Program-made: the position numbers and the translations under genes
DNA from: an uncultured delta proteobacterium
GTDB lineage: Bacteria > Desulfobacterota > Binatia > UBA9968
NCBI GenBank assembly: GCA_963760795.1
Contig: CAVXEP010000018.1
Coordinates: 15,241-79,240 of the forward strand
Length of the DNA stretch: 64,000 bases
Reading direction: 5' to 3'
In this document: positions 1-64,000 of the stretch, one piece after another
How positions within the stretch are numbered: the first letter of the stretch is position 1
Layout: every line of letters starts with the position of its first letter
The notes under the pieces: model-generated
Told to the model about the DNA's origin: nothing
What the model saw: only the letters and a program-made list of their open reading frames with translations
Databases searched by the model: none

Positions 1-67
1 AAAGTTCCGATAAACGCCCTTCGGTAACCGAATAAGGCAAACCACCGACATATAATTTACTACCCAT
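1..67 (-). CDS. RRM-type RNA-binding protein, N-terminal 22 codons only (gene continues past window start)
   Basis: Minus-strand ATG at 65-67 with GGAGGA 6 nt upstream. It reads MGSKLYVGGLPYSVTEGRLSEL, the RNP-2 type hexamer that opens bacterial RRM/Rbp proteins. Confidence 0.55.
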   Translation of the reverse strand, partial: MGSKLYVGGLPYSVTEGRLSEL

Positions 68-453
68 GTTGTCCTCCTATGAGACAGTGTTGAAGTCTGT
101 GATCCTGAGAATCTAACTGCTAAAGAGGCAGAAACTGGGCCCGTAAAAAACTAAAACCCTGCTCTGGTCGGATGGTCATTTAGAAATTGCTATCAGAGGA
201 TAGAGACGGAAAGAAGCCTTCATATTTTTCGGTCCTCTCAGAAGGCCATATACTGAAGAAGATGATTCACAGTACGGGTTACTCGCCGTGAAGTCAACCA
301 CCGCTGGCAAAATAGCAAAAATATAAATTCGGCCGATATTTTACCGAGAAAATCGCAAGCCCAGTTTTTCAGCGCCGCGGCAACCCTAATCACATCTTGA
401 CTCCCACCCGCACCTATTAGAGAATCCGGCAAAATCCACTCAAGGAGATTTGC

Positions 454-1428
454 ATGATTACTTCCAACGATCTCAAGGGCATCATGACCATGATGCCGGC
501 GTTTACCAAGAAGGATGGCGATCGGATTGACGCGACGGATACGGTCGATACCGACGAACTGACTCGCACCGTCGATAAAATTATTAGCGACGGCGGTTGC
601 AACGTGCTGACGACCACCGGCAGTTTCGGCGAGTTTCATACGCTGCTCTGGGACGAGCATAAGAAGCTGATCGAGGCCACCGTAGCGGCGAACAAGCAGC
701 GCGTGCCGTTGTTTATCGGCTGTACCAATTTGAATCCGCGCGAGGCGATCCGCCAGGCCAAGTTCGCTCAAGACGCCGGGGCTGACGGCGTGCTGCTCGG
801 CGTGCCCTTCTATTATCAAGCGAGCGTCGATAACGCGGTGCAGTTTTACCACGACGTCGCCGACGCATTGCCGAAGATGGGCGTGATGATCTACCACAAC
901 CCAACCCATCATCGCGTGACGATCCCGGTAAGCGCGTTTAAAAAGCTCACCGAGAAGCCCAACATCGTCGCCATGAAGGACAGCCACCGCACGCCGCTGC
1001 AATTTGTCGAGTTGACCAACATCACCAAGGGCAAGATGAGCCTCTTCGTCAACCAGACGCAGATGTATCCGTATTACCAAATGGGCGCGGCGGGCTGCTG
1101 GTCGTTCAATGTCTGGATGGGACCTTCACCGGTGATGACTTTGCGCGATGCTTGCGTGGCCCAGAACTGGGAGCTCGCCAAGCAAATTTGTCTCGATCTC
1201 GAAGGCGTCAACCGCGTTGGCCCCAACATCGGCAATCTCGTCTGGCGCGAAAACGTTTTCAAACTGGCCGTCAACGAAGCCGACTACTGCACCGCCGGGC
1301 CGCTGCGCGCGCCCTGGCGAGTTGTTCCCGACGAGGTCAAAGACAATAGCAAGAAGATCGCGGCTTACTGGAAAACCTTGTGCGCCAAGTATCCGATGAT
1401 TAAAGAGGCTGCGCGCAAGTCGGCATAG
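454..1428 (+). CDS. DapA / N-acetylneuraminate lyase family class I aldolase (dihydrodipicolinate synthase-like)
   Basis: ATG 454 with AAGGAG upstream; 324-aa ORF. Family hallmarks: TTGSFGEF, GADGVLLGVPFYY, and Schiff-base lysine context VAMKDS. Confidence 0.85.
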   Translation: MITSNDLKGIMTMMPAFTKKDGDRIDATDTVDTDELTRTVDKIISDGGCNVLTTTGSFGEFHTLLWDEHKKLIEATVAANKQRVPLFIGCTNLNPREAIRQAKFAQDAGADGVLLGVPFYYQASVDNAVQFYHDVADALPKMGVMIYHNPTHHRVTIPVSAFKKLTEKPNIVAMKDSHRTPLQFVELTNITKGKMSLFVNQTQMYPYYQMGAAGCWSFNVWMGPSPVMTLRDACVAQNWELAKQICLDLEGVNRVGPNIGNLVWRENVFKLAVNEADYCTAGPLRAPWRVVPDEVKDNSKKIAAYWKTLCAKYPMIKEAARKSA

Positions 1429-1433
1429 CTATT

Positions 1434-1465
1434 CGTTCAAGGTTCAAGGGTTCAAAAGTTCAACG
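1434..1465 (+). repeat. Short tandem array of ~9-bp CGTTCAA-type units
   Basis: cgttcaagg ttcaaggg ttcaaaag ttcaacg, directly after the stop at 1428. Same unit as at 3944, 15901, 27462, 29006 and 37329. Confidence 0.7.
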
Positions 1466-1473
1466 TCAGAGTC

Positions 1474-1509
1474 GAAGCCCCTCGGTTCAAACCGGGGGGC
1501 TTCTTTTTT
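1474..1509 (+). terminator. Intrinsic terminator after the dapA-like gene
   Basis: GAAGCCCCTCGG / loop TTCAAA / CCGGGGGGCTTC stem followed by TTTTTT. Confidence 0.7.
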
Positions 1510-1623
1510 GTTGTCGCAGTCTAGCCTGACCAAGACCCCTATTACCTTATTACCTGCTGGACCTTCGCCCTAATTTCGTTATAAATGAAAGCATTGAGCC
1601 AAACCCAATCAGAGGGAGAATAT

Positions 1624-2713
1624 ATGAGTACCGCACAAAAAATTATCGACGGCGACGGCCATGTGGTCGAGGACATCGCGTCGATCGTCAAGTACATGCC
1701 ACAGGAGTATGTCGCCCGGAGCTTTTCCGAAGCGCGCGGCAAGAACCCCTTTCCGCCCATCGACCATCTCCATTCGGCGAACCGCCACATCACGCCGCCG
1801 GGCGCCTTCGCCAACGTCGGCCGCGAGGGCTGGGAGCTGTTTCTTGAAGATGTCGGTATCGGCACCACGGTGCTCTACACCAGCGCCGGTCTCGCCTTCG
1901 GCAAGATCGTCAGCCGCGACTGGGCCATCGAGCTGGCGCGCGCCTATAACAATTGGCTGCACGATACCTATCTCTCGAAGAGCCCACGCTTCAAGGCGAT
2001 GGGCTTGATCCCGCTGCAAGATCCGACGGAAGCGGTGATCGAGTTGCGCCGGATCGTCCGCGATCTTGGGTTTCTCCGGCGCCATGCTGCCCTCCATGGG
2101 CGTCAACATGCCGCATTTGGGCTCGCAGAAATATTGGCCGATTTACGGCGAGGCGGAAAGACTGGGCTGCGCCATCGCCATCCACGGCGGCGCCCATGAG
2201 AATTTGTTGATGGACGACATGAGCCCCTACGCGGTGCCCAACGCGCTCGGCCATCCGATGAGCCAGATGATCGCCTTCGCCGGCATTATCTTCAACGGCA
2301 TCTTCGACAAATTCCCCGGCCTGCGCATCGGTTTCATGGAAGCCGGCTGTGCCTGGCTGCTCACCTGCATGGAGCGCTTCAACGGTTCCTGGGCGAGCCA
2401 CGTGCAGCACGATCCGCGCGGCCGTTTCTTGCAGTTGAAGAAAGGCGAGAAGATCATCGACTATATCAACCGTCACATCGACGAAGGACGCATCTTCGTC
2501 GGCTGCGAAGGGGAAGAACTGAGCATCAGCGAAGCCGTGCGTATCACCGGCAACAAGCCCTATCTTTTCTCCACCGACTATCCCCATGAAGTCGATGCCG
2601 CAGACCTGCAAGCATGAGCTCGAAGAGCTGCGCGAGAACCCGAATCTCAAACCGGCGGACAAGGACGCAATCCTGTTCGGCAACTCGAAGAGGTTTTATC
2701 AGTTGGCGAATTG
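1624..2713 (+). pseudogene. Amidohydrolase-2 family (ACMSD/LigW-type metal-dependent hydrolase/decarboxylase), paralog 1, two frame breaks
   Basis: GAGGGAGA RBS plus ATG 1624 (MSTAQKIIDGDGHVVED). The sequence continues through ORF 1585..2199, then ORF 2066..2617, then a third frame to TGA 2711-2713 (ELEELRENPNLKPADKDAILFGNSKRFYQLAN). It is colinear with the paralog at 2839..3931. Breaks are at about 2072 (T run) and about 2597. Confidence 0.75.
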
Positions 2714-2731
2714 ACCCGCTCGCCGCGAGCG

Positions 2732-2802
2732 GGTCGTTCTGAGCGCCTGCGAAGGACTCGACGTTAGACAAGATTCTTCGTCGCTGCGCTTCTCAGAATG
2801 AC
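2732..2802. repeat. MITE-like inverted repeat (GTCRTTCTGAG...CTCAGAATGAC family)
   Basis: Left arm gtcgttctgagcgcctgcgaaggactc pairs with right arm gattcttcgtcgctgcgcttctcagaatgac. Related arms occur at 8205, 16311, 24687 and 26806. Confidence 0.65.
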
Positions 2803-2838
2803 GATCTTGGCAAGGACCAGCTTTTAGGAGAGAAAGCC

Positions 2839-3931
2839 ATGAGCACACAAGAAGCACAAAATCATCGACGGCGACGGCCATGTGGTGGAAGATCATTCGG
2901 CGATCGCCGGGCGCATGCCGGAAATTTATCGCGACCGCTTCGGCTCGAGCCGCAGCCCCTATCCGCCCAACGACCACTTGCACTCGGCCAACGCCCACAC
3001 TTTACCTCCCGGCGCCTTCGCTAAAGTCGGCCGCGAAGGCTGGATCGACTTCATGGACGATGTCGGCTTGACCAGCACCGTGCTCTACCCGACCAATGGT
3101 TTGTCCTTCGGCCGCGTCGTCAGTCTCGACTGGGCGATCGAGCTGGCCCATGCCTACAACGATTGGATGCATGACGAATACCTTAGCAAAAGTTCGCGCT
3201 TTCAGGCCTTGAGCCTGATCCCGCTACAGGAACCGCCGGAAGCGGTGAAAGAGCTGCGCCGTAGCGTAAAAGAACTCGGCTTCTGCGGCGCCATGCTGCC
3301 CAGCACCGGCGTCGCCGGCGCGCAGAATCATCTCGGCGATGAAAAGTATTGGCCGATCTATGAAGAGGCCAATCGTCTCGGCTGTTGCATCGGCATTCAC
3401 GGCGGCGTCCACGATAATATGGGACTCGACGACATGACACCCTATGCGCCGGTCAATGCGCTGGGCCATCCCTTCGGCCAGATGGTCAATTTTTCAGGGA
3501 TTCTGTTCAACGGCGTGTTCGACAAGTATCCCAAAGTCCGCTTCGGTTTCATGGAAGCCGGCGCCGGTTGGTTCGTCAACTGTATCGAGCGGCTGGAGCG
3601 TGCCTGGAACAGCCATGTGCAATATGACCCGCGCGGCCGGTTTTTAAAACTGAGAGAAAAAGAATCGATCACCGACTACATCAAGCGCCATGTCGACGAA
3701 GACCGCATCTTCGTCGGTGTCGAAGGCGACGAGCTGACCTTGCCGTTCGCGGTCAGCGTGGTCGGCAATAAGCCGTTTGTCTTCTCGTCGGACTTTCCGC
3801 ACGAGGTCAATAACGAAACCTGCAAGGAAGAACTCGAAGAGCTGGACGAAAACCCGCGGCTCACGAAAGACGACAAAGACGGTGTGCGCTACCGTAACGC
3901 CGAGCGCTTCTACGGCCTGCCGGCGAACTAA
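2839..3931 (+). CDS. Amidohydrolase-2 family protein, paralog 2 (apparent 1-nt slip in codons 7-8)
   Basis: AGGAG RBS plus ATG 2839 (MSTQEAQ). The conserved KIIDGDGHVVED continues in the frame of ORF 2882..3931. The slip lies in the A run at 2858-2861. No canonical start exists in the downstream frame before GTG 2882. Confidence 0.85.
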
Positions 3932-3943
3932 GAAAACCCGGCA

Positions 3944-3987
3944 CGTTCCAATCGTTCAAAACGTTCAAGCCGTTCAAAACGTTGACG
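3944..3987 (+). repeat. Tandem array of 9-bp CGTTCAARN units (5 units)
   Basis: cgttccaat cgttcaaaa cgttcaagc cgttcaaaa cgttgacgg, 13 nt after the stop at 3931. Confidence 0.75.
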
Positions 3988-4042
3988 GGAACGATTCGCA
4001 ATCGGATACTAACCGCAAAGCATGCCCTGAGCACAACACCTT

Positions 4043-4066
4043 CCCTCTCCCGCAAGCGGGCGAGGG
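4043..4066. repeat. REP-like GC hairpin
   Basis: ccctctcccgcaagcgggcgaggg: nested stems ccctc/gaggg and cccgc/gcggg. Confidence 0.5.
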
Positions 4067-4089
4067 TTCAGATTTTAGGGAACTTATTT

Positions 4090-5079
4090 GTGAAAAATGC
4101 CACGCAAACAATTCTACTTCTCGGCACGCTGGTTATTTCGTTTTTCGCGACCACTGCGATCAATGCTCAATCCCTAACCAACTTCCGCATCGCCAACGGC
4201 ACCAGCGGCGAAAACCCCGCGGTGCTCTGGGTCGGCGTCGAGCTGGGTTTTTACCGCAAACACGGCTTGAACGTTGAGGTCATCTACATGCGCGTCGGAT
4301 CGCTCGCCGCATCGGCATTGTTGTCCGGAGATGTGAATGCGGTCCTGACCAGCTCCAACGCCGTGTTGAATCTCGCCGCCGGAGGCTTGGATGTAGTGAT
4401 CATCGGCTCACTGTTCCAACGCCCCGAAGGTGACTTCATGGCGCGCCCCGAGTTCAAGAGACCGGAGGATCTCAAGGGCAAATTGGTTGCGATCCAGAGT
4501 ATCGGCGGCGGCGGTTGGGCGAACAATATCCTGGCCTTGGATTACCTTGGCCTCGATCCCGACCGCGACAACATCCGTTTCATCGTGCTCGGCGATCAGC
4601 CTTCGCGCATCCAAGCACTCGAAACCGGCCGTGCCCAAGCCTCCTGGATGGGCTCGACCTTCAGCGCGCCGCTCAAGAAAAAGGGCTACACGCTGCTGGT
4701 CGATTTAAGCCGCGCGCCGATCCCCTACGTTGGCTCGTCCTTGGTGGTCAAAAAGAGCATCGCGCATCAGGAACCGAGAACCTACGAAGCGTTGCTCAAA
4801 GGTACTATCGATTCGCTGCGGTTCTTTCAAAAACCGGAAAACAAATCGGTCGTACTAAAGACCATGGCAAAGCATCTCAGGCTCAACCGCGTCGAAGACG
4901 CTGAAACCGGCTACCACGCGATGGTAGCGGCTTACAGCAGCGATTTGACGCCTAAACCTGAAGGCCTGCAAAAAATCTACTCCATTCTGACCCGAACCAA
5001 TGCCAAGCTCTCAACGTTGAAGCCTGAATCGATTCTTGACGCCACATTTATACAGAGAATCCAGTCGAGCGGTTACTAA
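4090..5079 (+). CDS. NMT1/THI5-like (NitT/TauT-type) ABC substrate-binding protein with signal peptide
   Basis: GTG 4090 gives VKNATQTILLLGTLVISFFATTAINAQS, a signal peptide. The body resembles nitrate/sulfonate/bicarbonate-type binding proteins (GFYRKHGLNVEVIYM..., KGKLVAIQSIGG). The longer 3982 start would run through the repeat region. Confidence 0.75.
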   Translation: MKNATQTILLLGTLVISFFATTAINAQSLTNFRIANGTSGENPAVLWVGVELGFYRKHGLNVEVIYMRVGSLAASALLSGDVNAVLTSSNAVLNLAAGGLDVVIIGSLFQRPEGDFMARPEFKRPEDLKGKLVAIQSIGGGGWANNILALDYLGLDPDRDNIRFIVLGDQPSRIQALETGRAQASWMGSTFSAPLKKKGYTLLVDLSRAPIPYVGSSLVVKKSIAHQEPRTYEALLKGTIDSLRFFQKPENKSVVLKTMAKHLRLNRVEDAETGYHAMVAAYSSDLTPKPEGLQKIYSILTRTNAKLSTLKPESILDATFIQRIQSSGY

Positions 5080-5227
5080 ACTTGTCGCGACAAAGCCGGG
5101 ACCATGCAGCGAGCGGATTTCAGCATCGAGGGCACAGCGCGACAGAACCGCAACCGAAACTCGGATTATCGCTCGCAAAGGCCGGAGCATAACGGCAAGA
5201 TTCACGCTCAAAACTCTTAGTCTTTTC

Positions 5228-5270
5228 TCTTCGAACTTGGCCACTTTGCGCCTTGGCGGGAAAAATTCTT
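5228..5270. repeat. Copy of the TTTGCG..CTT(G/A)GCGG intergenic element
   Basis: cgaacttggccactttgcgccttggcgggaaaaattcttcg resembles the right arms at 23204-23235 and 24770-24805. Confidence 0.45.
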
Positions 5271-5295
5271 CGTGTTTAACCAGAGAGGAGGATTC

Positions 5296-5683
5296 ATGAT
5301 CGCCCATGTAGGCATCATCGTCAGCGACATCGAGCGCAGTAAGAAATTTTACACCGCGGCGCTAAAACCGATCGGCTACCAGATGATCCGCGAGTATGGC
5401 GTCACGCCGACGCGGCCGGCCGCCGAGCGCCGGCTTCGGCGAACCGCCGCGCGCCGATCTGTGGATCTACCAGGGCGATCCCGGCCGCGTCACGACACAC
5501 ATTGCATTTCAAGTGAACCAACGCGCCTTGGTCGATGCCTTCTACGCCGCGGCGATGGCGGCCGGCGGCAAAGACAATGGTCGGCCGGGACTCCGGCCGC
5601 AGTACAGCGCTAACTATTATGGCGCCTTTGTCCTGGATCCGGACGGTTACAATGTCGAAGCGGTATGTAGAGAGGCGGAGTAA
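5296..5683 (+). CDS. VOC/glyoxalase-fold protein (one apparent frameshift near 5415)
   Basis: GAGGAGG RBS plus ATG 5296 (MIAHVGIIVSDIERSKKFYTAALKPIGY). The C-terminal part lies in ORF 5396..5683 (AGFGEPPRADLWIYQG...FVLDPDGYNVEAV). Confidence 0.65.
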
Positions 5684-5722
5684 CTTGCGCCATCTGCCGG
5701 CGCGACCGTTGAAGGTTTGAAC

Positions 5723-5923
5723 TTATTGATCCTGCGCCGCGTACTTGCGATTGGTATTGGAGTTTCTCGCCAGCCAGTTCTCAATCAACCTGCGTTTGAA
5801 GCGCCACTGATTGCCGACTTTGAAAGCCGGTAGATCCTTGTCCGACAGCAGCCGATACACGGTAAACTTGTCGACGTTTAAATATTCAGCGACCTGTTCC
5901 AGGGTCAGTAGCTGCTCGGGCAT
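5723..5923 (-). CDS. Excisionase-family (MerR-like) helix-turn-helix DNA-binding protein
   Basis: 66 aa: LLTLEQVAEYLNVDKFTVYRLLSDKDLPAFKVGNQWRFKRRLIENWL matches the excisionase-type HTH pattern. No integrase is nearby. Confidence 0.7.
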   Translation of the reverse strand: MPEQLLTLEQVAEYLNVDKFTVYRLLSDKDLPAFKVGNQWRFKRRLIENWLARNSNTNRKYAAQDQ

Positions 5924-6137
5924 TATGCGCGTCCTCGAAGATTGCTTAGTCTCCTATCAAAGCCATCCGATGTCATTCATAGAAAAGAGCGGACATTTTG
6001 GCGACCAGTTTAATATTTCAATGCGGGGGGAATAGCAAGAGCACCATAGCCCCTGTTTGAAGCTGGAAATGACCGCGCCGTGCGGGTTATAAGCCGGTTC
6101 TCGCCCGGCAACAATCCCCGCGGGCCCGTCAGCCGGA

Positions 6138-6482
6138 TTACTTCGCCGCGCAAACAGTGATCTCGACCATGGTTCCCGGCGTCAGGACGGCGCCCACGGC
6201 GGTCCGTGTCGGTAAATTTCCACGATCGACCCACGCCATCCAGGCCTCGTTCATCGCGTCTTTGAGCGCCGCATCCTGCATGTAAACGGTCACGCTCAAG
6301 ATGCGCGATTTACTGGTACCCGCCTGCGCCAACACGGCATCGATCTTTTTCAACACCTGCGCCGTTTGCCCCTTCATGTCGAGCGACTTGTCGTCGGCGA
6401 CCATGCCGGAGCAAAACACTAGATCGCCGAACACCGCGGCATTGCAGTTCCATTCGCGCGGATTGATTCGTTGAATGTCCAT
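6138..6482 (-). CDS. RidA/YjgF/UK114 family protein
   Basis: MDIQRINP... with VFCSGMVA, KILSVTVYM, PTRTAVGA and VEITVCA motifs. The internal ATG at 6482 is preferred over 6515. Confidence 0.8.
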   Translation of the reverse strand: MDIQRINPREWNCNAAVFGDLVFCSGMVADDKSLDMKGQTAQVLKKIDAVLAQAGTSKSRILSVTVYMQDAALKDAMNEAWMAWVDRGNLPTRTAVGAVLTPGTMVEITVCAAK

Positions 6483-6667
6483 ATATCTACCCTCCCAAGC
6501 TAAGAGAGCAACCACAGGAGGTTGCCCCTACAAGTCTGAATCTACTTCGCATTGCAAATCAAAATTTATGCTCTCTGCACAAGTTGTGTCGTCGGGCGAT
6601 CACCGCTCCGCCACCCCAGGGGGCGTATGCCATACACCCCTACATTCGGATTTTCTCTTGGAATCTA

Positions 6668-6708
6668 TTTTGCGCCCTTTGCGTTCTCTGCGGCCAATCC
6701 TCCGAATC
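6668..6708. repeat. TTTGCG(Y)CCTTTGCGTTCTYTGCGGCCAAT element
   Basis: ttttgcgccctttgcgttctctgcggccaatcctccgaatc, just 3' of the amidase stop. Near-identical copies occur at 19901 and 21956. Confidence 0.7.
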
Positions 6709-6715
6709 TTTATTT

Positions 6716-8101
6716 CTAGATCGCCGGCCGCTTCTCATACCATTTCATCTGCTGCTGATAGGTGTAGCCGGCGCGCAGCACCGTGACTTCGTCAAACGGC
6801 CGGCCGACGATTTGCAGGGCAATCGGTAAATTATTTTCTGAGAAGCCGCAGGGCACCGACAGGGTCGGCAGACCGGTGAGGTTAAACGGCCCGTGGAATT
6901 CCGGCACCACATGCTTGAAGAGCGTGTCAATCGGTCCGACATCTTCGACCCGCGGCGCCGGACCGTTTTGGTTGGGCAGCGCCAGGCAATCGACTTTCTC
7001 AAACACCTGCGCCAACTCGGCGCGGCAGCGGCTGCGGATGCGTTGCGCCTGAATGTAGTCGGAGGAATTGGTCAATAGGCCGAGATAAATCCGCGCCCGC
7101 CGCTGCGCCGCCCCGGTTTCCAATACCGACGCCGCTGCACCGCGGTTGGCCGCCCAGAATTCATTGTAATAGATCACCGCGTTGGCGATGGTGGCAAGAT
7201 GGAGCGTCGGCACTTTGACTTCTTCGATGCGCGCGCCGAGGGCTTTGAGCTGGGCGATCGCTTCGTCGACGCGGCGCAGGACCACGGCATCGGTGCGCGG
7301 CGCGCATTCATCGATATAGTCGCGCGGCACGCCGATGACCATGCCTTTCACGTCTCCTTTCAAAGCGCTGGTATAATCGACCACCGGCTGGGCACTCGAT
7401 GTCGGATCTTTGGCATCGTGACCGGCTAGAGCGTTGAGCATGTGCGCCAGATCTTCCACCGCGCGCGCCATCGGCCCGCAGTGATCGAGCGACCAGCTGA
7501 GCGGCGCCAGGCCATGCCGGCTGACCCGCCCATAGGTCGCTTTGAGTCCGGCGATGCCGCAGAACGCCGACGGATTACGAATCGAACCGGCGGTGTCTTC
7601 GCCAAGGGAACCCAGGCATAAACCGCCGGCCACCGCGGCGCCGGAACCGGTGCTCGAGCCGCCGGTAATATGATCGGTGTTCCACGGATTGCGCGGCAGC
7701 GGCAACTCCTCGCCCGGCATACTGCTCATGTGCAATTTACCCAACAGCACCGCGCCCGCCTCGCGCAACTTGCGCACCGGCGTGGCGTCACCTACACCTT
7801 GGGTAAATTGCCGCACCCGCGCCGGCGCGCCCTCGACATCGAGCTGGTCTTTCACTGCGAAGGGAATGCCATGCATCGGACCGCGCCAGTTGCCTTTGGC
7901 GATCTCCGCTTCAGCCGCGCGCGCCGCGTCCATGGCGCTGTCGGCCATTAAATTAATATAGGCGTGCAGCCTGCCGTCGACCGCGGCAATGCGGTCGAGC
8001 ACCGACTTGGTCAGTTCCACCGGCGAGAGCTTGCGCTCGCGAATCAGTTGCTGCGCTTCATGAATGGTTAAATAGTAAAGCGGTTTTTCGGCGACGGCCA
8101 T
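6716..8101 (-). CDS. Amidase-signature enzyme (GatA/AtzE-like amidase)
   Basis: Start MAVAEKP at 8101. Signature motifs GGSSTGSGAAVA and GEDTAGSIRNPSAFCG; PFAVKD catalytic Lys context. Confidence 0.85.
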   Translation of the reverse strand: MAVAEKPLYYLTIHEAQQLIRERKLSPVELTKSVLDRIAAVDGRLHAYINLMADSAMDAARAAEAEIAKGNWRGPMHGIPFAVKDQLDVEGAPARVRQFTQGVGDATPVRKLREAGAVLLGKLHMSSMPGEELPLPRNPWNTDHITGGSSTGSGAAVAGGLCLGSLGEDTAGSIRNPSAFCGIAGLKATYGRVSRHGLAPLSWSLDHCGPMARAVEDLAHMLNALAGHDAKDPTSSAQPVVDYTSALKGDVKGMVIGVPRDYIDECAPRTDAVVLRRVDEAIAQLKALGARIEEVKVPTLHLATIANAVIYYNEFWAANRGAAASVLETGAAQRRARIYLGLLTNSSDYIQAQRIRSRCRAELAQVFEKVDCLALPNQNGPAPRVEDVGPIDTLFKHVVPEFHGPFNLTGLPTLSVPCGFSENNLPIALQIVGRPFDEVTVLRAGYTYQQQMKWYEKRPAI

Positions 8102-8204
8102 GGCGAGTCTCCCTTCTTTTCTTTTACGCGTTACTGCCAAGCGAAGACGATATCCCTCGTTTCCCTCGGATTGACAGCCGCGGCGGCAGTCGCCGCTCCT
8201 CTCT

Positions 8205-8231
8205 GTCATTTCGAACGCAGCGAGAAATCTC
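8205..8231. repeat. Half-site of the GTCAT... inverted-repeat family
   Basis: gtcatttcgaacgcagcgagaaatctc lies between the small ORF and the amidase. Confidence 0.4.
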
Positions 8232-8242
8232 GTCTTAACGCT

Positions 8243-8428
8243 TCATTTCCACTCAGGTCGAAACACCGGACCCAACTCCTCGGAACCGAGATTCACCGAG
8301 TGCAGCTGTTTCAGATTTCCCATATACAGCTCGATGATATCGCTAAACTGCTCCAGATCGCCGGCTTTCGGTTCCAAGCCTTCGCGTTGGAGCACCGCTT
8401 TCAAATTCGCTTCGATCAATTTATCCAT
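8243..8428 (-). CDS. Small (61 aa) GatC/AtzG-like putative amidase partner
   Basis: GAGGAG RBS. It sits immediately upstream of the amidase on the same strand. The size and the acidic, helical pattern (IEANLKAVLQREGLEPKAGDLEQFSDIIELYMGNLKQL) resemble GatC/AtzG-type subunits. This is judged by eye only. Confidence 0.4.
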   Translation of the reverse strand: MDKLIEANLKAVLQREGLEPKAGDLEQFSDIIELYMGNLKQLHSVNLGSEELGPVFRPEWK

Positions 8429-8441
8429 CTCTCACTCCTCT

Positions 8442-9023
8442 TTAAGGTTTAGCCTCGGAAGCCGCAGCGCCCGGGACCACTGGCAACGGCACCTGATTTT
8501 TTACCGGCGGCAGACTGCGTAGATAAGCGAACATTGCTTGCAAATCCTCATCGGTCATCGCTTTGAAGGATTCCCACGGCATCGGCGGTAAAATGTCACG
8601 GCCATTGGCTTGGCCTTGATGCTTGCCCGTGCGCATCGCTCGAACGAAGTTTTCCTCGCTCCACTCGGCGATACCGGTCTCTTTGTCCGGTGTCAGATTG
8701 GCTGCGAAACTGACACCCCACGGGCCGGCCCATGCGGTCAACATCGGATTGGTCAACGCCAGCGCGTTGCGTTGTTTCATGTCTTCGGGCGTCCAAGTTG
8801 GATAGGCCGCCTTCTCCGGATGGCCGGACAACAAAAGTTTCTCATCCAACGCCGGTTTACCGCCCGGCCCTTCGGCTTTCGGCGAGTGACAATCATGACA
8901 ACCGGTAATCGTCACCAAATACTTGCCACGCTCCACCGGTGTCTGCGCGACCGGCCTTTTTTCCGCACATCCGACGACGGAGAATAAAGCGCCGAGTAAA
9001 AGTAATTTTCCGCGGATAGTCAT
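8442..9023 (-). CDS. Monoheme c-type cytochrome, lipoprotein-type signal peptide
   Basis: MTIRGKLLLLGALFSVVGC lipobox-like N-terminus; one CHDCH heme motif; distal PMPW / LQAMFAYLRSLPP region. The start (9023 vs 9104) is uncertain. Confidence 0.7.
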   Translation of the reverse strand: MTIRGKLLLLGALFSVVGCAEKRPVAQTPVERGKYLVTITGCHDCHSPKAEGPGGKPALDEKLLLSGHPEKAAYPTWTPEDMKQRNALALTNPMLTAWAGPWGVSFAANLTPDKETGIAEWSEENFVRAMRTGKHQGQANGRDILPPMPWESFKAMTDEDLQAMFAYLRSLPPVKNQVPLPVVPGAAASEAKP

Positions 9024-9096
9024 CGCCCCCAGTATTCCACTGCTGATCATTAAAATTCGGCGTCCCGTGCACAAACTTTGTTTCCAGATAAAGTTT

Positions 9097-9142
9097 TTTT
9101 GCACCCTTTGTGCGTTCTTTGCGATTATCTTCCGATTCCGAG
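9097..9142. repeat. Variant of the TTTGCG...CTTTGCG element
   Basis: ttttgcaccctttgtgcgttctttgcgattatcttccgattccgag lies between the ThDP-enzyme stop and the cytochrome start. Confidence 0.55.
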
Positions 9143-9175
9143 TCTCGTCCTTGCTTGCCGTTCCGCTGCCCCGGA

Positions 9176-10975
9176 TTACCGCGGCTGCGTGAACACATCG
9201 ACGACCACCGGCTTGCCGCTATCGACAAGTTCGATCGCTTTGTCGAGGATCGGGCCCAGCTCACCCGGCTCGGTGACCGGACCGAAGGCGTCGACATTGA
9301 ACGCACTGGCGATGGTCACCAGGTCCGGCACCGGATCTTCGATGCGGATGCCGATGCCTTTGTTTTCCACCGGCCGTTTGCGCGCCCGCGCCATGCGTTC
9401 CTGATGCTCTTCGTCGTTGTAGTAGGAGTGATTGTTGAGCACAATCACCAGCAGCGGGATCTGATACTTCGCCGCGGTCCACAGGGCGTTGGAGGTCATG
9501 AGAAAATCGCCGTCGCCCAATATGCTCACGCATAAACGGCCGCTGCCTTTGAAACCGAGCGCCGAACCGATCGACGATGGCAGACCGTAACCGACGCCGC
9601 CGCCGCGACCGCCGCCCATGCCGTGGGCCGGCTCGCTGACCTCGATGACTTCGCGCCAGCGCCGCCCGTGGGCCGAAACCAGCGCCCAGGCTTTGCCCTG
9701 CACTCGCTTGTTGATCTCGCTAAAAAAGCGCGCTTGCGAGATCGGCTTTTCATCCCAAGTTTTCTTAATCCACTCTTCGCTCTTCTTGCGGGTCTCGCGA
9801 TAGATCCCCTCGACCTTGGCGCGCCGATCCGCCACTTGTTTGGCAGAGTTGGGGTCGGCGGCCAAACGCTCGCGCACTTGTTCGAGCAAGGGCGGCAGCG
9901 CCACAGCCGTGTCCGCCGCGATCGGCACATGCACCGGCAAGAGCCACATGTTATCGCTCACCCAGCTCTGCCGTTCGAGATCGAGCAAGGTTATGTGAAT
10001 GACTTTGCACGACGGCGCGATGATCGGCGCGAAGTTACCGCGCTCGCGCATTGACGGTCCCAGCGGCACGCCCAGGCTCGGCACATCGAGCGCCAATACC
10101 ACATCGGCGTTTTGCAGTGCCTCTTCGCGCGCGTTGGTGAGATTCAACGGATGGGTACTGGGAAAAGCGTATCGCCCATCGGAGTCCACCACCGGCGCGC
10201 CCAGGGCTTCAGCCAAATCGAGCATCGGCGGCAAAGATTTGGCATTGCGCGCTAACTCGCCGGCGACGATTACCGGCCATTGCGCCTCGGCGAGAAAACG
10301 CGCGGCAGTTTTCAGAGACTCCGGATTAGCCCCTGGCCCCGCCGGCGGCCGAAACAGCTGCGCGTGCGGCACTATCATCGGCTTGTCGATCTTGGCTTCC
10401 TGGACATCGCTGTCGAGACAGATATAGACAGGCCCCTTCGGTTCGGTCATGGCGAAGCGATAGGCTTTCAAAAACGACTCGGCCACACCGTCCACGGTGC
10501 TCGGCTGATCGTCGAACTTGACGTAGTCGCGCACCGCCAAGCCTTGCACCAACGCGGTATGCACCCAGTCGGTGGAGCGCCGCTGGGTGGTATCCTGCGG
10601 CCCGCCGCCGCCGAGATTCAAGATCGGCGTGCGGTCGCACCAGGCGTTGAAGATCGCCATGCTGGCGTGCTGCAAGCCGACGACGTTGTGCAAACCGGTC
10701 GCCATGATTTCGCCGGTAGCCCGCGCATAACCATTGGCGATCGCCACGGCGATCTCTTCATGGGTGCACATGATCATCTCTGGGCCCTTTTCCGGCTCGA
10801 AGTTGACCATGGAATCATGGAAGCCGCGATAGCTCGCCCCCGGATTGAGCGCGATGTACTTGATGCCCAATTCGCGCAACACTTCGACCATCAAATCCGA
10901 ACCATATTGAGCATTACTCTTCCGGCCGATGCCCGCCGACCAAACTTCTCCGCCACCTTTAGGTGCCTCTGCCAT
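9176..10975 (-). CDS. Thiamine diphosphate-dependent enzyme (acetolactate synthase large-subunit-like family)
   Basis: 599-aa intact ORF. N-terminal PYR domain (ALNPGASYRGFHD), and a C-terminal ThDP motif GDGDFLM...N plus LLVIVLNNHSY. Confidence 0.85.
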   Translation of the reverse strand: MAEAPKGGGEVWSAGIGRKSNAQYGSDLMVEVLRELGIKYIALNPGASYRGFHDSMVNFEPEKGPEMIMCTHEEIAVAIANGYARATGEIMATGLHNVVGLQHASMAIFNAWCDRTPILNLGGGGPQDTTQRRSTDWVHTALVQGLAVRDYVKFDDQPSTVDGVAESFLKAYRFAMTEPKGPVYICLDSDVQEAKIDKPMIVPHAQLFRPPAGPGANPESLKTAARFLAEAQWPVIVAGELARNAKSLPPMLDLAEALGAPVVDSDGRYAFPSTHPLNLTNAREEALQNADVVLALDVPSLGVPLGPSMRERGNFAPIIAPSCKVIHITLLDLERQSWVSDNMWLLPVHVPIAADTAVALPPLLEQVRERLAADPNSAKQVADRRAKVEGIYRETRKKSEEWIKKTWDEKPISQARFFSEINKRVQGKAWALVSAHGRRWREVIEVSEPAHGMGGGRGGGVGYGLPSSIGSALGFKGSGRLCVSILGDGDFLMTSNALWTAAKYQIPLLVIVLNNHSYYNDEEHQERMARARKRPVENKGIGIRIEDPVPDLVTIASAFNVDAFGPVTEPGELGPILDKAIELVDSGKPVVVDVFTQPR

Positions 10976-11030
10976 AGTTCCTCCGTTGTTAGAATTGCGA
11001 ATTGATTAATTTTTTCGAAACTAATTTTTT

Positions 11031-11107
11031 ACCACGAAGGACACGAAGAGCACGAAGTTCGGAATAATATTTCTCCGAAACCTTCGTGTCCTTCGTGCCT
11101 TCGTGGT
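11031..11107. repeat. 77-bp perfect-type inverted repeat (ACCACGAAGGMCACGAAG arms)
   Basis: accacgaaggacacgaagagcacgaagttcgga / loop / tccgaaaccttcgtgtccttcgtgccttcgtggt. It could act as a terminator between the epimerase and the ThDP gene. Confidence 0.7.
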
Positions 11108-11120
11108 GAGTCCTCTTCTC

Positions 11121-12083
11121 TTACCTTCCCAATCGATCCAGCGTCTCGACGTAATCCTTCACGCCCTGCTCGACGGTGTACGCCGGTTCGTAGCCGATAT
11201 TGCGCTGCGCCGCCGAGATATCGAAGATGCAGTAGCTCTGCTTGCTTCTACCGAGCTTGCTCGGCCCAGGCCCGAGCTCGATCTTGTGATTGGGAAACAG
11301 CTTTGCCGCGGCGTTCAAAAAATCTCTCGGCGTCCACGCCTTGCCGGTGCCGATATTGAACGTCCACTCCTTGGGCACCGGCGCTTTGAGCGCAAGGTAG
11401 ACCGAGCGGCCGACATCGCCGACATAGACCGCGTCGTTCAACTGATCGCCGCCCTCGGGGATCACCCACTTCGCCCCTTCGCGCGCTCGCTCGATCAATT
11501 GGCCGTAGAACGACAGCGGCCCATGGCGCGCTTCTTTCCCCGGTCCGTAGATCGACACGAAGCGCAGGGCGATGAACTCGATGCCATAGGTCTCGCGATA
11601 GTAGCGGCCCAGCTCCTCGCAGCCGACTTTCATCGAGCCATAAAGATCGGCGGGAATCTTGCGGTAATCTTCGCGCAGCGGTTTGTAGTTCGGCGGCCCT
11701 TCCGCGCCGTTGATCTCGCCGTACACTGCTTTGGAACTGGTATAAACCACGCGCTTGATCCCCTTGGCGCGCGCCACTTCGAGCACATTGATGGTCCCGT
11801 CGAGACTGACCCTGACCCCGAGCCGCGGATTGGCCTCGGCCCCTTCCGGCATCAGCGCCGCCAGATGAGCGATGTGCGTGACTTTGTGATCATCGACGGC
11901 TTTTTCCAGTGCCGCCTGATCGCAGACGTCGCCGGTGACGATGTCGACCTGATTCTTGATATCCTCGATCAAGGTGTAGTCGACACGGTTGTCCATGAGC
12001 AGCGGGCGCAGACCGTCGCGCACCATCAAACGCGCCGTCACGGCGCCGTTGACGCCCATGCCGCCGGTGATCAAATACTTCAT
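11121..12083 (-). CDS. NAD-dependent epimerase/dehydratase (extended SDR)
   Basis: MKYLITGGMGVNG Rossmann motif; YGSMK catalytic Tyr/Lys. It overlaps the hyuA stop by 4 nt. Confidence 0.85.
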   Translation of the reverse strand: MKYLITGGMGVNGAVTARLMVRDGLRPLLMDNRVDYTLIEDIKNQVDIVTGDVCDQAALEKAVDDHKVTHIAHLAALMPEGAEANPRLGVRVSLDGTINVLEVARAKGIKRVVYTSSKAVYGEINGAEGPPNYKPLREDYRKIPADLYGSMKVGCEELGRYYRETYGIEFIALRFVSIYGPGKEARHGPLSFYGQLIERAREGAKWVIPEGGDQLNDAVYVGDVGRSVYLALKAPVPKEWTFNIGTGKAWTPRDFLNAAAKLFPNHKIELGPGPSKLGRSKQSYCIFDISAAQRNIGYEPAYTVEQGVKDYVETLDRLGR

Positions 12084-14126
12084 CGCCTCGCTCCTCCGTG
12101 CAACAACAGATTGCCCCCGTCATCCACCGCCATCCGCCAACCGGGCTCGGCGACGACAGTCGATGTCTTCTCTTCTATTATCACCGGGCCATCTATTGCA
12201 AAGCCCGGCGGCAACTTTTCCCGCTCAAATACCGGCGTCAAATGGCTTCCAGCCAAGAACATCACATTGCGGCGCTCGCGCGGTTGGACATTGGCGACGC
12301 CAGCCGAGAGCTTAACACTGCACGGCTTGCCCAAAGAGTACGACGCACTCACGCGCAGGTTGACGATCTCGATTTGCTCGGCGTCGGCGCGGTGACCGTA
12401 GCGCCGCTCATGCACCCGGCCGAAATCGTCGGCGATTTTTTCGATCGCCAATTCGCTAGCGCCATGAGCGATCGGCACGGTCAGTTCATAGGCCTGACCG
12501 CGATAGCGCAGGTCGAGCAGCCAGCGCACCTCGATGCGCTCGTCCAATGCGCCTTGGCCACAGAGTTCCCGGCGGGCTTCGCCTTCCAGCTTGGCCAACT
12601 CAGCGGTGACAGCCAAAAGATTGCGCGGATTGAGCAGCATCAATCTGGTAATCACCAAATCGTAACGCAGGTCGGACAGCAGCATGCCATAGGCGCTAAA
12701 GTTGCCGGGATTGGGCGGCACGATCACCTCGCGAATGCCCAATGCTGCGGCCACAGCGGTGCCGACCGTCGGCCCCATGCCGCCGAAAGCGACTAGACTG
12801 AACTCGCGCGGATCGAAACCGCGCTCGACGGTGAGCGTGCGCATGGTCGAGACCACGTTGGCGACCAATACGCGCTCGATGCCCAGGGCCGAGTCTTGCA
12901 CCGACAAGTTCAACGGCCCGGCGATGACCGACTGAATCGCCCGCGTCGATAGCTGCCGATCGATCGCCATCCCGCCGCCGAGCAGCACCGACGGATTGAG
13001 CTGACCCAACTCAACCAGCGCATCGGTCAAGGTCGGCTCGGTGCCGCCGCGCATATAGCAGGCCGGCCCAGGATTGGCGCCGGCGCTTTGCGGACCGACT
13101 TGCAGCACGCTGCCGTAACGCACCCTGGCGATGCTCCCGCCGCCGGCGCCGATGCTGTCGACTTCGACGGAATCGACGCGCACCGGGTGACGGCCGATGG
13201 CCCACTCGGAGCGAAACAGCGGCGCGCCGGGAATCAGCGAGACATCGCAACTGGTGCCGCCGACATCGAGGCCGAGCACATTCTTCCGGCCCAGACTCTG
13301 ACCAAGCTCATGGGCGGCCACCACGCCGGCCACCGGCCCCGACATCAAGGTGTGAATCGGAAAGCGGCCGAGAAACGACGGCGTACCGACACCGCCGCTC
13401 GACTTCATGACCAAGGGATAAGCGTTGCGCAGGCGCTTTTTAACCGATTGCTCCAAGCTGCGACAGATAGCGACCCATTTGCGGCCCGACATAGCTATTG
13501 ATCACCGTCGAACAGGTGCGTTCGTACTCGCGCCACAAGGGATTCACTTCGGAGGATAATGAGATATAGAGATTGGGAAATCGTCGGCGCACATGCTCGG
13601 CCACTTGGCGCTCATGCGCCGGATTGGCGTAGGAATGGAGCAAGACGATCGCCAATGCTTCGATGCCTTGGCCAGCCAGTTCATCGATGGCACGATCCAC
13701 TGTCGACAAATCCAGCGGCACCAGCACGTTGCCTTGGAAGTCCACCCGCTCGCGCACCTGGCCGATGCGCCGGCGCGGAATGAACCGCGTCGCGCCGGGA
13801 TAGAGGATGTTCATCACCTCGTCACCCTTCCATTGGCGCGCCACTTCGTAAACGTCGCGAAAGCCTTCGGTCACGAGCAAGCCGGTGACCGCGCCCTTTT
13901 CTTCGAGGATCGCGTTAAGCGCATGGGTCGAGCCATGGAGCAAATAAGACACAGCCTCGGCGCCCCACTGGGAACTCAGTTCTTCAAGGACATGATCGAA
14001 GACTTCGATCTGCCGCTGCGGATTGGACGGAACCTTTTTTACTTCCCTGATCTCACCGCTCGCTTCATCGAGAACGGTGATATCGGTAAAAGTCCCGCCG
14101 ACGTCGATACCTACACGTAGGCTCAT
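12080..14126 (-). CDS. hyuA: Hydantoinase/oxoprolinase A-type subunit (one apparent frameshift near 13453)
   Basis: The N-terminal ORF 13440..14126 (MSLRVGIDVGGTFTD...) joins ORF 12080..13492 at GRYLSQL|EQSVKKRL...VMKSSGG. The slip is in the ttgg run. Confidence 0.8.
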
Positions 14127-14166
14127 TGCATCTCTTTAACTCATGATATGCGCGAGATTCAGCTTC

Positions 14167-15885
14167 TCACGAGCGTAATCGCTTGGTCTCTTTCTCATCC
14201 ACTTTCGGCGGCCAACCATCAACGACGACGCCGTAAACTTCCCGCGCCGTCTCTTTGCTGATGTAACCGTTCCAGACATCCTCCAACACCTGCTCCACCG
14301 GCCGCTCATGCGGCTTGCCCCTGCCGCCGCCGCCGCCGTACTGCACGGAAAACACATCACCTTTTCTCAGCAGCAACTTGGAAACCTTCGAGCGCTGCGG
14401 TTTGGCGTGAGCTGAATCCGGATTCAACGCAGCCGATGATGGCCGCGCCGCACCGCCGCCGCCGATGCCCGGCGCGGCATGGAGAAAGCGATCGCTGCGC
14501 AAATTCACCGTTGCCTCCTCGCAGAGCATCTCCCAATCCCGCCGGATACCCATGCCGCCGCGGTACCGTCCGGCGCCCCCCGACTGCTCGTGCAGTTGGT
14601 AGCGGCGAATGCGGATCGGAAATTCCGCTTCGACCATCTCCACCGGCGTGTTCATGACGTTGACGACGAAGGAATCGAGCACGCTGACACCGTCCGAGCG
14701 CGGCCGCGCGCCGGCGCCACCGCGGCAGATGTCATAGAGCGAAAACCACCGGCCATCGCGGTCGTCACGGCCGGAGAACGAACAAGAGCCGCCCGCGCCG
14801 CTATCCGGGGCGCCGACCCGATCCGGCACCGCATCGGCCAGCACCATACCGACCACGGAATTGAGAATCTGGCTCGGCCGCACATACATGTTGACCGCCG
14901 CCGGGTAGCGCGGATTCAAGATCGTCCCCTCCGGCGGAAAGGTGATATGAATCGGCCGCGAGATTCCTTCGTTGAGCGGCAGGTCCGGGCAAAGCGCCGC
15001 GCTGATGAAACTGTTCAGCAAATACTTCGCCACACAGGGTCGCAAGTTGATCGGGCCGCGCGCCTGCGGCGATGCTTCGAGATCGACAAACAACTCATCC
15101 CCCCGCACCGTCATCTTGGCAGCGATGCGAAACTCGCGCTCGAACTCGATGGCGTCGTCGTCGAGAAAATCCTCGTAGGGGCCGTAGACGCCGTCGGGAA
15201 TTTTTGCGATCTCTTTTCTCAACTCCTGCTCGCAGATATCCATCCAGCGCTGCCAGCAGCCCAGCACTTCTTCCTTGCCGTAGGTTTCGAACAGTTCGTT
15301 GAGTTTTTTGATGCCGTAGAAATTGGTCTGCGCCTGAGCCTGAATATCGCCCCAGGTCACTTCCGGCGTGCGCGTGTTGGCCCAGATGATCTCTTTGATA
15401 TCTTCGTTGACCCGCTCGTCGCGATACAAACGCAGCGCCGGCAGGAGCAAGCCTTCCTGCATCAAGTCGGTGGCGTCGGGAGAATTGGTCCCGGGCACCT
15501 TGCCGCCGAGGTCCGGCTTGTGCGCCGTGTTGCCCACCATCGCCGCCAGCTCGCCGCGAAAAAATACCGGCGAGACGATGGTCACGTCGGTGGCGTGATT
15601 CTGACAGGCCTGGTACGGGTGATTGAGCACGTAGGCATCGCCCGGCGCCATGCGGTCTTTGAACTTTCGCAGCACCTCTTGGGTCTGCGCCGAGATACCG
15701 CCGATATGCAGCGGCTGCGGCACCCCCTGGGCCACCATGCGCCCGTGACCGTCAAGGATCGAAAAGGTGAAGTCCTGGCTCTCCTTGATCACCGACGAGT
15801 AGCCGGTGCGCAGCATGTTGAGCGACAGCTCCTTGGCAATCTGTATGGTCGCCCGGTAGACGACTTCCATTTGTATCGGATCCAT
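14167..15885 (-). CDS. hyuB: Hydantoinase B/oxoprolinase family subunit
   Basis: 572-aa intact ORF: MDPIQMEVV..., with SSVIKESQDFTFSI and NHPY..G.H..D motifs typical of HyuB/acetone-carboxylase alpha-like proteins. Confidence 0.9.
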   Translation of the reverse strand: MDPIQMEVVYRATIQIAKELSLNMLRTGYSSVIKESQDFTFSILDGHGRMVAQGVPQPLHIGGISAQTQEVLRKFKDRMAPGDAYVLNHPYQACQNHATDVTIVSPVFFRGELAAMVGNTAHKPDLGGKVPGTNSPDATDLMQEGLLLPALRLYRDERVNEDIKEIIWANTRTPEVTWGDIQAQAQTNFYGIKKLNELFETYGKEEVLGCWQRWMDICEQELRKEIAKIPDGVYGPYEDFLDDDAIEFEREFRIAAKMTVRGDELFVDLEASPQARGPINLRPCVAKYLLNSFISAALCPDLPLNEGISRPIHITFPPEGTILNPRYPAAVNMYVRPSQILNSVVGMVLADAVPDRVGAPDSGAGGSCSFSGRDDRDGRWFSLYDICRGGAGARPRSDGVSVLDSFVVNVMNTPVEMVEAEFPIRIRRYQLHEQSGGAGRYRGGMGIRRDWEMLCEEATVNLRSDRFLHAAPGIGGGGAARPSSAALNPDSAHAKPQRSKVSKLLLRKGDVFSVQYGGGGGRGKPHERPVEQVLEDVWNGYISKETAREVYGVVVDGWPPKVDEKETKRLRS

Positions 15886-15900
15886 AATTACAACCGAAGC

Positions 15901-15948
15901 GGTTCAAATCGTTTAACCGCTACGCTCCGTTCAAAACGTTCAAACCGT
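15901..15948 (+). repeat. 9-bp CGTTCAA-type tandem array
   Basis: ggttcaaat cgtttaacc gctacgctc cgttcaaaa cgttcaaac cg, immediately upstream of hyuB. Confidence 0.65.
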
Positions 15949-15974
15949 TTTAGCTGCGACGGAAGGTCGTCGAG

Positions 15975-16187
15975 CTATGCCGGCGATCCGCTACTCATCA
16001 AGACGTCTTCGATCTCAATGTCCTGCTTAGGCAGAAATGGCTTGGCAAAACTGACGAACGGCGGCCCGCTCGGCGAAAATCCACCGGTGGCAACGAGTAA
16101 CTTCTCTGCCGCGTGGCCGGAGAGACTCGTCAGCAATGCAATCGCTAACGAGCATGCGTCCGATCCGATTTTGATCCGAATAGTCAT
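15975..16187 (-). pseudogene. Probable N-terminal remnant of an NMT1-like binding protein
   Basis: MTIRIKIGSDACSLAIALLTSLSGHAAEKLLVATGGFSPSGPPFVSFAKPFLPKQDIEIEDVLMSSGS resembles the signal peptide plus first strand-helix of the binding proteins at 4090 and 37401. It stops after ~70 aa at the repeat array. Confidence 0.3.
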
Positions 16188-16310
16188 TACTCCAGCACTC
16201 CAATACTCCAGTTGACCCACTCCCCCGTTTCTACCCGGTTTTCCAATTCATTGTCCAGCCGCAAAAGGAGTCTATTGTCAGGCATCTAGAGTTCTGCGTT
16301 ACACCATCCG

Positions 16311-16378
16311 TCATACCGTTGAAGAACGGTATCCAGGTGGTTGGCGGGTCCGGATTCCGGCATGCGCCAAAATGACGG
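16311..16378. repeat. MITE-like inverted repeat (GTCATRCCG...GGAATGAC family)
   Basis: cgtcataccgttgaagaacggtatccag ... ccggattccggcatgcgccaaaatgacgg. Confidence 0.6.
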
Positions 16379-16544
16379 AAAGTAGAGTCCAGTAACAGTC
16401 ACCGAGTTCAGAACCTCTCGGTTCAGAGCCTATGGTAATTAAGTTCGGAAGAATTACGCTAGATCCTAGCGCCAAACCATTTGACTTGACCGTCAATTGC
16501 GCGTTAATCGAAAGGGAAAGCGCCGCTTACAGGAGAAGATAACT

Positions 16545-17901
16545 ATGAGCCAATGGCAACCACCCGAATTCATCGCCCGCGAACAGTGCATCAAAGACAC
16601 CGAAGAGGTCTTGGGCCTGCCCGACATCCCGATCACCAGCAGCGAGGATATTTTTCGCATCAACGTGCTCGGCATGGATTGGGACATGGGCATGGTCGTG
16701 CACCAACCGGCGGACCCGAGCAAAATCCCCACCGGCGCCGACGGCAAGAAGATCGGCTTTTTTCTCTTGCATGGCGGCTCGAGCGACTTCAAAGGCATCG
16801 AGCGCCACGCCAAGCTGCTCGCCAGCAAGTACGGCTGCCGGGTCGTCGCCGGCACATTTCCCGGACGATTCTATTTTCCCGATCCGAGCCGCGACTGGCC
16901 CGACGACACGATTCACGCCGACGGCACCGTGCGCACGCCGATCTGGAAACAAGGCGAGCTGATCGGGCCGGATCAGTACGAAGTCGTCAAAGATCCCAGC
17001 AAGCGCAACCGCTACGGTACCCGCACGGTGGCGAAGGCCAAAGCGGAAACGACTTTCTGGTATCGCATGGCCGCCTGGCCGGCAGCCTTCGAGGCAGGCA
17101 TGATCGAAGCCTGCAAGCGCCATTTTCCCGTCGGCGAATTTTCCATCTACGGCCAGGGTCATTCCACCGGCGGCCCATTCATCTGCATGCTCTCACAACG
17201 CGTCGAGAATATGGCCGGCGTCTGCGCAACGGAAAATTCGCCCTTCGGTTATCTCTGCTCCGGCCGCGATGTCTGGGGCGGCGAGATGGGCAAGATCACC
17301 GGTTACGAGAAACCGGAGAAGCAAGGCAAACCGCGCAGCGATCCCATTCGACGAACTTTACATACGCACCTGGCGCGACCTCGCCCGCTATCAAGGGCCG
17401 GAAGCACTCGGCCAGGAAGGACCGAGCGCCTTGATGCGCCTGCCGGCGATCATGGAAGACGTCCTCGACGCCTGGGAGCGCGCGAAAAACCGTCCGCAGT
17501 TCAAAGCGGAGTATCTCGTCACCCACGCCATCACCGGCTCGTTAGCCGAAGGCGCGAGAGTCAGCGCGGCGCGATTGAAAATGAATAAAGACGAAACCGA
17601 AGCGCTGGTACAACGGTTCATCGGCTACACACGAGAAATGTCGGGACCAAACGTCAAACCGGTACCGCCGTTCCTGTTCGAGATCTCCAAAGACAGCCGC
17701 GACCACAGCCCCGAAGTCTACAACGAAGTGATCATCCCCGGCTTCCGTGCCATGAAGCCCGCACCTAAAACCGGCATCACCCGCTTCGGTGCCGGCGTCC
17801 ACAGCTTCTGGAAACCGGAAAAAGATTTGCCGGCGGGCATCGTGCCGTCGGTGATCAAGAGTTGGAAAGAGGCGGTGGTGGGCGGATATTTCGTCGCGTA
17901 G
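16545..17901 (+). CDS. Alpha/beta-hydrolase-fold protein (one apparent frameshift near 17335)
   Basis: AGGAGA RBS plus ATG 16545 (MSQWQPPEF). HGGSSDF, then the nucleophile elbow GHSTGG. The C-terminal part lies in ORF 17269..17901 (IPFDELYIRTWRDLA...). Confidence 0.7.
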
Positions 17902-17959
17902 AAATCACCGGCGGTGAATGGCCGATTCTATGAGAGCGAGCTTGATTGTCATCTCGCCG

Positions 17960-18274
17960 CTAAAAGTCCAGAGCGAATTGCAAACTCGCATACACCTGTT
18001 GCATCTTGCCGGCGCTTAGCGTCGTGATCAGCGAACCGATCTTTCCTTTGGAAACCGTCTGGAGATGGTCGAGATTGACGGCGCAATCTCTCGGCACACC
18101 GTCTGTTTTCGTCAGCAACACTTCCGAGGGGATGTCTCGAATCGTCGATGTGATCGGAGCAACCGTGACCTCACCGAGAAATTCCAGCGCAGAATTCCGG
18201 GTCAGAATCAGAACCGGCCGTTCCTTGTCCGGCCGAGAAAACACGTACCATCGAACCTCGCCTCGTTTCATCAA
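17960..18274 (-). CDS. mazF: MazF/PemK-family type II toxin (endoribonuclease)
   Basis: 104 aa: MKRGEVRWYVFSRPDKERPVLILTRNS...VTVAPITSTIR...DCAVNLDHLQTVSK, the typical PemK/MazF pattern. Confidence 0.85.
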   Translation of the reverse strand: MMKRGEVRWYVFSRPDKERPVLILTRNSALEFLGEVTVAPITSTIRDIPSEVLLTKTDGVPRDCAVNLDHLQTVSKGKIGSLITTLSAGKMQQVYASLQFALDF

Positions 18275-18510
18275 TCACCCCAAACTTGCTCCGACTCCCA
18301 GCCACTAAATTCGCCGCGCTTAACCGGCTTGCGCTTGTAACCCGCGCGGTGCTTGGACTCCATGCTCTTCGTCCGAAACCCTTTAAGAGCTGATCGCAAG
18401 GCTTCGCGTGCAAAGATCGATCGAGTTGTTCCAAGTTTCTTCGCGGCGCTGTCAACGGCCTTTACCAGGTTCTCATTTAGGGTAATTTGCACTGTCTTCA
18501 TATGGGACAC
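18271..18510 (-). CDS. Ribbon-helix-helix (CopG/MazE-type) antitoxin
   Basis: MKTVQITLNENLVKAVDSAAKKLGTTRSIFAREALRSAL RHH fold pattern; 4-nt overlap with the toxin start. Confidence 0.8.
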   Translation of the reverse strand: MSHMKTVQITLNENLVKAVDSAAKKLGTTRSIFAREALRSALKGFRTKSMESKHRAGYKRKPVKRGEFSGWESEQVWGD

Positions 18511-18552
18511 TCCAATTCGCTATATTCCATAATAGTCCACATCAGCGTGTGC

Positions 18553-18925
18553 ACTCAAGCCTGTAGTGATCCTCCCCAGCTTCCGTGCCATGAAACCCGC
18601 GCCCAAAATAGGCATCACCCGCTTCGGCCCCGGCGCGCACAGCTTCTGGAAACCAGAGAAAAAGTTACCGGCCGGCATCGTGCCGTCGGTGAATAAGAGT
18701 TGGAAAGAGGCGGTGGTGGGCGGATATTTCGTCGCGTAGAAATCACCGGCGGTGTTTGGCTGATCCTATGCGAGTTTGAATGCTATCCCGCCGTTAAAGA
18801 CCCAGAGTGACTTGCAAACTCGTATGCACGCCTTCGTCAGCAATACCTCAGAGTGGATGTCTCGAATCGTCGATGTAATCGGAGCATGCGGACCTCAGCG
18901 GGTAGTTCCAGCGCAAACTTGTAAA
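18553..18925. repeat. Diverged second copy of 17733-18195 (3' end of the hydrolase gene plus mazF remnant)
   Basis: Colinear alignment by eye. It encodes ...ILPSFRAMKPAPKIGITRFGPGAHSFWKPEKKLPAGIVPSVNKSWKEAVVGGYFVA*, then a mazF-like segment lacking ~110 bp (copy-1 coordinates about 17997-18105). Confidence 0.75.
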
Positions 18926-19020
18926 TCAGCGCCGGAAAGCTGAACGCGTTTTGTTGATAGTTGGTTTCTTCTCTGGATGAGAACTGTCAATCAGCATCCG
19001 TTTATGATTCCTTCATTCAA

Positions 19021-19593
19021 TTAATAAAAAAACCCGCCGTAACGATTTTCTATTCTATGTGTGCTTTGTCCGCCAGAGGCGAACGCCAAAGGAAACTTTA
19101 GAGCCTTACTCTTAAAAAGAGTGTCATTGCCCACTCGCTTTGCAGTGACGGCTGCGTGAAGAAATTCAATGAGTTCCTCGGTATCTTTTAACGCCCGGTC
19201 GGCATTCTCGCGATTCACCATTTTGTAGATCTGTAGGTCCCTAAACATATCCGGGTCCTTGCCTTTTCCCACGTCCATTTCAAACGCGTATGCATCCAGC
19301 TTTCCGTGCGCTAGGAAATCCCTCAACCTGCCAAGGTTTCTTATAGTCTGATATGGCCTTCTACCATGATCGACTTCAATTCCGATCTTTTCGCATATGC
19401 TTCGTAGCTTGCCCTGAGTTCCTTTGTACGGTGCTTTGCTGAAGAACTCTCTTTCGTCTTTCCACGACTCCGCATCGATCCGCGGGCCAACAAGATTCAA
19501 GTAAGCCTCGTATGCAAAGTATGCCATCAACATTCCCGACGTAGCAAAATACCCATCAACACGTGATTTGGTCTCTGTTTGGGACAATAGCAC
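19021..19593 (-). CDS. Hypothetical protein with a HEPN-like Rx4H motif, in AT-rich DNA
   Basis: 190-aa ORF with a GTG start. The frame stays open a further 23 codons upstream without a canonical start. LGRLRDFLAHGK (R91..H96, 19306-19323) fits the HEPN Rx4-6H signature within a predicted helical protein. Confidence 0.4.
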   Translation of the reverse strand: MLLSQTETKSRVDGYFATSGMLMAYFAYEAYLNLVGPRIDAESWKDEREFFSKAPYKGTQGKLRSICEKIGIEVDHGRRPYQTIRNLGRLRDFLAHGKLDAYAFEMDVGKGKDPDMFRDLQIYKMVNRENADRALKDTEELIEFLHAAVTAKRVGNDTLFKSKALKFPLAFASGGQSTHRIENRYGGFFY

Positions 19594-19926
19594 TTCGGCG
19601 CAATTCCAAAGATGCTGATGAGTAAAGCCTTGTCCCGCAATCTCATAGATCGTGATAGTAAATCACACCTAGTTAACGTTGGTTAGATCGATGTTAGTCA
19701 ACATACTAAGTCACGAATTTGGCATCGGTTTCACATAGGGTCCGGGACACCCCTACTACTGTCATCAACTCGACTTGCCCTTGCTCCAGCCCTCGTATTC
19801 TTTCCAGCTGGCATGGCGCAATCGATCAGCCAATGCTTCTTTCCGATGTGTCAAAACAAAAGGGCAAGTTTTCACACCCGTGCCGACACGTCCCAAATCT
19901 TTTTGCGTCCTTTGCGTTCTTTGCGG

Positions 19927-20035
19927 CCAATCCTAACCCTTCATCCGAAACAACCGCATCGCGTTGCCCCCAAGAATCTTCTCTTTGTCTACTTCTGATA
20001 TCCTCTTCATCGCCATGATCGGTGCTATTGGCCCG
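19927..20035 (-). pseudogene. 3'-terminal remnant of an amidohydrolase-2 paralog
   Basis: Reads ...GPIAPIMAMKRISEVDKEKILGGNAMRLFRMKG*, against the end of the intact gene at 21989 (...IAPIKAMKGISEEDKEKILGGNAMRLFGMKS*). An in-frame TGA lies upstream. Confidence 0.6.
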
Positions 20036-20076
20036 ACTCAGGCACCACCTTGCGCGCCCATGCCTGTAATTTCCCC

Positions 20077-20916
20077 TTAAGCAGTGGAAACCGCGGGCTC
20101 AACCGCGGATGCCTCTCGTGGAATTTCCTCGGTCAGTTCCTGAGCCGATACGAATTTCTTTTTTAAAGTCGCCGCTCCGATGATAGTCGCGAATGGCACA
20201 TCGGCAGCGTCGCGGCCCATGCCGATGCGTACGAGTCCTGCCAGCGGGGCCAGTCGCGTGGCATCGAACAGGTACCAGTGATTTCCCAGATAGGCTTCGA
20301 AAAAGCCATGAAAGTCAGGCGGATCGAGGGCAACGGCGTAACCTGAAACGTAGCGCGCCGGAATGCAGAGCGCCCGGCACAAGGCGATCGCCAGATGGGC
20401 GTAATCGCGGCACACACCGGAGCGTAGGATGAGCACGTCACAGGCACCGGTCGAAGCGTTGGTAATGCCGGGTAGATAGTTCAGATGGTCGTACGTCCAT
20501 TGACAAATGGCAGCGACACGAGAATAACCGCGATCCAAGCGGCCGAACTCCGCCATGGCGAAATTAGCCAGCCGATCCGACTCACAGTAGCGACTGGGAT
20601 TGAGATAGGGCAGCACCTCCTCAGGCAATTCTGGATGGTCGATCTCGGGAATTTGCGGCGGGCTATCGACTGCGGGGTTCAAACTAACGCTCGCCTGATA
20701 ATGAAGCGTCAGCTCGCCGGGCATGGTCTGGAGGCGAAACACGCGATTGTCCTCAGCGCCGAGAGAGCAAATGTCGTATTCCTTGGCGGGCTCGACACGA
20801 ACGTCTTCATGGTGCACCGCCTGATGCTGCGTGTTCGCCGCCGTGACATGAAATAAGAAACTGGTCGGCGCTGTGACTTGATATTGCAATTCACAGCCCA
20901 CTCTAATTAACGACAT
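20077..20916 (-). CDS. Transglutaminase-like cysteine protease superfamily protein
   Basis: Cys-His-Asp core: GVCRDYAHL, DFHGFFEAY, WYLFDAT. It has the N-terminal bacterial transglutaminase-N type region. Confidence 0.85.
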   Translation of the reverse strand: MSLIRVGCELQYQVTAPTSFLFHVTAANTQHQAVHHEDVRVEPAKEYDICSLGAEDNRVFRLQTMPGELTLHYQASVSLNPAVDSPPQIPEIDHPELPEEVLPYLNPSRYCESDRLANFAMAEFGRLDRGYSRVAAICQWTYDHLNYLPGITNASTGACDVLILRSGVCRDYAHLAIALCRALCIPARYVSGYAVALDPPDFHGFFEAYLGNHWYLFDATRLAPLAGLVRIGMGRDAADVPFATIIGAATLKKKFVSAQELTEEIPREASAVEPAVSTA

Positions 20917-20939
20917 GATTGTACCTTAGTCTGATTTCG

Positions 20940-21665
20940 TTAACGAACATTTGATAAAAGTGATTTCGCCCAATCCATCGGAAACTCACCTAGAGCGACG
21001 CCCAAGCGCTGTTGCCACCACGCAGCGGCGGACGCCAGCGCCGGTTCATCGAAGCGCTGTTGATGAAGCGAGCGGGTTGACGGATCAAAAACAATAACGT
21101 CAATCGGGAAAGCAACATCGATAACACTCGTGCGAGTCGCATCGAAGGCAAGATAAGCCAACCCCAAAGCCTGGGTGATCGGGGTGCCGACGGCCAGCAA
21201 CCGGTCTAGGATCGGCCTGCCATATAGCGTGCGACCGAGGATAAAATAAGGCGAGTCCGAGGTCGCTTCGATCCAATTGCCTTCCGGATAAATATAAAAC
21301 AGTGTGGGGGTTGGATCACCGTCGAGCTGCCCGCCAATGATCGCGTGCAGATTAAAACTTAAGCCACCTTGGGCGAGCGCCGCCTCGTCTTCCTGACGGA
21401 CTCTGCGCAACTGTTCGCCAAACGACTGGGCGACCTGATAGAGGCGTTCAAAACCTAGGGCTTCTTCAGCGAGTTTCTCTTCAAGATAAATTACGGTCTT
21501 GTCGCGCACCGAGCGCAACCCCGAGGTCATAATAAAAAGCTGCTGCGCACGATGGCGTACCAGCGCGAGTTTACCCTTGCTGAGCCGTTCGCCTCCTTTA
21601 ACGATCTGCGTGTCGGCCAGCGCGACCAAACCCTGCTCAACTTTAATCCCCACGCAAAATGTCAT
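20940..21665 (-). CDS. Anbu-type proteasome-like peptidase (Ntn hydrolase, beta-subunit homolog)
   Basis: The internal start gives MTFCVGIKVEQGLVALADTQ, with Thr directly after Met as in Anbu/HslV/20S beta subunits. The longer 21743 start adds a non-conserved leader. Confidence 0.7.
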   Translation of the reverse strand: MTFCVGIKVEQGLVALADTQIVKGGERLSKGKLALVRHRAQQLFIMTSGLRSVRDKTVIYLEEKLAEEALGFERLYQVAQSFGEQLRRVRQEDEAALAQGGLSFNLHAIIGGQLDGDPTPTLFYIYPEGNWIEATSDSPYFILGRTLYGRPILDRLLAVGTPITQALGLAYLAFDATRTSVIDVAFPIDVIVFDPSTRSLHQQRFDEPALASAAAWWQQRLGVALGEFPMDWAKSLLSNVR

Positions 21666-21785
21666 TGTTGCCAATCGACTAGAGTGCCGATCGCGACCGG
21701 CAAGCTTATCCGATAATCTTAATAGATTGCAGACGTTATACAAGGAGGAGATCTAGAGCCCGCACTTATTGCGGTGTCTGGGCTC

Positions 21786-21896
21786 CGGCCGCGGTACACC
21801 AGCACATCGAATAAGTAATACCGAATCCCCGATGCCCTTGCGCGGTGATACTGCAGCAGCTTGAACGAGTTCTGACCGTCATCGTCGAGCGCGCCG
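21786..21896 (-). pseudogene. Short remnant of an ATP-dependent DNA ligase (LigD ligase-domain-like)
   Basis: The minus strand reads GALDDDGQNSFKLLQYHRARASGIRYYLFDVLVYRG, resembling the conserved ...ALDEDGRPSFQ.LQ.....YY.FDLL.LDG block. There is no ORF context around it. Confidence 0.4.
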
Positions 21897-21955
21897 CAAC
21901 TTTGTAGCGCTTTGCAAGTCTAGAATCTTGCTTTAGAGAAGCCTTGCGCTATCAA

Positions 21956-21995
21956 CTTTGCGCCCTATGCGTTCTTTGCGGCCAATTCCTAACTC
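21956..21995. repeat. TTTGCG(Y)CCTWTGCGTTCTTTGCGGCCAAT element
   Basis: ctttgcgccctatgcgttctttgcggccaattcctaactc abuts the stop of the amidohydrolase at 21989. It forms the start of direct repeat DR-B2. Confidence 0.7.
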
Positions 21996-23092
21996 TTCAT
22001 CCCAAACAACCGCATTGCATTGCCGCCTAAAATCTTCTCCTTATCTTCCTCCGATATCCCCTTCATCGCCTTGATCGGCGCGATCGTATTCGGCCAGGTG
22101 GAAATCGCGTCGCCGTGGTCGAAGTCGCTGCCGATAATGATGTTGTGGTTGGGCCAGACTTCGACGATCTGCGGCAGGTAATCCTCCCAGGCGATGGCGG
22201 CGATGTAGAGCTGATCGAAATAATCGCTCGGTGCGCGTTTGAGTTTGTCGCGCTTGCGGAAAAAGTCGTTCACCGAAGTCGTGCCCGGCGACGCGGATAG
22301 GGTGTGGTGGTTGAGGGTCTTCATCAGCCAGGGCACCCAGCCGATGCCGCCTTCGAAAAATGAGATACGCAGATCGGGAAAGCGGTCGAGCACGCCGCTC
22401 ATGATCAAGCGCGCCGCGCTGACCATGTAGGTCAAAGGAAATCCGAGAGCCGTCGCGAGCATCTTGAAGCCATCGTAACGGTCGCTGCCGACCAGCCAGG
22501 GATGGCAATCCTGCGCTTCGAAGACGCGCGTACCGGGATGAACCAGGATCGGCACATCGAGCTTGCAGACCTCTTCGTAAAACGGCCACAGCACCTCGGC
22601 ATCGAGATCGCAATTAGCGTGGCCGCCCATGAGCTTCACGCCCTTGAAACCTAACTCTTTGACCGCGCGGCGCAGTTCGCGGATCGACTCGTCGACATCA
22701 GGCAAGTAAACCCAGGCGATGCCGAGAAAGCGCTCGCGTCCGGCGATATCTTCGGCCACCGTGTCGTTGTAGGCGCGCGCCATGGCCACGCCGAGATCGC
22801 GATCCACTTCGTAGATCAGCGGCCGGTTATCGGCGATCACCACTTGGTAGTCGAAACCTTCGCGCACCATGACATCGTGGTGCATGTCGAGATTCCAACG
22901 GGTCTCGCTGAACGAGTGAATCTTCTTGCCGTCGCGAAAGTAAGTCGCCGCATCGCCGGGAAAGTCGACGCCGAAGCGGCTCACCGCGCCGGTGCCTTTT
23001 TGGAATTCGATATGGCCGCGCCCCGGATGATCTACCTTGTCGATAAAACGCACCGGCCAGTAATGAGTATCGCCGTCAATGTACATCATCAC
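21989..23092 (-). CDS. Amidohydrolase-2 family protein, paralog 3
   Basis: 367-aa intact ORF: MMMYIDGDTHYWP..., HPG..., FFEGGIGW, GSDFDHGD. Confidence 0.85.
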   Translation of the reverse strand: MMMYIDGDTHYWPVRFIDKVDHPGRGHIEFQKGTGAVSRFGVDFPGDAATYFRDGKKIHSFSETRWNLDMHHDVMVREGFDYQVVIADNRPLIYEVDRDLGVAMARAYNDTVAEDIAGRERFLGIAWVYLPDVDESIRELRRAVKELGFKGVKLMGGHANCDLDAEVLWPFYEEVCKLDVPILVHPGTRVFEAQDCHPWLVGSDRYDGFKMLATALGFPLTYMVSAARLIMSGVLDRFPDLRISFFEGGIGWVPWLMKTLNHHTLSASPGTTSVNDFFRKRDKLKRAPSDYFDQLYIAAIAWEDYLPQIVEVWPNHNIIIGSDFDHGDAISTWPNTIAPIKAMKGISEEDKEKILGGNAMRLFGMKS

Positions 23093-23125
23093 ACCTCGTC
23101 GTAGTTTAATCGGAGTCGGAAATTA

Positions 23126-23235
23126 CTCCCGCAAAGACACAAAGTCGCCAAGTTCGTGCGGGAAATATTAAAATTCTTGCGAATGCATTTCACGCGAATT
23201 ATCCGAACTTTGCGAGCTTAGCGTCTTTGCCGGAG
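23126..23235. repeat. 110-bp MITE-like inverted repeat
   Basis: ctcccgcaaagacacaaagtcgccaagttcg ... cgaactttgcgagcttagcgtctttgccggag. The arms are related to the TTTGCG element family. Confidence 0.65.
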
Positions 23236-23294
23236 ATAATCCGAGATTCGTTGGTCGTGATTCTATGGTTTGCTCGCCAAGAGATCAATAACGT

Positions 23295-24611
23295 TTGACC
23301 CACTTTAGTCGAACCGATACATTGGCTGGACTCAGAAACCTTCCGGAGCATAACAACCGAGTGAGCGAAGCTTCAGATCATTCCCATCCCGCTGACACCG
23401 TAATCCGCCCCTGGTCGTCCCTGCTGATCCGCGATTACCGCTTGATTTTCACGGCGATTCTTTGCGGCAACACCTCGAACCACATGCGCAGTGTGGCGAC
23501 GCTGTACCACGTCTACCAACTGTCCGGCTCATCGGTGCAGCTAGGCTTCACCGGCTTCTTTCAAGCCGCGCCGTTTATTTTTTTCGGCCTGTTCGGCGGC
23601 GTGCTCGCCGACACGCTCAATCGCAAGAAACTGATCGCCATCACCCATAGCCTCAGCATTGTGCCGGGATTGCTGCTGGCGCTGCTAACCGTCAGCGGTT
23701 CTATTCAAGTCTGGCATATCAATGTTCTAATGGTGTTTGCCGGCTCCCTCCAGGTGCTCGGCGGTCCGGCGCGCCTGGCGATCATTCCGAGTTTGATACC
23801 GCAGTCCCATCTGCTCAATGCCGTGACCATGTCGACCTTGGTGATGCAGGGAACCCAGCTCACCGCGCCGGTGATCGCCGGCTTCATGATCGACTTCTAC
23901 GGCCTCGCCGCTTCCTACATGGTCGACGCATTTTTGCCGCTGCCGTCGGTGCTCGCGGCGCTGCTGATTCGCGGTTCAGGAATACCGCAGGGGCAACGCC
24001 GGCAAATTGGCTGGCACAGCTTGATCGAAGGCGTCGAGTTTATCTGGCACACGCGGATCATTCTGTCGCTCTTCGTGCTTGATTTTTTTGCCGTGCTGTT
24101 CGGTTTCTATCGGCCGATCCTGCCGATCTTCGCCGATGAAATTTACCATGTCGGCGCGCGCGGACTCGGCATGCTTTACGCCTCCCCGGCGATCGGCGCG
24201 CTGGTCGGTTCGGGCATCCTGCTCGCTTTCGGCGACGTCAAGCGCAAGGGCGCGCTTTCCGTCATCGCCACACTGTTCTTCGCTTTGAGCTTAGGTCTAT
24301 TGGGATTGTCCCAATGGTTTTGGATGGGACTGATCGCCGTCGGGCTGCTCGGCATCAGCGACGCCATCAGCGTCGCCATGCGCCGCACCGTCGTGCAGAT
24401 CCTCGCGCCCGACGACATGCGCGGCCGCGCCACCAGTTTTCTCACCGTCTTCGCCCAGACCACCAACGCCACCGGCGCGGTCATCGCCGGCGCCGGCGCC
24501 GCGCTCATCGGCGCCCCCAACGCCGCGCTGGTCGGCTGCGTGCTCTGCGCCCTTACCGTCGTTGGCACTTGCTGGGCGATCCCCCAGCTGTGGCACTATC
24601 GGTCGGAGTGA
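23295..24611 (+). CDS. MFS transporter (EntS/enterobactin-exporter-like subfamily)
   Basis: About 12 predicted hydrophobic segments. GGVLADTLNRKKL loop motif. The start is uncertain (TTG 23295 or GTG 23361). Confidence 0.8.
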   Translation: MTHFSRTDTLAGLRNLPEHNNRVSEASDHSHPADTVIRPWSSLLIRDYRLIFTAILCGNTSNHMRSVATLYHVYQLSGSSVQLGFTGFFQAAPFIFFGLFGGVLADTLNRKKLIAITHSLSIVPGLLLALLTVSGSIQVWHINVLMVFAGSLQVLGGPARLAIIPSLIPQSHLLNAVTMSTLVMQGTQLTAPVIAGFMIDFYGLAASYMVDAFLPLPSVLAALLIRGSGIPQGQRRQIGWHSLIEGVEFIWHTRIILSLFVLDFFAVLFGFYRPILPIFADEIYHVGARGLGMLYASPAIGALVGSGILLAFGDVKRKGALSVIATLFFALSLGLLGLSQWFWMGLIAVGLLGISDAISVAMRRTVVQILAPDDMRGRATSFLTVFAQTTNATGAVIAGAGAALIGAPNAALVGCVLCALTVVGTCWAIPQLWHYRSE

Positions 24612-24631
24612 AGATCGTTTCGGGTCTAGAG

Positions 24632-24805
24632 AATCGGGGAATCTCCCGCAAAGGCGCCAAGGCCGCAAAGGTGACGGGCGATGCCCGTCATCCCGAGAGA
24701 ACACGAGGGATCTAAGAAAGATTTCTCCCAACGGTCGCAATGACAGTAAGGGCGATTCATGAATCGCCCCTACCTTTGCGCCTTAGCGGGAGGAATATCC
24801 GAATC
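24632..24805. repeat. Composite nested inverted-repeat element
   Basis: Outer arms are gaatcggggaatctcccgcaaaggcgccaaggccgcaaagg and cctttgcgccttagcgggaggaatatccgaatc. They enclose a GTCAT...AATGAC inverted repeat (24687-24744) and the hairpin agggcgattcatgaatcgcccct (24749-24771). Confidence 0.6.
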
Positions 24806-24807
24806 AC

Positions 24808-25248
24808 TTATTTTCCGACAATCTCTTCGTAGGTCGGTGTCGGCATGCCCGGCTTCCAGGTCGGATCGCAAAGTTCGAGCATGTTGCCGCTCGGATCGAG
24901 AAAGTACAATTCACGCCCGGTGAAGTGGCCCTTCTCACGATAGACCACTGCTTCGGCGATCCTGACGCCCTTCTCATGCAACAGCTTGGCACCGCGATCC
25001 CACATGTCGGGGCTGACCATAAACGCATGGTGCAAGCGGTTGTCTTGCTGCGGTGTGCGGGTCAGCGACTCTTTTCGTTCGCAAAGCAGAATATCGTGGC
25101 TGCCGGCTTTGAAGCAGGACATTTTTGAGCCACCCAAACGGCCCTTCGACTCGAGACCGAGAATCTCGCCGTAAAATTTCTCCGATTCCTCCAAATTGTT
25201 CACCGGGATCGACCAGTGGACCACACCTTGAACTTGTAAATCAGCCAT
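24808..25248 (-). CDS. VOC/glyoxalase-fold protein
   Basis: GGAGG RBS plus ATG 25248 (MADLQVQGVVHWSIPVNNLEESEKFYGEILGL); HHAFMV and FLDPSGNMLEL motifs. Confidence 0.8.
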   Translation of the reverse strand: MADLQVQGVVHWSIPVNNLEESEKFYGEILGLESKGRLGGSKMSCFKAGSHDILLCERKESLTRTPQQDNRLHHAFMVSPDMWDRGAKLLHEKGVRIAEAVVYREKGHFTGRELYFLDPSGNMLELCDPTWKPGMPTPTYEEIVGK

Positions 25249-25356
25249 CCGCACCTCCAGTTTTGTTTTGCGCATCAAACCATAGCACCGAGGAAAAACG
25301 CAACCGAGCCTGCTGGCTCACTACTTAAACGAACAAATCCCGACATTGATTTTGAT

Positions 25357-25441
25357 CCCCCCTTTGAAAAGGGGGGAAGGGGGGATTTTCGTATACGCGC
25401 TAACTTCAAATCCCCCTCAGTCCCCCTTTTTCAAAGGGGGA
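25357..25441. repeat. Two C5-6TTTGAAAAG5-6 type hairpins
   Basis: cccccctttgaaaagggggg (25357-25376) and ccccctttttcaaaggggg (25422-25440), downstream of the methyltransferase gene. Confidence 0.6.
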
Positions 25442-25458
25442 TGTTCTACGGCCTCGAA

Positions 25459-26694
25459 TCAAAGCTGCAGCGCTACCACCGTCTCCACCTCCGCGGTCTG
25501 CGGAAACATGTCGAAAGGCTGCACCGATTGAATGCGGTAGCCGGCCTGCGCGAGTTTTTCCAAATCGCGCGCCAAGCTGGTCGGTTCGCAAGAAACATAA
25601 ATGAGCTTGGGCGCGCGCAATTCCAGAACGGCAGCAAGAGCAGCGGCCTGGAAACCTTTTCGCGGCGGATTGGCGACGATCAGATCGAGCGGAATCAATT
25701 GCCCGCGCAGCTGCTGCACCATCGCCGCGGCGTCGCCGGCGAAGAAGCGGCTGTTACCCACGCCGTTGCGCCTGGCATTTTGCTTCGCCGTGGTGATGCC
25801 GGCTTCGTTATCATCGATACCCCACACCTGGCGCGCACCTGGAGCAAGATTGAGCGAGATCGGCCCGACGCCGCAGTAAAGGTCGAGCACCGACTCTTTA
25901 CCGGTGAGCTGCGCCAACTCAATCACATGATCGTAGAGTTTTTGCGCGGTGTTGGGATTAGACTGGGAAAACACCCCGGCGGGATAGACCAACTTGAGTC
26001 CGCCAATTTGTTCTAACAGGGTTTCACGCCCGGAGAGCATGCGGTTGACCGCGCCCCAGATGACGTTGCCGCGGTTTTCATTGATATTGAGGATTACCCC
26101 GGTCACGAAAGAGAATTTTCGCTGCAGCGCCCGCGCCAGCATTTCACCCTCGGGCAATACCGGATGGCGGCTAACCAACGTCACACTGACTTCCTGCCGG
26201 GCAAAGCTATAACGAAAGTCGACGTAGCGCAGATCACCGCTGTCGTCGCGCTCGTCATAGGGCACAATCCCCAACTCCAGCGCCCGGCTCTTCAGATAGT
26301 CCAACACCTGATTGACCCGGCGCGGATGAACCGGGCATGACGAGATATCCATCACCCGGTGCGTCTGCGGCACATAGAGTCCGGTAGCGATGGCGCCGCC
26401 GCTCTTGCGCACCACCAGCTTGACCCGCGCGCGATAACCCAGTCGGCGCGGCGACGGCACCACCTCGGGAATCGCCACCTCCTGCAATGTGGGAAACTTG
26501 CCAAAGGCCGCGCCCACCAACCCACGCTTACGCACCAGCTGTTCAGGATAGGGCAGATCGATAAACGGACAGCCGATACAGTTTGGATAGTGCCGGCATG
26601 GCGCCTGGTAGGGTCCGCGGTCCGCGCCATCCGCCGGCTCGACCCGACCGTGGCGAGCATTCTGCGGTCGGGGCTTAAAAAATCGCTTTTCCAT
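25459..26694 (-). CDS. RumA/RlmD/TrmA-family SAM-dependent RNA (uracil-5)-methyltransferase with Fe-S cysteines
   Basis: CRHYPNCIGCPF cluster plus a downstream Cys (SSCPVHP). SAM motif VLDLYCGVGPISL; PPRKG; nucleophile region YVSCEP. Confidence 0.85.
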   Translation of the reverse strand: MEKRFFKPRPQNARHGRVEPADGADRGPYQAPCRHYPNCIGCPFIDLPYPEQLVRKRGLVGAAFGKFPTLQEVAIPEVVPSPRRLGYRARVKLVVRKSGGAIATGLYVPQTHRVMDISSCPVHPRRVNQVLDYLKSRALELGIVPYDERDDSGDLRYVDFRYSFARQEVSVTLVSRHPVLPEGEMLARALQRKFSFVTGVILNINENRGNVIWGAVNRMLSGRETLLEQIGGLKLVYPAGVFSQSNPNTAQKLYDHVIELAQLTGKESVLDLYCGVGPISLNLAPGARQVWGIDDNEAGITTAKQNARRNGVGNSRFFAGDAAAMVQQLRGQLIPLDLIVANPPRKGFQAAALAAVLELRAPKLIYVSCEPTSLARDLEKLAQAGYRIQSVQPFDMFPQTAEVETVVALQL

Positions 26695-26805
26695 CGGGCT
26701 ACTCTATCGGTCAACCAGACACCGATCAATTACACCTAAACTAATCACCTGATGTCTGTCTCGGAAACGGTCGAATTCCCTCGCCATCAAGCGGAGAGTG
26801 GATTT

Positions 26806-26886
26806 GTCATGCCGGCGAAGGCCGGCATCCAGGTTCGATTTCAGTTCCAGTACAATAGACTGGATTCCGGCCTGCGCCGGAATGAC
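26806..26886. repeat. MITE-like inverted repeat (GTCATGCCGGCGAAGGCCGGCATCCAG ... CTGGATTCCGGCCTGCGCCGGAATGAC)
   Basis: Arms of about 27 nt each are near-perfect reverse complements, separated by about 27 nt. Confidence 0.75.
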
Positions 26887-26952
26887 GGACGAAGAGTTGA
26901 CTTTCAGTCGACCAATAAAGAACCCATCGGTTCATTGCCGCGGGTCAGCCGG

Positions 26953-27372
26953 TCATTCGCCGATAATCTTCACCAGCACGCGCTTTTTCCGCCGGCCATC
27001 GAATTCGCCGTAGAAAATCTGCTCCCACGGGCCGAAGTCGAGCTTGCCTTCGGTGATCGCCACCATCACTTCACGGCCCATCACTTGGCGCTTGATATGC
27101 GCATCGGCGTTGTCCTCGCCGGTGTCGTTGTGGCGGTATTGCTTGATCGGTTCGTGCGGCGCGAGATTTTCCAGCCAGGCGGCGTAATCATGGTGCAAGC
27201 CGGCCTCATCGTCATTGATAAACACCGAAGCGGTGATATGCATGGCGTTGACCAGCGCCAGCCCCTCTTTCACCCCACTCTCGCGCAGACAGGAGTCAAC
27301 CTGCGCCGTGATATTGACGAACGCCATCCGCGTCGGCGTATTGAACCACAACTCTTTACGAAAGCTCTTCAT
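26953..27372 (-). CDS. yjbQ: YjbQ/UPF0047 family (secondary thiamine-phosphate synthase-type) protein
   Basis: 139 aa: ITAQV...[21 protein letters not shown]...[13 protein letters not shown]...[13 protein letters not shown]. Confidence 0.85.
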
Positions 27373-27461
27373 GGATCGTCCTCCCCGTGGTTTGATCTCT
27401 AGCCCGATAATTTATACAAACTACTGAAGGCCAAGTCATAGTTCCGAATAGACGATTGCAA

Positions 27462-27495
27462 CCTTTGGAACAACTGGAACACTTGGAACGGTTTC
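27462..27495 (-). repeat. 9-bp CGTTCCA-type array (reverse orientation) in the 5' leader of the carboxyltransferase gene
   Basis: The plus strand reads cctttGGAacaactGGAacacttGGAacggtttc, followed by tttGGAGGatcaATG. Confidence 0.65.
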
Positions 27496-27507
27496 TTTGG
27501 AGGATCA

Positions 27508-28974
27508 ATGAATAACCAGGTTCGCTTCATCGATACGACAATTCGCGACGGCAACCAAAGCCTCTGGGCCTTGAACATGAAGATCGGCTCCATGCTGCCG
27601 GCGCTGCCGCATATGGACGAAGCCGGTTTCGAGTCCATGGAGTTTTTCTTGAGCGTCATCTTCAAAAAATATGTCCGCGAGCACAAAGAGAATCCCTGGT
27701 ATTGGCTCAAGGATGGCACCAGACTGATCAAGAAAACCCGGCTGCGTTACCATGGCGGCATGCATAGCGCCTTCGAGAAGACGCCGCATTGTATTCTCAA
27801 ACTGCTGGTCGAACGGTTGGTTTCCTATGGCCTGACGCTGACGCGCACGTCGAACTGTTGGAACGACTATGACGCCTTCGGCGAAGAGATCGCCGATTTG
27901 AAAAAACATGGCATGGACGCCGTGGCCAATCTTATCTATTCAGTGTCGCCGCGCCATACCGACGAGTACTACGCCAGGAAGGCCAAGGAGGCCGCGGCGG
28001 CCCATCCCTGGCGCATCTGCTTCAAAGACGTCGGCGGCCTGCTCACGCCCGACCGCGCGCGCACGCTGATCCCGGTCGTCTTGAAAGCCGCCGGCGATAT
28101 CCCGGTGGAGTTTCATGCCCACTGCAACAGCGGCCAGGCGCCGCTGAATTACTTGGAAGGCGTCAAGCTCGGCATGCGCATCCTGCACACCGCGATTCCG
28201 CCATTGGCCAACGGCTCATCGCAGCCGTCGATCTTTAACATCGCCAGCAATCTGAAAGCGCTGGGCTACGATCCGCAGATTGACTTGAAGCCGTTGGAGC
28301 CGGTGGTGAAACATTTTACCGCGGTCGCCCAACGCGACGGTCTGCCCATCGGCAAGCCGGTTGAATATGACGAGGGCATGTATCGGCACCAAGTGCCCGG
28401 CGGCATGATCTCCAACATGCGCCATCAACTGAAGATCGTCGGCAAAGAGCATTTGATGGAAGCCGCGCTGGAAGAAGCCGGCCAGGTGCGCAAAGACTTC
28501 GGCTATCCGATCATGGTCACGCCGTTGTCGCAATTCGTCGGCACCCAGGCGGCGATCAACGTCATCGTCGGCGAGCGCTACAAAGAAGTGCCCGACCAGA
28601 ATATCCAGTACGCCTTGGGCTTCTGGGGCAAGGAAGCGATCGAAGTGATGGACCCCAGCGTGCGCGACAAGATACTCAGCCGGCCGCGCGCCAAAGAGTG
28701 GACGCATTGGGAACAGCCGGAGCCGACGTTACATGAGATTCGCCAAAAATACGGCGCCCAGCTGTCCGACGAAGACTTGATTTTGCACTACTTCGCCGGC
28801 GAAGAGTACGTCAAAGCGCTGCCCAACCACGGCAAGCCAATTGAATATCTCGACGCCACCCAACCGCTGGTGAAAATCATCGAGCAGCTAGCGAAGCGCA
28901 AAGACTCGAACCAAGTCTATATCAAACAGCCAGGTTTCACGGTGCGCATGGAAAAACGCGCGACGGTTAGCTAG
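27508..28974 (+). CDS. Carboxyltransferase (pyruvate carboxyltransferase / oxaloacetate decarboxylase alpha / transcarboxylase 5S-like), no biotinyl domain
   Basis: The N-terminus IDTTIRDGNQSLWA (HMGL-like TIM barrel) is followed by the conserved C-terminal carboxyltransferase region. The ORF ends without an AMKM biotin-attachment domain. Confidence 0.8.
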   Translation: MNNQVRFIDTTIRDGNQSLWALNMKIGSMLPALPHMDEAGFESMEFFLSVIFKKYVREHKENPWYWLKDGTRLIKKTRLRYHGGMHSAFEKTPHCILKLLVERLVSYGLTLTRTSNCWNDYDAFGEEIADLKKHGMDAVANLIYSVSPRHTDEYYARKAKEAAAAHPWRICFKDVGGLLTPDRARTLIPVVLKAAGDIPVEFHAHCNSGQAPLNYLEGVKLGMRILHTAIPPLANGSSQPSIFNIASNLKALGYDPQIDLKPLEPVVKHFTAVAQRDGLPIGKPVEYDEGMYRHQVPGGMISNMRHQLKIVGKEHLMEAALEEAGQVRKDFGYPIMVTPLSQFVGTQAAINVIVGERYKEVPDQNIQYALGFWGKEAIEVMDPSVRDKILSRPRAKEWTHWEQPEPTLHEIRQKYGAQLSDEDLILHYFAGEEYVKALPNHGKPIEYLDATQPLVKIIEQLAKRKDSNQVYIKQPGFTVRMEKRATVS

Positions 28975-28978
28975 GAGA

Positions 28979-29042
28979 GACTTCTGACTTCTGACTTCTG
29001 ACTTCAAACGATTTGAACGGCTTGAACGAATGGAACGTTTTG
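28979..29042. repeat. Heptamer tandem (GACTTCT x ~4) followed by a reverse-orientation 9-bp TTGAACG array
   Basis: gacttctgacttctgacttctgacttc then aaacgatttgaacggcttgaacgaatggaacgttttg. Confidence 0.7.
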
Positions 29043-29046
29043 CACC

Positions 29047-29065
29047 GCCGCCGCACAGCGGCGGC
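29047..29065. terminator. GC hairpin between convergent genes
   Basis: gccgccgc-aca-gcggcggc overlaps the stop of the phosphatase gene. No clear U tract, so this is a tentative bidirectional terminator. Confidence 0.4.
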
Positions 29066-29715
29066 TAAGGATCATCCCCCTCGGATGCCGCCCCAGGCGC
29101 CAAATGACTGACATCGCCCCAGGTCAGCAGCATCCAATTGCCGTCTTCATGGGCGAAGACGTTTAAGCCGGCGTTAACGAACTCGAAGCGGCGCGGCGCT
29201 TCGAGAGAAATCTCCAAGGTGTGGCGAAAAAAACCGCTCACCACGCCGCCATGGGTGACCACGACGATCTGCTCGCCTACATGTCTGGCCGCGAGGTCGT
29301 TGAGGCAAGCCATATTGCGTTCGACCTGCTGCACCATGCTCTCGCCACCGGGAATGACATAGCCAGGTCCCTGGCTGCGCATCGCCCGGCGCTCTTCCGG
29401 ATACTTCGCACTAATTTCCTCGCCGTTGAGTCCTTGGAAAATCCCGAGATGACGCTCGCGCAAGCGCGCGTCGGTAACGATCGCGTGGCCCGTGACCTTT
29501 GAGACCTCTTGCGCCGTCTGCACCGCCCTACCGAGGTCGCTGCTGTACAACGCCGTGAACTTCTCCCGCGCCAAACGCTGCCCCAACGCCTTTGCTTGAG
29601 CCATTCCCCTGGCCGTCAGCGGACTATCGAGATAGCCCTGGCGAATGCCGCGAATGTTCCATTCGGTCTGGCCATGGCGAACGATGATGATTTGCGTGCG
29701 GTTCATGGACTCCAT
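29065..29715 (-). CDS. Histidine phosphatase family protein (phosphoglycerate mutase-like)
   Basis: IIIVRHGQTEWN RHG motif; SDLGRA; VVVTHGG. Confidence 0.85.
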   Translation of the reverse strand: MESMNRTQIIIVRHGQTEWNIRGIRQGYLDSPLTARGMAQAKALGQRLAREKFTALYSSDLGRAVQTAQEVSKVTGHAIVTDARLRERHLGIFQGLNGEEISAKYPEERRAMRSQGPGYVIPGGESMVQQVERNMACLNDLAARHVGEQIVVVTHGGVVSGFFRHTLEISLEAPRRFEFVNAGLNVFAHEDGNWMLLTWGDVSHLAPGAASEGDDP

Positions 29716-29877
29716 ACCTCGCGATCAATGCTAAATGTCACGGTCTCAGGAATAAAGTCAAACCCACAGCCGTAAATCTGACATCATAATAGTTCAGTCA
29801 TAGAAGCTGAGAGTTTGTGCTTGTCGTTATGCCGCCGCTCTGCTATCCAAAGAGCAAATTTCGCGGTCCGATACCCC

Positions 29878-32193
29878 ATGTCGCAATTCCCTGCTCCGCA
29901 ACAGTCCGCTCTCCGCGTCGTCGGCCAGTCGGTCACTCGCGTCGACGCCCATAGCAAGATCACCGGCGCCGCCGAGTTTTCCGGCGACCGTCTGTCGGTC
30001 GAGAATCTGCTGTACGGAAAAACCCTGCGCAGTCCCCATGCTCATGCGCAGATCGTCGCCATCGACACCGCGAAAGCCGAGGCGTTACCCGGCGTACGTG
30101 CGGTGATCACTTATCGCGATGTGCCGGCAATCCCGTTCGAAGCCGGTGATGATTCAGGGTCTGACGGAGCGGTGGCGCCGGTTTATTTACTCAATCGAAC
30201 CTTGCGTCACGTCGGCGACGAAGTCGCGGCCATAGCCGCCGACACCGAAGAGATCGCCGAAGAAGCACTGCGCTTGATTCAAGTCGACTATCGTTCCCTG
30301 CCCTTCGTCTTGAATGAAGAGCGCGCCCTCGAAGCCAATGCGCCGTCGGTGCGCGGCGGCGCTAACTTGGCCGGCAAAGAAGCGATCGAATTCTCGCGCG
30401 GCAATGTCGACGTCGGCATGCGGGAAGCTGCGCAGATCTTCGAGCAAACCTATCGCACGCAATCCACCAGTCCCCTGGCGCTGGAGCCGCGCTACGCCGT
30501 GGCGTCCTGGCAAGGCGATCGGCTCACGGTATGGAAGGCCAGTCGCAACGTCTACGGCGATCGCGACAAGCTCGCCAAGACATTCTCACTGCCGCCGGAC
30601 CGCGTCCGTGTCGTCGCCACCTATCTTGGCGGCGGCTTCGGCAGCAAAGATGAAACCCGATTAGGACTCATCACCGCGCTGCTCGCGCGCCGGGCCGGCC
30701 GGCCCGTGCGCATGGGCTACAGTCGCGAGGAAGAACTCGGTTATGGCAAATGGCGCCACGCCACCACGACGCATATTCGCATGGGCATCAAAGCGGACGG
30801 CAGCATCGCCGCCATCGACACCACCAGCGCGCTCAACACCGGCCCCTACGCGCCCGGCTACGGCGTCGCTTCCCGGCTGGGCCACGGGCTCACTTATCTT
30901 TACAGCTGCGCCAACGCGCGCTTCATCGGCAAAGTCGCCTACACCAATAGTCCCGTGGCCGGCTCCTATCGCGGTCTCGGCGCGCCGCAGGCCCATTTCG
31001 CCCTGGAATCCTTCGCCGACGAAGTCGCGGAAAGTCTACGCATCGACCCGCTGGAGTTCCGCTTGCGCCACTGCGTGGGCCCCGAAGGCCAACCGGGAGA
31101 GCGCGTGACAGCACTTGACAGTTTAGTTCCATCACAACCGATCGAAGGCGGCGTGCCCTTTTCCAGCAATCTCTTGGCGCAATGTCTCAAAGAAGGGGCG
31201 AAGCGAATCGGTTGGCAGGCGCGCCCCAACGGTCCGCGCAAACGGCTAGTCAACGGCAAGTATCGCGGCATGGGTTTGGCCGCGTGCATTTACAAAACCG
31301 GGCAATCCCAATCGTCGGCCAGGGTCAAACTATCAGCCGACGGCAGCGCCGAACTTTCGATGAGCATCACCGAGATCGGCCAAGGCGCATGGACGATCCT
31401 CAGTCAGATCGTCGCCGAAACTCTCGGGATGGATATGGCAAAAGTTCACGCGACCTTTGCCGACACCGACACCACGCCGTTCGCGCACAGCACTTCCGGC
31501 AGCACGACGACGTTCACGTCAGGACTGGCCGCGCAACAAGCCGCCGAAGACGCCAAGCGCCAGCTACTCGAAAGCGCCGCGAAATTGCTCGAAGCGGAGC
31601 CGGCGAAATTGCTGTGGCGCGATGAATTTGTCGTGATCGTCGACACGCCGGAAATAAAAATTCCCGTCGGTCACGTCGTCCGGCGCCAGCCTGAACAGAC
31701 CATCGTCGGCGAGGCCAAACTGCGCGCCGGCAGCACGACCCACATCATCAATTCCTTCGCCGCCCACTTCGCCGCGGTCGAAGTCGACCCCGACACCGGC
31801 GGCGTGCGCGTGCTCAACTACGTCGCCGTGCATGACTCCGGCAGGATCATCCATCCCGAAGCGGCGCGCGGCCAGATCATCGGCGGCGTCGTCCAAGGCA
31901 TCGGCTACGCGCTGATGGAAGAGATCCCCATGGACCCTGACACCGGCGCGCCGCTAACGCTCAACCTGGACTCGTTCAAGATCCCCAACTTGATCGATAT
32001 CCCACCCATCGAAGCAATATTCATCGAACAGCCCGACCCCATCGGCCCCTACGGCGCAAAGGCGCTCGGCGAACCGCCCCTCGTGCCCGTAGCCGCAGCG
32101 ATCGCCAATGCCGTCAACGACGCCACCGGCGTGCGCATCCGTGAGTTGCCAATCACCGCGGAGAAGGTGCTGCGGGGACTGCACGGAATTTGA
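29878..32193 (+). CDS. Xanthine dehydrogenase/aldehyde oxidase family molybdopterin-binding large subunit
   Basis: Start MSQFPAPQQSALRVVGQSVTRVDAHSKITG (a/b hammerhead), then GGGFG, and a C-terminal ...GAKALGEPP... region. Confidence 0.85.
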   Translation: MSQFPAPQQSALRVVGQSVTRVDAHSKITGAAEFSGDRLSVENLLYGKTLRSPHAHAQIVAIDTAKAEALPGVRAVITYRDVPAIPFEAGDDSGSDGAVAPVYLLNRTLRHVGDEVAAIAADTEEIAEEALRLIQVDYRSLPFVLNEERALEANAPSVRGGANLAGKEAIEFSRGNVDVGMREAAQIFEQTYRTQSTSPLALEPRYAVASWQGDRLTVWKASRNVYGDRDKLAKTFSLPPDRVRVVATYLGGGFGSKDETRLGLITALLARRAGRPVRMGYSREEELGYGKWRHATTTHIRMGIKADGSIAAIDTTSALNTGPYAPGYGVASRLGHGLTYLYSCANARFIGKVAYTNSPVAGSYRGLGAPQAHFALESFADEVAESLRIDPLEFRLRHCVGPEGQPGERVTALDSLVPSQPIEGGVPFSSNLLAQCLKEGAKRIGWQARPNGPRKRLVNGKYRGMGLAACIYKTGQSQSSARVKLSADGSAELSMSITEIGQGAWTILSQIVAETLGMDMAKVHATFADTDTTPFAHSTSGSTTTFTSGLAAQQAAEDAKRQLLESAAKLLEAEPAKLLWRDEFVVIVDTPEIKIPVGHVVRRQPEQTIVGEAKLRAGSTTHIINSFAAHFAAVEVDPDTGGVRVLNYVAVHDSGRIIHPEAARGQIIGGVVQGIGYALMEEIPMDPDTGAPLTLNLDSFKIPNLIDIPPIEAIFIEQPDPIGPYGAKALGEPPLVPVAAAIANAVNDATGVRIRELPITAEKVLRGLHGI

Positions 32194-32211
32194 ATCGCGT
32201 TAGGACATTTA

Positions 32212-33024
32212 ATGCCCATACTGAAACGCTGCAACGTCGACATTCATTACGAAACCCACGGCGCCGGCACACCATTGCTATTTTTCTGTGAAACCGCCTG
32301 CGCCGGCGACATCTGGCACACCTTTCAGGTCCCGGAATTTTCCCGGGATCACTTGGTCATCACCCACGACTATCGCGGCACGGGCAAGTCGAGCCGGCCG
32401 ATCGAGCAATATTCCTGCGACGATTTCGTCGACGATGCGGTGGCCATACTCGATCAATTGAACGTCGGTCAAGCCATTCTCCTCGGACATTCGATGGGCG
32501 GGCGGGTGGCGCTATTGATGGCGCTGAAATACCCGGACAGAGTTAAGAAAATAATTGCCGCGTCGGTCGGCGCCGGAGTCGCCAATGCGCCGCCGATCCC
32601 GTTCAAGATGTGCAAAGAGATGGTCGCGTGGGGTTATGAGAAATATGTCCGCGAGCATACCTTGGAGGTCGGCTGGACACAGGAATATATTGAGCAACAC
32701 CCCGACCGCGTCGATCAATTTCTGAAGGTTCGCATGAGCAACTTGCCGACGTTGGACGACTACCTGCGCCATGTCGTCGCCCGCCAGGCTTGCGACGTCA
32801 GTCAGCGTCTTGGCGCGATTAAACAGCCGGCGCTGGTTCTCGTCGGCGACCAAGATCACGGCTCGGCCACCGGCGCGTCGCATCGGGTGGCGTCCGAAGC
32901 CATGGCCAAAGCGCTGCCCAACGGCCAATATGCCGTCATCCCCAATGAAGCGCACAACTATTTCATGACCAACCCGGGCCAGGCGCACCGCATCATCAGA
33001 CAGTTTCTCGCCGCGAATTCCTAG
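32212..33024 (+). CDS. Alpha/beta hydrolase
   Basis: LLFFCE...; nucleophile elbow GHSMGG; C-terminal His context PNEAHN. Confidence 0.85.
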   Translation: MPILKRCNVDIHYETHGAGTPLLFFCETACAGDIWHTFQVPEFSRDHLVITHDYRGTGKSSRPIEQYSCDDFVDDAVAILDQLNVGQAILLGHSMGGRVALLMALKYPDRVKKIIAASVGAGVANAPPIPFKMCKEMVAWGYEKYVREHTLEVGWTQEYIEQHPDRVDQFLKVRMSNLPTLDDYLRHVVARQACDVSQRLGAIKQPALVLVGDQDHGSATGASHRVASEAMAKALPNGQYAVIPNEAHNYFMTNPGQAHRIIRQFLAANS

Positions 33025-33173
33025 GGTGCGCTCGCCGCACTGGAGTTCGGACTGGTGCCCAATGCGCACTCGACCATCTACTACTCCATTGACGCGGCGA
33101 CCCACTTCAGTGTAACTGAGATTCTGCGAAGCCAAACACTAGACTCCAGACCCTAACCTTTCGGAGGAACCCC

Positions 33174-33983
33174 ATGCTCGCCAAAATCCGCCATATCGCC
33201 ATGTACACCCACAACCACGCCGCGGTGGACAATTTTTATCAGCAGGTCTTCGGCATGCGGCGCATGACCAGCAACACGCTGGATGAAACGGGCAAACAAA
33301 ATGCCAGCCGCGGCCATATCAGCGACGGCGTCATCGGTCTGGCGGTATTGTCGCGCTACGCCGGCATGCAGTCCGGAATGGACCACTATGGTTTTGAAGT
33401 CGAGGATATCAAAGAGTTTGTCCGACGCATGGAACAGCAGTATCCGAAATCGATGATCGCCAAGGGATTGGAGTACGTGCCCTTCGCAGGCCTGCGCAGC
33501 TACGATCCGGCAGGCACCCAGTTCGACATTGCCCAAGCCCATGTCGCCAACGTCCGCGAAGGTTACAACGAATCCGGTTGGGAGCAGCCGCGCTGGATCA
33601 ATCACATCTCGATCCGCGCCAACGACCCCGGTCAGGTCGCCGAATTCTACGAAAAAATATTCGAGCTGAAGGAAGCCGAAACCTACAAAGACGACGGCTC
33701 CATCTGCATGACCGATGGCAAAGTGAAGCTGCTGCTCCGCCCCCGCGACAACAGCCTGTACCGCGGCCTGCGCGAGGGGCTCGATCACTTTGGCTTCAAA
33801 GTGGAAAGCTTGGCCAAGACCCAAAACGACCTGGCGGCGCTCGCTGAAAGCGCGCCGCCGTCCGCGAGCGGCAAATTTGTCGGCGGCAACGGCAAGAAGA
33901 ACGAGGAAGACTTTCACCGCTGCTGCCTTGGCCAGCATTTTGTCGCCGACCCCGATGGTGTGTTGATCGATATGGCGGAATAA
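33174..33983 (+). CDS. Two-domain VOC-fold protein (glyoxalase/extradiol dioxygenase-like)
   Basis: Two repeats of the betaalphabetabetabeta module: IRHIAMYT...DHYGFEV and INHISIRA...DHFGFKV. Confidence 0.75.
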   Translation: MLAKIRHIAMYTHNHAAVDNFYQQVFGMRRMTSNTLDETGKQNASRGHISDGVIGLAVLSRYAGMQSGMDHYGFEVEDIKEFVRRMEQQYPKSMIAKGLEYVPFAGLRSYDPAGTQFDIAQAHVANVREGYNESGWEQPRWINHISIRANDPGQVAEFYEKIFELKEAETYKDDGSICMTDGKVKLLLRPRDNSLYRGLREGLDHFGFKVESLAKTQNDLAALAESAPPSASGKFVGGNGKKNEEDFHRCCLGQHFVADPDGVLIDMAE

Positions 33984-34041
33984 CAATCTATTAGAAATAC
34001 GGAGTGAATTTTACTCCTTACTTCCCCGCTGAGGAGCATTC

Positions 34042-34833
34042 ATGCGCGACCTCGGACTTACAGATAAAGTCGTTCTGATCACCGGTGGCGGCGGCGTGCT
34101 CGGCTCGGCGTTTGCCCGCGGCTTCGCCGATTCCGGCGCAAAGCTCGCTATCGGCGACTTCGTGCGCGACAAAGCGGCGAAAGTCGCCAACGATCTAATT
34201 GCGCGCGGCACCGATGCCATTGGCGTCGGCGCCGACGTGACCAAGGAAGATCAGGTTGCTAAGATGATCGCCGACGTGGTCGGCCGCTTCGGCACTATCG
34301 ATATTTTAGTAAATGCCGCCGCGGTGCAAATTTACCCCGGAAAAGAAATTACCGAAGTCGAGTCCAACGAGTGGGACTTTGTCTTGGGCATAGGCCTCAA
34401 GGGGATCTACATGTGTTCCAGGCAAGTTGTGCCGGTGATGAAAAAAGCCGGCCGCGGCAAGATCGTCAACATCGCTTCCATCGCCGGCCATCGCGGCCTG
34501 CCGGGCGGCTCGGCCTACAGCGCAGCTAAAGGCGGCGTCGTCAATCTCACCAGACAGATGGGCGTCGAGCTCGGCAAGTATCATATCAATGTCAATTCGA
34601 TCAGCCCCGGCTTCACACCCAACCGTTTGACCAGCGTCAATCAATACGCCGGCAAACCGGACGACAGCAGCCAAACTCTGGCCGCCGGTGTCAATCTAAC
34701 CGTACCGCCGTTGGGCAGAAACGGAGACATCGAAGATTACGTCGGACCGGTGCTCTTTCTCGCCTCTGCTTGGGCGGACTACATCACCGGCGCAGATATT
34801 CCCGTCGAGGGCGGCAGGATGGCAGCGCGATGA
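34042..34833 (+). CDS. Classical SDR oxidoreductase
   Basis: TGGGGVLG cofactor motif; NAAA; YSAAKGG catalytic motif. Confidence 0.9.
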   Translation: MRDLGLTDKVVLITGGGGVLGSAFARGFADSGAKLAIGDFVRDKAAKVANDLIARGTDAIGVGADVTKEDQVAKMIADVVGRFGTIDILVNAAAVQIYPGKEITEVESNEWDFVLGIGLKGIYMCSRQVVPVMKKAGRGKIVNIASIAGHRGLPGGSAYSAAKGGVVNLTRQMGVELGKYHINVNSISPGFTPNRLTSVNQYAGKPDDSSQTLAAGVNLTVPPLGRNGDIEDYVGPVLFLASAWADYITGADIPVEGGRMAAR

Positions 34834-34890
34834 CGATGGCTGCGCCCCATTGCACGTCAAGAAACTGACACCGGCGATATTAATCTTTAG

Positions 34891-35580
34891 TTAGTTGAGG
34901 GTTCGCGGCGCGATCTCAATGTCACTGGTGGCCGGGCCGGCGCCGAGCTTCAGCAAATCGATGAGCATGTTTTCGCGGTCCTGGAGCGTCGCGGCTTCGA
35001 GCAGCGCCTGCTTTTCAGCGGGATGAAAGGGCAGCGACACGCCGAGGAGATTGACCAGCTCTAGATCCGAGAACTTCGCCGCTTGATCGGCATTGACCTG
35101 CATGCCATGGGCGGTGCCAAAGACCGATAGCGCTTCGATAATCGCCGCACGCGCACAGTGCCAGTCTTGCTCCAGTTCGGCGTCGGCGAATTCATTATAG
35201 TGCGCTTTGACCCTGCGGTAACCGCGCTGCAACGGCAACTCTTCGGCAAAGCGAAATCGGCTAACCCCCTTGAGCTGCACGAAGAACCGTCCATCTGGCA
35301 ACTTTTCACACGTTTCCATGAAACCGGCGCAGCCGACTTTATAGAGATCCGGCGCGCTGTTCTCGGCCTCAGGCTGAGGTCCGCGATTATCGTTCTGTGG
35401 CGCGTAGGGCTGGATCATGCCGAACATTTTGTCGCCTTGCTGGGCGTCTTCGACCATGGCGCGATAGCGCGGCTCAAAGATATGCAGCGGCAAAACCGTG
35501 CCTGGCAACATCATCACGCCAGTCAATGGAAAAACCGGGAGAATCTCCGGACACTTCATTTGTGGGATGGTCATGGTCAC
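34891..35580 (-). CDS. LON N-terminal substrate-binding domain protein
   Basis: LPVFPLTGVMMLPGTVLPLHIFEPRYRAMV is the canonical LON-N opening. Confidence 0.8.
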   Translation of the reverse strand: MTMTIPQMKCPEILPVFPLTGVMMLPGTVLPLHIFEPRYRAMVEDAQQGDKMFGMIQPYAPQNDNRGPQPEAENSAPDLYKVGCAGFMETCEKLPDGRFFVQLKGVSRFRFAEELPLQRGYRRVKAHYNEFADAELEQDWHCARAAIIEALSVFGTAHGMQVNADQAAKFSDLELVNLLGVSLPFHPAEKQALLEAATLQDRENMLIDLLKLGAGPATSDIEIAPRTLN

Positions 35581-35807
35581 AAGCTCGCCCTCTGACTTGG
35601 TTATAGGTTATGCGGTGAAATCGGTCAAGACGAAGGCAAATTCAGCGATCCGCGCAATCCGATTGCGCCATCGGTCATGGGTCGTCGGGCCGATGGTTCA
35701 CGCCTGATAAGTGAATACTACCCGCGCGCGCTTGCAATCGATCCGGCCGGTATTCTATTTTGTCGTCCATCCGCTTGAACTCATTCACGGAATAAGGAAA
35801 TCGCACC

Positions 35808-36240
35808 ATGGCCGAATTCATTCCGGTGGAAACCGGCAGGGCTAAAGAATTTCTCGACGAACAATCATCATGGCGTGCTCGCCACCCGGCGCAAAAACGG
35901 CGACTTGCAGATGTCGCCGGTAACCTGCGGTCTCGATGGCGCAGGCCGAGCGGTGATCAGCAGCCGCGAGACCGCGTACAAGGTCAACAATCTGCGCCGC
36001 GATCCGCGCGCCGCCCTATGCACGTTCGGCAATACGTTTCACGGCGAAGGCTGGGTCCAAGTCAGCGGCAAGGCCGAAATCGTTTCGCTACCCGAAGCCC
36101 TCGACACTCTGGTCTACTTGCAGCGCCAAGTCTACGGCGAGCACAAGAGCTGGCCGGAATTTCACCAACGCATGGCGCGCGAGCAGCGCGTGATCATTCG
36201 CATCTCCCTCGAAAGCGTCGGCCCTAAAGTGCGCGGCTAA
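35808..36240 (+). CDS. PPOX-class (pyridoxamine 5'-phosphate oxidase-like, probably F420-dependent) protein, one apparent frameshift near 35864
   Basis: MAEFIPVETGRAKEFLDEQ joins HHGVLATRRKNGDLQMSPV... in ORF 35875..36240. Confidence 0.65.
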
Positions 36241-36256
36241 CCGCGCCTATCAAACG

Positions 36257-36901
36257 ATGCAGTGTCGCGCCCGAACCTTGACAAGAGTGAAGCCGCTAAG
36301 ACTGCTTTGGCTGGTTGCGTTATTGCTCCTCATTGACGTCGCGAGCGCGGGACTCTCGGGTCTGGCAGCGCCGGCGAACCGTTTCTTAGCCGGCCAATTG
36401 CTCGTCGCCAGCAGCGAAATGAAGGACCCGCGTTTCGCCGAATCGATCATCTACCTGGTAAAACACGATGACACAGGCGCACTCGGTTTAGTCGTCAACA
36501 AGCCGGTTGCCAAGGTGCCCTTCGACGAACTGCTGAAAGGCTTTGGCATCGAGGACAAAGGCGCCAAGGGCGAAATCGTTGTGCATTACGGCGGGCCGGT
36601 AAGCCGCCATCAAGGGTTTGTCCTGCATAGCGATGACTGGGTCCTAGATAGCAGCACCAAAGTCAAAGACGGCGTCGCCATGACCGCCGACGCCAAAATG
36701 GTGCAAGCGCTCGCGGTCGGCAAAGGTCCGCGCCAAGCGTTGCTAATCTTGGGCTACGCCGGTTGGGCCGCCGGCCAGTTGGAAATGGAACTCAAAGACA
36801 ATTCATGGTTCGCGATCGCCGCTGACAAGTCGTTAGTCTTCGGCAATGAACCCGAGAAAAAATGGCGCCGCGCCATGGACAAAAGACAGATACCGCTGTG
36901 A
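36257..36901 (+). CDS. YqgE/AlgH family protein with hydrophobic N-terminal extension
   Basis: LAGQLLVASSEMKDPRFAESIIYLVKHDDTGALGLVVNKP ... LGYAGWAAGQLEMEL matches UPF0301. Confidence 0.8.
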   Translation: MQCRARTLTRVKPLRLLWLVALLLLIDVASAGLSGLAAPANRFLAGQLLVASSEMKDPRFAESIIYLVKHDDTGALGLVVNKPVAKVPFDELLKGFGIEDKGAKGEIVVHYGGPVSRHQGFVLHSDDWVLDSSTKVKDGVAMTADAKMVQALAVGKGPRQALLILGYAGWAAGQLEMELKDNSWFAIAADKSLVFGNEPEKKWRRAMDKRQIPL

Positions 36902-36967
36902 TATGAAAGAACCGGCAGAGCTCGGAAACGGACACCGGGACACAGCCAACATCATTTGGGAGAACTT

Positions 36968-37319
36968 ATGAAAATCGTCAGACTCTACAGCGGCAGCGAT
37001 CAAAAATCGCACTTTGAAGAAATCGAACTAAGATTCGCCGGCAACCAACCGATGCTCAGCACCGACATGCGCGCCGCCACCGGCGCGGTGTTTCGCTCCG
37101 CTCCCGTGGGACTATTCTTGGAGCGCCATCCCGCGCCGCGACGGCAGTATCTCGTCACCCTCTCCGGCTCCTGGGAGATCGAAGCGAGCAACGGCGTCAA
37201 GCGGGTATTTACAAACCGGCGACGTCATGCTCGCCGACGACACCAGCGGCGAAGGCCACACCTCGCGCGTGCTCGGCAGCGAGCCCCATGTGTTCATGAC
37301 CGTGCCACTGGCGGATTAG
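36968..37319 (+). CDS. Small cupin-like protein (one apparent frameshift near 37214)
   Basis: GGGAGA RBS plus ATG 36968 (MKIVRLYSGSDQKSHFEEIEL...). It continues in the +1 frame as GDVMLADDTSGEGHTSRVLGSEPHVFMTVPLAD*. Confidence 0.45.
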
Positions 37320-37328
37320 AAGATAATA

Positions 37329-37371
37329 GGTTCCAGTCGTTCCAAACGTTCAAATCGTTGCAGTCGTTTGG
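37329..37371 (+). repeat. 9-bp CGTTCCA/CGTTCAA tandem array
   Basis: ggttccagt cgttccaaa cgttcaaat cgttgcagt cgtttgg, 10 nt after the stop. Confidence 0.7.
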
Positions 37372-37400
37372 CACCCGCAATCGAGCATCCCGGAGAAATT

Positions 37401-38333
37401 ATGCTGCGCATCGCCGTACCCGACTTAGTATCGAATTCTTATTTCCCGATCATCGCGGCCGTCGAGATGGGATTTTTCACGGAAGAAGGCTTCGACGCTT
37501 CCGTCGATCTATTATTTCCCATTCCAAAAACCTTCGAAGCGCTGCGCGATGGCGCCCTCGACTTCGTCGTCGGCTCGGCCCACGCGACGTTGCTCGCGTT
37601 CCCCGAGTGGCAAGGCGCCAAGCTGCTCGCCGCCTGCGGCCAGCATACTTACTGGTTTCTGGTCATCCGTAGCGATCTCAAACCGCAGCGCGGCGATTTG
37701 AGCATCGTTAAAGGCTTGCGCATCGGCGCCGCGCCGGGCGTCAATTTGAGCTTGCAGCGCCTGTTGGTCGAAGCCGGCATCGATCCCGACAAAAATAATG
37801 TTCAGATTATGCCCATTCCTGGCGCGGGAGGGCCAAACGTTTCCTTCGGCCTGTCGGCAGCCAAAGCACTCGAGGAAGGCACACTGGACGGTTTTTGGGC
37901 CAATGGCATGGGTTGCGAAGTGGCCGTGCGGCGCGGCATCGGCACCATGGTCCTCGATGTCCGCCGCGGCGACGGCCCGACGGCGGCACGTCATTACACG
38001 TTCTCTGCACTGGTGGCGACGGACCAGACGATCAAGGACAACCCGGCAGCAGCCCGTGCCGCGGTGCGCGCGCTGATGAAAGCTCACAAGGCTTTAAAGC
38101 AAGATCCCGCGCGCGCTACTGCGGTGGGCCAAAAGCGCTTTCCAGCCTCCGAAGCAGAACTGATCGCCGAACTGGTGCGCCGCGATCTGCCCTTTTACGA
38201 CCCGACGATTGCACCGGAAAAGGTCGAGAGCATGAACCGCTTCGCCCAAGACATCGGCCTGCTCAAGGCCCCGGCAGCCTATGACCAGGTGGTCGCGATC
38301 GAGTACAGCAGCCTTTGGCACGAACCCGTGTAG
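37401..38333 (+). CDS. NMT1/THI5-like binding-protein homolog without an obvious signal peptide
   Basis: GGAGA RBS plus ATG 37401 (MLRIAVPDLVSNSYFPIIAAVEMGFF...), LKGLRIGAAPG. Confidence 0.7.
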   Translation: MLRIAVPDLVSNSYFPIIAAVEMGFFTEEGFDASVDLLFPIPKTFEALRDGALDFVVGSAHATLLAFPEWQGAKLLAACGQHTYWFLVIRSDLKPQRGDLSIVKGLRIGAAPGVNLSLQRLLVEAGIDPDKNNVQIMPIPGAGGPNVSFGLSAAKALEEGTLDGFWANGMGCEVAVRRGIGTMVLDVRRGDGPTAARHYTFSALVATDQTIKDNPAAARAAVRALMKAHKALKQDPARATAVGQKRFPASEAELIAELVRRDLPFYDPTIAPEKVESMNRFAQDIGLLKAPAAYDQVVAIEYSSLWHEPV

Positions 38334-38542
38334 GCTGGCCCTGCTCATGAAACCATCCCTAGCGAATCGATTTGCCCAATGGGATTGAGAAATTGGCCCG
38401 CCGCGCGATCACTTGCGAGGACCGCTAAAAGCCTGCGCGCGAAATGATATTAAGGTGCTAAGTAGCCAAATCTAGAGACTTTACATAGTAAATAAACACC
38501 GATAGACTTATCACACAAGCGTCCCATTTATTTTTCACCAAC

Positions 38543-38570
38543 GGAACTTTTTGGTGCAAGCAAAGTCTAA
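38543..38570 (+). promoter_or_regulatory. ECF (sigma-E type) promoter candidate GGAACTT-N16-TCTAA
   Basis: GGAACTT at 38543-38549 and TCTAA at 38566-38570, with a 16-nt spacer, immediately upstream of the ECF sigma gene (autoregulation pattern). Confidence 0.45.
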
Positions 38571-38583
38571 CCCCTCTGAAACA

Positions 38584-39162
38584 ATGCAGTCAGACTCGAT
38601 CAGCGACGCCGAGTATGTCCAAAAGCTACAGAGCGGGCAGGTCGACGCTTTTGAGGCATTGATCCGGCGCCATGAGAAGACCATTTTCAACCTCGTCTAC
38701 CGCATGCTAGGCGATTATGACGACGCCGCGGAAACCACCCAAGAGGTGTTTCTTTCGGCTTACCGGGCCATTGGCCAGTTTCGCGGCGACGCCAATTTTT
38801 CCACATGGCTTTATCGCATCGCGCTCAATCATGCGACGACGCGGCGCAAGACCATGAATACTCACCATCAACGCCAAGTTCCCATCGAAAACACCGAACC
38901 CCTGAGCGATCCCCAACCCGGTCCAGCGGAATCCATGGAAAAAAAAGAAATACGTGAAACCGTGCAAAGAGCTCTAAACAGCTTGTCCGCCGATGACGCC
39001 ACCGTGATCCTTCTGCGCGATCTCCAAGACGTGTCCTACGACGAGGTCGCCCGGGTGCTCGAAGTGCCGGTGGGAACCGTTAAGTCACGCTTGCATCGCG
39101 CCCGGCAAGCACTCAAATCCGAATTAGCATCCTACTTCTACGCCGGAAGGAAGGCAGTATGA
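38584..39162 (+). CDS. ECF-subfamily RNA polymerase sigma-70 factor
   Basis: Region 2 (FEALIRRHEKTIFNLVYRMLGDYDDAAETTQEVFLSAY, STWLYRIALN) and region 4.2 (SYDEVARVLEVPVGTVKSRLHRAR). ATG 38584 is preferred because TTG 38551 lies inside the putative promoter. Confidence 0.85.
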   Translation: MQSDSISDAEYVQKLQSGQVDAFEALIRRHEKTIFNLVYRMLGDYDDAAETTQEVFLSAYRAIGQFRGDANFSTWLYRIALNHATTRRKTMNTHHQRQVPIENTEPLSDPQPGPAESMEKKEIRETVQRALNSLSADDATVILLRDLQDVSYDEVARVLEVPVGTVKSRLHRARQALKSELASYFYAGRKAV

Positions 39163-40268
39163 ACTGCGAAGAGGTCGCCAAGCATCTGACCGAATATCTC
39201 GACAAAAACCTCGACATGGCGATGACCACGCGGGTCGCGACCCATGTGATTTCCTGCGCCCATTGCCGCACCGAATCCAACGAGTTAGCCGATTGCATCC
39301 AGCAAGTGGCAACCTTGCCGGTGATGGAACCGCCGCTCGGCTTCGCTCAGCGGGTTATGGCCCAAGTGCGCGACAGCGAGCCGAAAGCGAGCCTGTGGCA
39401 GCGGCTGATTGTGCCGCTGACAGGTGGCATTCCAGTCCAGGCAACCGCCATGGCGGTGATCGCGATCTTCGCAGTAGTTTTCTATCAAAATGAACCAGCG
39501 TTAAAACAAAATCGTGAGGTCAATCTGGCGTTAAAATCTGCCAGCCCAGCGCCGATTAAAGAAAATGAACCAGCAGCCCCAACCGCCGCGGGCCAAGCTT
39601 CAGAGACGCGCCAAAAAACAGTTGCCCCAGTAAAGGCTCCCGCGGATCTTGCCAAGCGGAGCAGCGCAGAAACTTCGCCGCGCGCGTCGTCATCGTCACC
39701 AGCTGAATCGCCACAGCTTCGACCTGCAACGCCAGCGCCGTCACGAGCCGAATCAGAAATTGCCGCGGAAGAAAAGAAAGAAGCTCCCAGACGACCGCCG
39801 CTGCGGGTCCAAGAAGTGACCACGGCACGGGATTCCGGTTTTATTTTTGGCGATCGTCGAAGTTTTACTGGGTCGCAACCCGCGCCGATTGGGTTGGAGC
39901 GACCGATTGCGCTCGGCGATCGAGTTGCCGATTTTGAGTTCGTCGTACGCCGGCGCTCGCCCCAGCGCCGCGATACTATCGAAAATTTGAACAGCACAGA
40001 GGTAGAAGACTCGCCGGCTACGGCGCGCCGCCCATCAACCATGCCACAGACAGGGAGAGCCAGAATAGAATCTATCGCGGAAATAAGATTTTATGACGTC
40101 GCCCCCGAACACTTCGAAATTTTCAAAAAAGAGCTAGCCACAGAAGCCAACATAGAGTCAGAACCGAAGGTCAGCGGCAAGGAAATCGAAGCCGCCAAAC
40201 AAGCCGACCGCCAGTTATTGGTCAAAGTAACGATTTTACCGGTGGATCGTGCCACGCCAACCCGCTAA
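39159..40268 (+). CDS. Anti-sigma factor (zf-HC2), single-pass membrane protein with Pro/Ala/Ser-rich spacer
   Basis: 4-nt overlap with the sigma gene. HVISCAHC (Hx3Cx2C) motif; transmembrane segment GGIPVQATAMAVIAIFAVVF. Confidence 0.75.
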   Translation: MNCEEVAKHLTEYLDKNLDMAMTTRVATHVISCAHCRTESNELADCIQQVATLPVMEPPLGFAQRVMAQVRDSEPKASLWQRLIVPLTGGIPVQATAMAVIAIFAVVFYQNEPALKQNREVNLALKSASPAPIKENEPAAPTAAGQASETRQKTVAPVKAPADLAKRSSAETSPRASSSSPAESPQLRPATPAPSRAESEIAAEEKKEAPRRPPLRVQEVTTARDSGFIFGDRRSFTGSQPAPIGLERPIALGDRVADFEFVVRRRSPQRRDTIENLNSTEVEDSPATARRPSTMPQTGRARIESIAEIRFYDVAPEHFEIFKKELATEANIESEPKVSGKEIEAAKQADRQLLVKVTILPVDRATPTR

Positions 40269-40348
40269 AATTCCAGCCATCTTCTGAGAACTTCCAGTCG
40301 AAACTGCAGCTAATTTTTGGTCAAGATCGGGATATCCCGACAACGCGT

Positions 40349-40837
40349 TCAACCGACAAAGAGAGTATATTTGGCGCCGTTCAGATTGCTGAGGGGCTTA
40401 GGATGCAGCAAACGGCGGTCCGGCGCGAGGACCCGTTGGGCGATTTCCCAATTCACCGGCGGCAGTGGGGTGAGCTTGCCGATCTGTTCCAGCGAGAAAA
40501 ATTCTGCATGGTCGGTCTCATGGCCGTCGGGACACGGCTCGCCGGCGATGGGACGCAAAAGCAGGATCACGTAAACGCCATTGCCGCTGTCGGGATCGTA
40601 GCGGCTTCGCAAACCCAGGACAGCTTCGACTTCAGCCGTCACCCCCGCTTCTTCTTGAACTTCTCGGACCACGGCCTGTTCGATGGTCTCGTCGGGTTCA
40701 ATAAAACCGCCCGGCAATTGCCAATTACCTCGCCCATGGCGCGACGACCGGCGCACGAACAGTAATTTATCGTCGCGCACCACCGCGCCACCGACGCCGA
40801 TGTTGTAGCCAGTATTGTAGCGTTCAGGAATTGCCAC
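40349..40837 (-). CDS. NUDIX hydrolase
   Basis: Nudix box GGFIEPDETIEQAVVREVQEEAGV. Confidence 0.85.
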   Translation of the reverse strand: MAIPERYNTGYNIGVGGAVVRDDKLLFVRRSSRHGRGNWQLPGGFIEPDETIEQAVVREVQEEAGVTAEVEAVLGLRSRYDPDSGNGVYVILLLRPIAGEPCPDGHETDHAEFFSLEQIGKLTPLPPVNWEIAQRVLAPDRRLLHPKPLSNLNGAKYTLFVG

Positions 40838-40866
40838 TGGGATAAAAACCTTTCTGTTGCCGTAAT

Positions 40867-42049
40867 TTAACCGGGCAATTGAAACAATCGCTGCGCGTTC
40901 TTGTAGCGAATCAACTCTTTCGCGTCCTCGGAGATGTGCTTGTGGTCGCGCAAGAGCCGGACATCTTCGAATTTCATCCTGCCGCCGGGATCGTCATGGG
41001 GGTAGTCGGTGGCGAAGAGAAACCGCTCGGCGCCGAGAAATTCGATCGCTTCCGAAAGCTCCGGCTCTTCGGTCTCGATGGTGAATGAGAAATTATTTTT
41101 GAAATAGTAACTCGCGGGTTTGATATTCTTTTCGAGAAATAATTGCGCCGGATTGATCGCCCGCGCGCGCCGCAGCCGCTCGCCGACCTTGGTCAACGGA
41201 CCGCGGCTGTTGAGCGGATCTTCCTGGTCGTCATAATCCACCGGCGGGCTGTCCAAAATCTTATCGAGCCATTGAACTAAAGGTTTGATGAACGAAGTGC
41301 CGGCTTCGGTAAAAATAAACTGCAACTTCGGAAAGTCATCGAGCAAGCCGCTGGTGATCAGCGACACCAAACTCATCTGCCCTTCTTGGGGCGCGAAGAT
41401 ATACAACCCGTCGCGCTGGAAGATCGGCAGATTGCTCAACCGGTGGCCATGCTGGACATTATGCAGATAGATCGGCATCGACAGTTCTTCGGCACGTTTA
41501 AAAAACGGCCAAAGCTCGCGGTGGCTGCCGAGCGGCTCGCCGTAAGGATGATCCTTTACCGGATAAATTTTGTCGAGGACCACTGCGCAAAAGCCGCGAT
41601 CCTTGGCCCATTCCATCTCGCCGACCGCCCCGGCCACATCTTGCAGCGGCACCAACGCCACACCGAGAATCTTGCCGGAATATTCGCTCATCAAGCGCAG
41701 TAATGACTCGTTGTGCGAGCGCGCCATGCGGCAGGCGAGTTCCGCTTCGATCAGGTAAGACCACCAGCCGGAAAACTGCGGCAGCACGATCTGCCGATCG
41801 ATACCCAGCCGGCCGTCATAGTCTTTCATCCGCGCGACCGGATCCCAGAGGCTACGAAACATCGCCCCCGATCCCGGCGCCGGCAGCGGGCTCGTGCCGG
41901 TAACTTCCGATGGATAGCCGGGAAAGTCTACGTCAACGTAGAGCTCCTGGGCGTCGAACTTTGAGCGTCGGCTTAATCGTTTCCAGAACACCGTCGACGC
42001 CGTTGAAGGCGTCTCGCGGCATAAGGTGGGTATCGCAATCGATGATCAA
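40867..42049 (-). CDS. Amidohydrolase-2 family protein, paralog 4 (one apparent frameshift near 41960)
   Basis: GGAGG RBS 7 nt before TTG 42049 gives (M)IIDCDTHLMPRDAFNGVDGVLETIKPTLK. This joins FDAQELYVDVDFPGY... in ORF 40867..41991. The slip is at an A/T run. C-terminal motif ATDYPHDD. Confidence 0.75.
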
Positions 42050-42120
42050 TGTAGAGCCTCCGAAGTATGCATACGCTTCGGTTATAAGGCTCTCCCGCGC
42101 ACTATGTCAATTAGGCAGAC

Positions 42121-42146
42121 GAGGGCGGACCGGCAAGTCCGCCCTC
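42121..42146 (-). terminator. Perfect 10-bp GC hairpin after the coiled-coil gene
   Basis: gagggcggac-cggcaa-gtccgccctc. No U tract, so this is tentative. Confidence 0.4.
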
Positions 42147-42198
42147 TAATGAAAAGTTTCTGTCACCGGTTGCGATCGCGAAGTCTGAAGATATCCGA

Positions 42199-42754
42199 TC
42201 AGTCTCGACCGTGGCCCCAACCCCACCGGTCGGCAACGCGCCCGCGGCTACGATCGTCCCGGCGCCCCCAACCCCAAGCGTTGGTGTCATTACGTCCCAG
42301 ACGGCTGCGATCGTCCCGGCGGCCCCAGCCCCAACCGAGGGAGTCATTACGGCCCAAACGGTCGCGTTGCCCAACGTTAGTATCCCGACCGTACCAGCGG
42401 TCCCGATTCGAGCTCAACGTCTCAAGATTTTCGCTGATTTCACGATGATCCTGAGCCAGTTCTTCAAGGTCACGGCGAATCTCTTCACGCTTACGATAGA
42501 TTTCCTGACGGCTCGCGCCGCTGCGCTGGAGCCGCTCCAATTCGGCGCGATCGCGCTCAAGCTCGGTTTGATCCCGGCGCAGTTCAGCGTGGTCTCGCTG
42601 CAACTCGGTTGCTCTGGAGTTGCGAGCTCGTGCCGCTATCCCGGTCCAAATCCCTTTGCCGGCTGCGTGCGTCGGCGCTCGCTGAGTCGGGCGTCGCGAA
42701 AGCCAACAGCGATACAATCCCGGCGGCAAATAGTCCTTTTGTGGTTATGGTCAT
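42199..42754 (-). CDS. Secreted coiled-coil protein with ELxRD heptads and C-terminal WGWG(R/D)-rich repeats (one apparent frameshift near 42648)
   Basis: AAGGAGG RBS plus ATG 42754 (MTITTKGLFAAGIVSLLAFATPDSASA signal peptide). It joins ...ELQRDHAELRRDQTELERDRAELERLQ... and ends with the repeats GRNDSLGWGWGRRDDRSRLGRNDTNAWGWGRRDDRSRG. Confidence 0.5.
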
Positions 42755-42835
42755 TGTAAGAACCTCCTTGGCCAATTAGACGGCGCGGCCGAGCTAACGT
42801 TAACGAGGCCGCTTTAAAAATCCTTCGGCCGCCGT

Positions 42836-43624
42836 TTGCAGCGCGAACCTTCGCCGCACAATTCGCTAAAAATCGCCAGACCCCCCACCGGCGAGACCCG
42901 GGCGCGCGTCGCCTTTTTCTCTACCTGTTATGTGAACTACAACCAGCCCGAGATCGGCAATGACACTCTCGATGTCATGGGGCGCAACAATGTCTATGTC
43001 GCGCTGGCCTACGAGCGCTGTTGCGTATGCCGTTATTGCACAACGGCGATATGGACGGCGCCATCGCTGCCGCCGAACGCAATGTCGCCTACCTGTTAAG
43101 CTTTGTCGAGGACGGCAGAACGGTGATCGCGACCAATCCGACCTGCTCGCAGATGCTGCGCGTCGAGTATCCGCGCCTGCTCGGCAGCGACGCGGCCAAG
43201 ACGGTCGCCGCGGCGACCATGGATCCGATGGAATTTCTCGCCAAACTAGCGGCGGATGGCAAACTCAACAAGAAGTTTAAAACTAGCGCGGGAGCGATTA
43301 GCTATCATATCCCCTGCCACCTGCGCGCCCAAAACGTCGGCTACAAAACCCGCGATGTCTTGTCGCTCCTGCCGGATACCCAAGGTAAAGGTCGTCGAAG
43401 CGTGCTCCGGTCATGACGGCACTTGGGCCATGAAGAAAGAGAACTTTGAGAGGTCGCTTAAATATGGCGGCCGGGCGTTTAAGGAAATGGCCGAGAGTGA
43501 TCCCAAAGTCACCTGCTCCGACTGCCCGCTGGCGGCAATTCAAATCGAACAGGCCAACGGCAAAAGGCCGCTCAATCCGATGCAGATTTTGGCGATGAGT
43601 TATCGCGGCGAATCGATCGCTTAG
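42836..43624 (+). pseudogene. CCG-domain (HdrD/GlcF/GlpC-like) Fe-S oxidoreductase, 5'-truncated with two frame breaks
   Basis: RVAFFSTCYVNY...ERCC|GMPLLHNGD (break about 43022, missing G) ...YHIPCHLRAQ...LLPDT|KVKVVEACSGHDGTW (break about 43389, C run) ...CSDCPLA. No ferredoxin-type N-terminal domain; stops lie upstream. Confidence 0.65.
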
Positions 43625-43663
43625 AATCTCACAAGGCTCACGGGGCGACGACGATATTCCGGC

Positions 43664-44415
43664 TCAGCTAGCAACCGCGCTGGTGCATGACAAGTCGCTC
43701 TCCTGAATGCCGCAAACCAAAGCAACTTCGTCGCGGTAGAGTTGCCAAATTCTGAGCGCATCCTCCATCACCCGCACCACGGCGCCCCGGCGCAGCGGCA
43801 CGACATGATCCAAGATCGCGTTCCAAGCGGCGGCGCGGTGGCAGTCCTTCCACCTGTCGATGGGCTTTGGTCAGCGCTAAATGCTCCACCGAGAGTCCGT
43901 AATATTTCACCAGGGGATGTTCCTCCAGCGGCGGTGGCGGCTGATTTTTCCTGGCATCGAGCGCGGCTCTTTCAGCGCTCGATCCTTCGACAAAGATGGT
44001 GACGATTGCCGACGCGATATCCCAACCGAAGGACTCTGTCGCGGCGTCGAGAAAATTCACGGTAACGCTGCGCCGCCGGCAACAGCTGGATATTTTGAAA
44101 TCGGCTCAGGTCCATACCGAGGCCGCGGGGATATTCGAGAAAAAGCTCGGGGTGAGGCCGGCCGGCGACCAGGCCGCCGGTTTCTTCTTCGTAGAGATTC
44201 TCCGCCAAGCTGCGGCGAATCTCGGCGATGGGACAGCGAATATAGGATCGCCCAACGAGTATCGGAAAGTCGCGCACGTAGGTGCCATATTCTTGCTCGA
44301 AATGAAAATGCAGCCGATCTCTGGGCACGCGGCCTGAAGTAAAAGCCGGCCAGGCCCAATGATCCTTACGTTCCATCACACCGAGAAGCTGTTCGCGAAA
44401 GGTTTCCCGATTCAT
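43664..44415 (-). pseudogene. PqqC/TenA-like heme-oxygenase-fold 'iron-containing redox enzyme family' protein, two frame breaks
   Basis: GGAGG RBS plus ATG 44415 (MNRETFREQLLGVMERKDHWAWPAF...ENLYEEETG...HPELF). Break about 44053 (T/A run) leads into FLDAATESFGWDIASAIVTIFVEG. Break about 43870 leads into DHRRAAWNAILDHV...AVAS*. Confidence 0.65.
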
Positions 44416-44459
44416 CGAGACCTCCATTACCTATCAGGCTGTTGTCTATTACTACAACG

Positions 44460-44475
44460 AGCAACCTTAGTGCCA
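44460..44475 (-). promoter_or_regulatory. Consensus sigma-54 (-24/-12) promoter TGGCAC-N5-TTGCT
   Basis: The minus strand reads TGGCACtaaggTTGCT, about 45 nt upstream of ATG 44415 and divergent from the enhancer-binding-protein gene. Confidence 0.7.
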
Positions 44476-44778
44476 GCGAATAATTACGAGAAACACTTGT
44501 TTTCGTACCCAACATCCCGGCATCGGCGCGAAGCAATTGGAATGTATCGATGAATCGGGCCGCAGTGCCACAATGCTTATGGTCTGGCGGTAGCCATGCT
44601 GAGCTGTAGTCCGGAAACAAAGCACAATGCAGCCTAGGGGTTCGCCCTGGCTTCACCGTAGTGACGAACTGAGCGAATTATTGCAGACAATTCGATTCTA
44701 TTGTTGCCAGTTTAGCACTTTCGGGTGCAATAGGCCTTTCATTGGCAGATTTTTGCCAACTGTGTTAGGCAGGAAGAA

Positions 44779-46326
44779 ATGACTTCTAGTTACAGCGAAA
44801 AGCCTGCGCCACTGGCGAGCGGCACACCCGAACATGTCGATAAGTTGCGCGTCGTGCTCAATATTTGCCGGCGTATGAGTGCGATCACCGACCTGGCCTC
44901 GCTCCAGACCTTGATTACCCGCGAAGCCAAGGAGCTGTTGCAGGCCGATCGCGTCAGCGTTTTTCTTTTCGACCGCGACAACTGCGAGTTGTGGTCAGCG
45001 ATCTCTGAAGAAGGCAAGATCATGCGCTTCGACGCCCGCCTTGGTATTGCCGGCGCGGTGGCTATGACCGGGAAAGCCATCAACACGGCAAACGCCTACG
45101 AGCATCCGTTGTTTTACAAAGAAGTCGATATTGAAACCGGCTATCGCACCCGCAACCTGCTGGCCGTGCCGCTTTACAGTCTCGACGGCGCCGTCATCGG
45201 TGTCGGCGAAGCGACCAACAAAATCGGCGGCGTGTTTACCGACGCCGACGCCGAGATCCTGACGACACTGGCGGCCCAGCTCGCCGATGTGATCGAGAAC
45301 TCGCCGATTGCCAGCGAGCTCAAGACTCATAAGCAGGAACCGCGGAGCTACCCCGCCGCCGAATTCATCAGCGGCTTCGCCACCCAAAAGATCGTCGGCA
45401 TGAGTCATCGCATAGAGTCGATCATCCGCTTGATCGACCAGATTCGCCCAAGTTCGGTGGACGTCTTGATTCAAGGCGAAAGCGGCACCGGCAAGGAACT
45501 GATCGCCAAAGCGCTGCACTTCAACAGCCCGCGAGCCAAGTATCCCTTCGTCGCTCTCAACTGCGCGGCACTGCCGGACAACCTGGTAGAAACCGAACTT
45601 TTTGGCATCGAAAAAGGCGTCGCCACCGGCGTCGATCGGCGCATCGGAAAATTCGAAGCCGCCCATGGCGGCACCCTGTTCCTCGATGAAATTGGCGACC
45701 TGAGCCTGTCCGCGCAGGCGAAAATTCTCCGGGTGGTGCAAGAACGCTCCATCGATCGCATCGGCAGCCGAGCGCCGGTGCCGGTGGACGTGAGGATCGT
45801 CGCCGCCACCAATCGCGATCTTGAAACCGCCATGAGAGAAAAACTCTTTCGCGAGGATCTCTACTACCGGCTGAGCGTCGTGCGCATTCAGACGCCGTCC
45901 CTGCGCGAAAGCCCCGAGGACATTCCGATCCTGGCCAATCATTTCTTGCAAAAACATTGCAGCGCCAACCAGGTGGAACTCAAACAGTTCACGTCCGCGG
46001 CCATCGCTAGTTTGATGGCGTACGGTTGGCCAGGGAACGCGCGCCAACTGGAAAACGAAGTAAAACGCTTAGTCGCATCGGTGCGCAGCGCTGCCATCGA
46101 TGCCGAGCAACTGGTGCTAGAGAGCCGTAGCAGCCACGCGATTGCCAGACCGGCAGCCGAACCGTCGCCGGGGCAAACGCTAAGCCAAGCCATCGATGCA
46201 TTGGAACGGAAGATGATTCAACAAACCCTCGATGGCTGCAATGGCAACAAAGCCAAAGCCGCGCAGATACTCGGATTAAGCCGCCAGGGATTGATAAAGA
46301 AACTGCGGCGGCTAAAAATGGACTAG
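44779..46326 (+). CDS. Sigma-54-dependent Fis-family enhancer-binding protein with N-terminal GAF domain
   Basis: GAF region (aa ~25-170). AAA+ Walker A GESGTGKE, GGTLFLDEIGDL, RVVQER. C-terminal HTH NKAKAAQILGLSRQGL. The GAFTGA loop reads GVATGV (45616-45633). Confidence 0.9.
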   Translation: MTSSYSEKPAPLASGTPEHVDKLRVVLNICRRMSAITDLASLQTLITREAKELLQADRVSVFLFDRDNCELWSAISEEGKIMRFDARLGIAGAVAMTGKAINTANAYEHPLFYKEVDIETGYRTRNLLAVPLYSLDGAVIGVGEATNKIGGVFTDADAEILTTLAAQLADVIENSPIASELKTHKQEPRSYPAAEFISGFATQKIVGMSHRIESIIRLIDQIRPSSVDVLIQGESGTGKELIAKALHFNSPRAKYPFVALNCAALPDNLVETELFGIEKGVATGVDRRIGKFEAAHGGTLFLDEIGDLSLSAQAKILRVVQERSIDRIGSRAPVPVDVRIVAATNRDLETAMREKLFREDLYYRLSVVRIQTPSLRESPEDIPILANHFLQKHCSANQVELKQFTSAAIASLMAYGWPGNARQLENEVKRLVASVRSAAIDAEQLVLESRSSHAIARPAAEPSPGQTLSQAIDALERKMIQQTLDGCNGNKAKAAQILGLSRQGLIKKLRRLKMD

Positions 46327-46428
46327 CAGGTATGATTTTCGCCTCGGGAGACCAAGCGCTGTCGGCGCACCTGGCTCGCCGACACTTCAGTCATGCTGCG
46401 AGAAAGCACCACCCTGTCAATCCGGTGG

Positions 46429-46450
46429 AGCGCGCGACAACCCGCGCGCT
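46429..46450. terminator. GC hairpin between convergent genes (end of the NRPS-strand gene array)
   Basis: agcgcgcg-acaacc-cgcgcgct overlaps the stop of the small basic protein gene. Confidence 0.45.
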
Positions 46451-46689
46451 TAGCCGGCAAGCTTCTTGAGGTTTTCTTTAACCGCCGCCCGTAGCAGCGG
46501 ATTTCGCTTGACCACAGTCGAGTAGGCTTTGCGCGCCGCCGCAGTCTTCGCAGCCGCAGATTTAGCCTTTGACGCTTTCAACAGAGCTTGGACCGCGGCA
46601 TTCAAATCTTTGTTGGAGCTAATCAATTTGCGATTAGCTTTGCGCAATTTCGTCGCCGCCGCTGCCGATAATTTTACACCTTTGCCCAC
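46450..46689 (-). CDS. Small Lys/Ala-rich basic protein (histone H1-like composition), function unknown
   Basis: 79 aa: MGKGVKLSAAAATKLRKANRKL...KASKAKSAAAKTAAARKAY.... Assigned by composition only. Confidence 0.4.
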   Translation of the reverse strand: MGKGVKLSAAAATKLRKANRKLISSNKDLNAAVQALLKASKAKSAAAKTAAARKAYSTVVKRNPLLRAAVKENLKKLAG

Positions 46690-46775
46690 GTTGCACCTCT
46701 TTTGCCGTTGACGTTACATCGTCACACAATACTTCAGATCGACTGCCAATGAAATTATTTTATTCTTTCGCCAAG

Positions 46776-48586
46776 CTAAATTTTCAAATCGGACAACCCG
46801 CCCGCCCGCCATCGGGCTCGCGAAATACCGCTTGCAATTTGTCGAGGTCTCGCCGCGACTCGCTTGTCGCTCCGCAGCTGCGCCACCGGCAGATCCATGA
46901 ACCTTTCCATGACCACCCGCAACGACTCCGCGTAAACCGTCCGGTCACCGATAAAATTGAATGAAGCGGCATACATCGCATGGCCCGTACCGCGAAACTC
47001 GATCAGCGCGCGCTCGCCCTTGAGACCATCGCGATAAAAATCCTCGGCTTGGCAGCCGGCGATCACTGTGTCCCGGGCGCCCTTGAGAATCAGCGTGCGG
47101 ACCTCATGGCGGATGATTCTTCGGCGTCCAAGGGCAGATCTTTTCCGCTGGAAGGCTCCGAGTTTCCTGGCTTCGCCGCGTAGCAGTTCTTTGCCGCCGC
47201 TGCCGGCGGCGAACGCCGTGACATCTTTGCCGGTGAAGCAGCCGCCGCTGTCGCGCTCGATCATGCCCGGCCGCAGTAAAGAACGGGCGACACCATCATA
47301 CAGGCCGAGCACCTGGTTGGCGCGAATCGATTCCAGTTGCCCGCCGCGTTGGCCGGTCGGCTTTGCCGGCGCGATGATCTTGCAGTACCCAGTGGCGCAT
47401 TGGGCGTTTTTTAAAAATGGCGAACTGGCCGCGCACTGGCGCGCCACCGTTGCGTTGCCGGAGGCGCTTTTCTCCTCGAGAGTTAGATAGTGGCCGATCA
47501 CCAACGCCGCATCGATTTGCCAGGCGAAGTCACCGGCGTAAGGCTTGACGCCGGATTCCGGCGCGCCGGTAAACTGCAGCGTTTTAATTGCCGTATAAAA
47601 TTCCCGCGGGAAGTGCGGACGCGATACGGGCATCAGCCGACTTGAGCAAGTCGTCATAATGATCGGTGACGAAATCCACCGAGCCGAACTGTTCCTCGAT
47701 TTCACTCAGGAGCTTTGCCATCCTATCGCTGAGCAAATTGGCTTGTTCGACATCGATAAAACAAAAATTATAGCTGCTGCGAGCGTCCACTAGGGCGCTC
47801 ACCTCGCCGAGCTTTTCCGTGGCTGTGCCCAAAAACGTTTGCACCGGCACCGGGAGCTTTCGATCGCGGCAGTCACAAGGCTGCCCGGCCGGCGAACGGT
47901 AAGTCGTCAAGATCAATTTCAAGTTTGCCGCGGTCATGTGGGCGCGGGCGGCATGGGTGTCGCGATCTCGCACCACCGGCGCGGACAAGATCAGCGTCTT
48001 GACTTTTTTGGAGCCGAATCTAGCCGCGTACAATTGCGCCGGCAGCGCGCCCCAACTATGCGAGTAGATCGCGTCCCAGGGTTTGCGGTTGAGCACCGCC
48101 TTGCGGATTTTTTCGATGTCGTCGGCGACGTATTCGGCCGCGCAGGAAACGGTCGAACTTGTTGCTCGCCGGGATCACGCTGCGGCCGCCGCCGCGCAGG
48201 TCGAAATAAACTACATTATGATGCGCCTCCAGATGGCCAAGCATACGACCCATCTGGTTGACGTTGTCGACCAGCGCGCCGGGCCCGCCGGCAATGAATA
48301 AAATATTCTTGCGCTCGGGACGGGCGAGGTTAAACCCCTTGCCGAAAAAATAATACAAGTCGAACTTACAAGGATCGTCGTGACAATCGATCTCCTTGGG
48401 CATCGCCATGTCGTCGGGCAAGAGCCGGACATCGGCGATTTTGCGCATTAGTTGGCCGCTGCGGCTGGCGGGCCGGGTACTCATCTCCGCCGGTGTCCAA
48501 TGATAATTCTCGCCGCTCTCGCCGGCGTAGGCGGAACCCGCGACAAGTAAAACTGCGATGACACTCAAAGCAAACCGTCGCTGCAT
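46776..48586 (-). pseudogene. Signal-peptide alpha/beta hydrolase (proline-iminopeptidase-like core with large insertion), two frame breaks
   Basis: GGAGGAGG RBS plus ATG 48586 (MQRRFALSVIAVLLVAGSAYA). ILFIAGGPG, VVYFDLRGGGRS. Break about 48135 leads into AEYVADDIEKIRK...YSHSWGA (nucleophile). Break about 47640 leads into ...ILKGARDTVIAG...FRGTGHAMY. Confidence 0.6.
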
Positions 48587-48600
48587 TGCATCCTCCTCCA

Positions 48601-51600
48601 TTATGAGCCGTCAGACACCATGTGAAAATTCGCTATATCGCCCTCAGGCCGCGCCACCGCGGCGCCGAGCATCGCCATGAATCCATCGAGCAACTGTTGG
48701 GCGTGGCACTCATCGAACATAGCTGCAGCGGTAGGTGACAGTTACCGTCAACTTAGTTGCCAGCTCGCGGAACTCGAAACTCAGCTCTGCCGGCGTAAGC
48801 GCCACCTCCGGGTCCGCCGCCCGATCCCCGCCATTGGACCAATGCGCAAATCTGACACCAGCGGCTTCCTCGGATTCGTCAACCATGCGCCGATAGTTGA
48901 CCATGACCTGATAAAGGGAGATCGGCTCACCGCCCTCGCCCTGCAAACTACGGCTGAGTTCGGCGATGGGCAGATCTTGATGAGCAAAGGCTTCCTGCGC
49001 TACGGATCGGGTCTGTTGCAAAAGATCGTCGAACGACATCCGCGGCGCTACGCGGGTTCGCAACACCACTGCATTGACGAAGTAGCCGATCAGATTTTCG
49101 CGTATGCGGCTGTTGGCGATTTGCCACTAAAGTGCCGATGCAAAGATCGCGGCACCCGGTCAAACGGTAGAGCCACAAGTTTAACGCCGCCACCAGCACG
49201 ACAAACGGCGTGGTTTTCCGCGCGCGCGCCAATTCGTGAATTGCCGCGCTGACCGCCGCTTTCATATCCATCGACAGCCGTCCGCTCCGCAGTGTCAATT
49301 TTTTTCGCCGTTTGCCGACCGCAGGAAACTCGATCGTTGGCAACGGACCGGCCAACCGCTTCTGCCAAAAGTTGAGTTGATCGTCGAATCCGCCGGTATC
49401 CAACATGCGCCGCTGCCATCGACTGAAATCGACGAATTGGTACGGCAACGCCGCGACCGCCGCGGGCTCGCCTTGAGCAAAGGCTTTGTAAAACGCCACA
49501 AGCTCGCGGCGAAACAGCCGCATCGACCATTGATCGGCGATCATATGATGCATTGTCACCAGAAAAATATGTTCCGCCGCGGCCAACCGCACCAAAGTGA
49601 CCCGGAACGGCGGCCCCTTGTCCAAGTCAAAAATCTCCTGGGCATCCTCGTGGGAGATCCGCTGCAAGTTCGCTGCTGCGCTTTGGCTCTGGCTTCGCCG
49701 CCAAATCGAATCGCCTAAGCGGTACGCGCATTCGGCGCCGGACGACTTGGACGAGCTGGCCATGGCGCTCGTTTGAAGACCGTGCGCAACACCGCATGGC
49801 GCGCCATGATCTTTTCAATGGCACGCCGCAGCGCCGCCTGGTTCAACCGGCCGCTCAGTCGGTACCCGTACGGGAGGTTCAGAAAATCCGCCCCCGACAA
49901 CAGGTCATCCATGCGCCAGAAAAGGTCCTGAGCCGATGACACCGGTAACGCACCGCCTTGTATGGCTCGACGGCAGGATTGGCGGCAGCGCCGCGCGCTC
50001 GCCTTTTTCGATCCGAGCAGCGACGCCGGCAACCGTCGGCGCATCGAAAAACTCGCGCACGGAGAACTCGGCGCCAAATGCCGCGCGCAGCCGCGCGACT
50101 ATCTGCATCGCCAATATCGAATGGCCACCGAGCTCGAAGAAGTCATCGTCGACGCCGATCCAGTCTAAACCCAGCCCTTCGCGCCAGATCGCGGCAACTT
50201 TCTCTTCGGTTTCGTTGCGCGGACCCACCAGCTTCGATTCAGCCGCGCGCTGGTGCGCCTGTGAGCTCCGGCAGCGCGCGTCGATCGATTTTGCCGTTGG
50301 GCAGAAGCGGTATGCGCTCCAACCGAACAAACCCCGCCGGTACCATGTAAGCCGGCAGCATTTGCTGGAGATATTCGCGCAGCTCACGGTCGGTCGGCGG
50401 CATCTGAGGAAACAATGTACGCCACCAACGACTGTCGCCAATTTTGCATTGGTCGCATCGCACCGCTGGCATCGGTCTGCAGCGGTCACAACACAGTCGT
50501 CGATCCTTGGATGACTGCGCAGCGCCGCTTCGATCTCGCCCGGTTCAACCCGCTGGCCGGCGAATTTGATTTGATTATCCGCGCGGCCGAGATATTCGAG
50601 ATTGCCATCGGCGCGGTAACGCGCCAAGTCGCCGGTGCGAAACAGCCGGGAGCCCGGATCGGCGCTGAACGGATTGACGACGAATTTTTCCGCGGTCAGT
50701 TCCGGCCGGCGCCAATAGCCCCGCGCCAAGCCGTCGCCGCCGACATACAGTTCGCCGATGACGCCGACTGGCACGGGCTGGCGCTGCGCGTCCAGAAGAT
50801 AACACCGTGGTGTTCGAAATCGGCCGGCCGATGGCCACCGTCTTCCCCGAAGTCCGGCCGTCATATTCAAAACAGCTTGCGTCGGCGGCGACTTCCGCCG
50901 AACCGTAGAGATTGAGCAACACCGCCTTGGGATGACTCTTGCGAAACCGCTCTGCGAGTTCAGTGCTCAGCGCCTCGCCGCTGCTGGTCCAGAGCTTTAG
51001 CCGCGGCAATTTAACCGTCAGATTGACGCCATCGTCGAGAAAGGCTTTTAGCAGCGACGGCACCAAGACAACACGGCTCACCCGCCGATGGGCGAGAAAC
51101 TCGATCAGCAAATGGGGATCATGGGCGGTGTCATCGTCAGCGATGGTCAGAGGAACGCCTTGCAGCAGCGGTCCGAATATTTCCCACACCGAATCGACGA
51201 AACTCAATGACGTCTTGCTGCAACAGACCTCGCCAGGACGAAACGGATAGCGCCGCCACATCCAGTCACAACGATTGACCACGCCGCGATGAAGCCCGAC
51301 CACGCCTTTAGGCAAACCGGTGGAACCTGAAGTGTAGATGAGATAAGCGGCGCTTGCCGCCCTGGACAGTACTGTGGGATTCTCATGACTCTGGCCGGCG
51401 AATAGATCGGCATCGTCGAGACAAACCAGCGAAACATTCGCCTGGGAAATTGTGCCGGCGAGCTCTCGCTGGGTGAGCAAAAGGTCGATTTCAGCGTCAG
51501 CGACCATGAATTCCAAGCGCGCGTGCGGATAACTTGGATCGAGTGGCACATAAGCAGCGCCGGCTTTGAGAATCCCGAGCATGCCCACGACCATCTCAAG

Positions 51601-53342
51601 CGACCGCGCGACCAGCAGCCCGACGGGCTTGTCGGCGCCAACGCCACGACCACGTAAAAAATGCGCCACGCGATTGGCATGCCGGTTGAGTTCGGCGAAG
51701 GTCAACGTTGACGATTGGAACTCTAGGGCAACGGCGTCGGGCGTGCGCGCGACTTGGGCCTCGAAGAGCTCGTGAATGCAGCTCTGGCTCGGATAAGCTG
51801 CCGCGCTGTCGTTCCATTCGACTAAGCATACGCCGCCGCTCGTTGGCACCGAGCAATTCTAACGCGCCGATAGCGCGATCGGGATTAGTGACAATATCAT
51901 CGAGCAGCGGCGAAAAATGTCCCGCCATGCGCTCGATGGTCGCGGCGTCGAACAAATCGCTAGGCGTACTCGAAATAACCGAGCAACCGGCCGCCGCGCT
52001 CGCGCAAATAAAGCGAGAGATCGTACTGCGCCGTAGCGTTCTCCACTTCCACCGGGTCGATATCTAATCCTTCCGGCACCGCCCAACGGTTCGGCGTGTT
52101 CTGCAAAACAAAGAAAGCTTGAAACAACGGCTGGCGATTGAGCTCCCGGCGCGGCTTGAGTTCCTCGACCAGTTTCTCGAACGGGATAGCCTGGTGCGCG
52201 TAAGCATCGAGACAAACTTCGCGCACCCGCCGCAAATAGTCGCGAAAGCTTGGCTGGCCGCTCAGATCGCCGCGCAGAATCAAAGTGTTGACGAAGAAGC
52301 CGATCAGCCCTTCGCATTCGGCGTGAGGACGATGGGTCACCGCGGAACCCACGGCGATATCGTCCTGGCCCGAGTAACGATGCAGCAAGAGCTGAAACGC
52401 CGCCAACAGCACCATGAACTGCGTCGCTTTCTCCTGCGCAGCCAGGCGATTGAGCGACGCCGTTAACGATGGTGAAAAATTTATCGGGTAGCGTCCACCG
52501 CGAAAACTTTGCCGCACCGGCCGGGGCCGGTCGGTGGGCAGATCGAGGGCTGCCACGCCATCCAGCTGTTTACGCCAGTACAGAAGTTGCTCCTGAAGCG
52601 GCGCCGTCTCCAAACGGCGGCGCTGCCAAATGGCAAAGTCACCATATTGAATCGGCAATTCGGCCAAGGGGGATACTTGTCCAGCGGCGAAGGCCACGTA
52701 AAGTTGCCAAAGTTCGCCGACGAGAATTCCCATGGACCAGGCATCGGCGACCAAATGATGGGTAGTTAGAAGCAAAATATGCTCAGCATCGTCGACTTGC
52801 AGTAAGCGCGCGCGCAGCAGTCGCCCCGCCGCCAGATCGAAGTAAGTTTCCGCTTCCAGCTTAATGCGCCGGCGCAGTTCGTTGTCACGTCGGGCGCCGG
52901 AAAGCCGACGCAGATCTGTTACCCGCAGCAACCTTGTGGCGTCGGCAACCGGAACTTGCATCGGTATGCCGTCGATCGTGCAAAACCTCGACCGGAGCAC
53001 CTCATGGCGCCGGACAATCTCGTTGAGACTCGCGGCGAGAGTCTGGCGATGGAGCGGACCGCGTAGGCGGAACCCGCGGCATAAGTTGTAAACCGACCTT
53101 TCCGGCTCCAGTTGCGTCAAGAACCACAGACGTTCTTGGGCCAACGACAAAGGTGCCTCTACGGCTGTCCTGCGGCGCGGAACGGACGGCGCAACGCTTA
53201 AAGCACCGGCGCGAAGCCTCGTTAGCAGCTCGGCTTTTCGCGCGGCGATGGCTGCGCGCAGCTCATCATGCAGCGCGCCCTTGGGTGCGTTGATGCGCAG
53301 CTTATCGCCATCGGCGGATATCGCGATATCGAGCGCACGCAA
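48601..53342 (-). pseudogene. NRPS gene C: docking domain-C-A-T-C (module 4 plus terminal condensation domain), many frame breaks as assembled
   Basis: TubC-type docking sequence (FIAQLRALDIAISADGDKLRINAPKGALHDELRAAIAARKAELL). C: LSLAQERLWFL, HHLVAD 52743-52760. A: [63 protein letters not shown]: FFELGGHS (Ser 50118-50120). Terminal C: HHMIAD 49533-49550, ending ...FDECHAQQLLDGF...HMVSDGS* at 48601. The fragments are ORFs 51960..53342, 51596..51955, 50575..51849, 49905..50870, 50239..50472, 49715..50077, 48948..49763 and 48710..49069. Confidence 0.8.
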
Positions 53343-53365
53343 CTGCGCGATGAAGTCCTCGGTAT

Positions 53366-56300
53366 CTATATCTCGATCTCCTCGCGCTCGCCGCCGCCAA
53401 CCGCCACCGGCTCCACGTTCAAATTCAACGATGTCAGCGAGCGCGCCAACGCCGCCACCGTCGGCGCCGCGAGAAAGGCGCGTAACTCGATACCGACGCC
53501 GAAGTCATTTTTAATCCGCACCGCGGCTTGCGCGGCGAGCAAAGAATGGCCGCCGAGGCGAAAGAAATTATCCTCGACGCCGATCCGCTCTCGGCCCAAT
53601 ACCTCGGTAAATATCTCGCACAGCTTGGCTTCGACCTCAGAACGCGGCGCGATGGCCGCAGCGCTCGACTGGGCGCGCGATTCCAGCACCGGCGGCAACG
53701 CGTCGTAGTCGAGCTTGCCATTGGGCCCCAGCGGCAGCCGGTCTAGCAGGACGAAATAACCCGGCACCATGTAGTCCGGCAGCTTGGCGGCAAGATAGGA
53801 ACGTAAAACGTCGATCTCGCTTTCCCCTGCTTCGCTGGCGACGACGCAAGCAACTAACCGTTTATCGAATTTTGGATTTTGGATTTGGGATTTTGGATTG
53901 TCGGATTCAGGAGTTGGGAAGTCTCTTGCGATCACCACTGCGTCGAGCACCGTCGAATGTTGTTTGAGCGCCGTTTCGATTTCCGCCAGCTCGACGCGGA
54001 AGCCACGGATGTTGACGCGCCGGTCGGATCGGCCGGCCCACTCGACATTGCCGTCGGGCCGATAGCGGGCGAGTTCGCCGGTACGATAGAGCCGGTCACG
54101 TCCGTCCCCGATGAATGGACTTGCGATAAACATCGCGGCGCTGCGCTCGTCGTCGTCCAGATAGCCCAAGGCCAAATGCGGGCTGCGCACATAGAGTTCG
54201 CCCAACTCACCGATGCCGCAAAGTCGCCGGCGCTTGTTTAGAACCAGTAACTGCACGTCCTTGATACCGCGCCCCAACGGCAGCGGCCGCGATGACTGGT
54301 CAGCGGCGTCGAGGGTCTCGCCGCCAATCTCATAGTAGCCGACGGCGCGCTGGGTCTCGGTGGCGCCGTAAAAACTGCCGATCACCGCCTTTGGCGCCAA
54401 TCGGTGCATGCGCCGCACGTCGTCGCTGGTCAAGACATCGCCGCCGAAAAAGATCCGGCGCAGCGCCGGCAACGGCCGCTCACCGCCGGCTAAAAGCAAC
54501 TGGCCCAGCGCCGGCGTGAGATGCAAAACCGTGATGCGATTTTCGTCCAACCATTTTGCCAGTAAGTCCGGCGCCCGGGCGGTGCGATCGTCGGGAATGT
54601 AAAGCGTCGCGCCGAGCGCCAGCGCGGTAAATAGGTCGCGATGCAGATGACTGTAGGCCAGGCCGGAGAGCATGGCGAAGCGATCGCTCTCACGCAACTC
54701 GAAGGCGTCCGCGCTGCCAGGGCAGAAAATGCGTCATCGGCCCATGACCGCAGAGAACGGCTTTGGGTTCTCCGCTGGAGCCGGATGTAAAGGCGATATA
54801 GGCTGGATCGCTGCGCCGCTACCGGCACCGAGACACGGGCCGTTCTCGCTATGCGCCAGTGCTGCGATAATCGCTGCTTTGCCGCGCGCTAGAGTCATGT
54901 GAAATTTGACGTCCAATGCCTTCAGACAGCCGGCCAATTCCGCCGCGAGTTCGGCCGTGCCATCGAGTTTGATCCAAGCCCTAGGCCGAGCAATTCTCAG
55001 GTAATCCAGTGAGCGTGCCGCCGGGTACGCCGGATCGAGAATCAAAAAGCTTGCGCCGGTTTGAAGAATTCCCAACAGGGCAACGACTAACGACGCATCG
55101 CGCGCAGCGTAGATCGCCACCACGTCCTTGGGTTTCACGCCGCCGGCACGGAGCGCGCTGCTAAGCCGCGCGGCGGCCTGATCAAGCTCGGCGTAGCTCC
55201 AACTCTCACCGCCCTGAACTAGCGCAGTTTTTGCCGGCGCATGGCGCGTTTGCTCGGCGACCAGTTCATGAATCGCCCCCTCCCAGCGGTCATCGAGCAC
55301 CGCCGTCGGATCGGGCAGCAACCCCTGCGCCGTTTCGCCAACTAGTGAAAGCTCCTCAATCGCCAGCTCAGGACAGCGCAGCGCTTGCGCGAGGATCAGT
55401 TCGAATTGTTCGAGCACGGCAGCGATTCGCTCCGGGCGGTAAAGTTCGACATTGTAATCCACCGTGAGTTCCACGCTGCCAGCGATTTCCGGCGCCGACA
55501 GCACCAAATCGAATTTGGCGCCGGGGGCGCTTGCCATTATCTTGTCGATCTTGCAGCCAGACAGCGAAAACCTGCGCTCCGACAGGTCGGCGACATTGAA
55601 GAGAATATCGAACAGCGGATTGCGGCTGGGTGCGCGCGCCGGATTGACCTCTTCGACCAATTTTTCAAACGGCAACTCTTGATTGCTGTACGCGTCCAAG
55701 CAAACTTCGCGAACTCGGCGCAGCAGGCCAACGAAACTCGGATTGTCGCCAAGTTGAAGCCGAAGCGGCAGGACGTTGATAAAGAAGCCTATGACGCCTT
55801 CCATCGCCGCATGATTGCGCCCGCCAACCGTGGAGCCGATGACGACATCGGTCTGGCCGCCGATCCGCGACAGCAACACGCTGAACGCCGCAAGCAAAGT
55901 CATGAACGATGTCACGCCCTGTTGACGAGTGAAACGGTTCAGCGCCGCACTGAGTTCCACAGGCAGGCGCCGTACCAATCTGGCGCCGCGGTAGCTGCGC
56001 GCCGCCGGACGAGGAAAATCCGTCGGCATCGATACTGGCGTCGGCAAACCGGCGAGATTACGCTTCCAGTAATCCAGCTCGGCAGCACAGGCCGGTGAGG
56101 CTAGCCACTGCTGCTGCCAAGCAGCGTAATCGGCAAATCGAAGCGGCAATGGTGCGGCTAACGCGACTTCCGTACGGCGATAAGACTCATAGCTCAATGA
56201 AAGTTCGCGAAAAAAGATCGCCAGAGAGGAACCATCGGCGATGATATGATGAAAGTTCAAGATCAGCAGATGATCCTGCTCCGCCAGTTTGACCAAGTGA

Positions 56301-59300
56301 GCACGCCACAGCGGCGCCTGTGCCAAATCATAGGGCGTGCGAGCAACCAGGTCCGCCAGCCGACGCCATTCCGATTCCGCTTGGTCCTTGCGGCAAACCG
56401 GACAAATCGGTGATCGGCAGCGCAATCGTTATCTCCGCGACAATTTCCTGGCAGGGTTCGCCGTCAACTTCTTTAATGGCGGTGCGCAGCGCCTCGTGGC
56501 GCGCAGTGACCAGATTCAACCCCTGCGCCAATGCTGCAACGTCGAGATCGCCGTCGATGCGAAATACCGCCGGTATATGGTAAGCAGCGAGATCGCCGTC
56601 AAGTTTTTGCAAGAACCACAAACGGCGCTGGGAAAATGACAGCGGCAAATTGCCGCCACGCGCGATTCGCGCCATCGGCACCACGCCCGTCCCTCTCTGA
56701 TTACGGCGCAATATGGCAATTTCATCGGCGAGCCCGGCGACGGTGGGCCGTTCAAAGATTTTCCGCAGCGCCAGATCGACGTTAAAATGGCCGCGCAGGC
56801 GCGCCACCACGCGGGTCGCGAGCAGCGAGTGGCCGCCCAGCTGGAAAAAGTTTTCATTGCACGCCGAGCCGGTCGCCGTTTCAACACTTCGCGCCAAACC
56901 TGCGCCACCAGCTCTTCGATCTCGTCGCGCGGCTCGATAAATTCACTGGGCAGCGCTGGTTCGCGGTCCATCCGGAGCAGGCAATGCCCGGCGGTCGACT
57001 TTACCGTTGGGCGTCAGCGGCAAGGCTGGCAAAGACATGAAAACAGCCGGCACCATGCAGCTGGGCAACTTAGCGCTCAGGTAGCCACGCAAATCATTTT
57101 CCGCCAACGTCACGCCGTCTCGGGGCACCAAGTAGGCGACCAACTCACTCTCGCCCTCGCCGCCGGTGGCCCCGGCGACGACCGCCGCATCCCGCACCGC
57201 TGGATGCAGTCGGAGAACGCTCTCAATCTCGCCCAATTCGATGCGGTAACCGCGCAGCTTCACCTGGTTATCGGATGCGGCCGAGGTACTCCACGGTGCC
57301 GTCGGCCTGATACCGAGCCAGGTCTCCAGTGCGGTAAATCCGTGCACCGGGTTCACGGCTAAAGGGATTCGCGATAAAGCGCTCCGCGGTCAAGTCCGGC
57401 CGATTCAAATAGCCGCGCGCCACGCCGGCGCCGCCGATGTAAAGCTCGCCGACCACGCCGATCGGCACCGGCTGCATTACGCCGTCTAGAATATAGAGCT
57501 GGGTATTCGCCAGGGGCCGGCCGATGGGAACGGTAGCGCCAACACCCTCGACGCGATGCATCGTCGACCAGATGGTGCTCTCGGTGGGGCCATAGAGATT
57601 CCACAACTCGCCGCAGCCACGTAAGCGATCGGCCAGAGTCGCGCGGGCAGCGCTTCGCCGCCGCAGAGAATTTTAAATTCGGCCATCGCCCTGCCAGCCG
57701 GCTTCGAGCAGCAGACGCCAGGTCGACGGCGTCGCCTGCATCGTCGTCGCGCCGGAACTCTTCAACCGTTGCGCCAAACGCTCGCCATCGCGCGCCTCGT
57801 CACGGCTGGCGACCACTAATTTGCCGCCCGTGATCAACGGCAACAAGATTTCCGCCGCGGCGATATCGAAAGAAATCGTCGTCACCGCCAGCCAGACATC
57901 GGCTTTGGCTGATTTTCAAATGGCGCTGCATTGAGAGCAGGCAATTGACCAACGAGCGCTGTTCGATCTCGACGCCTTTAGGATGGCCGGTCGACCCCGA
58001 AGTGTAAATTACGTAGGCGAGATCGCGCGGTGAAGACCCGCGCTTAATATTCTCGCTGCTATGGGTTTCGATATTTCGTCGCTCACGATCTAATAAGATG
58101 ACGATGGGGTCGAGAATGGAGGATTGAGGATCGAGGATCGCTATCATCCATTTTCCATCCTCGATCGTCGGCGATACTCTTCTGGCTAATCAGCACCGAC
58201 ACCTGCGCGTCGTCTAAAATAAATTCCAGCCGTTCTCTCGGATATTCCGGGTCGAGCGGCAAATAGGCCGCGCCGGCTTTGAGCACGGCGAGCAGTGCAA
58301 CGACCATGTCGACCGAGCGCTCCAGGCATAGGGCGACGACGCAGTTTCGCCCGACGCCAAGTTTTGTTAAATAGCGCGCCAAGCGGTTGGCGCGGCGATT
58401 CAGTCGGCCGTAGGTCAAACGCTCCGGGCCGCACTCAAGCGCCAGCGCGCTCGGCGTGCGCTGCGCTTGGCGTTCGAACAATTGATGCACACAAGCCTTC
58501 GGTACAACCGCGCGCGTTCGGTTCCACTCGATCAACAAACGGCGGCGCTCCTTTTCGCCCATCATCGGCAGTCGGGCAATCGACCGATCTGGCTCGGCGA
58601 CGATCGCGTTCAGCAGCGTGAGGAAATGTTGCAGCATGCGCGCGATGGTGTCGTCGGCGAATAGTGACCTGCGATATTCAACAAAGCCGCTGAGCCGGCC
58701 GTCGCGTTCGCCCAACGCCAGACTGAGATCGTATTTGGCCCCGCCGCTGTCGCAGTCGATGGCCTCGCTGCGAATGCCGTGCAGGCTCAATTCGGCGGGC
58801 AACTGGTTTTGAAACGTGAACAGCGTCTGGAAAATCGGCGTGCGGCTGGGATCGCGCGATTGCTTCAACTCATCGACCAGCCGCTCGAACGGCAGCTCCT
58901 GATGCGCCAGCGCCTCTTGCAAGTTAGTCGCGCAGCCTTGCCAGCAGTTGGGTAAATGTCGGATCGCCGGCGAGATCGCTGCGCAGCGCCAGGGTATTGA
59001 CGAACGAGCCGATGAGATTCTCCAGCGCTGGATGGTCGCGATTGGCCACCGGGAAACCGACAACGAGATCGTCCTGCCGCGTGTAGCGCCAGAGCAGGAC
59101 GTTGAACGCCGCCATCAAGGTGACGAACAGCGTGTTCGACGCCCTGGCGCTCAGTTCTTTGAGCCCGGCGGTGAGCGCTTTGTCGAGTATGATTTTCTGC
59201 CGCGCGCCTTTTAAGCTCGCGGCTGCCGCCCGCGGCTTATCCGCCGGCAGATCGAGAACCGGCAACACGCCGCCCAACTGTTTTTTCCAATAGGCCAGTG

Positions 59301-60016
59301 GCGCCGCCAAGGCTGCATCGTCGAACCCCCGGCGCTGCCAAAGCGCGTAGTCGCCATACTGCACCGGCAACTCGGCGAGGGAAGCGGCTTCGGCTGCGCC
59401 GCCGTTGGCGTAAAGCGCTTCGAGTTCACGGTAAAACAGATCGAGCGAGCGGCCATCGCACACCGCCTGGTGCGCGACAAAAACGAAAACATGGTCTTGG
59501 CGATCGAGTTGAAGCAGCGTAACGCGCAGCAGCGGTTCGGCGCTAAGATTGAAACAATGGCCAGCTTCGGCGCCCACCCGCAGGCCGATTTCCTCGTCAC
59601 GGAGATTGACGCGCGATATGGCGCAAATCGAACATTTGCAGCGCCGGCGCGGTCAACGGCAAGACCTGCTGCAGCGGCCGATCGCCGTCATTCGCCAACA
59701 CTGTGCGCAGCACTTCGTGGCGCTGCACGATACGCTGCACGCAACGGCTGAGCAGCGTGACGTCGAGCGCCCCCTTGAGACGCCAAGCGCGGGCGACGTT
59801 GTAAACCGCACTGGCCGGCTCCCACTGCTGCAAAAACCACAAGCGCTCCTGAGCGAATGACAGCGGCACGACTGCGCCGCTGGGGCGCGGCGTGATTGCG
59901 CTCGCAGCACCAGCGTCTGAATCAGTACTTTTGTCCCGCAGCCGCGCCAGTAAACGCAGCTTGGCCGCGCCCAGCGCGGCGCCGGACTGGGGCTTGGAGT
60001 GGCGAGTCGTGTTCAT
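53366..60016 (-). pseudogene. NRPS gene B: C-A-T-C-A-T (modules 2 and 3), many frame breaks as assembled
   Basis: ATG 60016 (MNTTRHS). C: LSFAQERLWFL, RHEVLRT, AHQAVCDG 59452-59475. A2: LTYGRLN, LKAGAAYLPLDP, YVIYTSGSTGHPKGV, FDIAAAE, NLYGPTE, GELYIGGAGVARGY, YRTGDL, KLRGYRIELGEIE, PLTPNGKVDRRAL. T2: FFQLGGHS (56826-56828). C: LSFSQRRLWFL, HHIIADG 56231-56251. A3 (Lys2-like): YIAFTSGSSGEPKAV, SGLAYSHLHRDLF, FYGATETQRA, YRTGEL, NIRGFRVELAEIE. T3: FFRLGGHS (53543-53545). Stop at 53366. Confidence 0.8.
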
Positions 60017-60020
60017 TCTA

Positions 60021-61952
60021 TTAATCGTCACCCAGCGCCCGGTAAATCTGCTCGGGCGCCATGCCATCGATCTCGAGCATGAGTCGCGCGCTTTCCGCCG
60101 CTGCGCCTGGGCAACGTTCTTGAGCCGTGATCCATGCCGCGAGCTGCGCCACGGTCGGCGTGGCAAATAGTGTTTTCAATGGCTGGGTCAAGGCAAACAG
60201 TTGGTTCACCCGTGCGACAATTGCGTTGGCCAGGAGCGAGTCGCCGCCAAGGGCGAAGAAATCGTCAGCGCTGCCCAATTCCTCCAACTGCAAGACCTCG
60301 CGCCAAAGCTGCACCAGGACGGTCTCCAGTTGGTTCCGCGGCGCGGCATAAGGAACATCGAGGGCGGCGCGCGAATGGCGCGCCTCCGGCAATCCACGCC
60401 GGTCGATCTTGCCGCTGCGGGTCATCGGCAGGCGGGCCAATTGAACAAACGCGGCGGGAATCATGTAATCGGGTAATTTTTCTTGCAACGCGCCGCGGAT
60501 TTGACTCACGTTCATGGCGGTACCGGCCCGCAAGACGACGTAGGCCAATAACCGCGCGCCGCCATCGCGCTGCTGCCGTGCCACCACCGCCGCTTGTACG
60601 ATGCCGACGATCTCGAGCAAGGCGATTTCAACTTCGGCAAGCTCGACCCGGTGGCCTCTAATTTTGGCTTGCAAATCTTTTCTGCCGACATGAACCAGAC
60701 AACCATCCGGCCGCAAATAACCTAGGTCGCCGGAAAGAAATATGCGCGCGTCGCTGCCGGCGGGATCGGTTAAGAACTTGGCTTGGGTCAATTCCGGACG
60801 ACGCCAATAGCCGCTGGCGAGAAAGCGGCTCTTTACCGCGATTTCACCGACAGTGTTTGCCGCCACCGGCTTTCCCGCTTCGTCCAGCACGGCGATTTCG
60901 TAACCGTCCAAGGCAAAGCCAACCGGCACCACCGGTTCTTCGACGATGCTATTCTTGTCGATGAAAAAATAGCTGGCGGTCTTGGTCTCGCTGATGCCAA
61001 GCCGGTTGACCAACCGGCAGCCGTCGATGAAGTGTTGCTTGAACAACTCGATGTCGGATTGAAACAGCGCCTCGCCGCCGAGATGAACCAAGCGAACACT
61101 AGGGAAAGTGGCGTGGTGGTCGACGTTGCGCAGCGCGTGGCGAAACACACTGGCGACACAAGTGAAGAACCGTGATCTCATCACCGATCAGCCAGTCGGC
61201 CAAACCGGCCAGTCCCTCTTCCTTGAGTTCCAACAGACACAGCGCCGCGCCATTGAGCAATCCCAGGAGCGCATCGGAAGTGGCGCCGACGTTGTGCGAG
61301 CGCAGCAGGCTGATGCGATCCGACGGTGTAATTGCCAACGCTTTGGCCTTGACCAGAATGCTATGCAACTCGCTGCCATGGTCCGACATGACGCCTTTGG
61401 GCTCGCCGGTGGAGCCGGAAGTGTAGTTGATATAGGCGATGGCGCTGGGCGCGATCGCCAACCCGAGATTGCTGTCGGCGAGATCGTCCTTGAGCGCGTC
61501 GAGATTGATCACGATAACATCGCCCCCGGCAAGCTCACGGGCGCAGCGATAGTGCTCGCTGTCGGTGACGATCGCGCGCGCGCCCTGCGTCTTCAATCAG
61601 CCGGGCGGCCCGCGCTTGCGGTAGTTTGTCGTCGATCTGGACAAACGGCCGGCCGGTCTTGAGCACCGCCAGGTTCGCTGTGATCAGCGCGCTTCCGTGT
61701 TTGAAGAGCAACGCGATCGGTTCGTCGCCTGCCGGCGATGCAGTCAAGATCGCACGGCCCAGCCGGTTCGCCGCGCGATTCAGTTGATCGTAGGTCAGCG
61801 CCTGATTCAAAGTTTTCAGGGCGAGGCGCGCGCCATGGAGCGCCACCTGCTGTTCGAAGCGGCCGGTGAGCGATTGCGCTGCCCCAGAGATACCGCGGGA
61901 ACAGATTCTCAGACGATCGTTTTCGCTGTGGTTTGGCCAGCCGTCGAGTCAT
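60021..61952 (-). pseudogene. NRPS gene A: loading module A-T, about three frame breaks as assembled
   Basis: ATG 61952. LTYDQLNRAANRLG; YINYTSGSTGEPKGV 61390-61434; GISETK (A5 variant); GEIAVKS..LASGYW; LSGDLG; KIRGHRVELAEVE; T domain FFALGGDS (Ser 60237-60239). TAA at 60021, 4 nt before gene B. Confidence 0.8.
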
Positions 61953-61994
61953 GAGCGCTAAAAAACTTTCGGGGATTTTTTCCGGCGGCGACGG

Positions 61995-64000
61995 CTAACG
62001 AAACCGAGTTGAATCACTTTCGCCCATAGTCAGGAAGCCAGTCATCGCCAGAGCGGCGAAAAGTTCCCGCGCGGCGCTCGACTCTTGGCGCGCCTGCTCA
62101 AGGTTTCCCGCCACCCCATAGACTTGGGCAAGCGCCGCATGACAATGCGCCTGGAGCGGCCGCATCGCCATATCACTGGCAAGACTCAACGCTTCGCGAT
62201 AGTGCCCCTCGGCCTGCTCGATTTGTTTAACGGTGAGGCGCATGGCGATATCGCCGCGCAGCTTGAGCGCCAAAGCGCCATGACCCGGCTCTTTGTGTTG
62301 TTTGGATAACTCACAGGCACGATCCGCCAAGACCATCGCTTCGTCGATGCGATTGGCGCTCAAGTAGGCGTCGCTCAGCCAAGCGAGATTAAGCGCCAAG
62401 AACCCAGCCCGGCCCACCGCGGCGGAATCTTCGATGCTTTGCTCGAGTAGCCGCAACCCTTCAGCCTGACGGCCGGCACGGACATAAGCGTAACCCAGTC
62501 GCGGCGCAACCAAGGGCACATAAATCGCGATATGTTTCTCCTCGCACAGAGTCATCGCCCGCTCCAAGACTGGTATCGCTTCGTGAAAGTCACCCTTGAA
62601 AAGATACAGAAAACCGAGACTGGCGTTGACGTGAATCTGACTCACCGGATGATTCGCCTCATCGGCGATCTGCACGCCCTCGGCGCCGCGCTCCAGCCCT
62701 TCGGCAAAATCCCCGGTCATCGCCAAGGATTGCAACAAATGGCTGCGAAAGATCACCGAAAGAATCACCGTGGTGCCGAAACGTTGGTGGCGCAAAGCCC
62801 CCTCGACGCTTTGCATGCCGCTGCGCAGCACCGTCGCGGCGCGCCCATACTGGGCGACTTTGTTGTAAGCCACTCCGGTGTAGTAACTGGCCACCGCCCG
62901 CAATGCGGTGTCCTCTTGGGTGGCCGGCATCGCCAAGGCACGCTGGCCGGCTGCGATCGCCCGCTCGGGATCGCCGATCAAACCGTAATAACTATTTTGA
63001 AAATTGAGCACCCGCGCCAAGCGCCGGCTGTCGCCGATCCGTTCGGCGAGCGTCTCGGCTTGCGTCAGATGGTCACCGACCCGCGGTAAATCGCCGCGCA
63101 GAAACAGCACGTTGCGGCAGTCCAGGTGCAGATCGATGCGCTGCTCAAGTCGCGCCGCGGTTTCCGGCAGATGGCCGAGCGCTTCAAAGGCGCGGGTATA
63201 GTTATCAAAGGCCTCGCCGAAAGCCGAATGGCTCATCGCCTTGGCGCCCGCTTGGCTCATATAGTCGGCGGCTTTTTCCCATAACTCGCCGCGAAACGCG
63301 TGGTCCGCGAGCGCTTCAATCTCGTCGAGCGGATTGCCGCCGCTTAGCCGCTCGATCGCCGCCGCAGTCTGCGCATGCAGCGCTGTCTTGCGCTCGTGCA
63401 ATAATGCGCCGTACACCACTTCGTTGATCAACGCGTGGGTAAATTTGTATTCCAACTTGGGATATAAGTTGCTTTCATAAAGAAACTCGCCGGTTTGTAA
63501 ATGGCTCAAGGCGCCGCGCAGTTCTTCTTCCGGCAATCCCGTGATGCCATGGAGCAGCCGCTCGGGAACGATCATGCCGATGACCGCGGCGCTTTGCAGT
63601 AGTTGTTTCTCCAGCGCCGGCAAGCGATCGATGCGATCGGCGAGAACCGTTTGCACGGTGTTGGGAATACGAATGTTCTCGACCTGCACCCCCGGGCGAT
63701 AGTTTCCCTTCGCGCCAATCAGAATGCCCGAAGCGGTCAAAGAGCGCACGCTCTCTTCGACGAAGAACGGGTTACCATCCGTCCGGCTGATCAGCAGCTG
63801 TTTGACCGTCGCCAGATCGCCATGAGCGCCCATCAGCGCATCGAGCAACTCTTCCGCGCCTGCCGCCGTTAATGGATTGAGACGTAAACGGCTGTAGTGC
63901 TCTTTATTGGCCCATGCGTGGCTGTAGCCCGGCCGGTAATTGACCACTAAGCAGATCCGCCCGCTCGGCAGCCGATCGACTAAAGCGTCGAGAAACGCTT
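61995..64000 (-). CDS. STAND-type AAA ATPase with C-terminal TPR repeats (regulator-like), 5' end outside the window
   Basis: The frame stays open to position 64000 (...KRFLDALVDRLPSGRICLVVNYRPGYSHAW...). NPFFVEE motif, followed by about 450 aa of TPR-like helices. This resembles the C-terminal two thirds of adenylate-cyclase/LuxR-associated AAA+TPR regulators. Confidence 0.75.
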   Translation of the reverse strand, partial: AFLDALVDRLPSGRICLVVNYRPGYSHAWANKEHYSRLRLNPLTAAGAEELLDALMGAHGDLATVKQLLISRTDGNPFFVEESVRSLTASGILIGAKGNYRPGVQVENIRIPNTVQTVLADRIDRLPALEKQLLQSAAVIGMIVPERLLHGITGLPEEELRGALSHLQTGEFLYESNLYPKLEYKFTHALINEVVYGALLHERKTALHAQTAAAIERLSGGNPLDEIEALADHAFRGELWEKAADYMSQAGAKAMSHSAFGEAFDNYTRAFEALGHLPETAARLEQRIDLHLDCRNVLFLRGDLPRVGDHLTQAETLAERIGDSRRLARVLNFQNSYYGLIGDPERAIAAGQRALAMPATQEDTALRAVASYYTGVAYNKVAQYGRAATVLRSGMQSVEGALRHQRFGTTVILSVIFRSHLLQSLAMTGDFAEGLERGAEGVQIADEANHPVSQIHVNASLGFLYLFKGDFHEAIPVLERAMTLCEEKHIAIYVPLVAPRLGYAYVRAGRQAEGLRLLEQSIEDSAAVGRAGFLALNLAWLSDAYLSANRIDEAMVLADRACELSKQHKEPGHGALALKLRGDIAMRLTVKQIEQAEGHYREALSLASDMAMRPLQAHCHAALAQVYGVAGNLEQARQESSAARELFAALAMTGFLTMGESDSTRFR

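What the first reader, a model, noticed from the sequence alone, without database searches (positions are those of the whole stretch)
46450..64000. 17.5-kb single-strand array: STAND/TPR regulator, four-module NRPS ending in a terminal C domain (no TE), secreted hydrolase, Lys/Ala-rich protein
Stitching the minus-strand fragments gives:
- A1-T1 (60021..61952), then a 4-nt gap.
- C-A2-T2-C-A3-T3 (53366..60016).
- Docking-C-A4-T4-C5 (48601..~53360).

All A-domain core motifs, four phosphopantetheine Ser sites (about 60237, 56826, 53543, 50118) and four xHxxxD(G) condensation motifs are visible. I see no TE, R, E or MT domain. T-to-C spacing leaves no room for an E domain.

The line ends in a full-length C domain (HHMIAD, 49533-49550). 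That implies release by condensation with a free nucleophile or by cyclisation.

The NRPS stop TAA overlaps an ATG (TAATG at 48599-48603). 15 nt further on, a GGAGGAGG-preceded ATG opens an alpha/beta hydrolase with a clear signal peptide. The upstream regulator ends 43 nt before gene A, and a GC hairpin (46429-46450) closes the array.

I cannot tell from sequence alone whether this architecture or its product is already described.
Basis: partly seen in the sequence, partly recalled or inferred. Interest (0 to 1): 0.75.

Follow-up and report, generated by a model that had tools for sequence, protein, structure and literature searches.

The report
Orphan soil-bacterium peptide synthetase with paired secreted hydrolase
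This is a real four-module non-ribosomal peptide synthetase operon from an uncultured soil bacterium (Binatia); its many frame breaks are sequencing-assembly errors, and it belongs to an undescribed conserved family in which a special terminal condensation domain is almost always followed by a secreted hydrolase and a tiny basic protein.

Summary

The roughly 36 frame breaks are almost all single-base insertions private to this deposited 128-kb assembly. Five sister loci are broken at other positions; one is a Nanopore-only Flye/Medaka MAG and the other four look like products of the same pipeline. Short-read relatives carry intact genes. dN/dS is 0.2-0.35 in every domain. The operon is therefore functional in nature, not a pseudogene.

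New here: the cluster belongs to a conserved cassette, apparently undescribed.
- In 59 of 63 metagenome loci, the rare ~600-aa extracytoplasmic S33-like hydrolase lies directly after an NRPS gene ending in this terminal-C clade (motif HHxxxD[Q/H]WS).
- An ~80-aa basic protein usually follows the hydrolase.
- The third A domain has an invariant non-canonical code, (N/S)HRHFGFRAK. The last A domain is usually beta-Ala-like.
- The docked subunit appears to start at a conserved AUA codon.

The product, the releasing nucleophile and the hydrolase's role remain inferred.

The parts
61995..64000 (-). C-terminal 667 codons (TPR region) of a ~1070-1150-aa zinc-ribbon / class III nucleotide cyclase / AAA_16 (STAND) / TPR protein. 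It is cut by the window edge. Stop codon TAG at 61997-61995.
   Evidence: Pfam TPR_12 and TPR_MalT in the window part. Full-length sister genes carry DZR, Guanylate_cyc, AAA_16 and TPR. Homologues lie near the cassette, but at other positions, in L129, L148 and L154. dN/dS 0.1-0.19. No indels in this part.
60021..61952 (-). Gene A: loading module A1-T1 (642 aa after repair). Ppant Ser codon at 60239-60237. Specificity code GA(S)THGRTAK lacks Asp235.
   Evidence: Pfam AMP-binding, AMP-binding_C and PP-binding. Three private 1-nt insertions at 61901, 61582 and 61164. Sister L002 has this gene intact at 642 aa. The code is conserved in 6 of 6 sister loci.
53366..60016 (-). Gene B: C2-A2-T2-C3-A3-T3 (2211 aa after repair), ending in the acidic docking tail ...GGGEREEIEI. 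A2 is Gly-like (DIAQLGLIWK). A3 has the code SHRHFGFRAK (no Asp235). Ser codons at 56828-56826 and 53545-53543.
   Evidence: Pfam on the whole repaired protein finds only 2xC, 2xA and 2xT. About 15 private insertions. Sister L001, 97% identical in DNA over this part of the operon, has an intact 1931-aa ORF here. The A3 code is invariant in 10 of 10 distant family loci.
48601..53369 (-). Gene C: TubC_N docking domain-C4-A4-T4-C5(terminal), ~1583 aa after repair. A4 is beta-amino-acid-like (VDWVTSLADK). T4 Ser codon at 50120-50118. Terminal-C motif HHMIADQWS at 49550-49524. Stop TAA at 48603-48601.
   Evidence: Pfam. The orthologous gene is an intact ORF of 1581-1665 codons in at least 12 short-read loci, and 1568 aa in JGI 3300056388. 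The terminal-C clade motif HHxxxD[Q/H]WS occurs in 37 of 45 loci. dN/dS of C5 is 0.19-0.29.
53366..53369 (-). ATAG junction: the TAG stop of gene B overlaps ATA, the apparent non-canonical start codon of gene C. An AGGAG lies 8 nt upstream, inside the EREEIE codons.
   Evidence: ATAA or ATAG occurs at the same position in 14 of 15 distant loci and 6 of 6 sister loci. L148 has ATGA there. No in-frame ATG, GTG or TTG lies upstream of the docking domain.
46784..48586 (-). Extracytoplasmic alpha/beta-hydrolase, 599 aa after repair. Signal peptide MQRRFALSVIAVLLVAGSAYA|GE. GGPG oxyanion motif. Ser(HSWGA)-Asp(ARDTV)-His(GTGHAM) triad. A large helical cap of about 280 aa.
   Evidence: Pfam Abhydrolase_1 and Hydrolase_4. 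The triad and GGPG are invariant in 35 family members. 26 of 35 members have signal-peptide or lipobox-like N-termini. AF2 pLDDT 85.9. Foldseek top hits are Hip1, Pro-iminopeptidases, DPP7 and TnmK1 at TM 0.34-0.48. Only 95 representatives among 1.84e9 proteins. The gene lies next to a terminal C in 59 of 63 loci.
46450..46689 (-). Small basic Lys/Ala-rich protein, 79 aa. GTG start with an AAGAGGTG Shine-Dalgarno sequence. It is the third member of the conserved cassette.
   Evidence: Intact and 76-100% conserved in 6 sister loci. An ORF of 65-110 aa follows the hydrolase in 64 of 65 loci, most with the motif MGK(S)G.KL..K.RK..R..I..NKDL.AAV..RNPLL. No Pfam family matches, and JGI's 'Spy/CpxP' label is not supported.
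46429..46450 (-). GC-rich hairpin (8-bp stem, 6-nt loop) right after the small ORF. No T-run follows it.
   Evidence: Sequence. Not called by the terminator scan. Present in W and L001, degenerate in L004, absent in L002 and L003.
46785..61901 (.). Stretch carrying about 36 frame-disrupting assembly indels. Nearly all are single-base insertions outside homopolymers.
   Evidence: Private to this assembly when compared with five sister loci. Similar insertions occur at 41963-44058, and there is a split hydantoinase at ~13.45 kb. The truncated ORFs are on record for the deposited 128,182-bp contig.

Best explanation
The locus is a functional operon of an uncultured Candidatus Binatia soil bacterium, although it is mis-assembled here. 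It encodes a three-subunit, four-module NRPS.

**Assembly line (shown, from domain order and codes).**
1. A1-T1 loads a starter that is probably not a standard alpha-amino acid, because Asp235 is absent.
2. C2-A2-T2 adds Gly.
3. C3-A3-T3 adds an unusual unit. Its family-invariant pocket, (N/S)HRHFGFRAK, is basic and lacks Asp235.
4. The chain passes to the third subunit through an acidic tail and a TubC_N docking pair.
5. C4-A4-T4 adds a beta-Ala-like residue.

**Release and maturation (inferred).**
- No TE or R domain exists, and the paired hydrolase is extracytoplasmic. The terminal C domain, a distinct clade with HHxxxD[Q/H]WS, therefore most likely off-loads the chain. It would condense the chain with a nucleophile that is not carrier-bound, or less likely act by cyclisation or hydrolysis.
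- The product is then exported. The obligately co-encoded secreted or lipoprotein S33-type hydrolase acts on it outside the cytoplasm, in maturation (prodrug-like trimming) or in turnover.
- The co-conserved ~80-aa basic protein has an unknown accessory role.

**Frame breaks (shown).** The ~36 frame breaks in the window are consensus errors of a long-read assembly.
For: **Domain order and absence of other domains:**

**The frame breaks are artefacts.**
- The indels are private to each of six assemblies.
- L001 is 97% identical in DNA over the first 8.9 kb of the operon and 99.7% at the gene B/C junction, yet has an intact 1931-aa ORF where the window has about 14 insertions.
- Removing only the window-private indels restores all ORFs.
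- Indels also hit neighbouring non-NRPS genes and a hydantoinase 33 kb away.
- Sister locus L005 is a Microflora Danica MAG, and those MAGs are Nanopore-only, assembled with Flye and polished with one Medaka round (PMC12313526). L001-L004 carry the same contig_N naming, so I infer the same pipeline.
- Short-read relatives have intact genes of 1568-1665 aa.

**Purifying selection:** third-position bias of 0.50-0.59 and NG86 dN/dS of 0.2-0.35 in every domain.

**A-domain codes:**

**Terminal C.** The catalytic HH..D is intact. The nearest solved relatives are ordinary bacterial C domains. The clade motif and its obligate pairing with the hydrolase are shown.

**Hydrolase is extracytoplasmic and catalytically complete:**

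**Precedents.** Bacterial terminal C domains release with free amines in RXP NRPSs (PMC9872161). A C domain with a non-Gly motif (HQxxxDM) uses a free amine in streptothricin biosynthesis (PMC11546977).
Against: - No chemistry was tested. The acceptor nucleophile is unknown, and the terminal C could instead hydrolyse or cyclise.
- The A1 and A3 substrates cannot be predicted. My reading of a basic pocket as binding an acidic substrate rests on memory of microcystin codes. I could not confirm it in the literature.
- The beta-Ala assignment of VDWVxSLADK is also from memory (one search found no text).
- The hydrolase's target could be unrelated to the peptide, although 59 of 63 linkage makes that unlikely.
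- No exporter, PPTase or MbtH gene lies in the array. A PPTase follows the cassette in one distant member.
- The insertion-only, non-homopolymer, patchy error spectrum of this assembly is unusual and remains unexplained.
Confidence: 0.6

Rival explanations
1. The NRPS and hydrolase genes in this genome are true pseudogenes. The cluster is decaying and makes no product in this organism.
For: There are more than 20 frame switches in the window. The truncated ORFs are what is deposited publicly. Indel density at 41.9-62 kb is far higher than at 1-41 kb.
Against: - Every indel is private to this assembly.
- Each of five sister assemblies has different indels.
- A sister locus 97% identical in DNA over the first 8.9 kb of the operon (99.7% at the gene B/C junction) lacks them.
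- A 20:1 insertion bias is the opposite of the deletion bias usual in bacterial gene decay (my own knowledge).
- dN/dS is 0.2-0.35 throughout.
- The same kind of insertion hits adjacent unrelated genes and a hydantoinase.
- At least one sister locus (L005) is a Nanopore-only assembly with a single polishing round, and the other four look like products of the same pipeline.
Confidence: 0.05
2. The alpha/beta-hydrolase is the missing release enzyme. It would act as a trans-acting thioesterase that hydrolyses or cyclises the T4-bound chain, and the terminal C would be structural or a recruitment platform, like the glycopeptide X domain.
For: The hydrolase gene is translationally coupled to the NRPS, through the TAATG overlap and an SD 15 nt further on. 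It is linked to the terminal C in 59 of 63 loci. The catalytic triad is intact. The line has no TE.
Against: - 26 of 35 family members carry a signal peptide or lipobox, and the family has conserved cysteines. The enzyme is therefore outside the cytoplasm, where the NRPS works.
- There is no Thioesterase (PF00975) match. The fold neighbours are secreted or cell-envelope S33 peptidases such as Hip1.
- The terminal C keeps HH..D and is under purifying selection, unlike the HRxxxD X domain.
Confidence: 0.07
3. The terminal C domain releases the chain by hydrolysis or by intramolecular cyclisation, not by capture of an external nucleophile.
For: Terminal C domains that cyclise (fungal C_T) or hydrolyse (IvoA) are documented (PMC11546977). 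Replacing the motif Gly with the bulkier Gln or His could alter or block the acceptor site.
Against: The nearest solved relatives are canonical bacterial elongation C domains (Txo1, Txo2, PvdL, TycC). No fungal C_T structure such as TqaA appears among hits at E<=1e-10. The C-terminal residue varies across the family (beta-Ala, Gly, Ala, Pro-like, Gln-like). That fits a domain whose specificity lies on a constant acceptor better than one forming a ring of fixed geometry. Neither argument is decisive.
Confidence: 0.2

Closest known systems
Rhabdopeptide/xenortide-like (RXP) NRPSs of Xenorhabdus and Photorhabdus
   Same: These are multi-subunit bacterial NRPSs held together by N- and C-terminal docking domains. 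They have no TE. The last module ends in a terminal C domain that releases the chain by amide formation with a free amine (PMC9872161).
   Different: RXP modules begin with starter C domains, use hydrophobic L-amino acids with MT domains, and act iteratively. They have no obligately paired secreted hydrolase or small basic protein. Here the motif is HHxxxD[Q/H]WS, and two A domains lack Asp235. Sequence relatedness of the terminal C domains was not tested.
Streptothricin ORF18 stand-alone C domain (HQxxxDM)
   Same: It is a C domain with a non-canonical residue in place of the motif Gly. It condenses a carrier-bound chain with a free, non-carrier-bound amine (PMC11546977).
   Different: ORF18 is free-standing and has an aminoglycoside acceptor. 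Its motif differs, and I made no direct comparison.
Fungal C_T macrocyclising domains (for example TqaA) and the IvoA hydrolytic C_T domain
   Same: These are terminal C-type domains that replace a TE for release.
   Different: They form a fungal clade with a blocked acceptor channel. The terminal C here is closest to canonical bacterial C domains by sequence.
S33 alpha/beta-hydrolase peptidases with cap domains: M. tuberculosis Hip1 (Rv2224c), Streptomyces tripeptidyl aminopeptidases, prolyl aminopeptidases
   Same: They are secreted or cell-envelope enzymes. They share the alpha/beta core with a GGPG oxyanion motif and a Ser-Asp-His triad, and they carry a large cap inserted after strand 6. 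They are the best Foldseek hits. The weak NCBIfam and PDB hits are to Pro iminopeptidases.
   Different: Sequence identity is only 11-16% and TM only 0.34-0.48. The protein scores far below the curated Pro-iminopeptidase cut-offs (45.7 against 167.65 bits). The ~280-aa cap is not matched. The family is defined by its NRPS linkage.
Prodrug-type NRPS pathways with a dedicated periplasmic peptidase (colibactin ClbP, xenocoumacin XcnG)
   Same: The concept is the same: an NRPS product is matured outside the cytoplasm by a strictly co-encoded exported hydrolase (my own knowledge).
   Different: Those peptidases are membrane-anchored S12 beta-lactamase-fold enzymes, and their NRPSs start with Cstarter-A(Asn)-T-E. 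None of these features is present here.
TubC-type beta-hairpin docking domains
   Same: Gene C starts with a TubC_N domain (PF18563, 55.9 bits). Gene B ends in a short acidic tail...EREEIEI.
   Different: None in kind. The unusual point is that the docking-domain gene appears to start at AUA.

Membership tests
Modular (type I, linear) non-ribosomal peptide synthetase | A, T (PCP) and C domains with their core motifs, in co-linear module order | tested here: met
   Pfam AMP-binding, AMP-binding_C, PP-binding and Condensation in the order A-T|C-A-T-C-A-T|C-A-T-C. GG(D/H)S serines and xHxxxD motifs located.
Modular (type I, linear) non-ribosomal peptide synthetase | Open, translatable reading frames | tested here: inconclusive
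   Not met in the window as deposited: more than 20 frame switches. Met after removing ~36 assembly-private indels, and met in short-read orthologues. Reads are needed to settle this copy.
Modular (type I, linear) non-ribosomal peptide synthetase | A phosphopantetheinyl transferase is available | not tested
   None in the array. A PPTase gene follows the cassette in a distant member. The rest of the genome was not available.
NRPS released by a terminal C domain (bacterial Cterm type, e.g. RXP) | A C domain is the last domain, and no TE or R domain is in the line | tested here: met
   Gene C ends 457 aa after T4 in a full-length Condensation domain. No PF00975 or NAD_binding_4 hit anywhere.
NRPS released by a terminal C domain (bacterial Cterm type, e.g. 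RXP) | Catalytic His motif retained and the domain under selection | tested here: met
   HHMIADQWS. The clade motif occurs in 37 of 45 loci. dN/dS 0.19-0.29.
NRPS released by a terminal C domain (bacterial Cterm type, e.g. RXP) | Chain release by condensation with a free amine or alcohol | not testable with these tools
   Needs in vitro or heterologous chemistry.
Fungal C_T macrocyclisation domain | Sequence or structural membership of the C_T clade | tested here: not met
   The best PDB sequence hits are the bacterial C domains of Txo1, Txo2, PvdL and TycC. No C_T structure such as TqaA appears at E<=1e-10.
Type II / trans-acting thioesterase | Cytoplasmic ~250-aa Thioesterase-family (PF00975) protein | tested here: not met
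   The protein is 599 aa with a signal peptide. Only Abhydrolase_1, Hydrolase_4 and Abhydrolase_6 hit. 26 of 35 relatives are signal-peptide or lipobox-like.
S33 prolyl-aminopeptidase / tripeptidyl-peptidase (Hip1-like) hydrolases | Alpha/beta-hydrolase fold with Ser-Asp-His triad and GGPG oxyanion motif | tested here: met
   S177, D505, H535 and GGPG100-103 are invariant. The AF2 model has pLDDT 85.9. Foldseek top hits are Hip1, F1, DM3 and DPP7.
S33 prolyl-aminopeptidase / tripeptidyl-peptidase (Hip1-like) hydrolases | Score above the curated family thresholds | tested here: not met
   TIGR01250 scores 45.7 against a cut-off of 167.65. TIGR01249 scores 34.8 against 259.75. The only PDB sequence hit is 1azw at E=4e-4.
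STAND (AAA_16)-TPR signalling protein / pathway regulator | NTPase (AAA_16) domain plus TPR sensor | tested here: inconclusive
   Only the TPRs lie inside the window. AAA_16, Guanylate_cyc and DZR are on record for the full-length sister proteins.
STAND (AAA_16)-TPR signalling protein / pathway regulator | DNA-binding output domain, or a demonstrated regulatory link to the operon | tested here: not met
   No HTH family is listed for the window part or the sister proteins. The only evidence is co-occurrence near the cassette at variable positions.
ClbP/XcnG-type prodrug activation system | S12 peptidase plus an N-acyl-D-Asn-forming starter module (Cstarter-A(Asn)-T-E) | tested here: not met
   The hydrolase is S33-like. 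The starter is A-T only, with a non-Asn code, and there is no E domain.

The most novel reading that the evidence does not exclude
The three conserved genes may form a new off-loading and maturation system: the terminal C clade with HHxxxD[Q/H]WS, the exported S33-like hydrolase, and the ~80-aa basic protein with a conserved MGK N-terminus. In this reading, the terminal C domain transfers the NRPS chain onto an amine of the small protein (the N-terminal Gly or Lys3), or onto an envelope-bound amine. The extracytoplasmic hydrolase later liberates or trims the peptide. That would be NRPS-to-protein conjugation, analogous in logic to scaffold-peptide (PEARL) or carrier-protein (LysW) pathways. 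A conserved AUA start would set the stoichiometry of the last subunit.
Probability: 0.06. Interest if true: 0.85.

Novelty: new variant of a known kind. Interest (0 to 1): 0.5.

Why it matters
Binatia are abundant, uncultured soil bacteria with no characterised natural products. This cluster is not a strain-specific oddity. It is a conserved cassette recovered from dozens of independent soil metagenomes, which suggests a molecule with an important, lineage-wide role.

Three features define a testable new release and maturation logic for TE-less NRPSs:
- the near-obligate pairing of a specialised terminal C domain with a rare exported hydrolase and a tiny basic protein;
- an invariant A-domain pocket lacking the alpha-amino-binding Asp;
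- an apparently conserved AUA start codon for the docked subunit.

There is also a practical lesson. Long-read MAG assemblies can shred NRPS genes with private indels, so BGC mining on such data needs frame repair by comparison with relatives.

Tried and rejected
**Dropped ideas.**
1. Reading 46300-46800 showed that it is the separate 79-aa ORF.
2. The pseudogene hypothesis is rejected on private indels, dN/dS and intact orthologues.
3. I asked whether the indels were introduced into the window copy itself. They were not: the truncated ORFs are on record for the deposited 128-kb contig.
4. I looked for a sigma-54 promoter in front of the NRPS operon and found none. The only perfect match (44460-44475) precedes the neighbouring haem-oxygenase-like gene, so the conserved GAF/sigma-54 activator probably serves that operon.
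5. No C domain is of the dual E/C type. All four have the RHE(A/V)LR C2 motif and no second HH motif (read from the sequence).
6. A programmed -1 frameshift fusing genes B and C is unlikely. There is no slippery heptamer, a docking pair is present, and L148 has ATGA at the site.
7. JGI's 'Spy/CpxP' label for the small protein has no Pfam support.

- Literature searches for the specificity codes returned nothing.
- PDB searches with A1 and A3 gave only generic amino-acid A domains.
- None of the 77 more distant GTDB-genome loci fetched with the dock-C4 query contained the hydrolase or the regulator.

Full report
**1. What is in the sequence**

On the minus strand between 48.6 and 62 kb, the stop-to-stop segments switch frame more than 20 times. 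Most of the rest of the window has long intact ORFs. Pfam on the individual fragments gives AMP-binding, PP-binding and Condensation pieces. They tile in the order A-T / C-A-T-C-A-T / TubC_N-C-A-T-C.

- Ppant Ser codons: 60239-60237, 56828-56826, 53545-53543, 50120-50118.
- His motifs: AHQAVCDG (59475..), HHIIADG (56251..), HHLVADA (52760..), HHMIADQ (49550-49530).
- The 4-nt gap between genes A and B.
- TAATG at 48599-48603.
- The ATG at 48586, preceded by GGAGGAGG.
- A ~42-nt gap after the upstream TPR protein.

The 'Lys/Ala-rich protein' is a 79-aa ORF at 46689-46450 with its own Shine-Dalgarno sequence. The hairpin at 46429-46450 exists, but it has no T-run and is conserved only in the nearest relatives.

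**2. Why the frames are broken**

The closest relatives are five loci. Four come from ENA assemblies with contig_N names (L001-L004). The fifth is the GTDB representative MAG MFD09730.bin.4.339 (L005). They are 83-97% identical in DNA and have the same gene order. According to the Microflora Danica paper, its MAGs, of which L005 is one, are Nanopore-only Flye assemblies polished with one round of Medaka (PMC12313526). L001-L004 share that contig naming, so I infer the same pipeline.

All six assemblies have frame breaks in the NRPS, but at different positions. A multiple alignment shows that these are private 1-nt indels.

The window has about 36 such events between 46785 and 61901. They have three odd properties:
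- Nearly all are insertions.
- 22 of the 26 scored are not beside an identical base.
- All are absent from essentially all five relatives.

L001 is 97% identical in DNA over the first 8.9 kb of the operon and 99.7% at the gene B/C junction. It has an intact 1931-aa ORF where the window carries about 14 insertions.

The same kind of insertion occurs in the adjacent haem-oxygenase-like, CCG and amidohydrolase genes at 41963-44058. A hydantoinase at ~13.45 kb is also split, and it is 681 aa in relatives. The errors are therefore not NRPS-specific.

Deleting only the window-private indels restores stop-free ORFs of 642 aa (gene A), 2211 aa (gene B), ~1583 aa (gene C) and 599 aa (hydrolase).

Substitutions between the window and its relatives are concentrated at third codon positions (0.50-0.59). 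Nei-Gojobori dN/dS is 0.2-0.35 in every domain, including the terminal C (0.19-0.29) and the hydrolase (0.21-0.27). Short-read metagenome orthologues carry the last NRPS gene as an intact ORF of 1568-1665 codons.

The truncated ORFs of the window are on record for a deposited 128,182-bp NCBI/ENA contig. The errors are therefore in the public assembly.

Conclusion: this is an assembly artefact, not gene decay. I cannot explain the insertion-only, patchy spectrum without the reads. There are no indels in the 1.55-kb sigma-54 activator gene or in the 2-kb regulator part.

**3. Anatomy of the repaired proteins**

Gene A is A1-T1. Gene B contains exactly two C, two A and two T domains. Gene C is TubC_N-C-A-T-C. 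No TE, R, E, MT, KR or Cy domain is present.

I extracted specificity codes by alignment to GrsA-PheA. My recalled reference sequence reproduces DAWTIAAICK at the published positions. The codes are:

| Domain | Code | Reading |
|---|---|---|
| A1 | GA(S)THGRTAK | no Asp235 |
| A2 | DIAQLGLIWK | 9 of 10 to the Gly code |
| A3 | SHRHFGFRAK | no Asp235; basic pocket |
| A4 | VDWVTSLADK | Asp shifted to 236; shared with cyanobacterial VDWV(I/V)SLADK domains |

The beta-Ala assignment for A4 comes from my own knowledge. All four codes are conserved in the six sister loci.

None of the C domains is of the dual E/C type. They carry the canonical RHE(A/V)LR motif.

The terminal C has its catalytic HH..D, but Gln replaces the motif Gly. 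Its nearest solved relatives are ordinary bacterial C domains (Txo1, Txo2, PvdL, TycC), not fungal C_T.

Gene B ends in an acidic tail...GGGEREEIEI, and gene C begins with the TubC_N docking domain. They are therefore separate docking subunits.

**4. The hydrolase**

The repaired 599-aa protein has these features:
- a Sec signal peptide: MQRRFALSVIAVLLVAGSAYA|GE;
- a GGPG oxyanion motif;
- a Ser (HSWGA), Asp (ARDTV), His (GTGHAM) triad;
- a cap of about 280 aa.

By sequence it has almost no solved relative. The only hit is 1azw at E=4e-4.

An exhaustive HMMER search with its C-terminal half found only 95 representatives among 1.84 billion proteins. In 35 full-length members, the triad, the GGPG motif and several cysteines are invariant or nearly so. 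Of those 35, 26 have signal-peptide-like or lipobox-like N-termini.

An AlphaFold model built on that alignment is confident: pLDDT 85.9, pTM 0.89. Its best PDB neighbours are capped S33 enzymes, at TM 0.34-0.48:
- M. tuberculosis Hip1;
- prolyl aminopeptidases (tricorn F1, DM3);
- DPP7;
- TnmK1 and TnmK2.

The protein is therefore an exported S33-like serine hydrolase with a novel cap. It cannot be a cytoplasmic trans-thioesterase.

**5. A conserved cassette**

Context look-ups for distant hydrolase homologues (35-41% identity) each showed an upstream gene ending in a C domain and a downstream ORF of about 80 aa.

One 27-kb JGI contig shows the cassette clearly. Its gene order is:
- an intact 1568-aa C-A-T-C gene;
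- the hydrolase;
- an 82-aa ORF;
- a PPTase;
- a convergent GAF/sigma-54 activator.

A scan of JGI metagenome contigs with the hydrolase profile returned 80 loci. The tallies are:
- **Terminal C upstream.** Of 63 loci with at least 400 nt upstream, 59 have a C domain ending just before the hydrolase. In 58 of them the best match is this window's terminal C, at 33-81% identity.
- **Clade motif.** The terminal-C motif is HHxxxD[Q/H]WS in 37 of 45 scorable loci. The internal C4 motif is HHxxxDAWS.
- **Small ORF downstream.** A same-strand ORF of 65-110 aa follows the hydrolase in 64 of 65 loci. Most share MGK(S)G.KL...K.RK..R..I..NKDL.AAV...RNPLL and about 25% Lys+Arg. No Pfam family matches it. 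JGI's 'Spy/CpxP' label is unsupported.
- **Domain order.** Longer loci show the same order...A2-T-C3-A3-T | dock-C4-A-T-Cterm. The cyclase-STAND-TPR protein often lies nearby at variable positions.
- **A-domain codes.** The A3 code (N/S)HRHFGFRAK is invariant in 10 of 10 loci. The last A domain varies: VDWV.SL(A/G)DK in 17 of 27, otherwise Gly-, Ala-, Pro- or Gln-like.

Names attached to close relatives point to Candidatus Binatia. I found no paper describing such a cluster. Public names for the hydrolase are only 'hypothetical protein' or the generic 'pimeloyl-ACP methyl ester carboxylesterase'.

**6. Mechanism**

*Shown:*
- a co-linear four-module line with docking between subunits B and C;
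- no TE or R domain;
- a selected, clade-specific terminal C;
- an exported, catalytically complete hydrolase and a small basic protein, both genetically locked to that C domain.

*Inferred:*
- The chain is X1-Gly-X3-(beta-Ala-like). It is off-loaded by the terminal C, most likely onto a nucleophile that is not carrier-bound. Precedents are the RXP terminal C domains that use free amines (PMC9872161) and streptothricin ORF18, with an HQxxxDM motif and a free amine acceptor (PMC11546977).
- The variable C-terminal residue, set against the constant terminal C, suggests that the conserved element is the acceptor.
- The hydrolase then acts on the exported product, in maturation or turnover.
- Hydrolytic or cyclising release cannot be excluded.

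**7. Extra observation: a conserved AUA start**

The gene B stop and the first codon of gene C's docking domain overlap as ATAG (53369-53366). The same ATAA or ATAG occurs in 14 of 15 distant short-read loci and in all six sister loci. An AGGAG lies 8 nt upstream, and no in-frame ATG, GTG or TTG is available. The one exception, L148, reads ATGA at the identical position. This indicates a conserved AUA initiation codon, probably used by termination-reinitiation.

**8. Verdict**

The observation and interpretation are sound. The frame breaks are artefacts. The cluster is an uncharacterised member of a conserved, previously undescribed variant of terminal-C NRPS systems. The interest is moderate. 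The product and chemistry are unknown, but the cassette is well defined and testable.

Noticed in passing
window 53366-53369 (minus strand); also L093, L095, L099, L110, L125, L127, L129-L131, L136, L144, L148, L153, L154, L162: The docked NRPS subunit (gene C) appears to start at a conserved non-canonical ATA codon that overlaps the upstream stop (ATAG or ATAA). The SD AGGAG lies inside the conserved EREEIE tail codons. A single locus, L148, has the canonical ATGA at the same position.
   Followed up: partly
window 41963-61901, and ~13450: The deposited assembly carries about 43 private single-base insertions against about 2 deletions, mostly outside homopolymers. They are distributed patchily: none in 44779-46326 or 61995-64000. 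A hydantoinase A gene is split at 12080-13492 / 13440-14126, whereas it is 681 aa in relatives. The cause of this error spectrum is unexplained.
   Followed up: partly
window 44460-44475 (minus strand): A perfect sigma-54 -24/-12 promoter, TGGCACTAAGGTTGCT, lies ~30 nt upstream of the haem-oxygenase-like gene (43668-44427) and divergent from the GAF/sigma-54 activator (44779-46326). The activator therefore probably controls that neighbouring operon, not the NRPS.
   Followed up: partly
window 48601-62000 compared with L001, L002 and L004: Synonymous divergence between sister loci is mosaic. Against L004, dS is ~0.04 in genes A and B but 0.15-0.34 in gene C. L001 is 99.7% identical at the gene B/C junction. 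The L002 hydrolase has dS 0.64. This suggests recombination among co-occurring Binatia strains within the cluster.
   Followed up: no
window 53880-53910 (A3 domain, between motif A8 and the A10 Lys): A low-complexity insert, ...PESDNPKSQIQNPKFD..., varies in length among sister loci. It is absent in L001 and L003 and longer in L002. It is a variable surface loop in the C-terminal subdomain of A3.
   Followed up: no
L068 14615-16210 (Aetokthonos hydrillicola CCALA 1050): The nearest A-domain relative of A3 outside the family (43% identity) has the code DPRHFSFQAK. It shares the R239/H278/F299/F322/A331 core but keeps Asp235. Its substrate, if known, could hint at the A3 substrate.
   Followed up: no
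window 12080-14126, 37368-38333, 40867-41991; JGI 3300056388 contig: Broader synteny is shared between the window and a distant cassette-bearing contig: hydantoinase, an NMT1-like binding protein and an amidohydrolase. This is consistent with the cassette being vertically inherited within one lineage and not mobile.
   Followed up: no

Follow-up and report, generated by a model that had tools for sequence, protein, structure and literature searches.

Frame changes concentrated in an NRPS operon of an uncultured soil bacterium very probably arose in consensus computing

Is an NRPS operon whose reading frame breaks every few hundred bases a cluster in decay or an intact one misread during assembly? 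The question is raised by a 64,000-nucleotide stretch of contig (the window), whose minus strand between 61,952 and 46,776 holds a four-module NRPS operon and an alpha/beta-hydrolase gene with ~37 frame-changing events. Taken at face value, the locus amounts to some thirty pseudogene fragments, to be dropped from counts of biosynthetic potential or cited as BGC decay. Our results strongly suggest that it should instead be read as a complete four-module operon, subject to purifying selection, of a soil bacterium that is widespread and uncultured, with frame changes that very probably arose when the consensus was computed, likely over a mixed-haplotype pile-up. On this reading, the cluster looks shattered because the assembly carries ~37 spurious, mostly one-base, insertions, and the operon genes beneath them are almost certainly intact. 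An earlier, sequence-only reading of the window had held that only one of two explanations, error or real decay, could survive. Of the two, error is the better supported: the indels are assembly-private, missing from k-mer contigs and insertion-only, and they come with neither stop codons nor relaxed selection.

Extent of the fragmentation

The window was compared in three-way and four-way alignments with the related contigs L001, L002 and L005 (L003 was left out) and with De Bruijn (Logan) contigs of six runs (X1–X4, X5 and X6) of soil metagenomes, from three studies. Pfam searches of the fragments and of the read-through proteins gave the domain order A-T, C-A-T-C-A-T and TubC_N-C-A-T-C for the three NRPS genes, followed by the alpha/beta-hydrolase (Table 1). 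The C, A and T (PP-binding) domains are thus ordered as in an NRPS cluster, and all are full length after read-through. Every module carries its core motifs (A3 TSGSTGxPK, A10 PxxxxGK, T-domain GGxS and C-domain HHxxxD), so the claim that every catalytic motif is preserved was essentially right; one C domain has an HQxxxDG variant, which is kept in four of four relatives.

The reported hopping of NRPS homology between frames was borne out, as Pfam finds AMP-binding, Condensation and PP-binding pieces in successive fragments in different frames, and tblastn with distant NRPS homologues shows ~20 frame hops at coarse resolution. With the relatives aligned, 31 net frame-changing events can be told apart in the three NRPS genes; the first count of ~24 was lower because several sit within 50 nt of one another. 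The zone had been placed at 48,601–61,952; the breaks within it are confirmed, its lower limit is not. The hydrolase gene (48,601–46,776), whose start codon overlaps the stop codon of NRPS gene C by one base, is also broken, into three pieces by 5–6 more events, and the damaged zone therefore reaches beyond 48,601. In L001 and L005 the same gene is unbroken and encodes 599 aa.

The contrast drawn with the neighbouring genes holds in the main. The hydantoinase B, amidase, Mo-cofactor subunit, ThDP enzyme, ECF sigma factor, anti-sigma factor, enhancer-binding protein and 2-kb regulator genes each show a full-length Pfam match or an unbroken ORF. For the regulator, we found no window-private indel, no gap against Logan contigs over 62108–64000 and a dN/dS of 0.11. 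The flanks are not wholly clean, because a PNPOx-like gene carries an extra base at 35,858, which severs its N-terminal 17 codons from the remainder. This base is missing in four of four runs, and once it is removed the gene reads as a single ORF, with AAGGAA ahead of its ATG start codon. Scans of the window for tRNA genes and Rfam families found nothing.

Table 1 Features of the window and the frame-changing events located in them
Feature	Coordinates	Strand	Product and evidence	Frame-changing events	Restored frame and Logan contigs
NRPS gene A, loading module A-T	60021..61952	-	642 aa read-through, ATG at 61952; Pfam on read-through: AMP-binding 1-384/384, AMP-binding_C, PP-binding	Extra bases at 61902, 61582, 61169 (window-only alignment columns)	All three extra bases missing from Logan contigs of X1–X4
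NRPS gene B, two modules C-A-T-C-A-T	53366..60016	-	2,211 aa read-through, ATG near 60016	15 net extra bases. Window without L002: 59609, 58930, 57685, 57647, 57276, 56945, 56856, 56391, 54811. Also in L002: 58102, 57910, 57639, 56877, 54829, 54708	60175-53369 open throughout in one frame (2,264 codons) once window-only and window+L002-only columns are removed, Pfam domains full length; Logan contigs without extra bases across 56700-58200, 58150-62100 and at 56390; three gaps of X4 contig record 29 match 54708, 54811, 54829
NRPS gene C, TubC_N docking domain, C-A-T, terminal C	48601..53342	-	~1,584 aa read-through, Pfam	13 net events. Window without L002: 51826, 50481, 50452 (2 bp), 50434, 50247, 49771, 49662, 49102, 48722. 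Also in L002: 51962, 50802, 50403. Further event at ~49960 (net +1, T-C linker)	Corrected frame open over 1,629 codons; Logan contigs without extra bases at 51965, 51827, 50803, 49960, 49771, 49662, 49102, 48722 (50247 outside contig cover); over 50401-50486, X5 contig 79 letters, window 84
Alpha/beta-hydrolase gene, signal-peptide-like N-terminus	46776..48601	-	Pfam Abhydrolase_1; 3 ORFs in window	Extra bases 48139, 47626, 47109, 46852; missing bases 47156, 46783	Corrected frame open over 607 codons; 48140, 47628, 47110, 47157 set right by Logan contigs
Sigma-54 enhancer-binding protein, GAF + AAA + HTH	44779..46326	+	515 aa; intact in window		
PNPOx-like gene	35808..36237	+	Pfam PNPOx_N	Window-only extra base 35858	
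Regulator, guanylate-cyclase + AAA + TPR domains	61998..64000	-	Intact; runs off window end		

Restored frames and selection

Deleting 42 bases found only in the window or only in the window and L002, filling five gaps and deleting one linker base opened four frames of 656, 2,264, 1,629 and 607 codons, without an in-frame stop and with full-length Pfam domains. With only the private indels corrected, the frame still shifted at 58102, 57910, 57639, 56877 and a small number of further sites, from which the class of insertions shared with L002 was recognized.

Real pseudogenization, in which the operon and hydrolase gene have lost their function and gather frameshifts while selection guards their neighbours, would account for breaks confined almost exactly to one operon. 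It would also fit the placing of the indel differences listed between the k-mer contigs and the rest of the window, most of which lie at or near intergenic places, as if only unselected DNA tolerated indels. Checks for premature stops and for relaxed dN/dS against relatives, proposed with the sequence-only reading, speak against it. No in-frame stop occurs in ~4,600 codons, nor in the gap-free alignment blocks of any of three assemblies, and dN/dS in the NRPS genes is 0.29 between the window and L002, not above that of the deep branches, and 0.26 between the window and L001. Window–L002 differences in the NRPS genes fall 44/39/115 by codon position. On the terminal branch of the window, 27 point changes are synonymous and 11 non-synonymous (pN/pS 0.14, against a neutral expectation of 1:3 synonymous to non-synonymous). 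Selection on the window's own branch remains purifying, and pN/pS is 0.14–0.20 on the terminal branches, which post-date the shared frameshifts.

The lesions themselves also differ from what decay predicts. Mutation in bacteria is known to favour deletions and to be associated with runs; the window branch has ~27 insertions to 38 point changes, or ~0.7 insertions per substitution, almost exclusively +1 and almost none in homopolymers. Like genuine pseudogene clusters of reductive decay, the locus has many frame breaks in a secondary-metabolite operon that is not essential and lies next to intact genes. Unlike them, it shows no nonsense substitutions, no deletions of varied length, no dN/dS approaching 1, no agreement between assemblies and no support from k-mer contigs. 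Taken with the evidence below, pseudogenization is very improbable.

Insertions in related assemblies and in k-mer contigs

The relatives are 91.7% (L001), 97.7% (L002) and 93.7% (L005) identical to the window, and their insertions are mostly private, each of the three related contigs having its own set. One-base columns occupied in a single assembly number 24 in the window (plus three of 2 bp), 25 in L002, 10 in L001 and three in L005, and private 1-bp deletions five, three, one and two in the window, L002, L001 and L005, respectively. That the private set differs per assembly argues further against decay, as does the lack of every insertion checked in the k-mer contigs.

Logan contigs do without the extra base at 28 fully listed sites, plus three by gap count, and at the sites checked they carry none of the insertions private to the window, L001 or L002. 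Inside the operon, these contigs, from runs whose library type is not on record, diverge from the window by 2–5%, so that strictly they show other strains to be intact, not the window's own. Indels that differ between separately assembled, near-identical sequences and are absent from k-mer contigs, as here, are what a long-read artefact leaves.

The lesions are thus absent from Logan contigs of six runs and mostly private per assembly; 12 insertions are nevertheless common to the window and L002, at the same positions and with the same bases, and absent from L001 and L005; they comprise the nine sites so marked in Table 1 and three local pairs. Independent random error would not repeat in this way, and the 12 need either a recurrent deterministic error, as similar haplotype mixtures might produce, or common descent. 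Descent is what pseudogenization predicts for the sister contigs. It also leads to a mixed case, in which the shared insertions are real and inherited, the cluster being dead in a sub-lineage, and only the private ones are consensus errors. Identical positions and bases speak for such a history, as does the scarcity among them of the allele stacking described below, seen in only 3 of 12. Against it, both terminal branches show strong purifying selection at a time when the genes would already have been inactivated; moreover, the shared insertions are of the same unusual type as the private ones (+1, non-homopolymer) and are absent from L001, L005 and all Logan contigs. We regard the mixed case as extremely improbable.

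Strain mixture as the likely source

Nearly all breaks are single-base insertions outside homopolymers. Homopolymer error was rejected as their source, as homopolymer density is not raised in the zone and few insertions extend runs (4 of the 23 window-private ones lengthen a same-base run). What distinguishes the extra base is its relation to neighbouring polymorphism: in 11 of 24 window insertions it equals a distant haplotype's allele at the adjacent column, where 1.5 would be expected (P = 6e-8). Such stacking of both alleles recurs in 13 of 24 insertions in L002 (P = 3e-10) and in three of eight in L001. The errors coincide with SNPs and not with runs, as if the long-read consensus indel artefact here took a form driven by heterogeneity; a signature with P below 1e-7 is also hard to reconcile with pseudogenization.

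Under the favoured explanation, the read pile-up over the operon probably mixed at least two haplotypes differing by several per cent, and at some polymorphic sites the consensus would have kept both alleles side by side, thereby adding one base and shifting the frame. The window presumably came from a long-read, strain-collapsing pipeline. Flye by default collapses alternative-haplotype bubbles. L001 and L004 belong to MAG MFD09730.bin.4.339 of Microflora Danica, and L002, L003 and L005 come from the same ENA accession series and bear Flye-style contig names. The Microflora Danica project used Nanopore-only Flye (metaFlye) assembly with one medaka round (PMC12313526).

Strain divergence is locally raised. 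Of a control stretch, the same metagenome runs contain 0.69–0.77 of the words, against 0.29–0.38 for the NRPS stretch, and contig differences amount to 0.4–1% (20 indel rows) in the control and 2–4% (79 indel rows) in the operon. None of the runs contains above 0.77 of the window's words. The sequence-only reading had taken local enrichment of the breaks to argue for real decay; it follows instead the zone of higher strain divergence, not lost selection, and may well stem from a mixed pile-up confined to the operon. Window–L002 synonymous divergence is only slightly lower in the immediate flanks (dS 0.03) than in the operon (0.04), and the sharp boundaries may therefore need more than raised polymorphism to account for them. 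The alternative suggestion of a low-coverage or collapsed region came close to the favoured local pile-up of haplotypes, but not as a collapse or cross-mapping of paralogous NRPS modules: self-BLAST of 46–62.2 kb gave only 43–72-nt matches at 74–81% identity, and such collapse is excluded because the modules lack shared nucleotide similarity.

Generic low-coverage noise, that is, random indels left after a single polishing round and more visible in long genes, would require no strain mixture. It would suit the stray extra base at 35858, the breaks in relatives of the same series (the flanking cupin and regulator genes of L005 are split, as is the L001 orthologue of the sigma-54 enhancer-binding protein, by an L001-private extra base, event at 45270) and the many database homologues from long ENA contigs that are only 350–650 aa long. 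However, such noise would not pack ~37 events into 15 kb and no more than one or two into ~45 kb of other genes, match the alternative SNP allele 7–9 times above chance, or recur at 12 identical positions in two assemblies, and we consider it improbable. The insertions could be real products of recombination between diverged alleles of the strain-variable operon, with heteroduplex mismatches mis-repaired into tandem both-allele insertions; this would entail rapid, repeated inactivation in separate lineages and recombination importing selected sequence, and we find it scarcely credible. Programmed frameshifting or transcriptional slippage was rejected, as positions differ between relatives and the sites have no common motif.

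In Nanopore metagenomes, indels are known to break NRPS and PKS ORFs into pieces (Waschulin et al. 2021, PMC8692599), and frameshifts are routinely repaired with proovframe (Burian et al. 2025, PMC12818350). The window resembles such megasynthases in that a long-contig NRPS is spread over many ORFs by single-base indels, domain homology resuming in another frame. Whereas the classical errors concern homopolymer length and are assembly-wide, those found here are non-homopolymer insertions, in one operon and tied to polymorphic sites. Effects of microdiversity on metagenome assembly have also been noted (PMC9262707, PMC12313526). The locus is akin to a strain-collapsed consensus, in which diverging strains appear as one path and the reads of several haplotypes are polished together; those papers deal with fragmentation and MAG yield, whereas here the mark is the both-alleles insertion, and its link to the window's pipeline is a probable one. 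For quality control, strain-collapsed long-read contigs may pile frameshifts into a locally polymorphic operon while the remaining contig stays clean. Such cases can be recognized without reads by +1 insertions that are private per assembly and show both alleles of a neighbouring SNP. The window's private SNPs look tree-like with some clustering and are uninformative as to whether it is a visible mosaic of L001 and L002 alleles. Where haplotypes differ by multi-base indels within the genes, the lengths are multiples of three.

Extent of the frame breaks in the window and in related loci

The frame breaks of the NRPS operon are almost certainly not a real biological feature, and the cluster is to be read as intact. 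In an ORF survey of the window, the NRPS sequence on the minus strand (approximately 62.0-46.8 kb) is chopped into dozens of short ORFs, with successive AMP-binding, Condensation, AMP-binding_C and PP-binding pieces (Pfam) in successive fragments of differing frame, and this homology was followed from frame to frame by tblastn using distant NRPS homologues as queries. Neighbouring genes (amidase, ThDP enzyme, hydantoinase B, Mo-cofactor subunit, ECF sigma/anti-sigma pair, amidohydrolase, sigma-54 EBP and the 2-kb regulator) have uninterrupted ORFs whose domain matches are full-length. These results therefore confirm what a sequence-only reading had reported, an NRPS frame that hops repeatedly beside clean neighbours, but not its count of about 24 breaks: the three NRPS genes hold 31 net frame-changing events. 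Nor does the affected zone end at 48,601, as that reading had it; the downstream alpha/beta-hydrolase gene is broken too (5-6 further events), and the zone is therefore the whole operon, 61,952-46,776. The hydrolase, 599 aa long in the related loci L001 and L005, may serve the cluster as its release or tailoring enzyme.

The best protein matches to the largest NRPS fragment are themselves short fragments from long contigs. Many close and distant NRPS homologues on long ENA contigs measure only 345-755 aa, and so are cut by frameshifts rather than by contig ends. The NRPS genes are fragmented, at differing positions, in all four syntenic loci retrieved (L001, L002, L003 and L005), which come from a single ENA series whose contigs have Flye-style names. 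Three were aligned, with L003 left out: L002, the sister of the window (97.7% nucleotide identity to it), L005 (93.7%) and L001 (91.7%). Breaks in L005 reach beyond the NRPS genes, into the flanking cupin and regulator genes (107-4666). The L001 contig is listed in GTDB as 'MAG: uncultured delta proteobacterium isolate MFD09730.bin.4.339', a Microflora Danica MAG, and that project relied on Nanopore-only reads, metaFlye assembly and one round of medaka polishing (PMC12313526). Fragmentation seems widespread across this assembly series. Generic random noise would account for such breadth; it leaves the local concentration of breaks, their association with SNPs and their recurrences unexplained, and we consider it improbable.

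Inserted bases, selection and independent contigs

Indel columns were counted in a four-way alignment of the window, L001, L002 and L005. Single-base columns private to one assembly number 24 in the window (plus three of 2 bp), 25 in L002, 10 in L001 and 3 in L005, and 12 more are confined to the window and L002; columns absent from one assembly only number 5, 3, 1 and 2 for the window, L002, L001 and L005, respectively. With many private extra bases and few private gaps, the spectrum is almost purely one of +1 insertion, and just 4 of 23 window-private insertions lengthen a same-base run. Haplotype-distinguishing indels of more than 2 bp within genes are multiples of three (12 bp at 53.9 kb, 6 bp at 53.4 kb, a 12-bp difference in the T-C linker and, in Logan contigs, which are k-mer assemblies of soil-metagenome runs, a TCC insertion at 48590), the expected product of selection for an open frame. 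Two inter-domain linkers are hypervariable in length between haplotypes (see table).

Many of the inserted bases form, together with the base beside them, the two alleles of a haplotype SNP, and the same stacking is found in L002 at 56201 (GT), 54123 (CT) and 47615 (GA). We scored an insertion as stacked if its extra base matched the allele that a distant haplotype has in the adjacent column, with random insertions in the same alignment as the null. Stacking affects 11 of 24 window-private insertions (1.5 expected, P = 6e-8), 13 of 24 private to L002 (1.5 expected, P = 3e-10), 3 of 8 private to L001 (0.5 expected, P = 0.013) and 3 of the 12 shared by the window and L002. The stacked alleles mostly resemble the more distant, L001-like haplotype.

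Four open frames of 656, 2,264, 1,629 and 607 codons emerge once 42 bases (unique to the window or shared by it with L002 alone) are removed, five one-base gaps are filled and a single base is deleted from the hypervariable T-C linker near 49,960. The read-through proteins contain the core NRPS motifs and full-length Pfam domains in the order A-T; C-A-T-C-A-T; TubC_N docking domain-C-A-T-C; and alpha/beta hydrolase. From its sequence, the operon, with four NRPS modules and a translationally coupled hydrolase gene, is almost certainly intact. The first C domain of gene B may be non-canonical or non-condensing.

Neither the premature stops nor the relaxed selection that the sequence-only reading had proposed to look for is seen. 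Gap-free alignment blocks of the window, L001 and L002 hold no in-frame stops, and NRPS dN/dS is 0.29 between the window and L002 and 0.26 between the window and L001 (regulator, 0.11 and 0.12). Window-L002 differences at codon positions 1, 2 and 3 number 44, 39 and 115. Changes private to the window's terminal branch comprise 27 synonymous and 11 non-synonymous (pN/pS 0.14), and those of the L002 branch 35 and 21, against a neutral prediction of roughly 1:3. Had the 12 shared frameshifts been real, dead DNA would be the pattern expected on both terminal branches, and neither shows it. The window branch carries about 27 insertions against just 38 point changes, a ratio far exceeding, to our knowledge, all familiar bacterial mutation spectra.

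Close relatives of the window occur in six soil-metagenome runs from three studies (Logan contig depth 4-10), likely short reads because each run is 1.1-1.9 Gb. In all fully tabulated stretches, Logan contigs are one base shorter at every extra base of the window, including those shared with L002: 9 of 9 are missing at 56700-58200 and 5 of 5 at 58150-62100, as are those at 46700-50100 and, within 50050-53000, those at 50803, 51827 and 51965. Over 50401-50486, a contig from one run (X5) has 79 letters for the window's 84; bases at 47628 and 56390 are also omitted, and one contig has three gaps spanning 54708, 54811 and 54829. This coverage of event sites excludes 50247, 46852 and 46783. Within the stretches checked, Logan contigs align to the window without a gap at sites of L001-private or L002-private insertions, and no assembly-private insertions were seen in them. 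Being 2-5% diverged from the window within the operon, they indicate that the operon is intact in other strains, not in this exact one.

Real decay would account for breaks that stop sharply at the operon's limits and for the 12 events in common with L002 but is contradicted by the restored genes, selection, the Logan contigs and the both-alleles signature, which makes it very unlikely. A mixed case, with shared events real and private ones artefactual, conflicts with purifying selection on both terminal branches and is the least credible reading of all.

Features of the window
Feature	Position	Strand	Details
Alpha/beta-hydrolase gene	46776-48601	-	signal-peptide-like N-terminus; ATG overlaps gene C stop codon by one base
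Stacked insertion	49102		window CG, L001 C, L002 G
Stacked insertion	54811		window GC, L001 G, L002 C
Stacked insertion	56391		window GC, L001 G, L002 C
Stacked insertion	57276		window AT, L001 A, L002 T
Hypervariable linker, gene C T-C	49950-49975	-	both linkers: steps of 12, 9, 6, 3 bp
Hypervariable linker, second A domain region of gene B	53860-53920	-	low-complexity
Motif of the first C domain of gene B	59452-59475	-	HQxxxDG instead of HHxxxDG; same in all four relatives
PNPOx-like gene	35808-36237	+	extra base at 35858
Transglutaminase-like gene	20077-20916	-
Proteasome-subunit-like gene (weak)	20940-21743	-	adjoins transglutaminase-like gene

Strain divergence and the consensus

The operon is a zone of higher strain divergence. 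Window-L002 differences per kb at 46-62 kb are 3-5 times those at 45 and 63 kb; the divergence of Logan contigs from the window is 0.4-1% at 22-41 kb and reaches 2-4% in the operon, with 20 indel rows in the control stretch and 79 in the operon; and the same runs contain 0.69-0.77 of the words sampled from the control stretch but just 0.29-0.38 of those from the NRPS stretch. Collapse of paralogues was excluded, as the NRPS modules share no nucleotide similarity.

A heterogeneity-driven consensus artefact is, with good confidence, the cause of the operon's frame breaks. A consensus caller could take two co-mapped haplotypes for noise and favour a candidate that keeps both alleles, since reads of either haplotype then differ from it by a deletion alone, a preference we infer from the workings of likelihood and pile-up polishers. 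Such a step would account for the bias towards insertions only, the missing homopolymer link and the SNP positions, as well as for some errors recurring in two assemblies whose sampled strain mixtures are alike. Because the stacked alleles are mostly L001-like, they suggest that reads of a 6-8% diverged relative were piled onto the contig across the operon only; this restriction could reflect a collapsed haplotype bubble, a contig of the relative without the operon, or a BGC shared in another genomic context. Fragmentation of NRPS and PKS genes by indels in Nanopore metagenomes is documented (PMC8692599) and frameshift repair before BGC mining is routine (PMC12818350), whereas the form found in the window is non-homopolymer, SNP-linked and operon-local. 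As a modest methodological point, a both-alleles insertion is a read-free diagnostic for this error type.

The 'clean' part of the window holds at least one such error too, since the extra base in the PNPOx-like gene detaches its first 17 codons (MAEFIPVETGRAKEFLE...); this base is missing from all four likely short-read runs compared there. Among the other one-base differences listed for the control stretch, most again have the window with the additional base and lie at intergenic places or close by.

Other observations

Logan contigs jump between NRPS modules, with skips of 3.3-3.6 kb, via shared words of 20-28 nt (joints at 50143-57279); conserved core motifs thus tangle k-mer graphs despite the lack of nucleotide repeats among the modules. 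In the soil runs, the segments at 24.5-25.2, 26.4-27.1, 28.3-29.6 and 45.0-46.3 kb have 5-20 times the word depth of the rest of the window; they encode a glyoxalase-like protein, a histidine phosphatase and a sigma-54 AAA domain, with at least 90% identity in many other soil taxa. A stretch at about 18000-22000 is low in GC (0.50 versus about 0.58), with long ORFs sparse at 18.3-20.0 kb, and the transglutaminase-like and proteasome-subunit-like pair resembles an Anbu-type peptidase operon.
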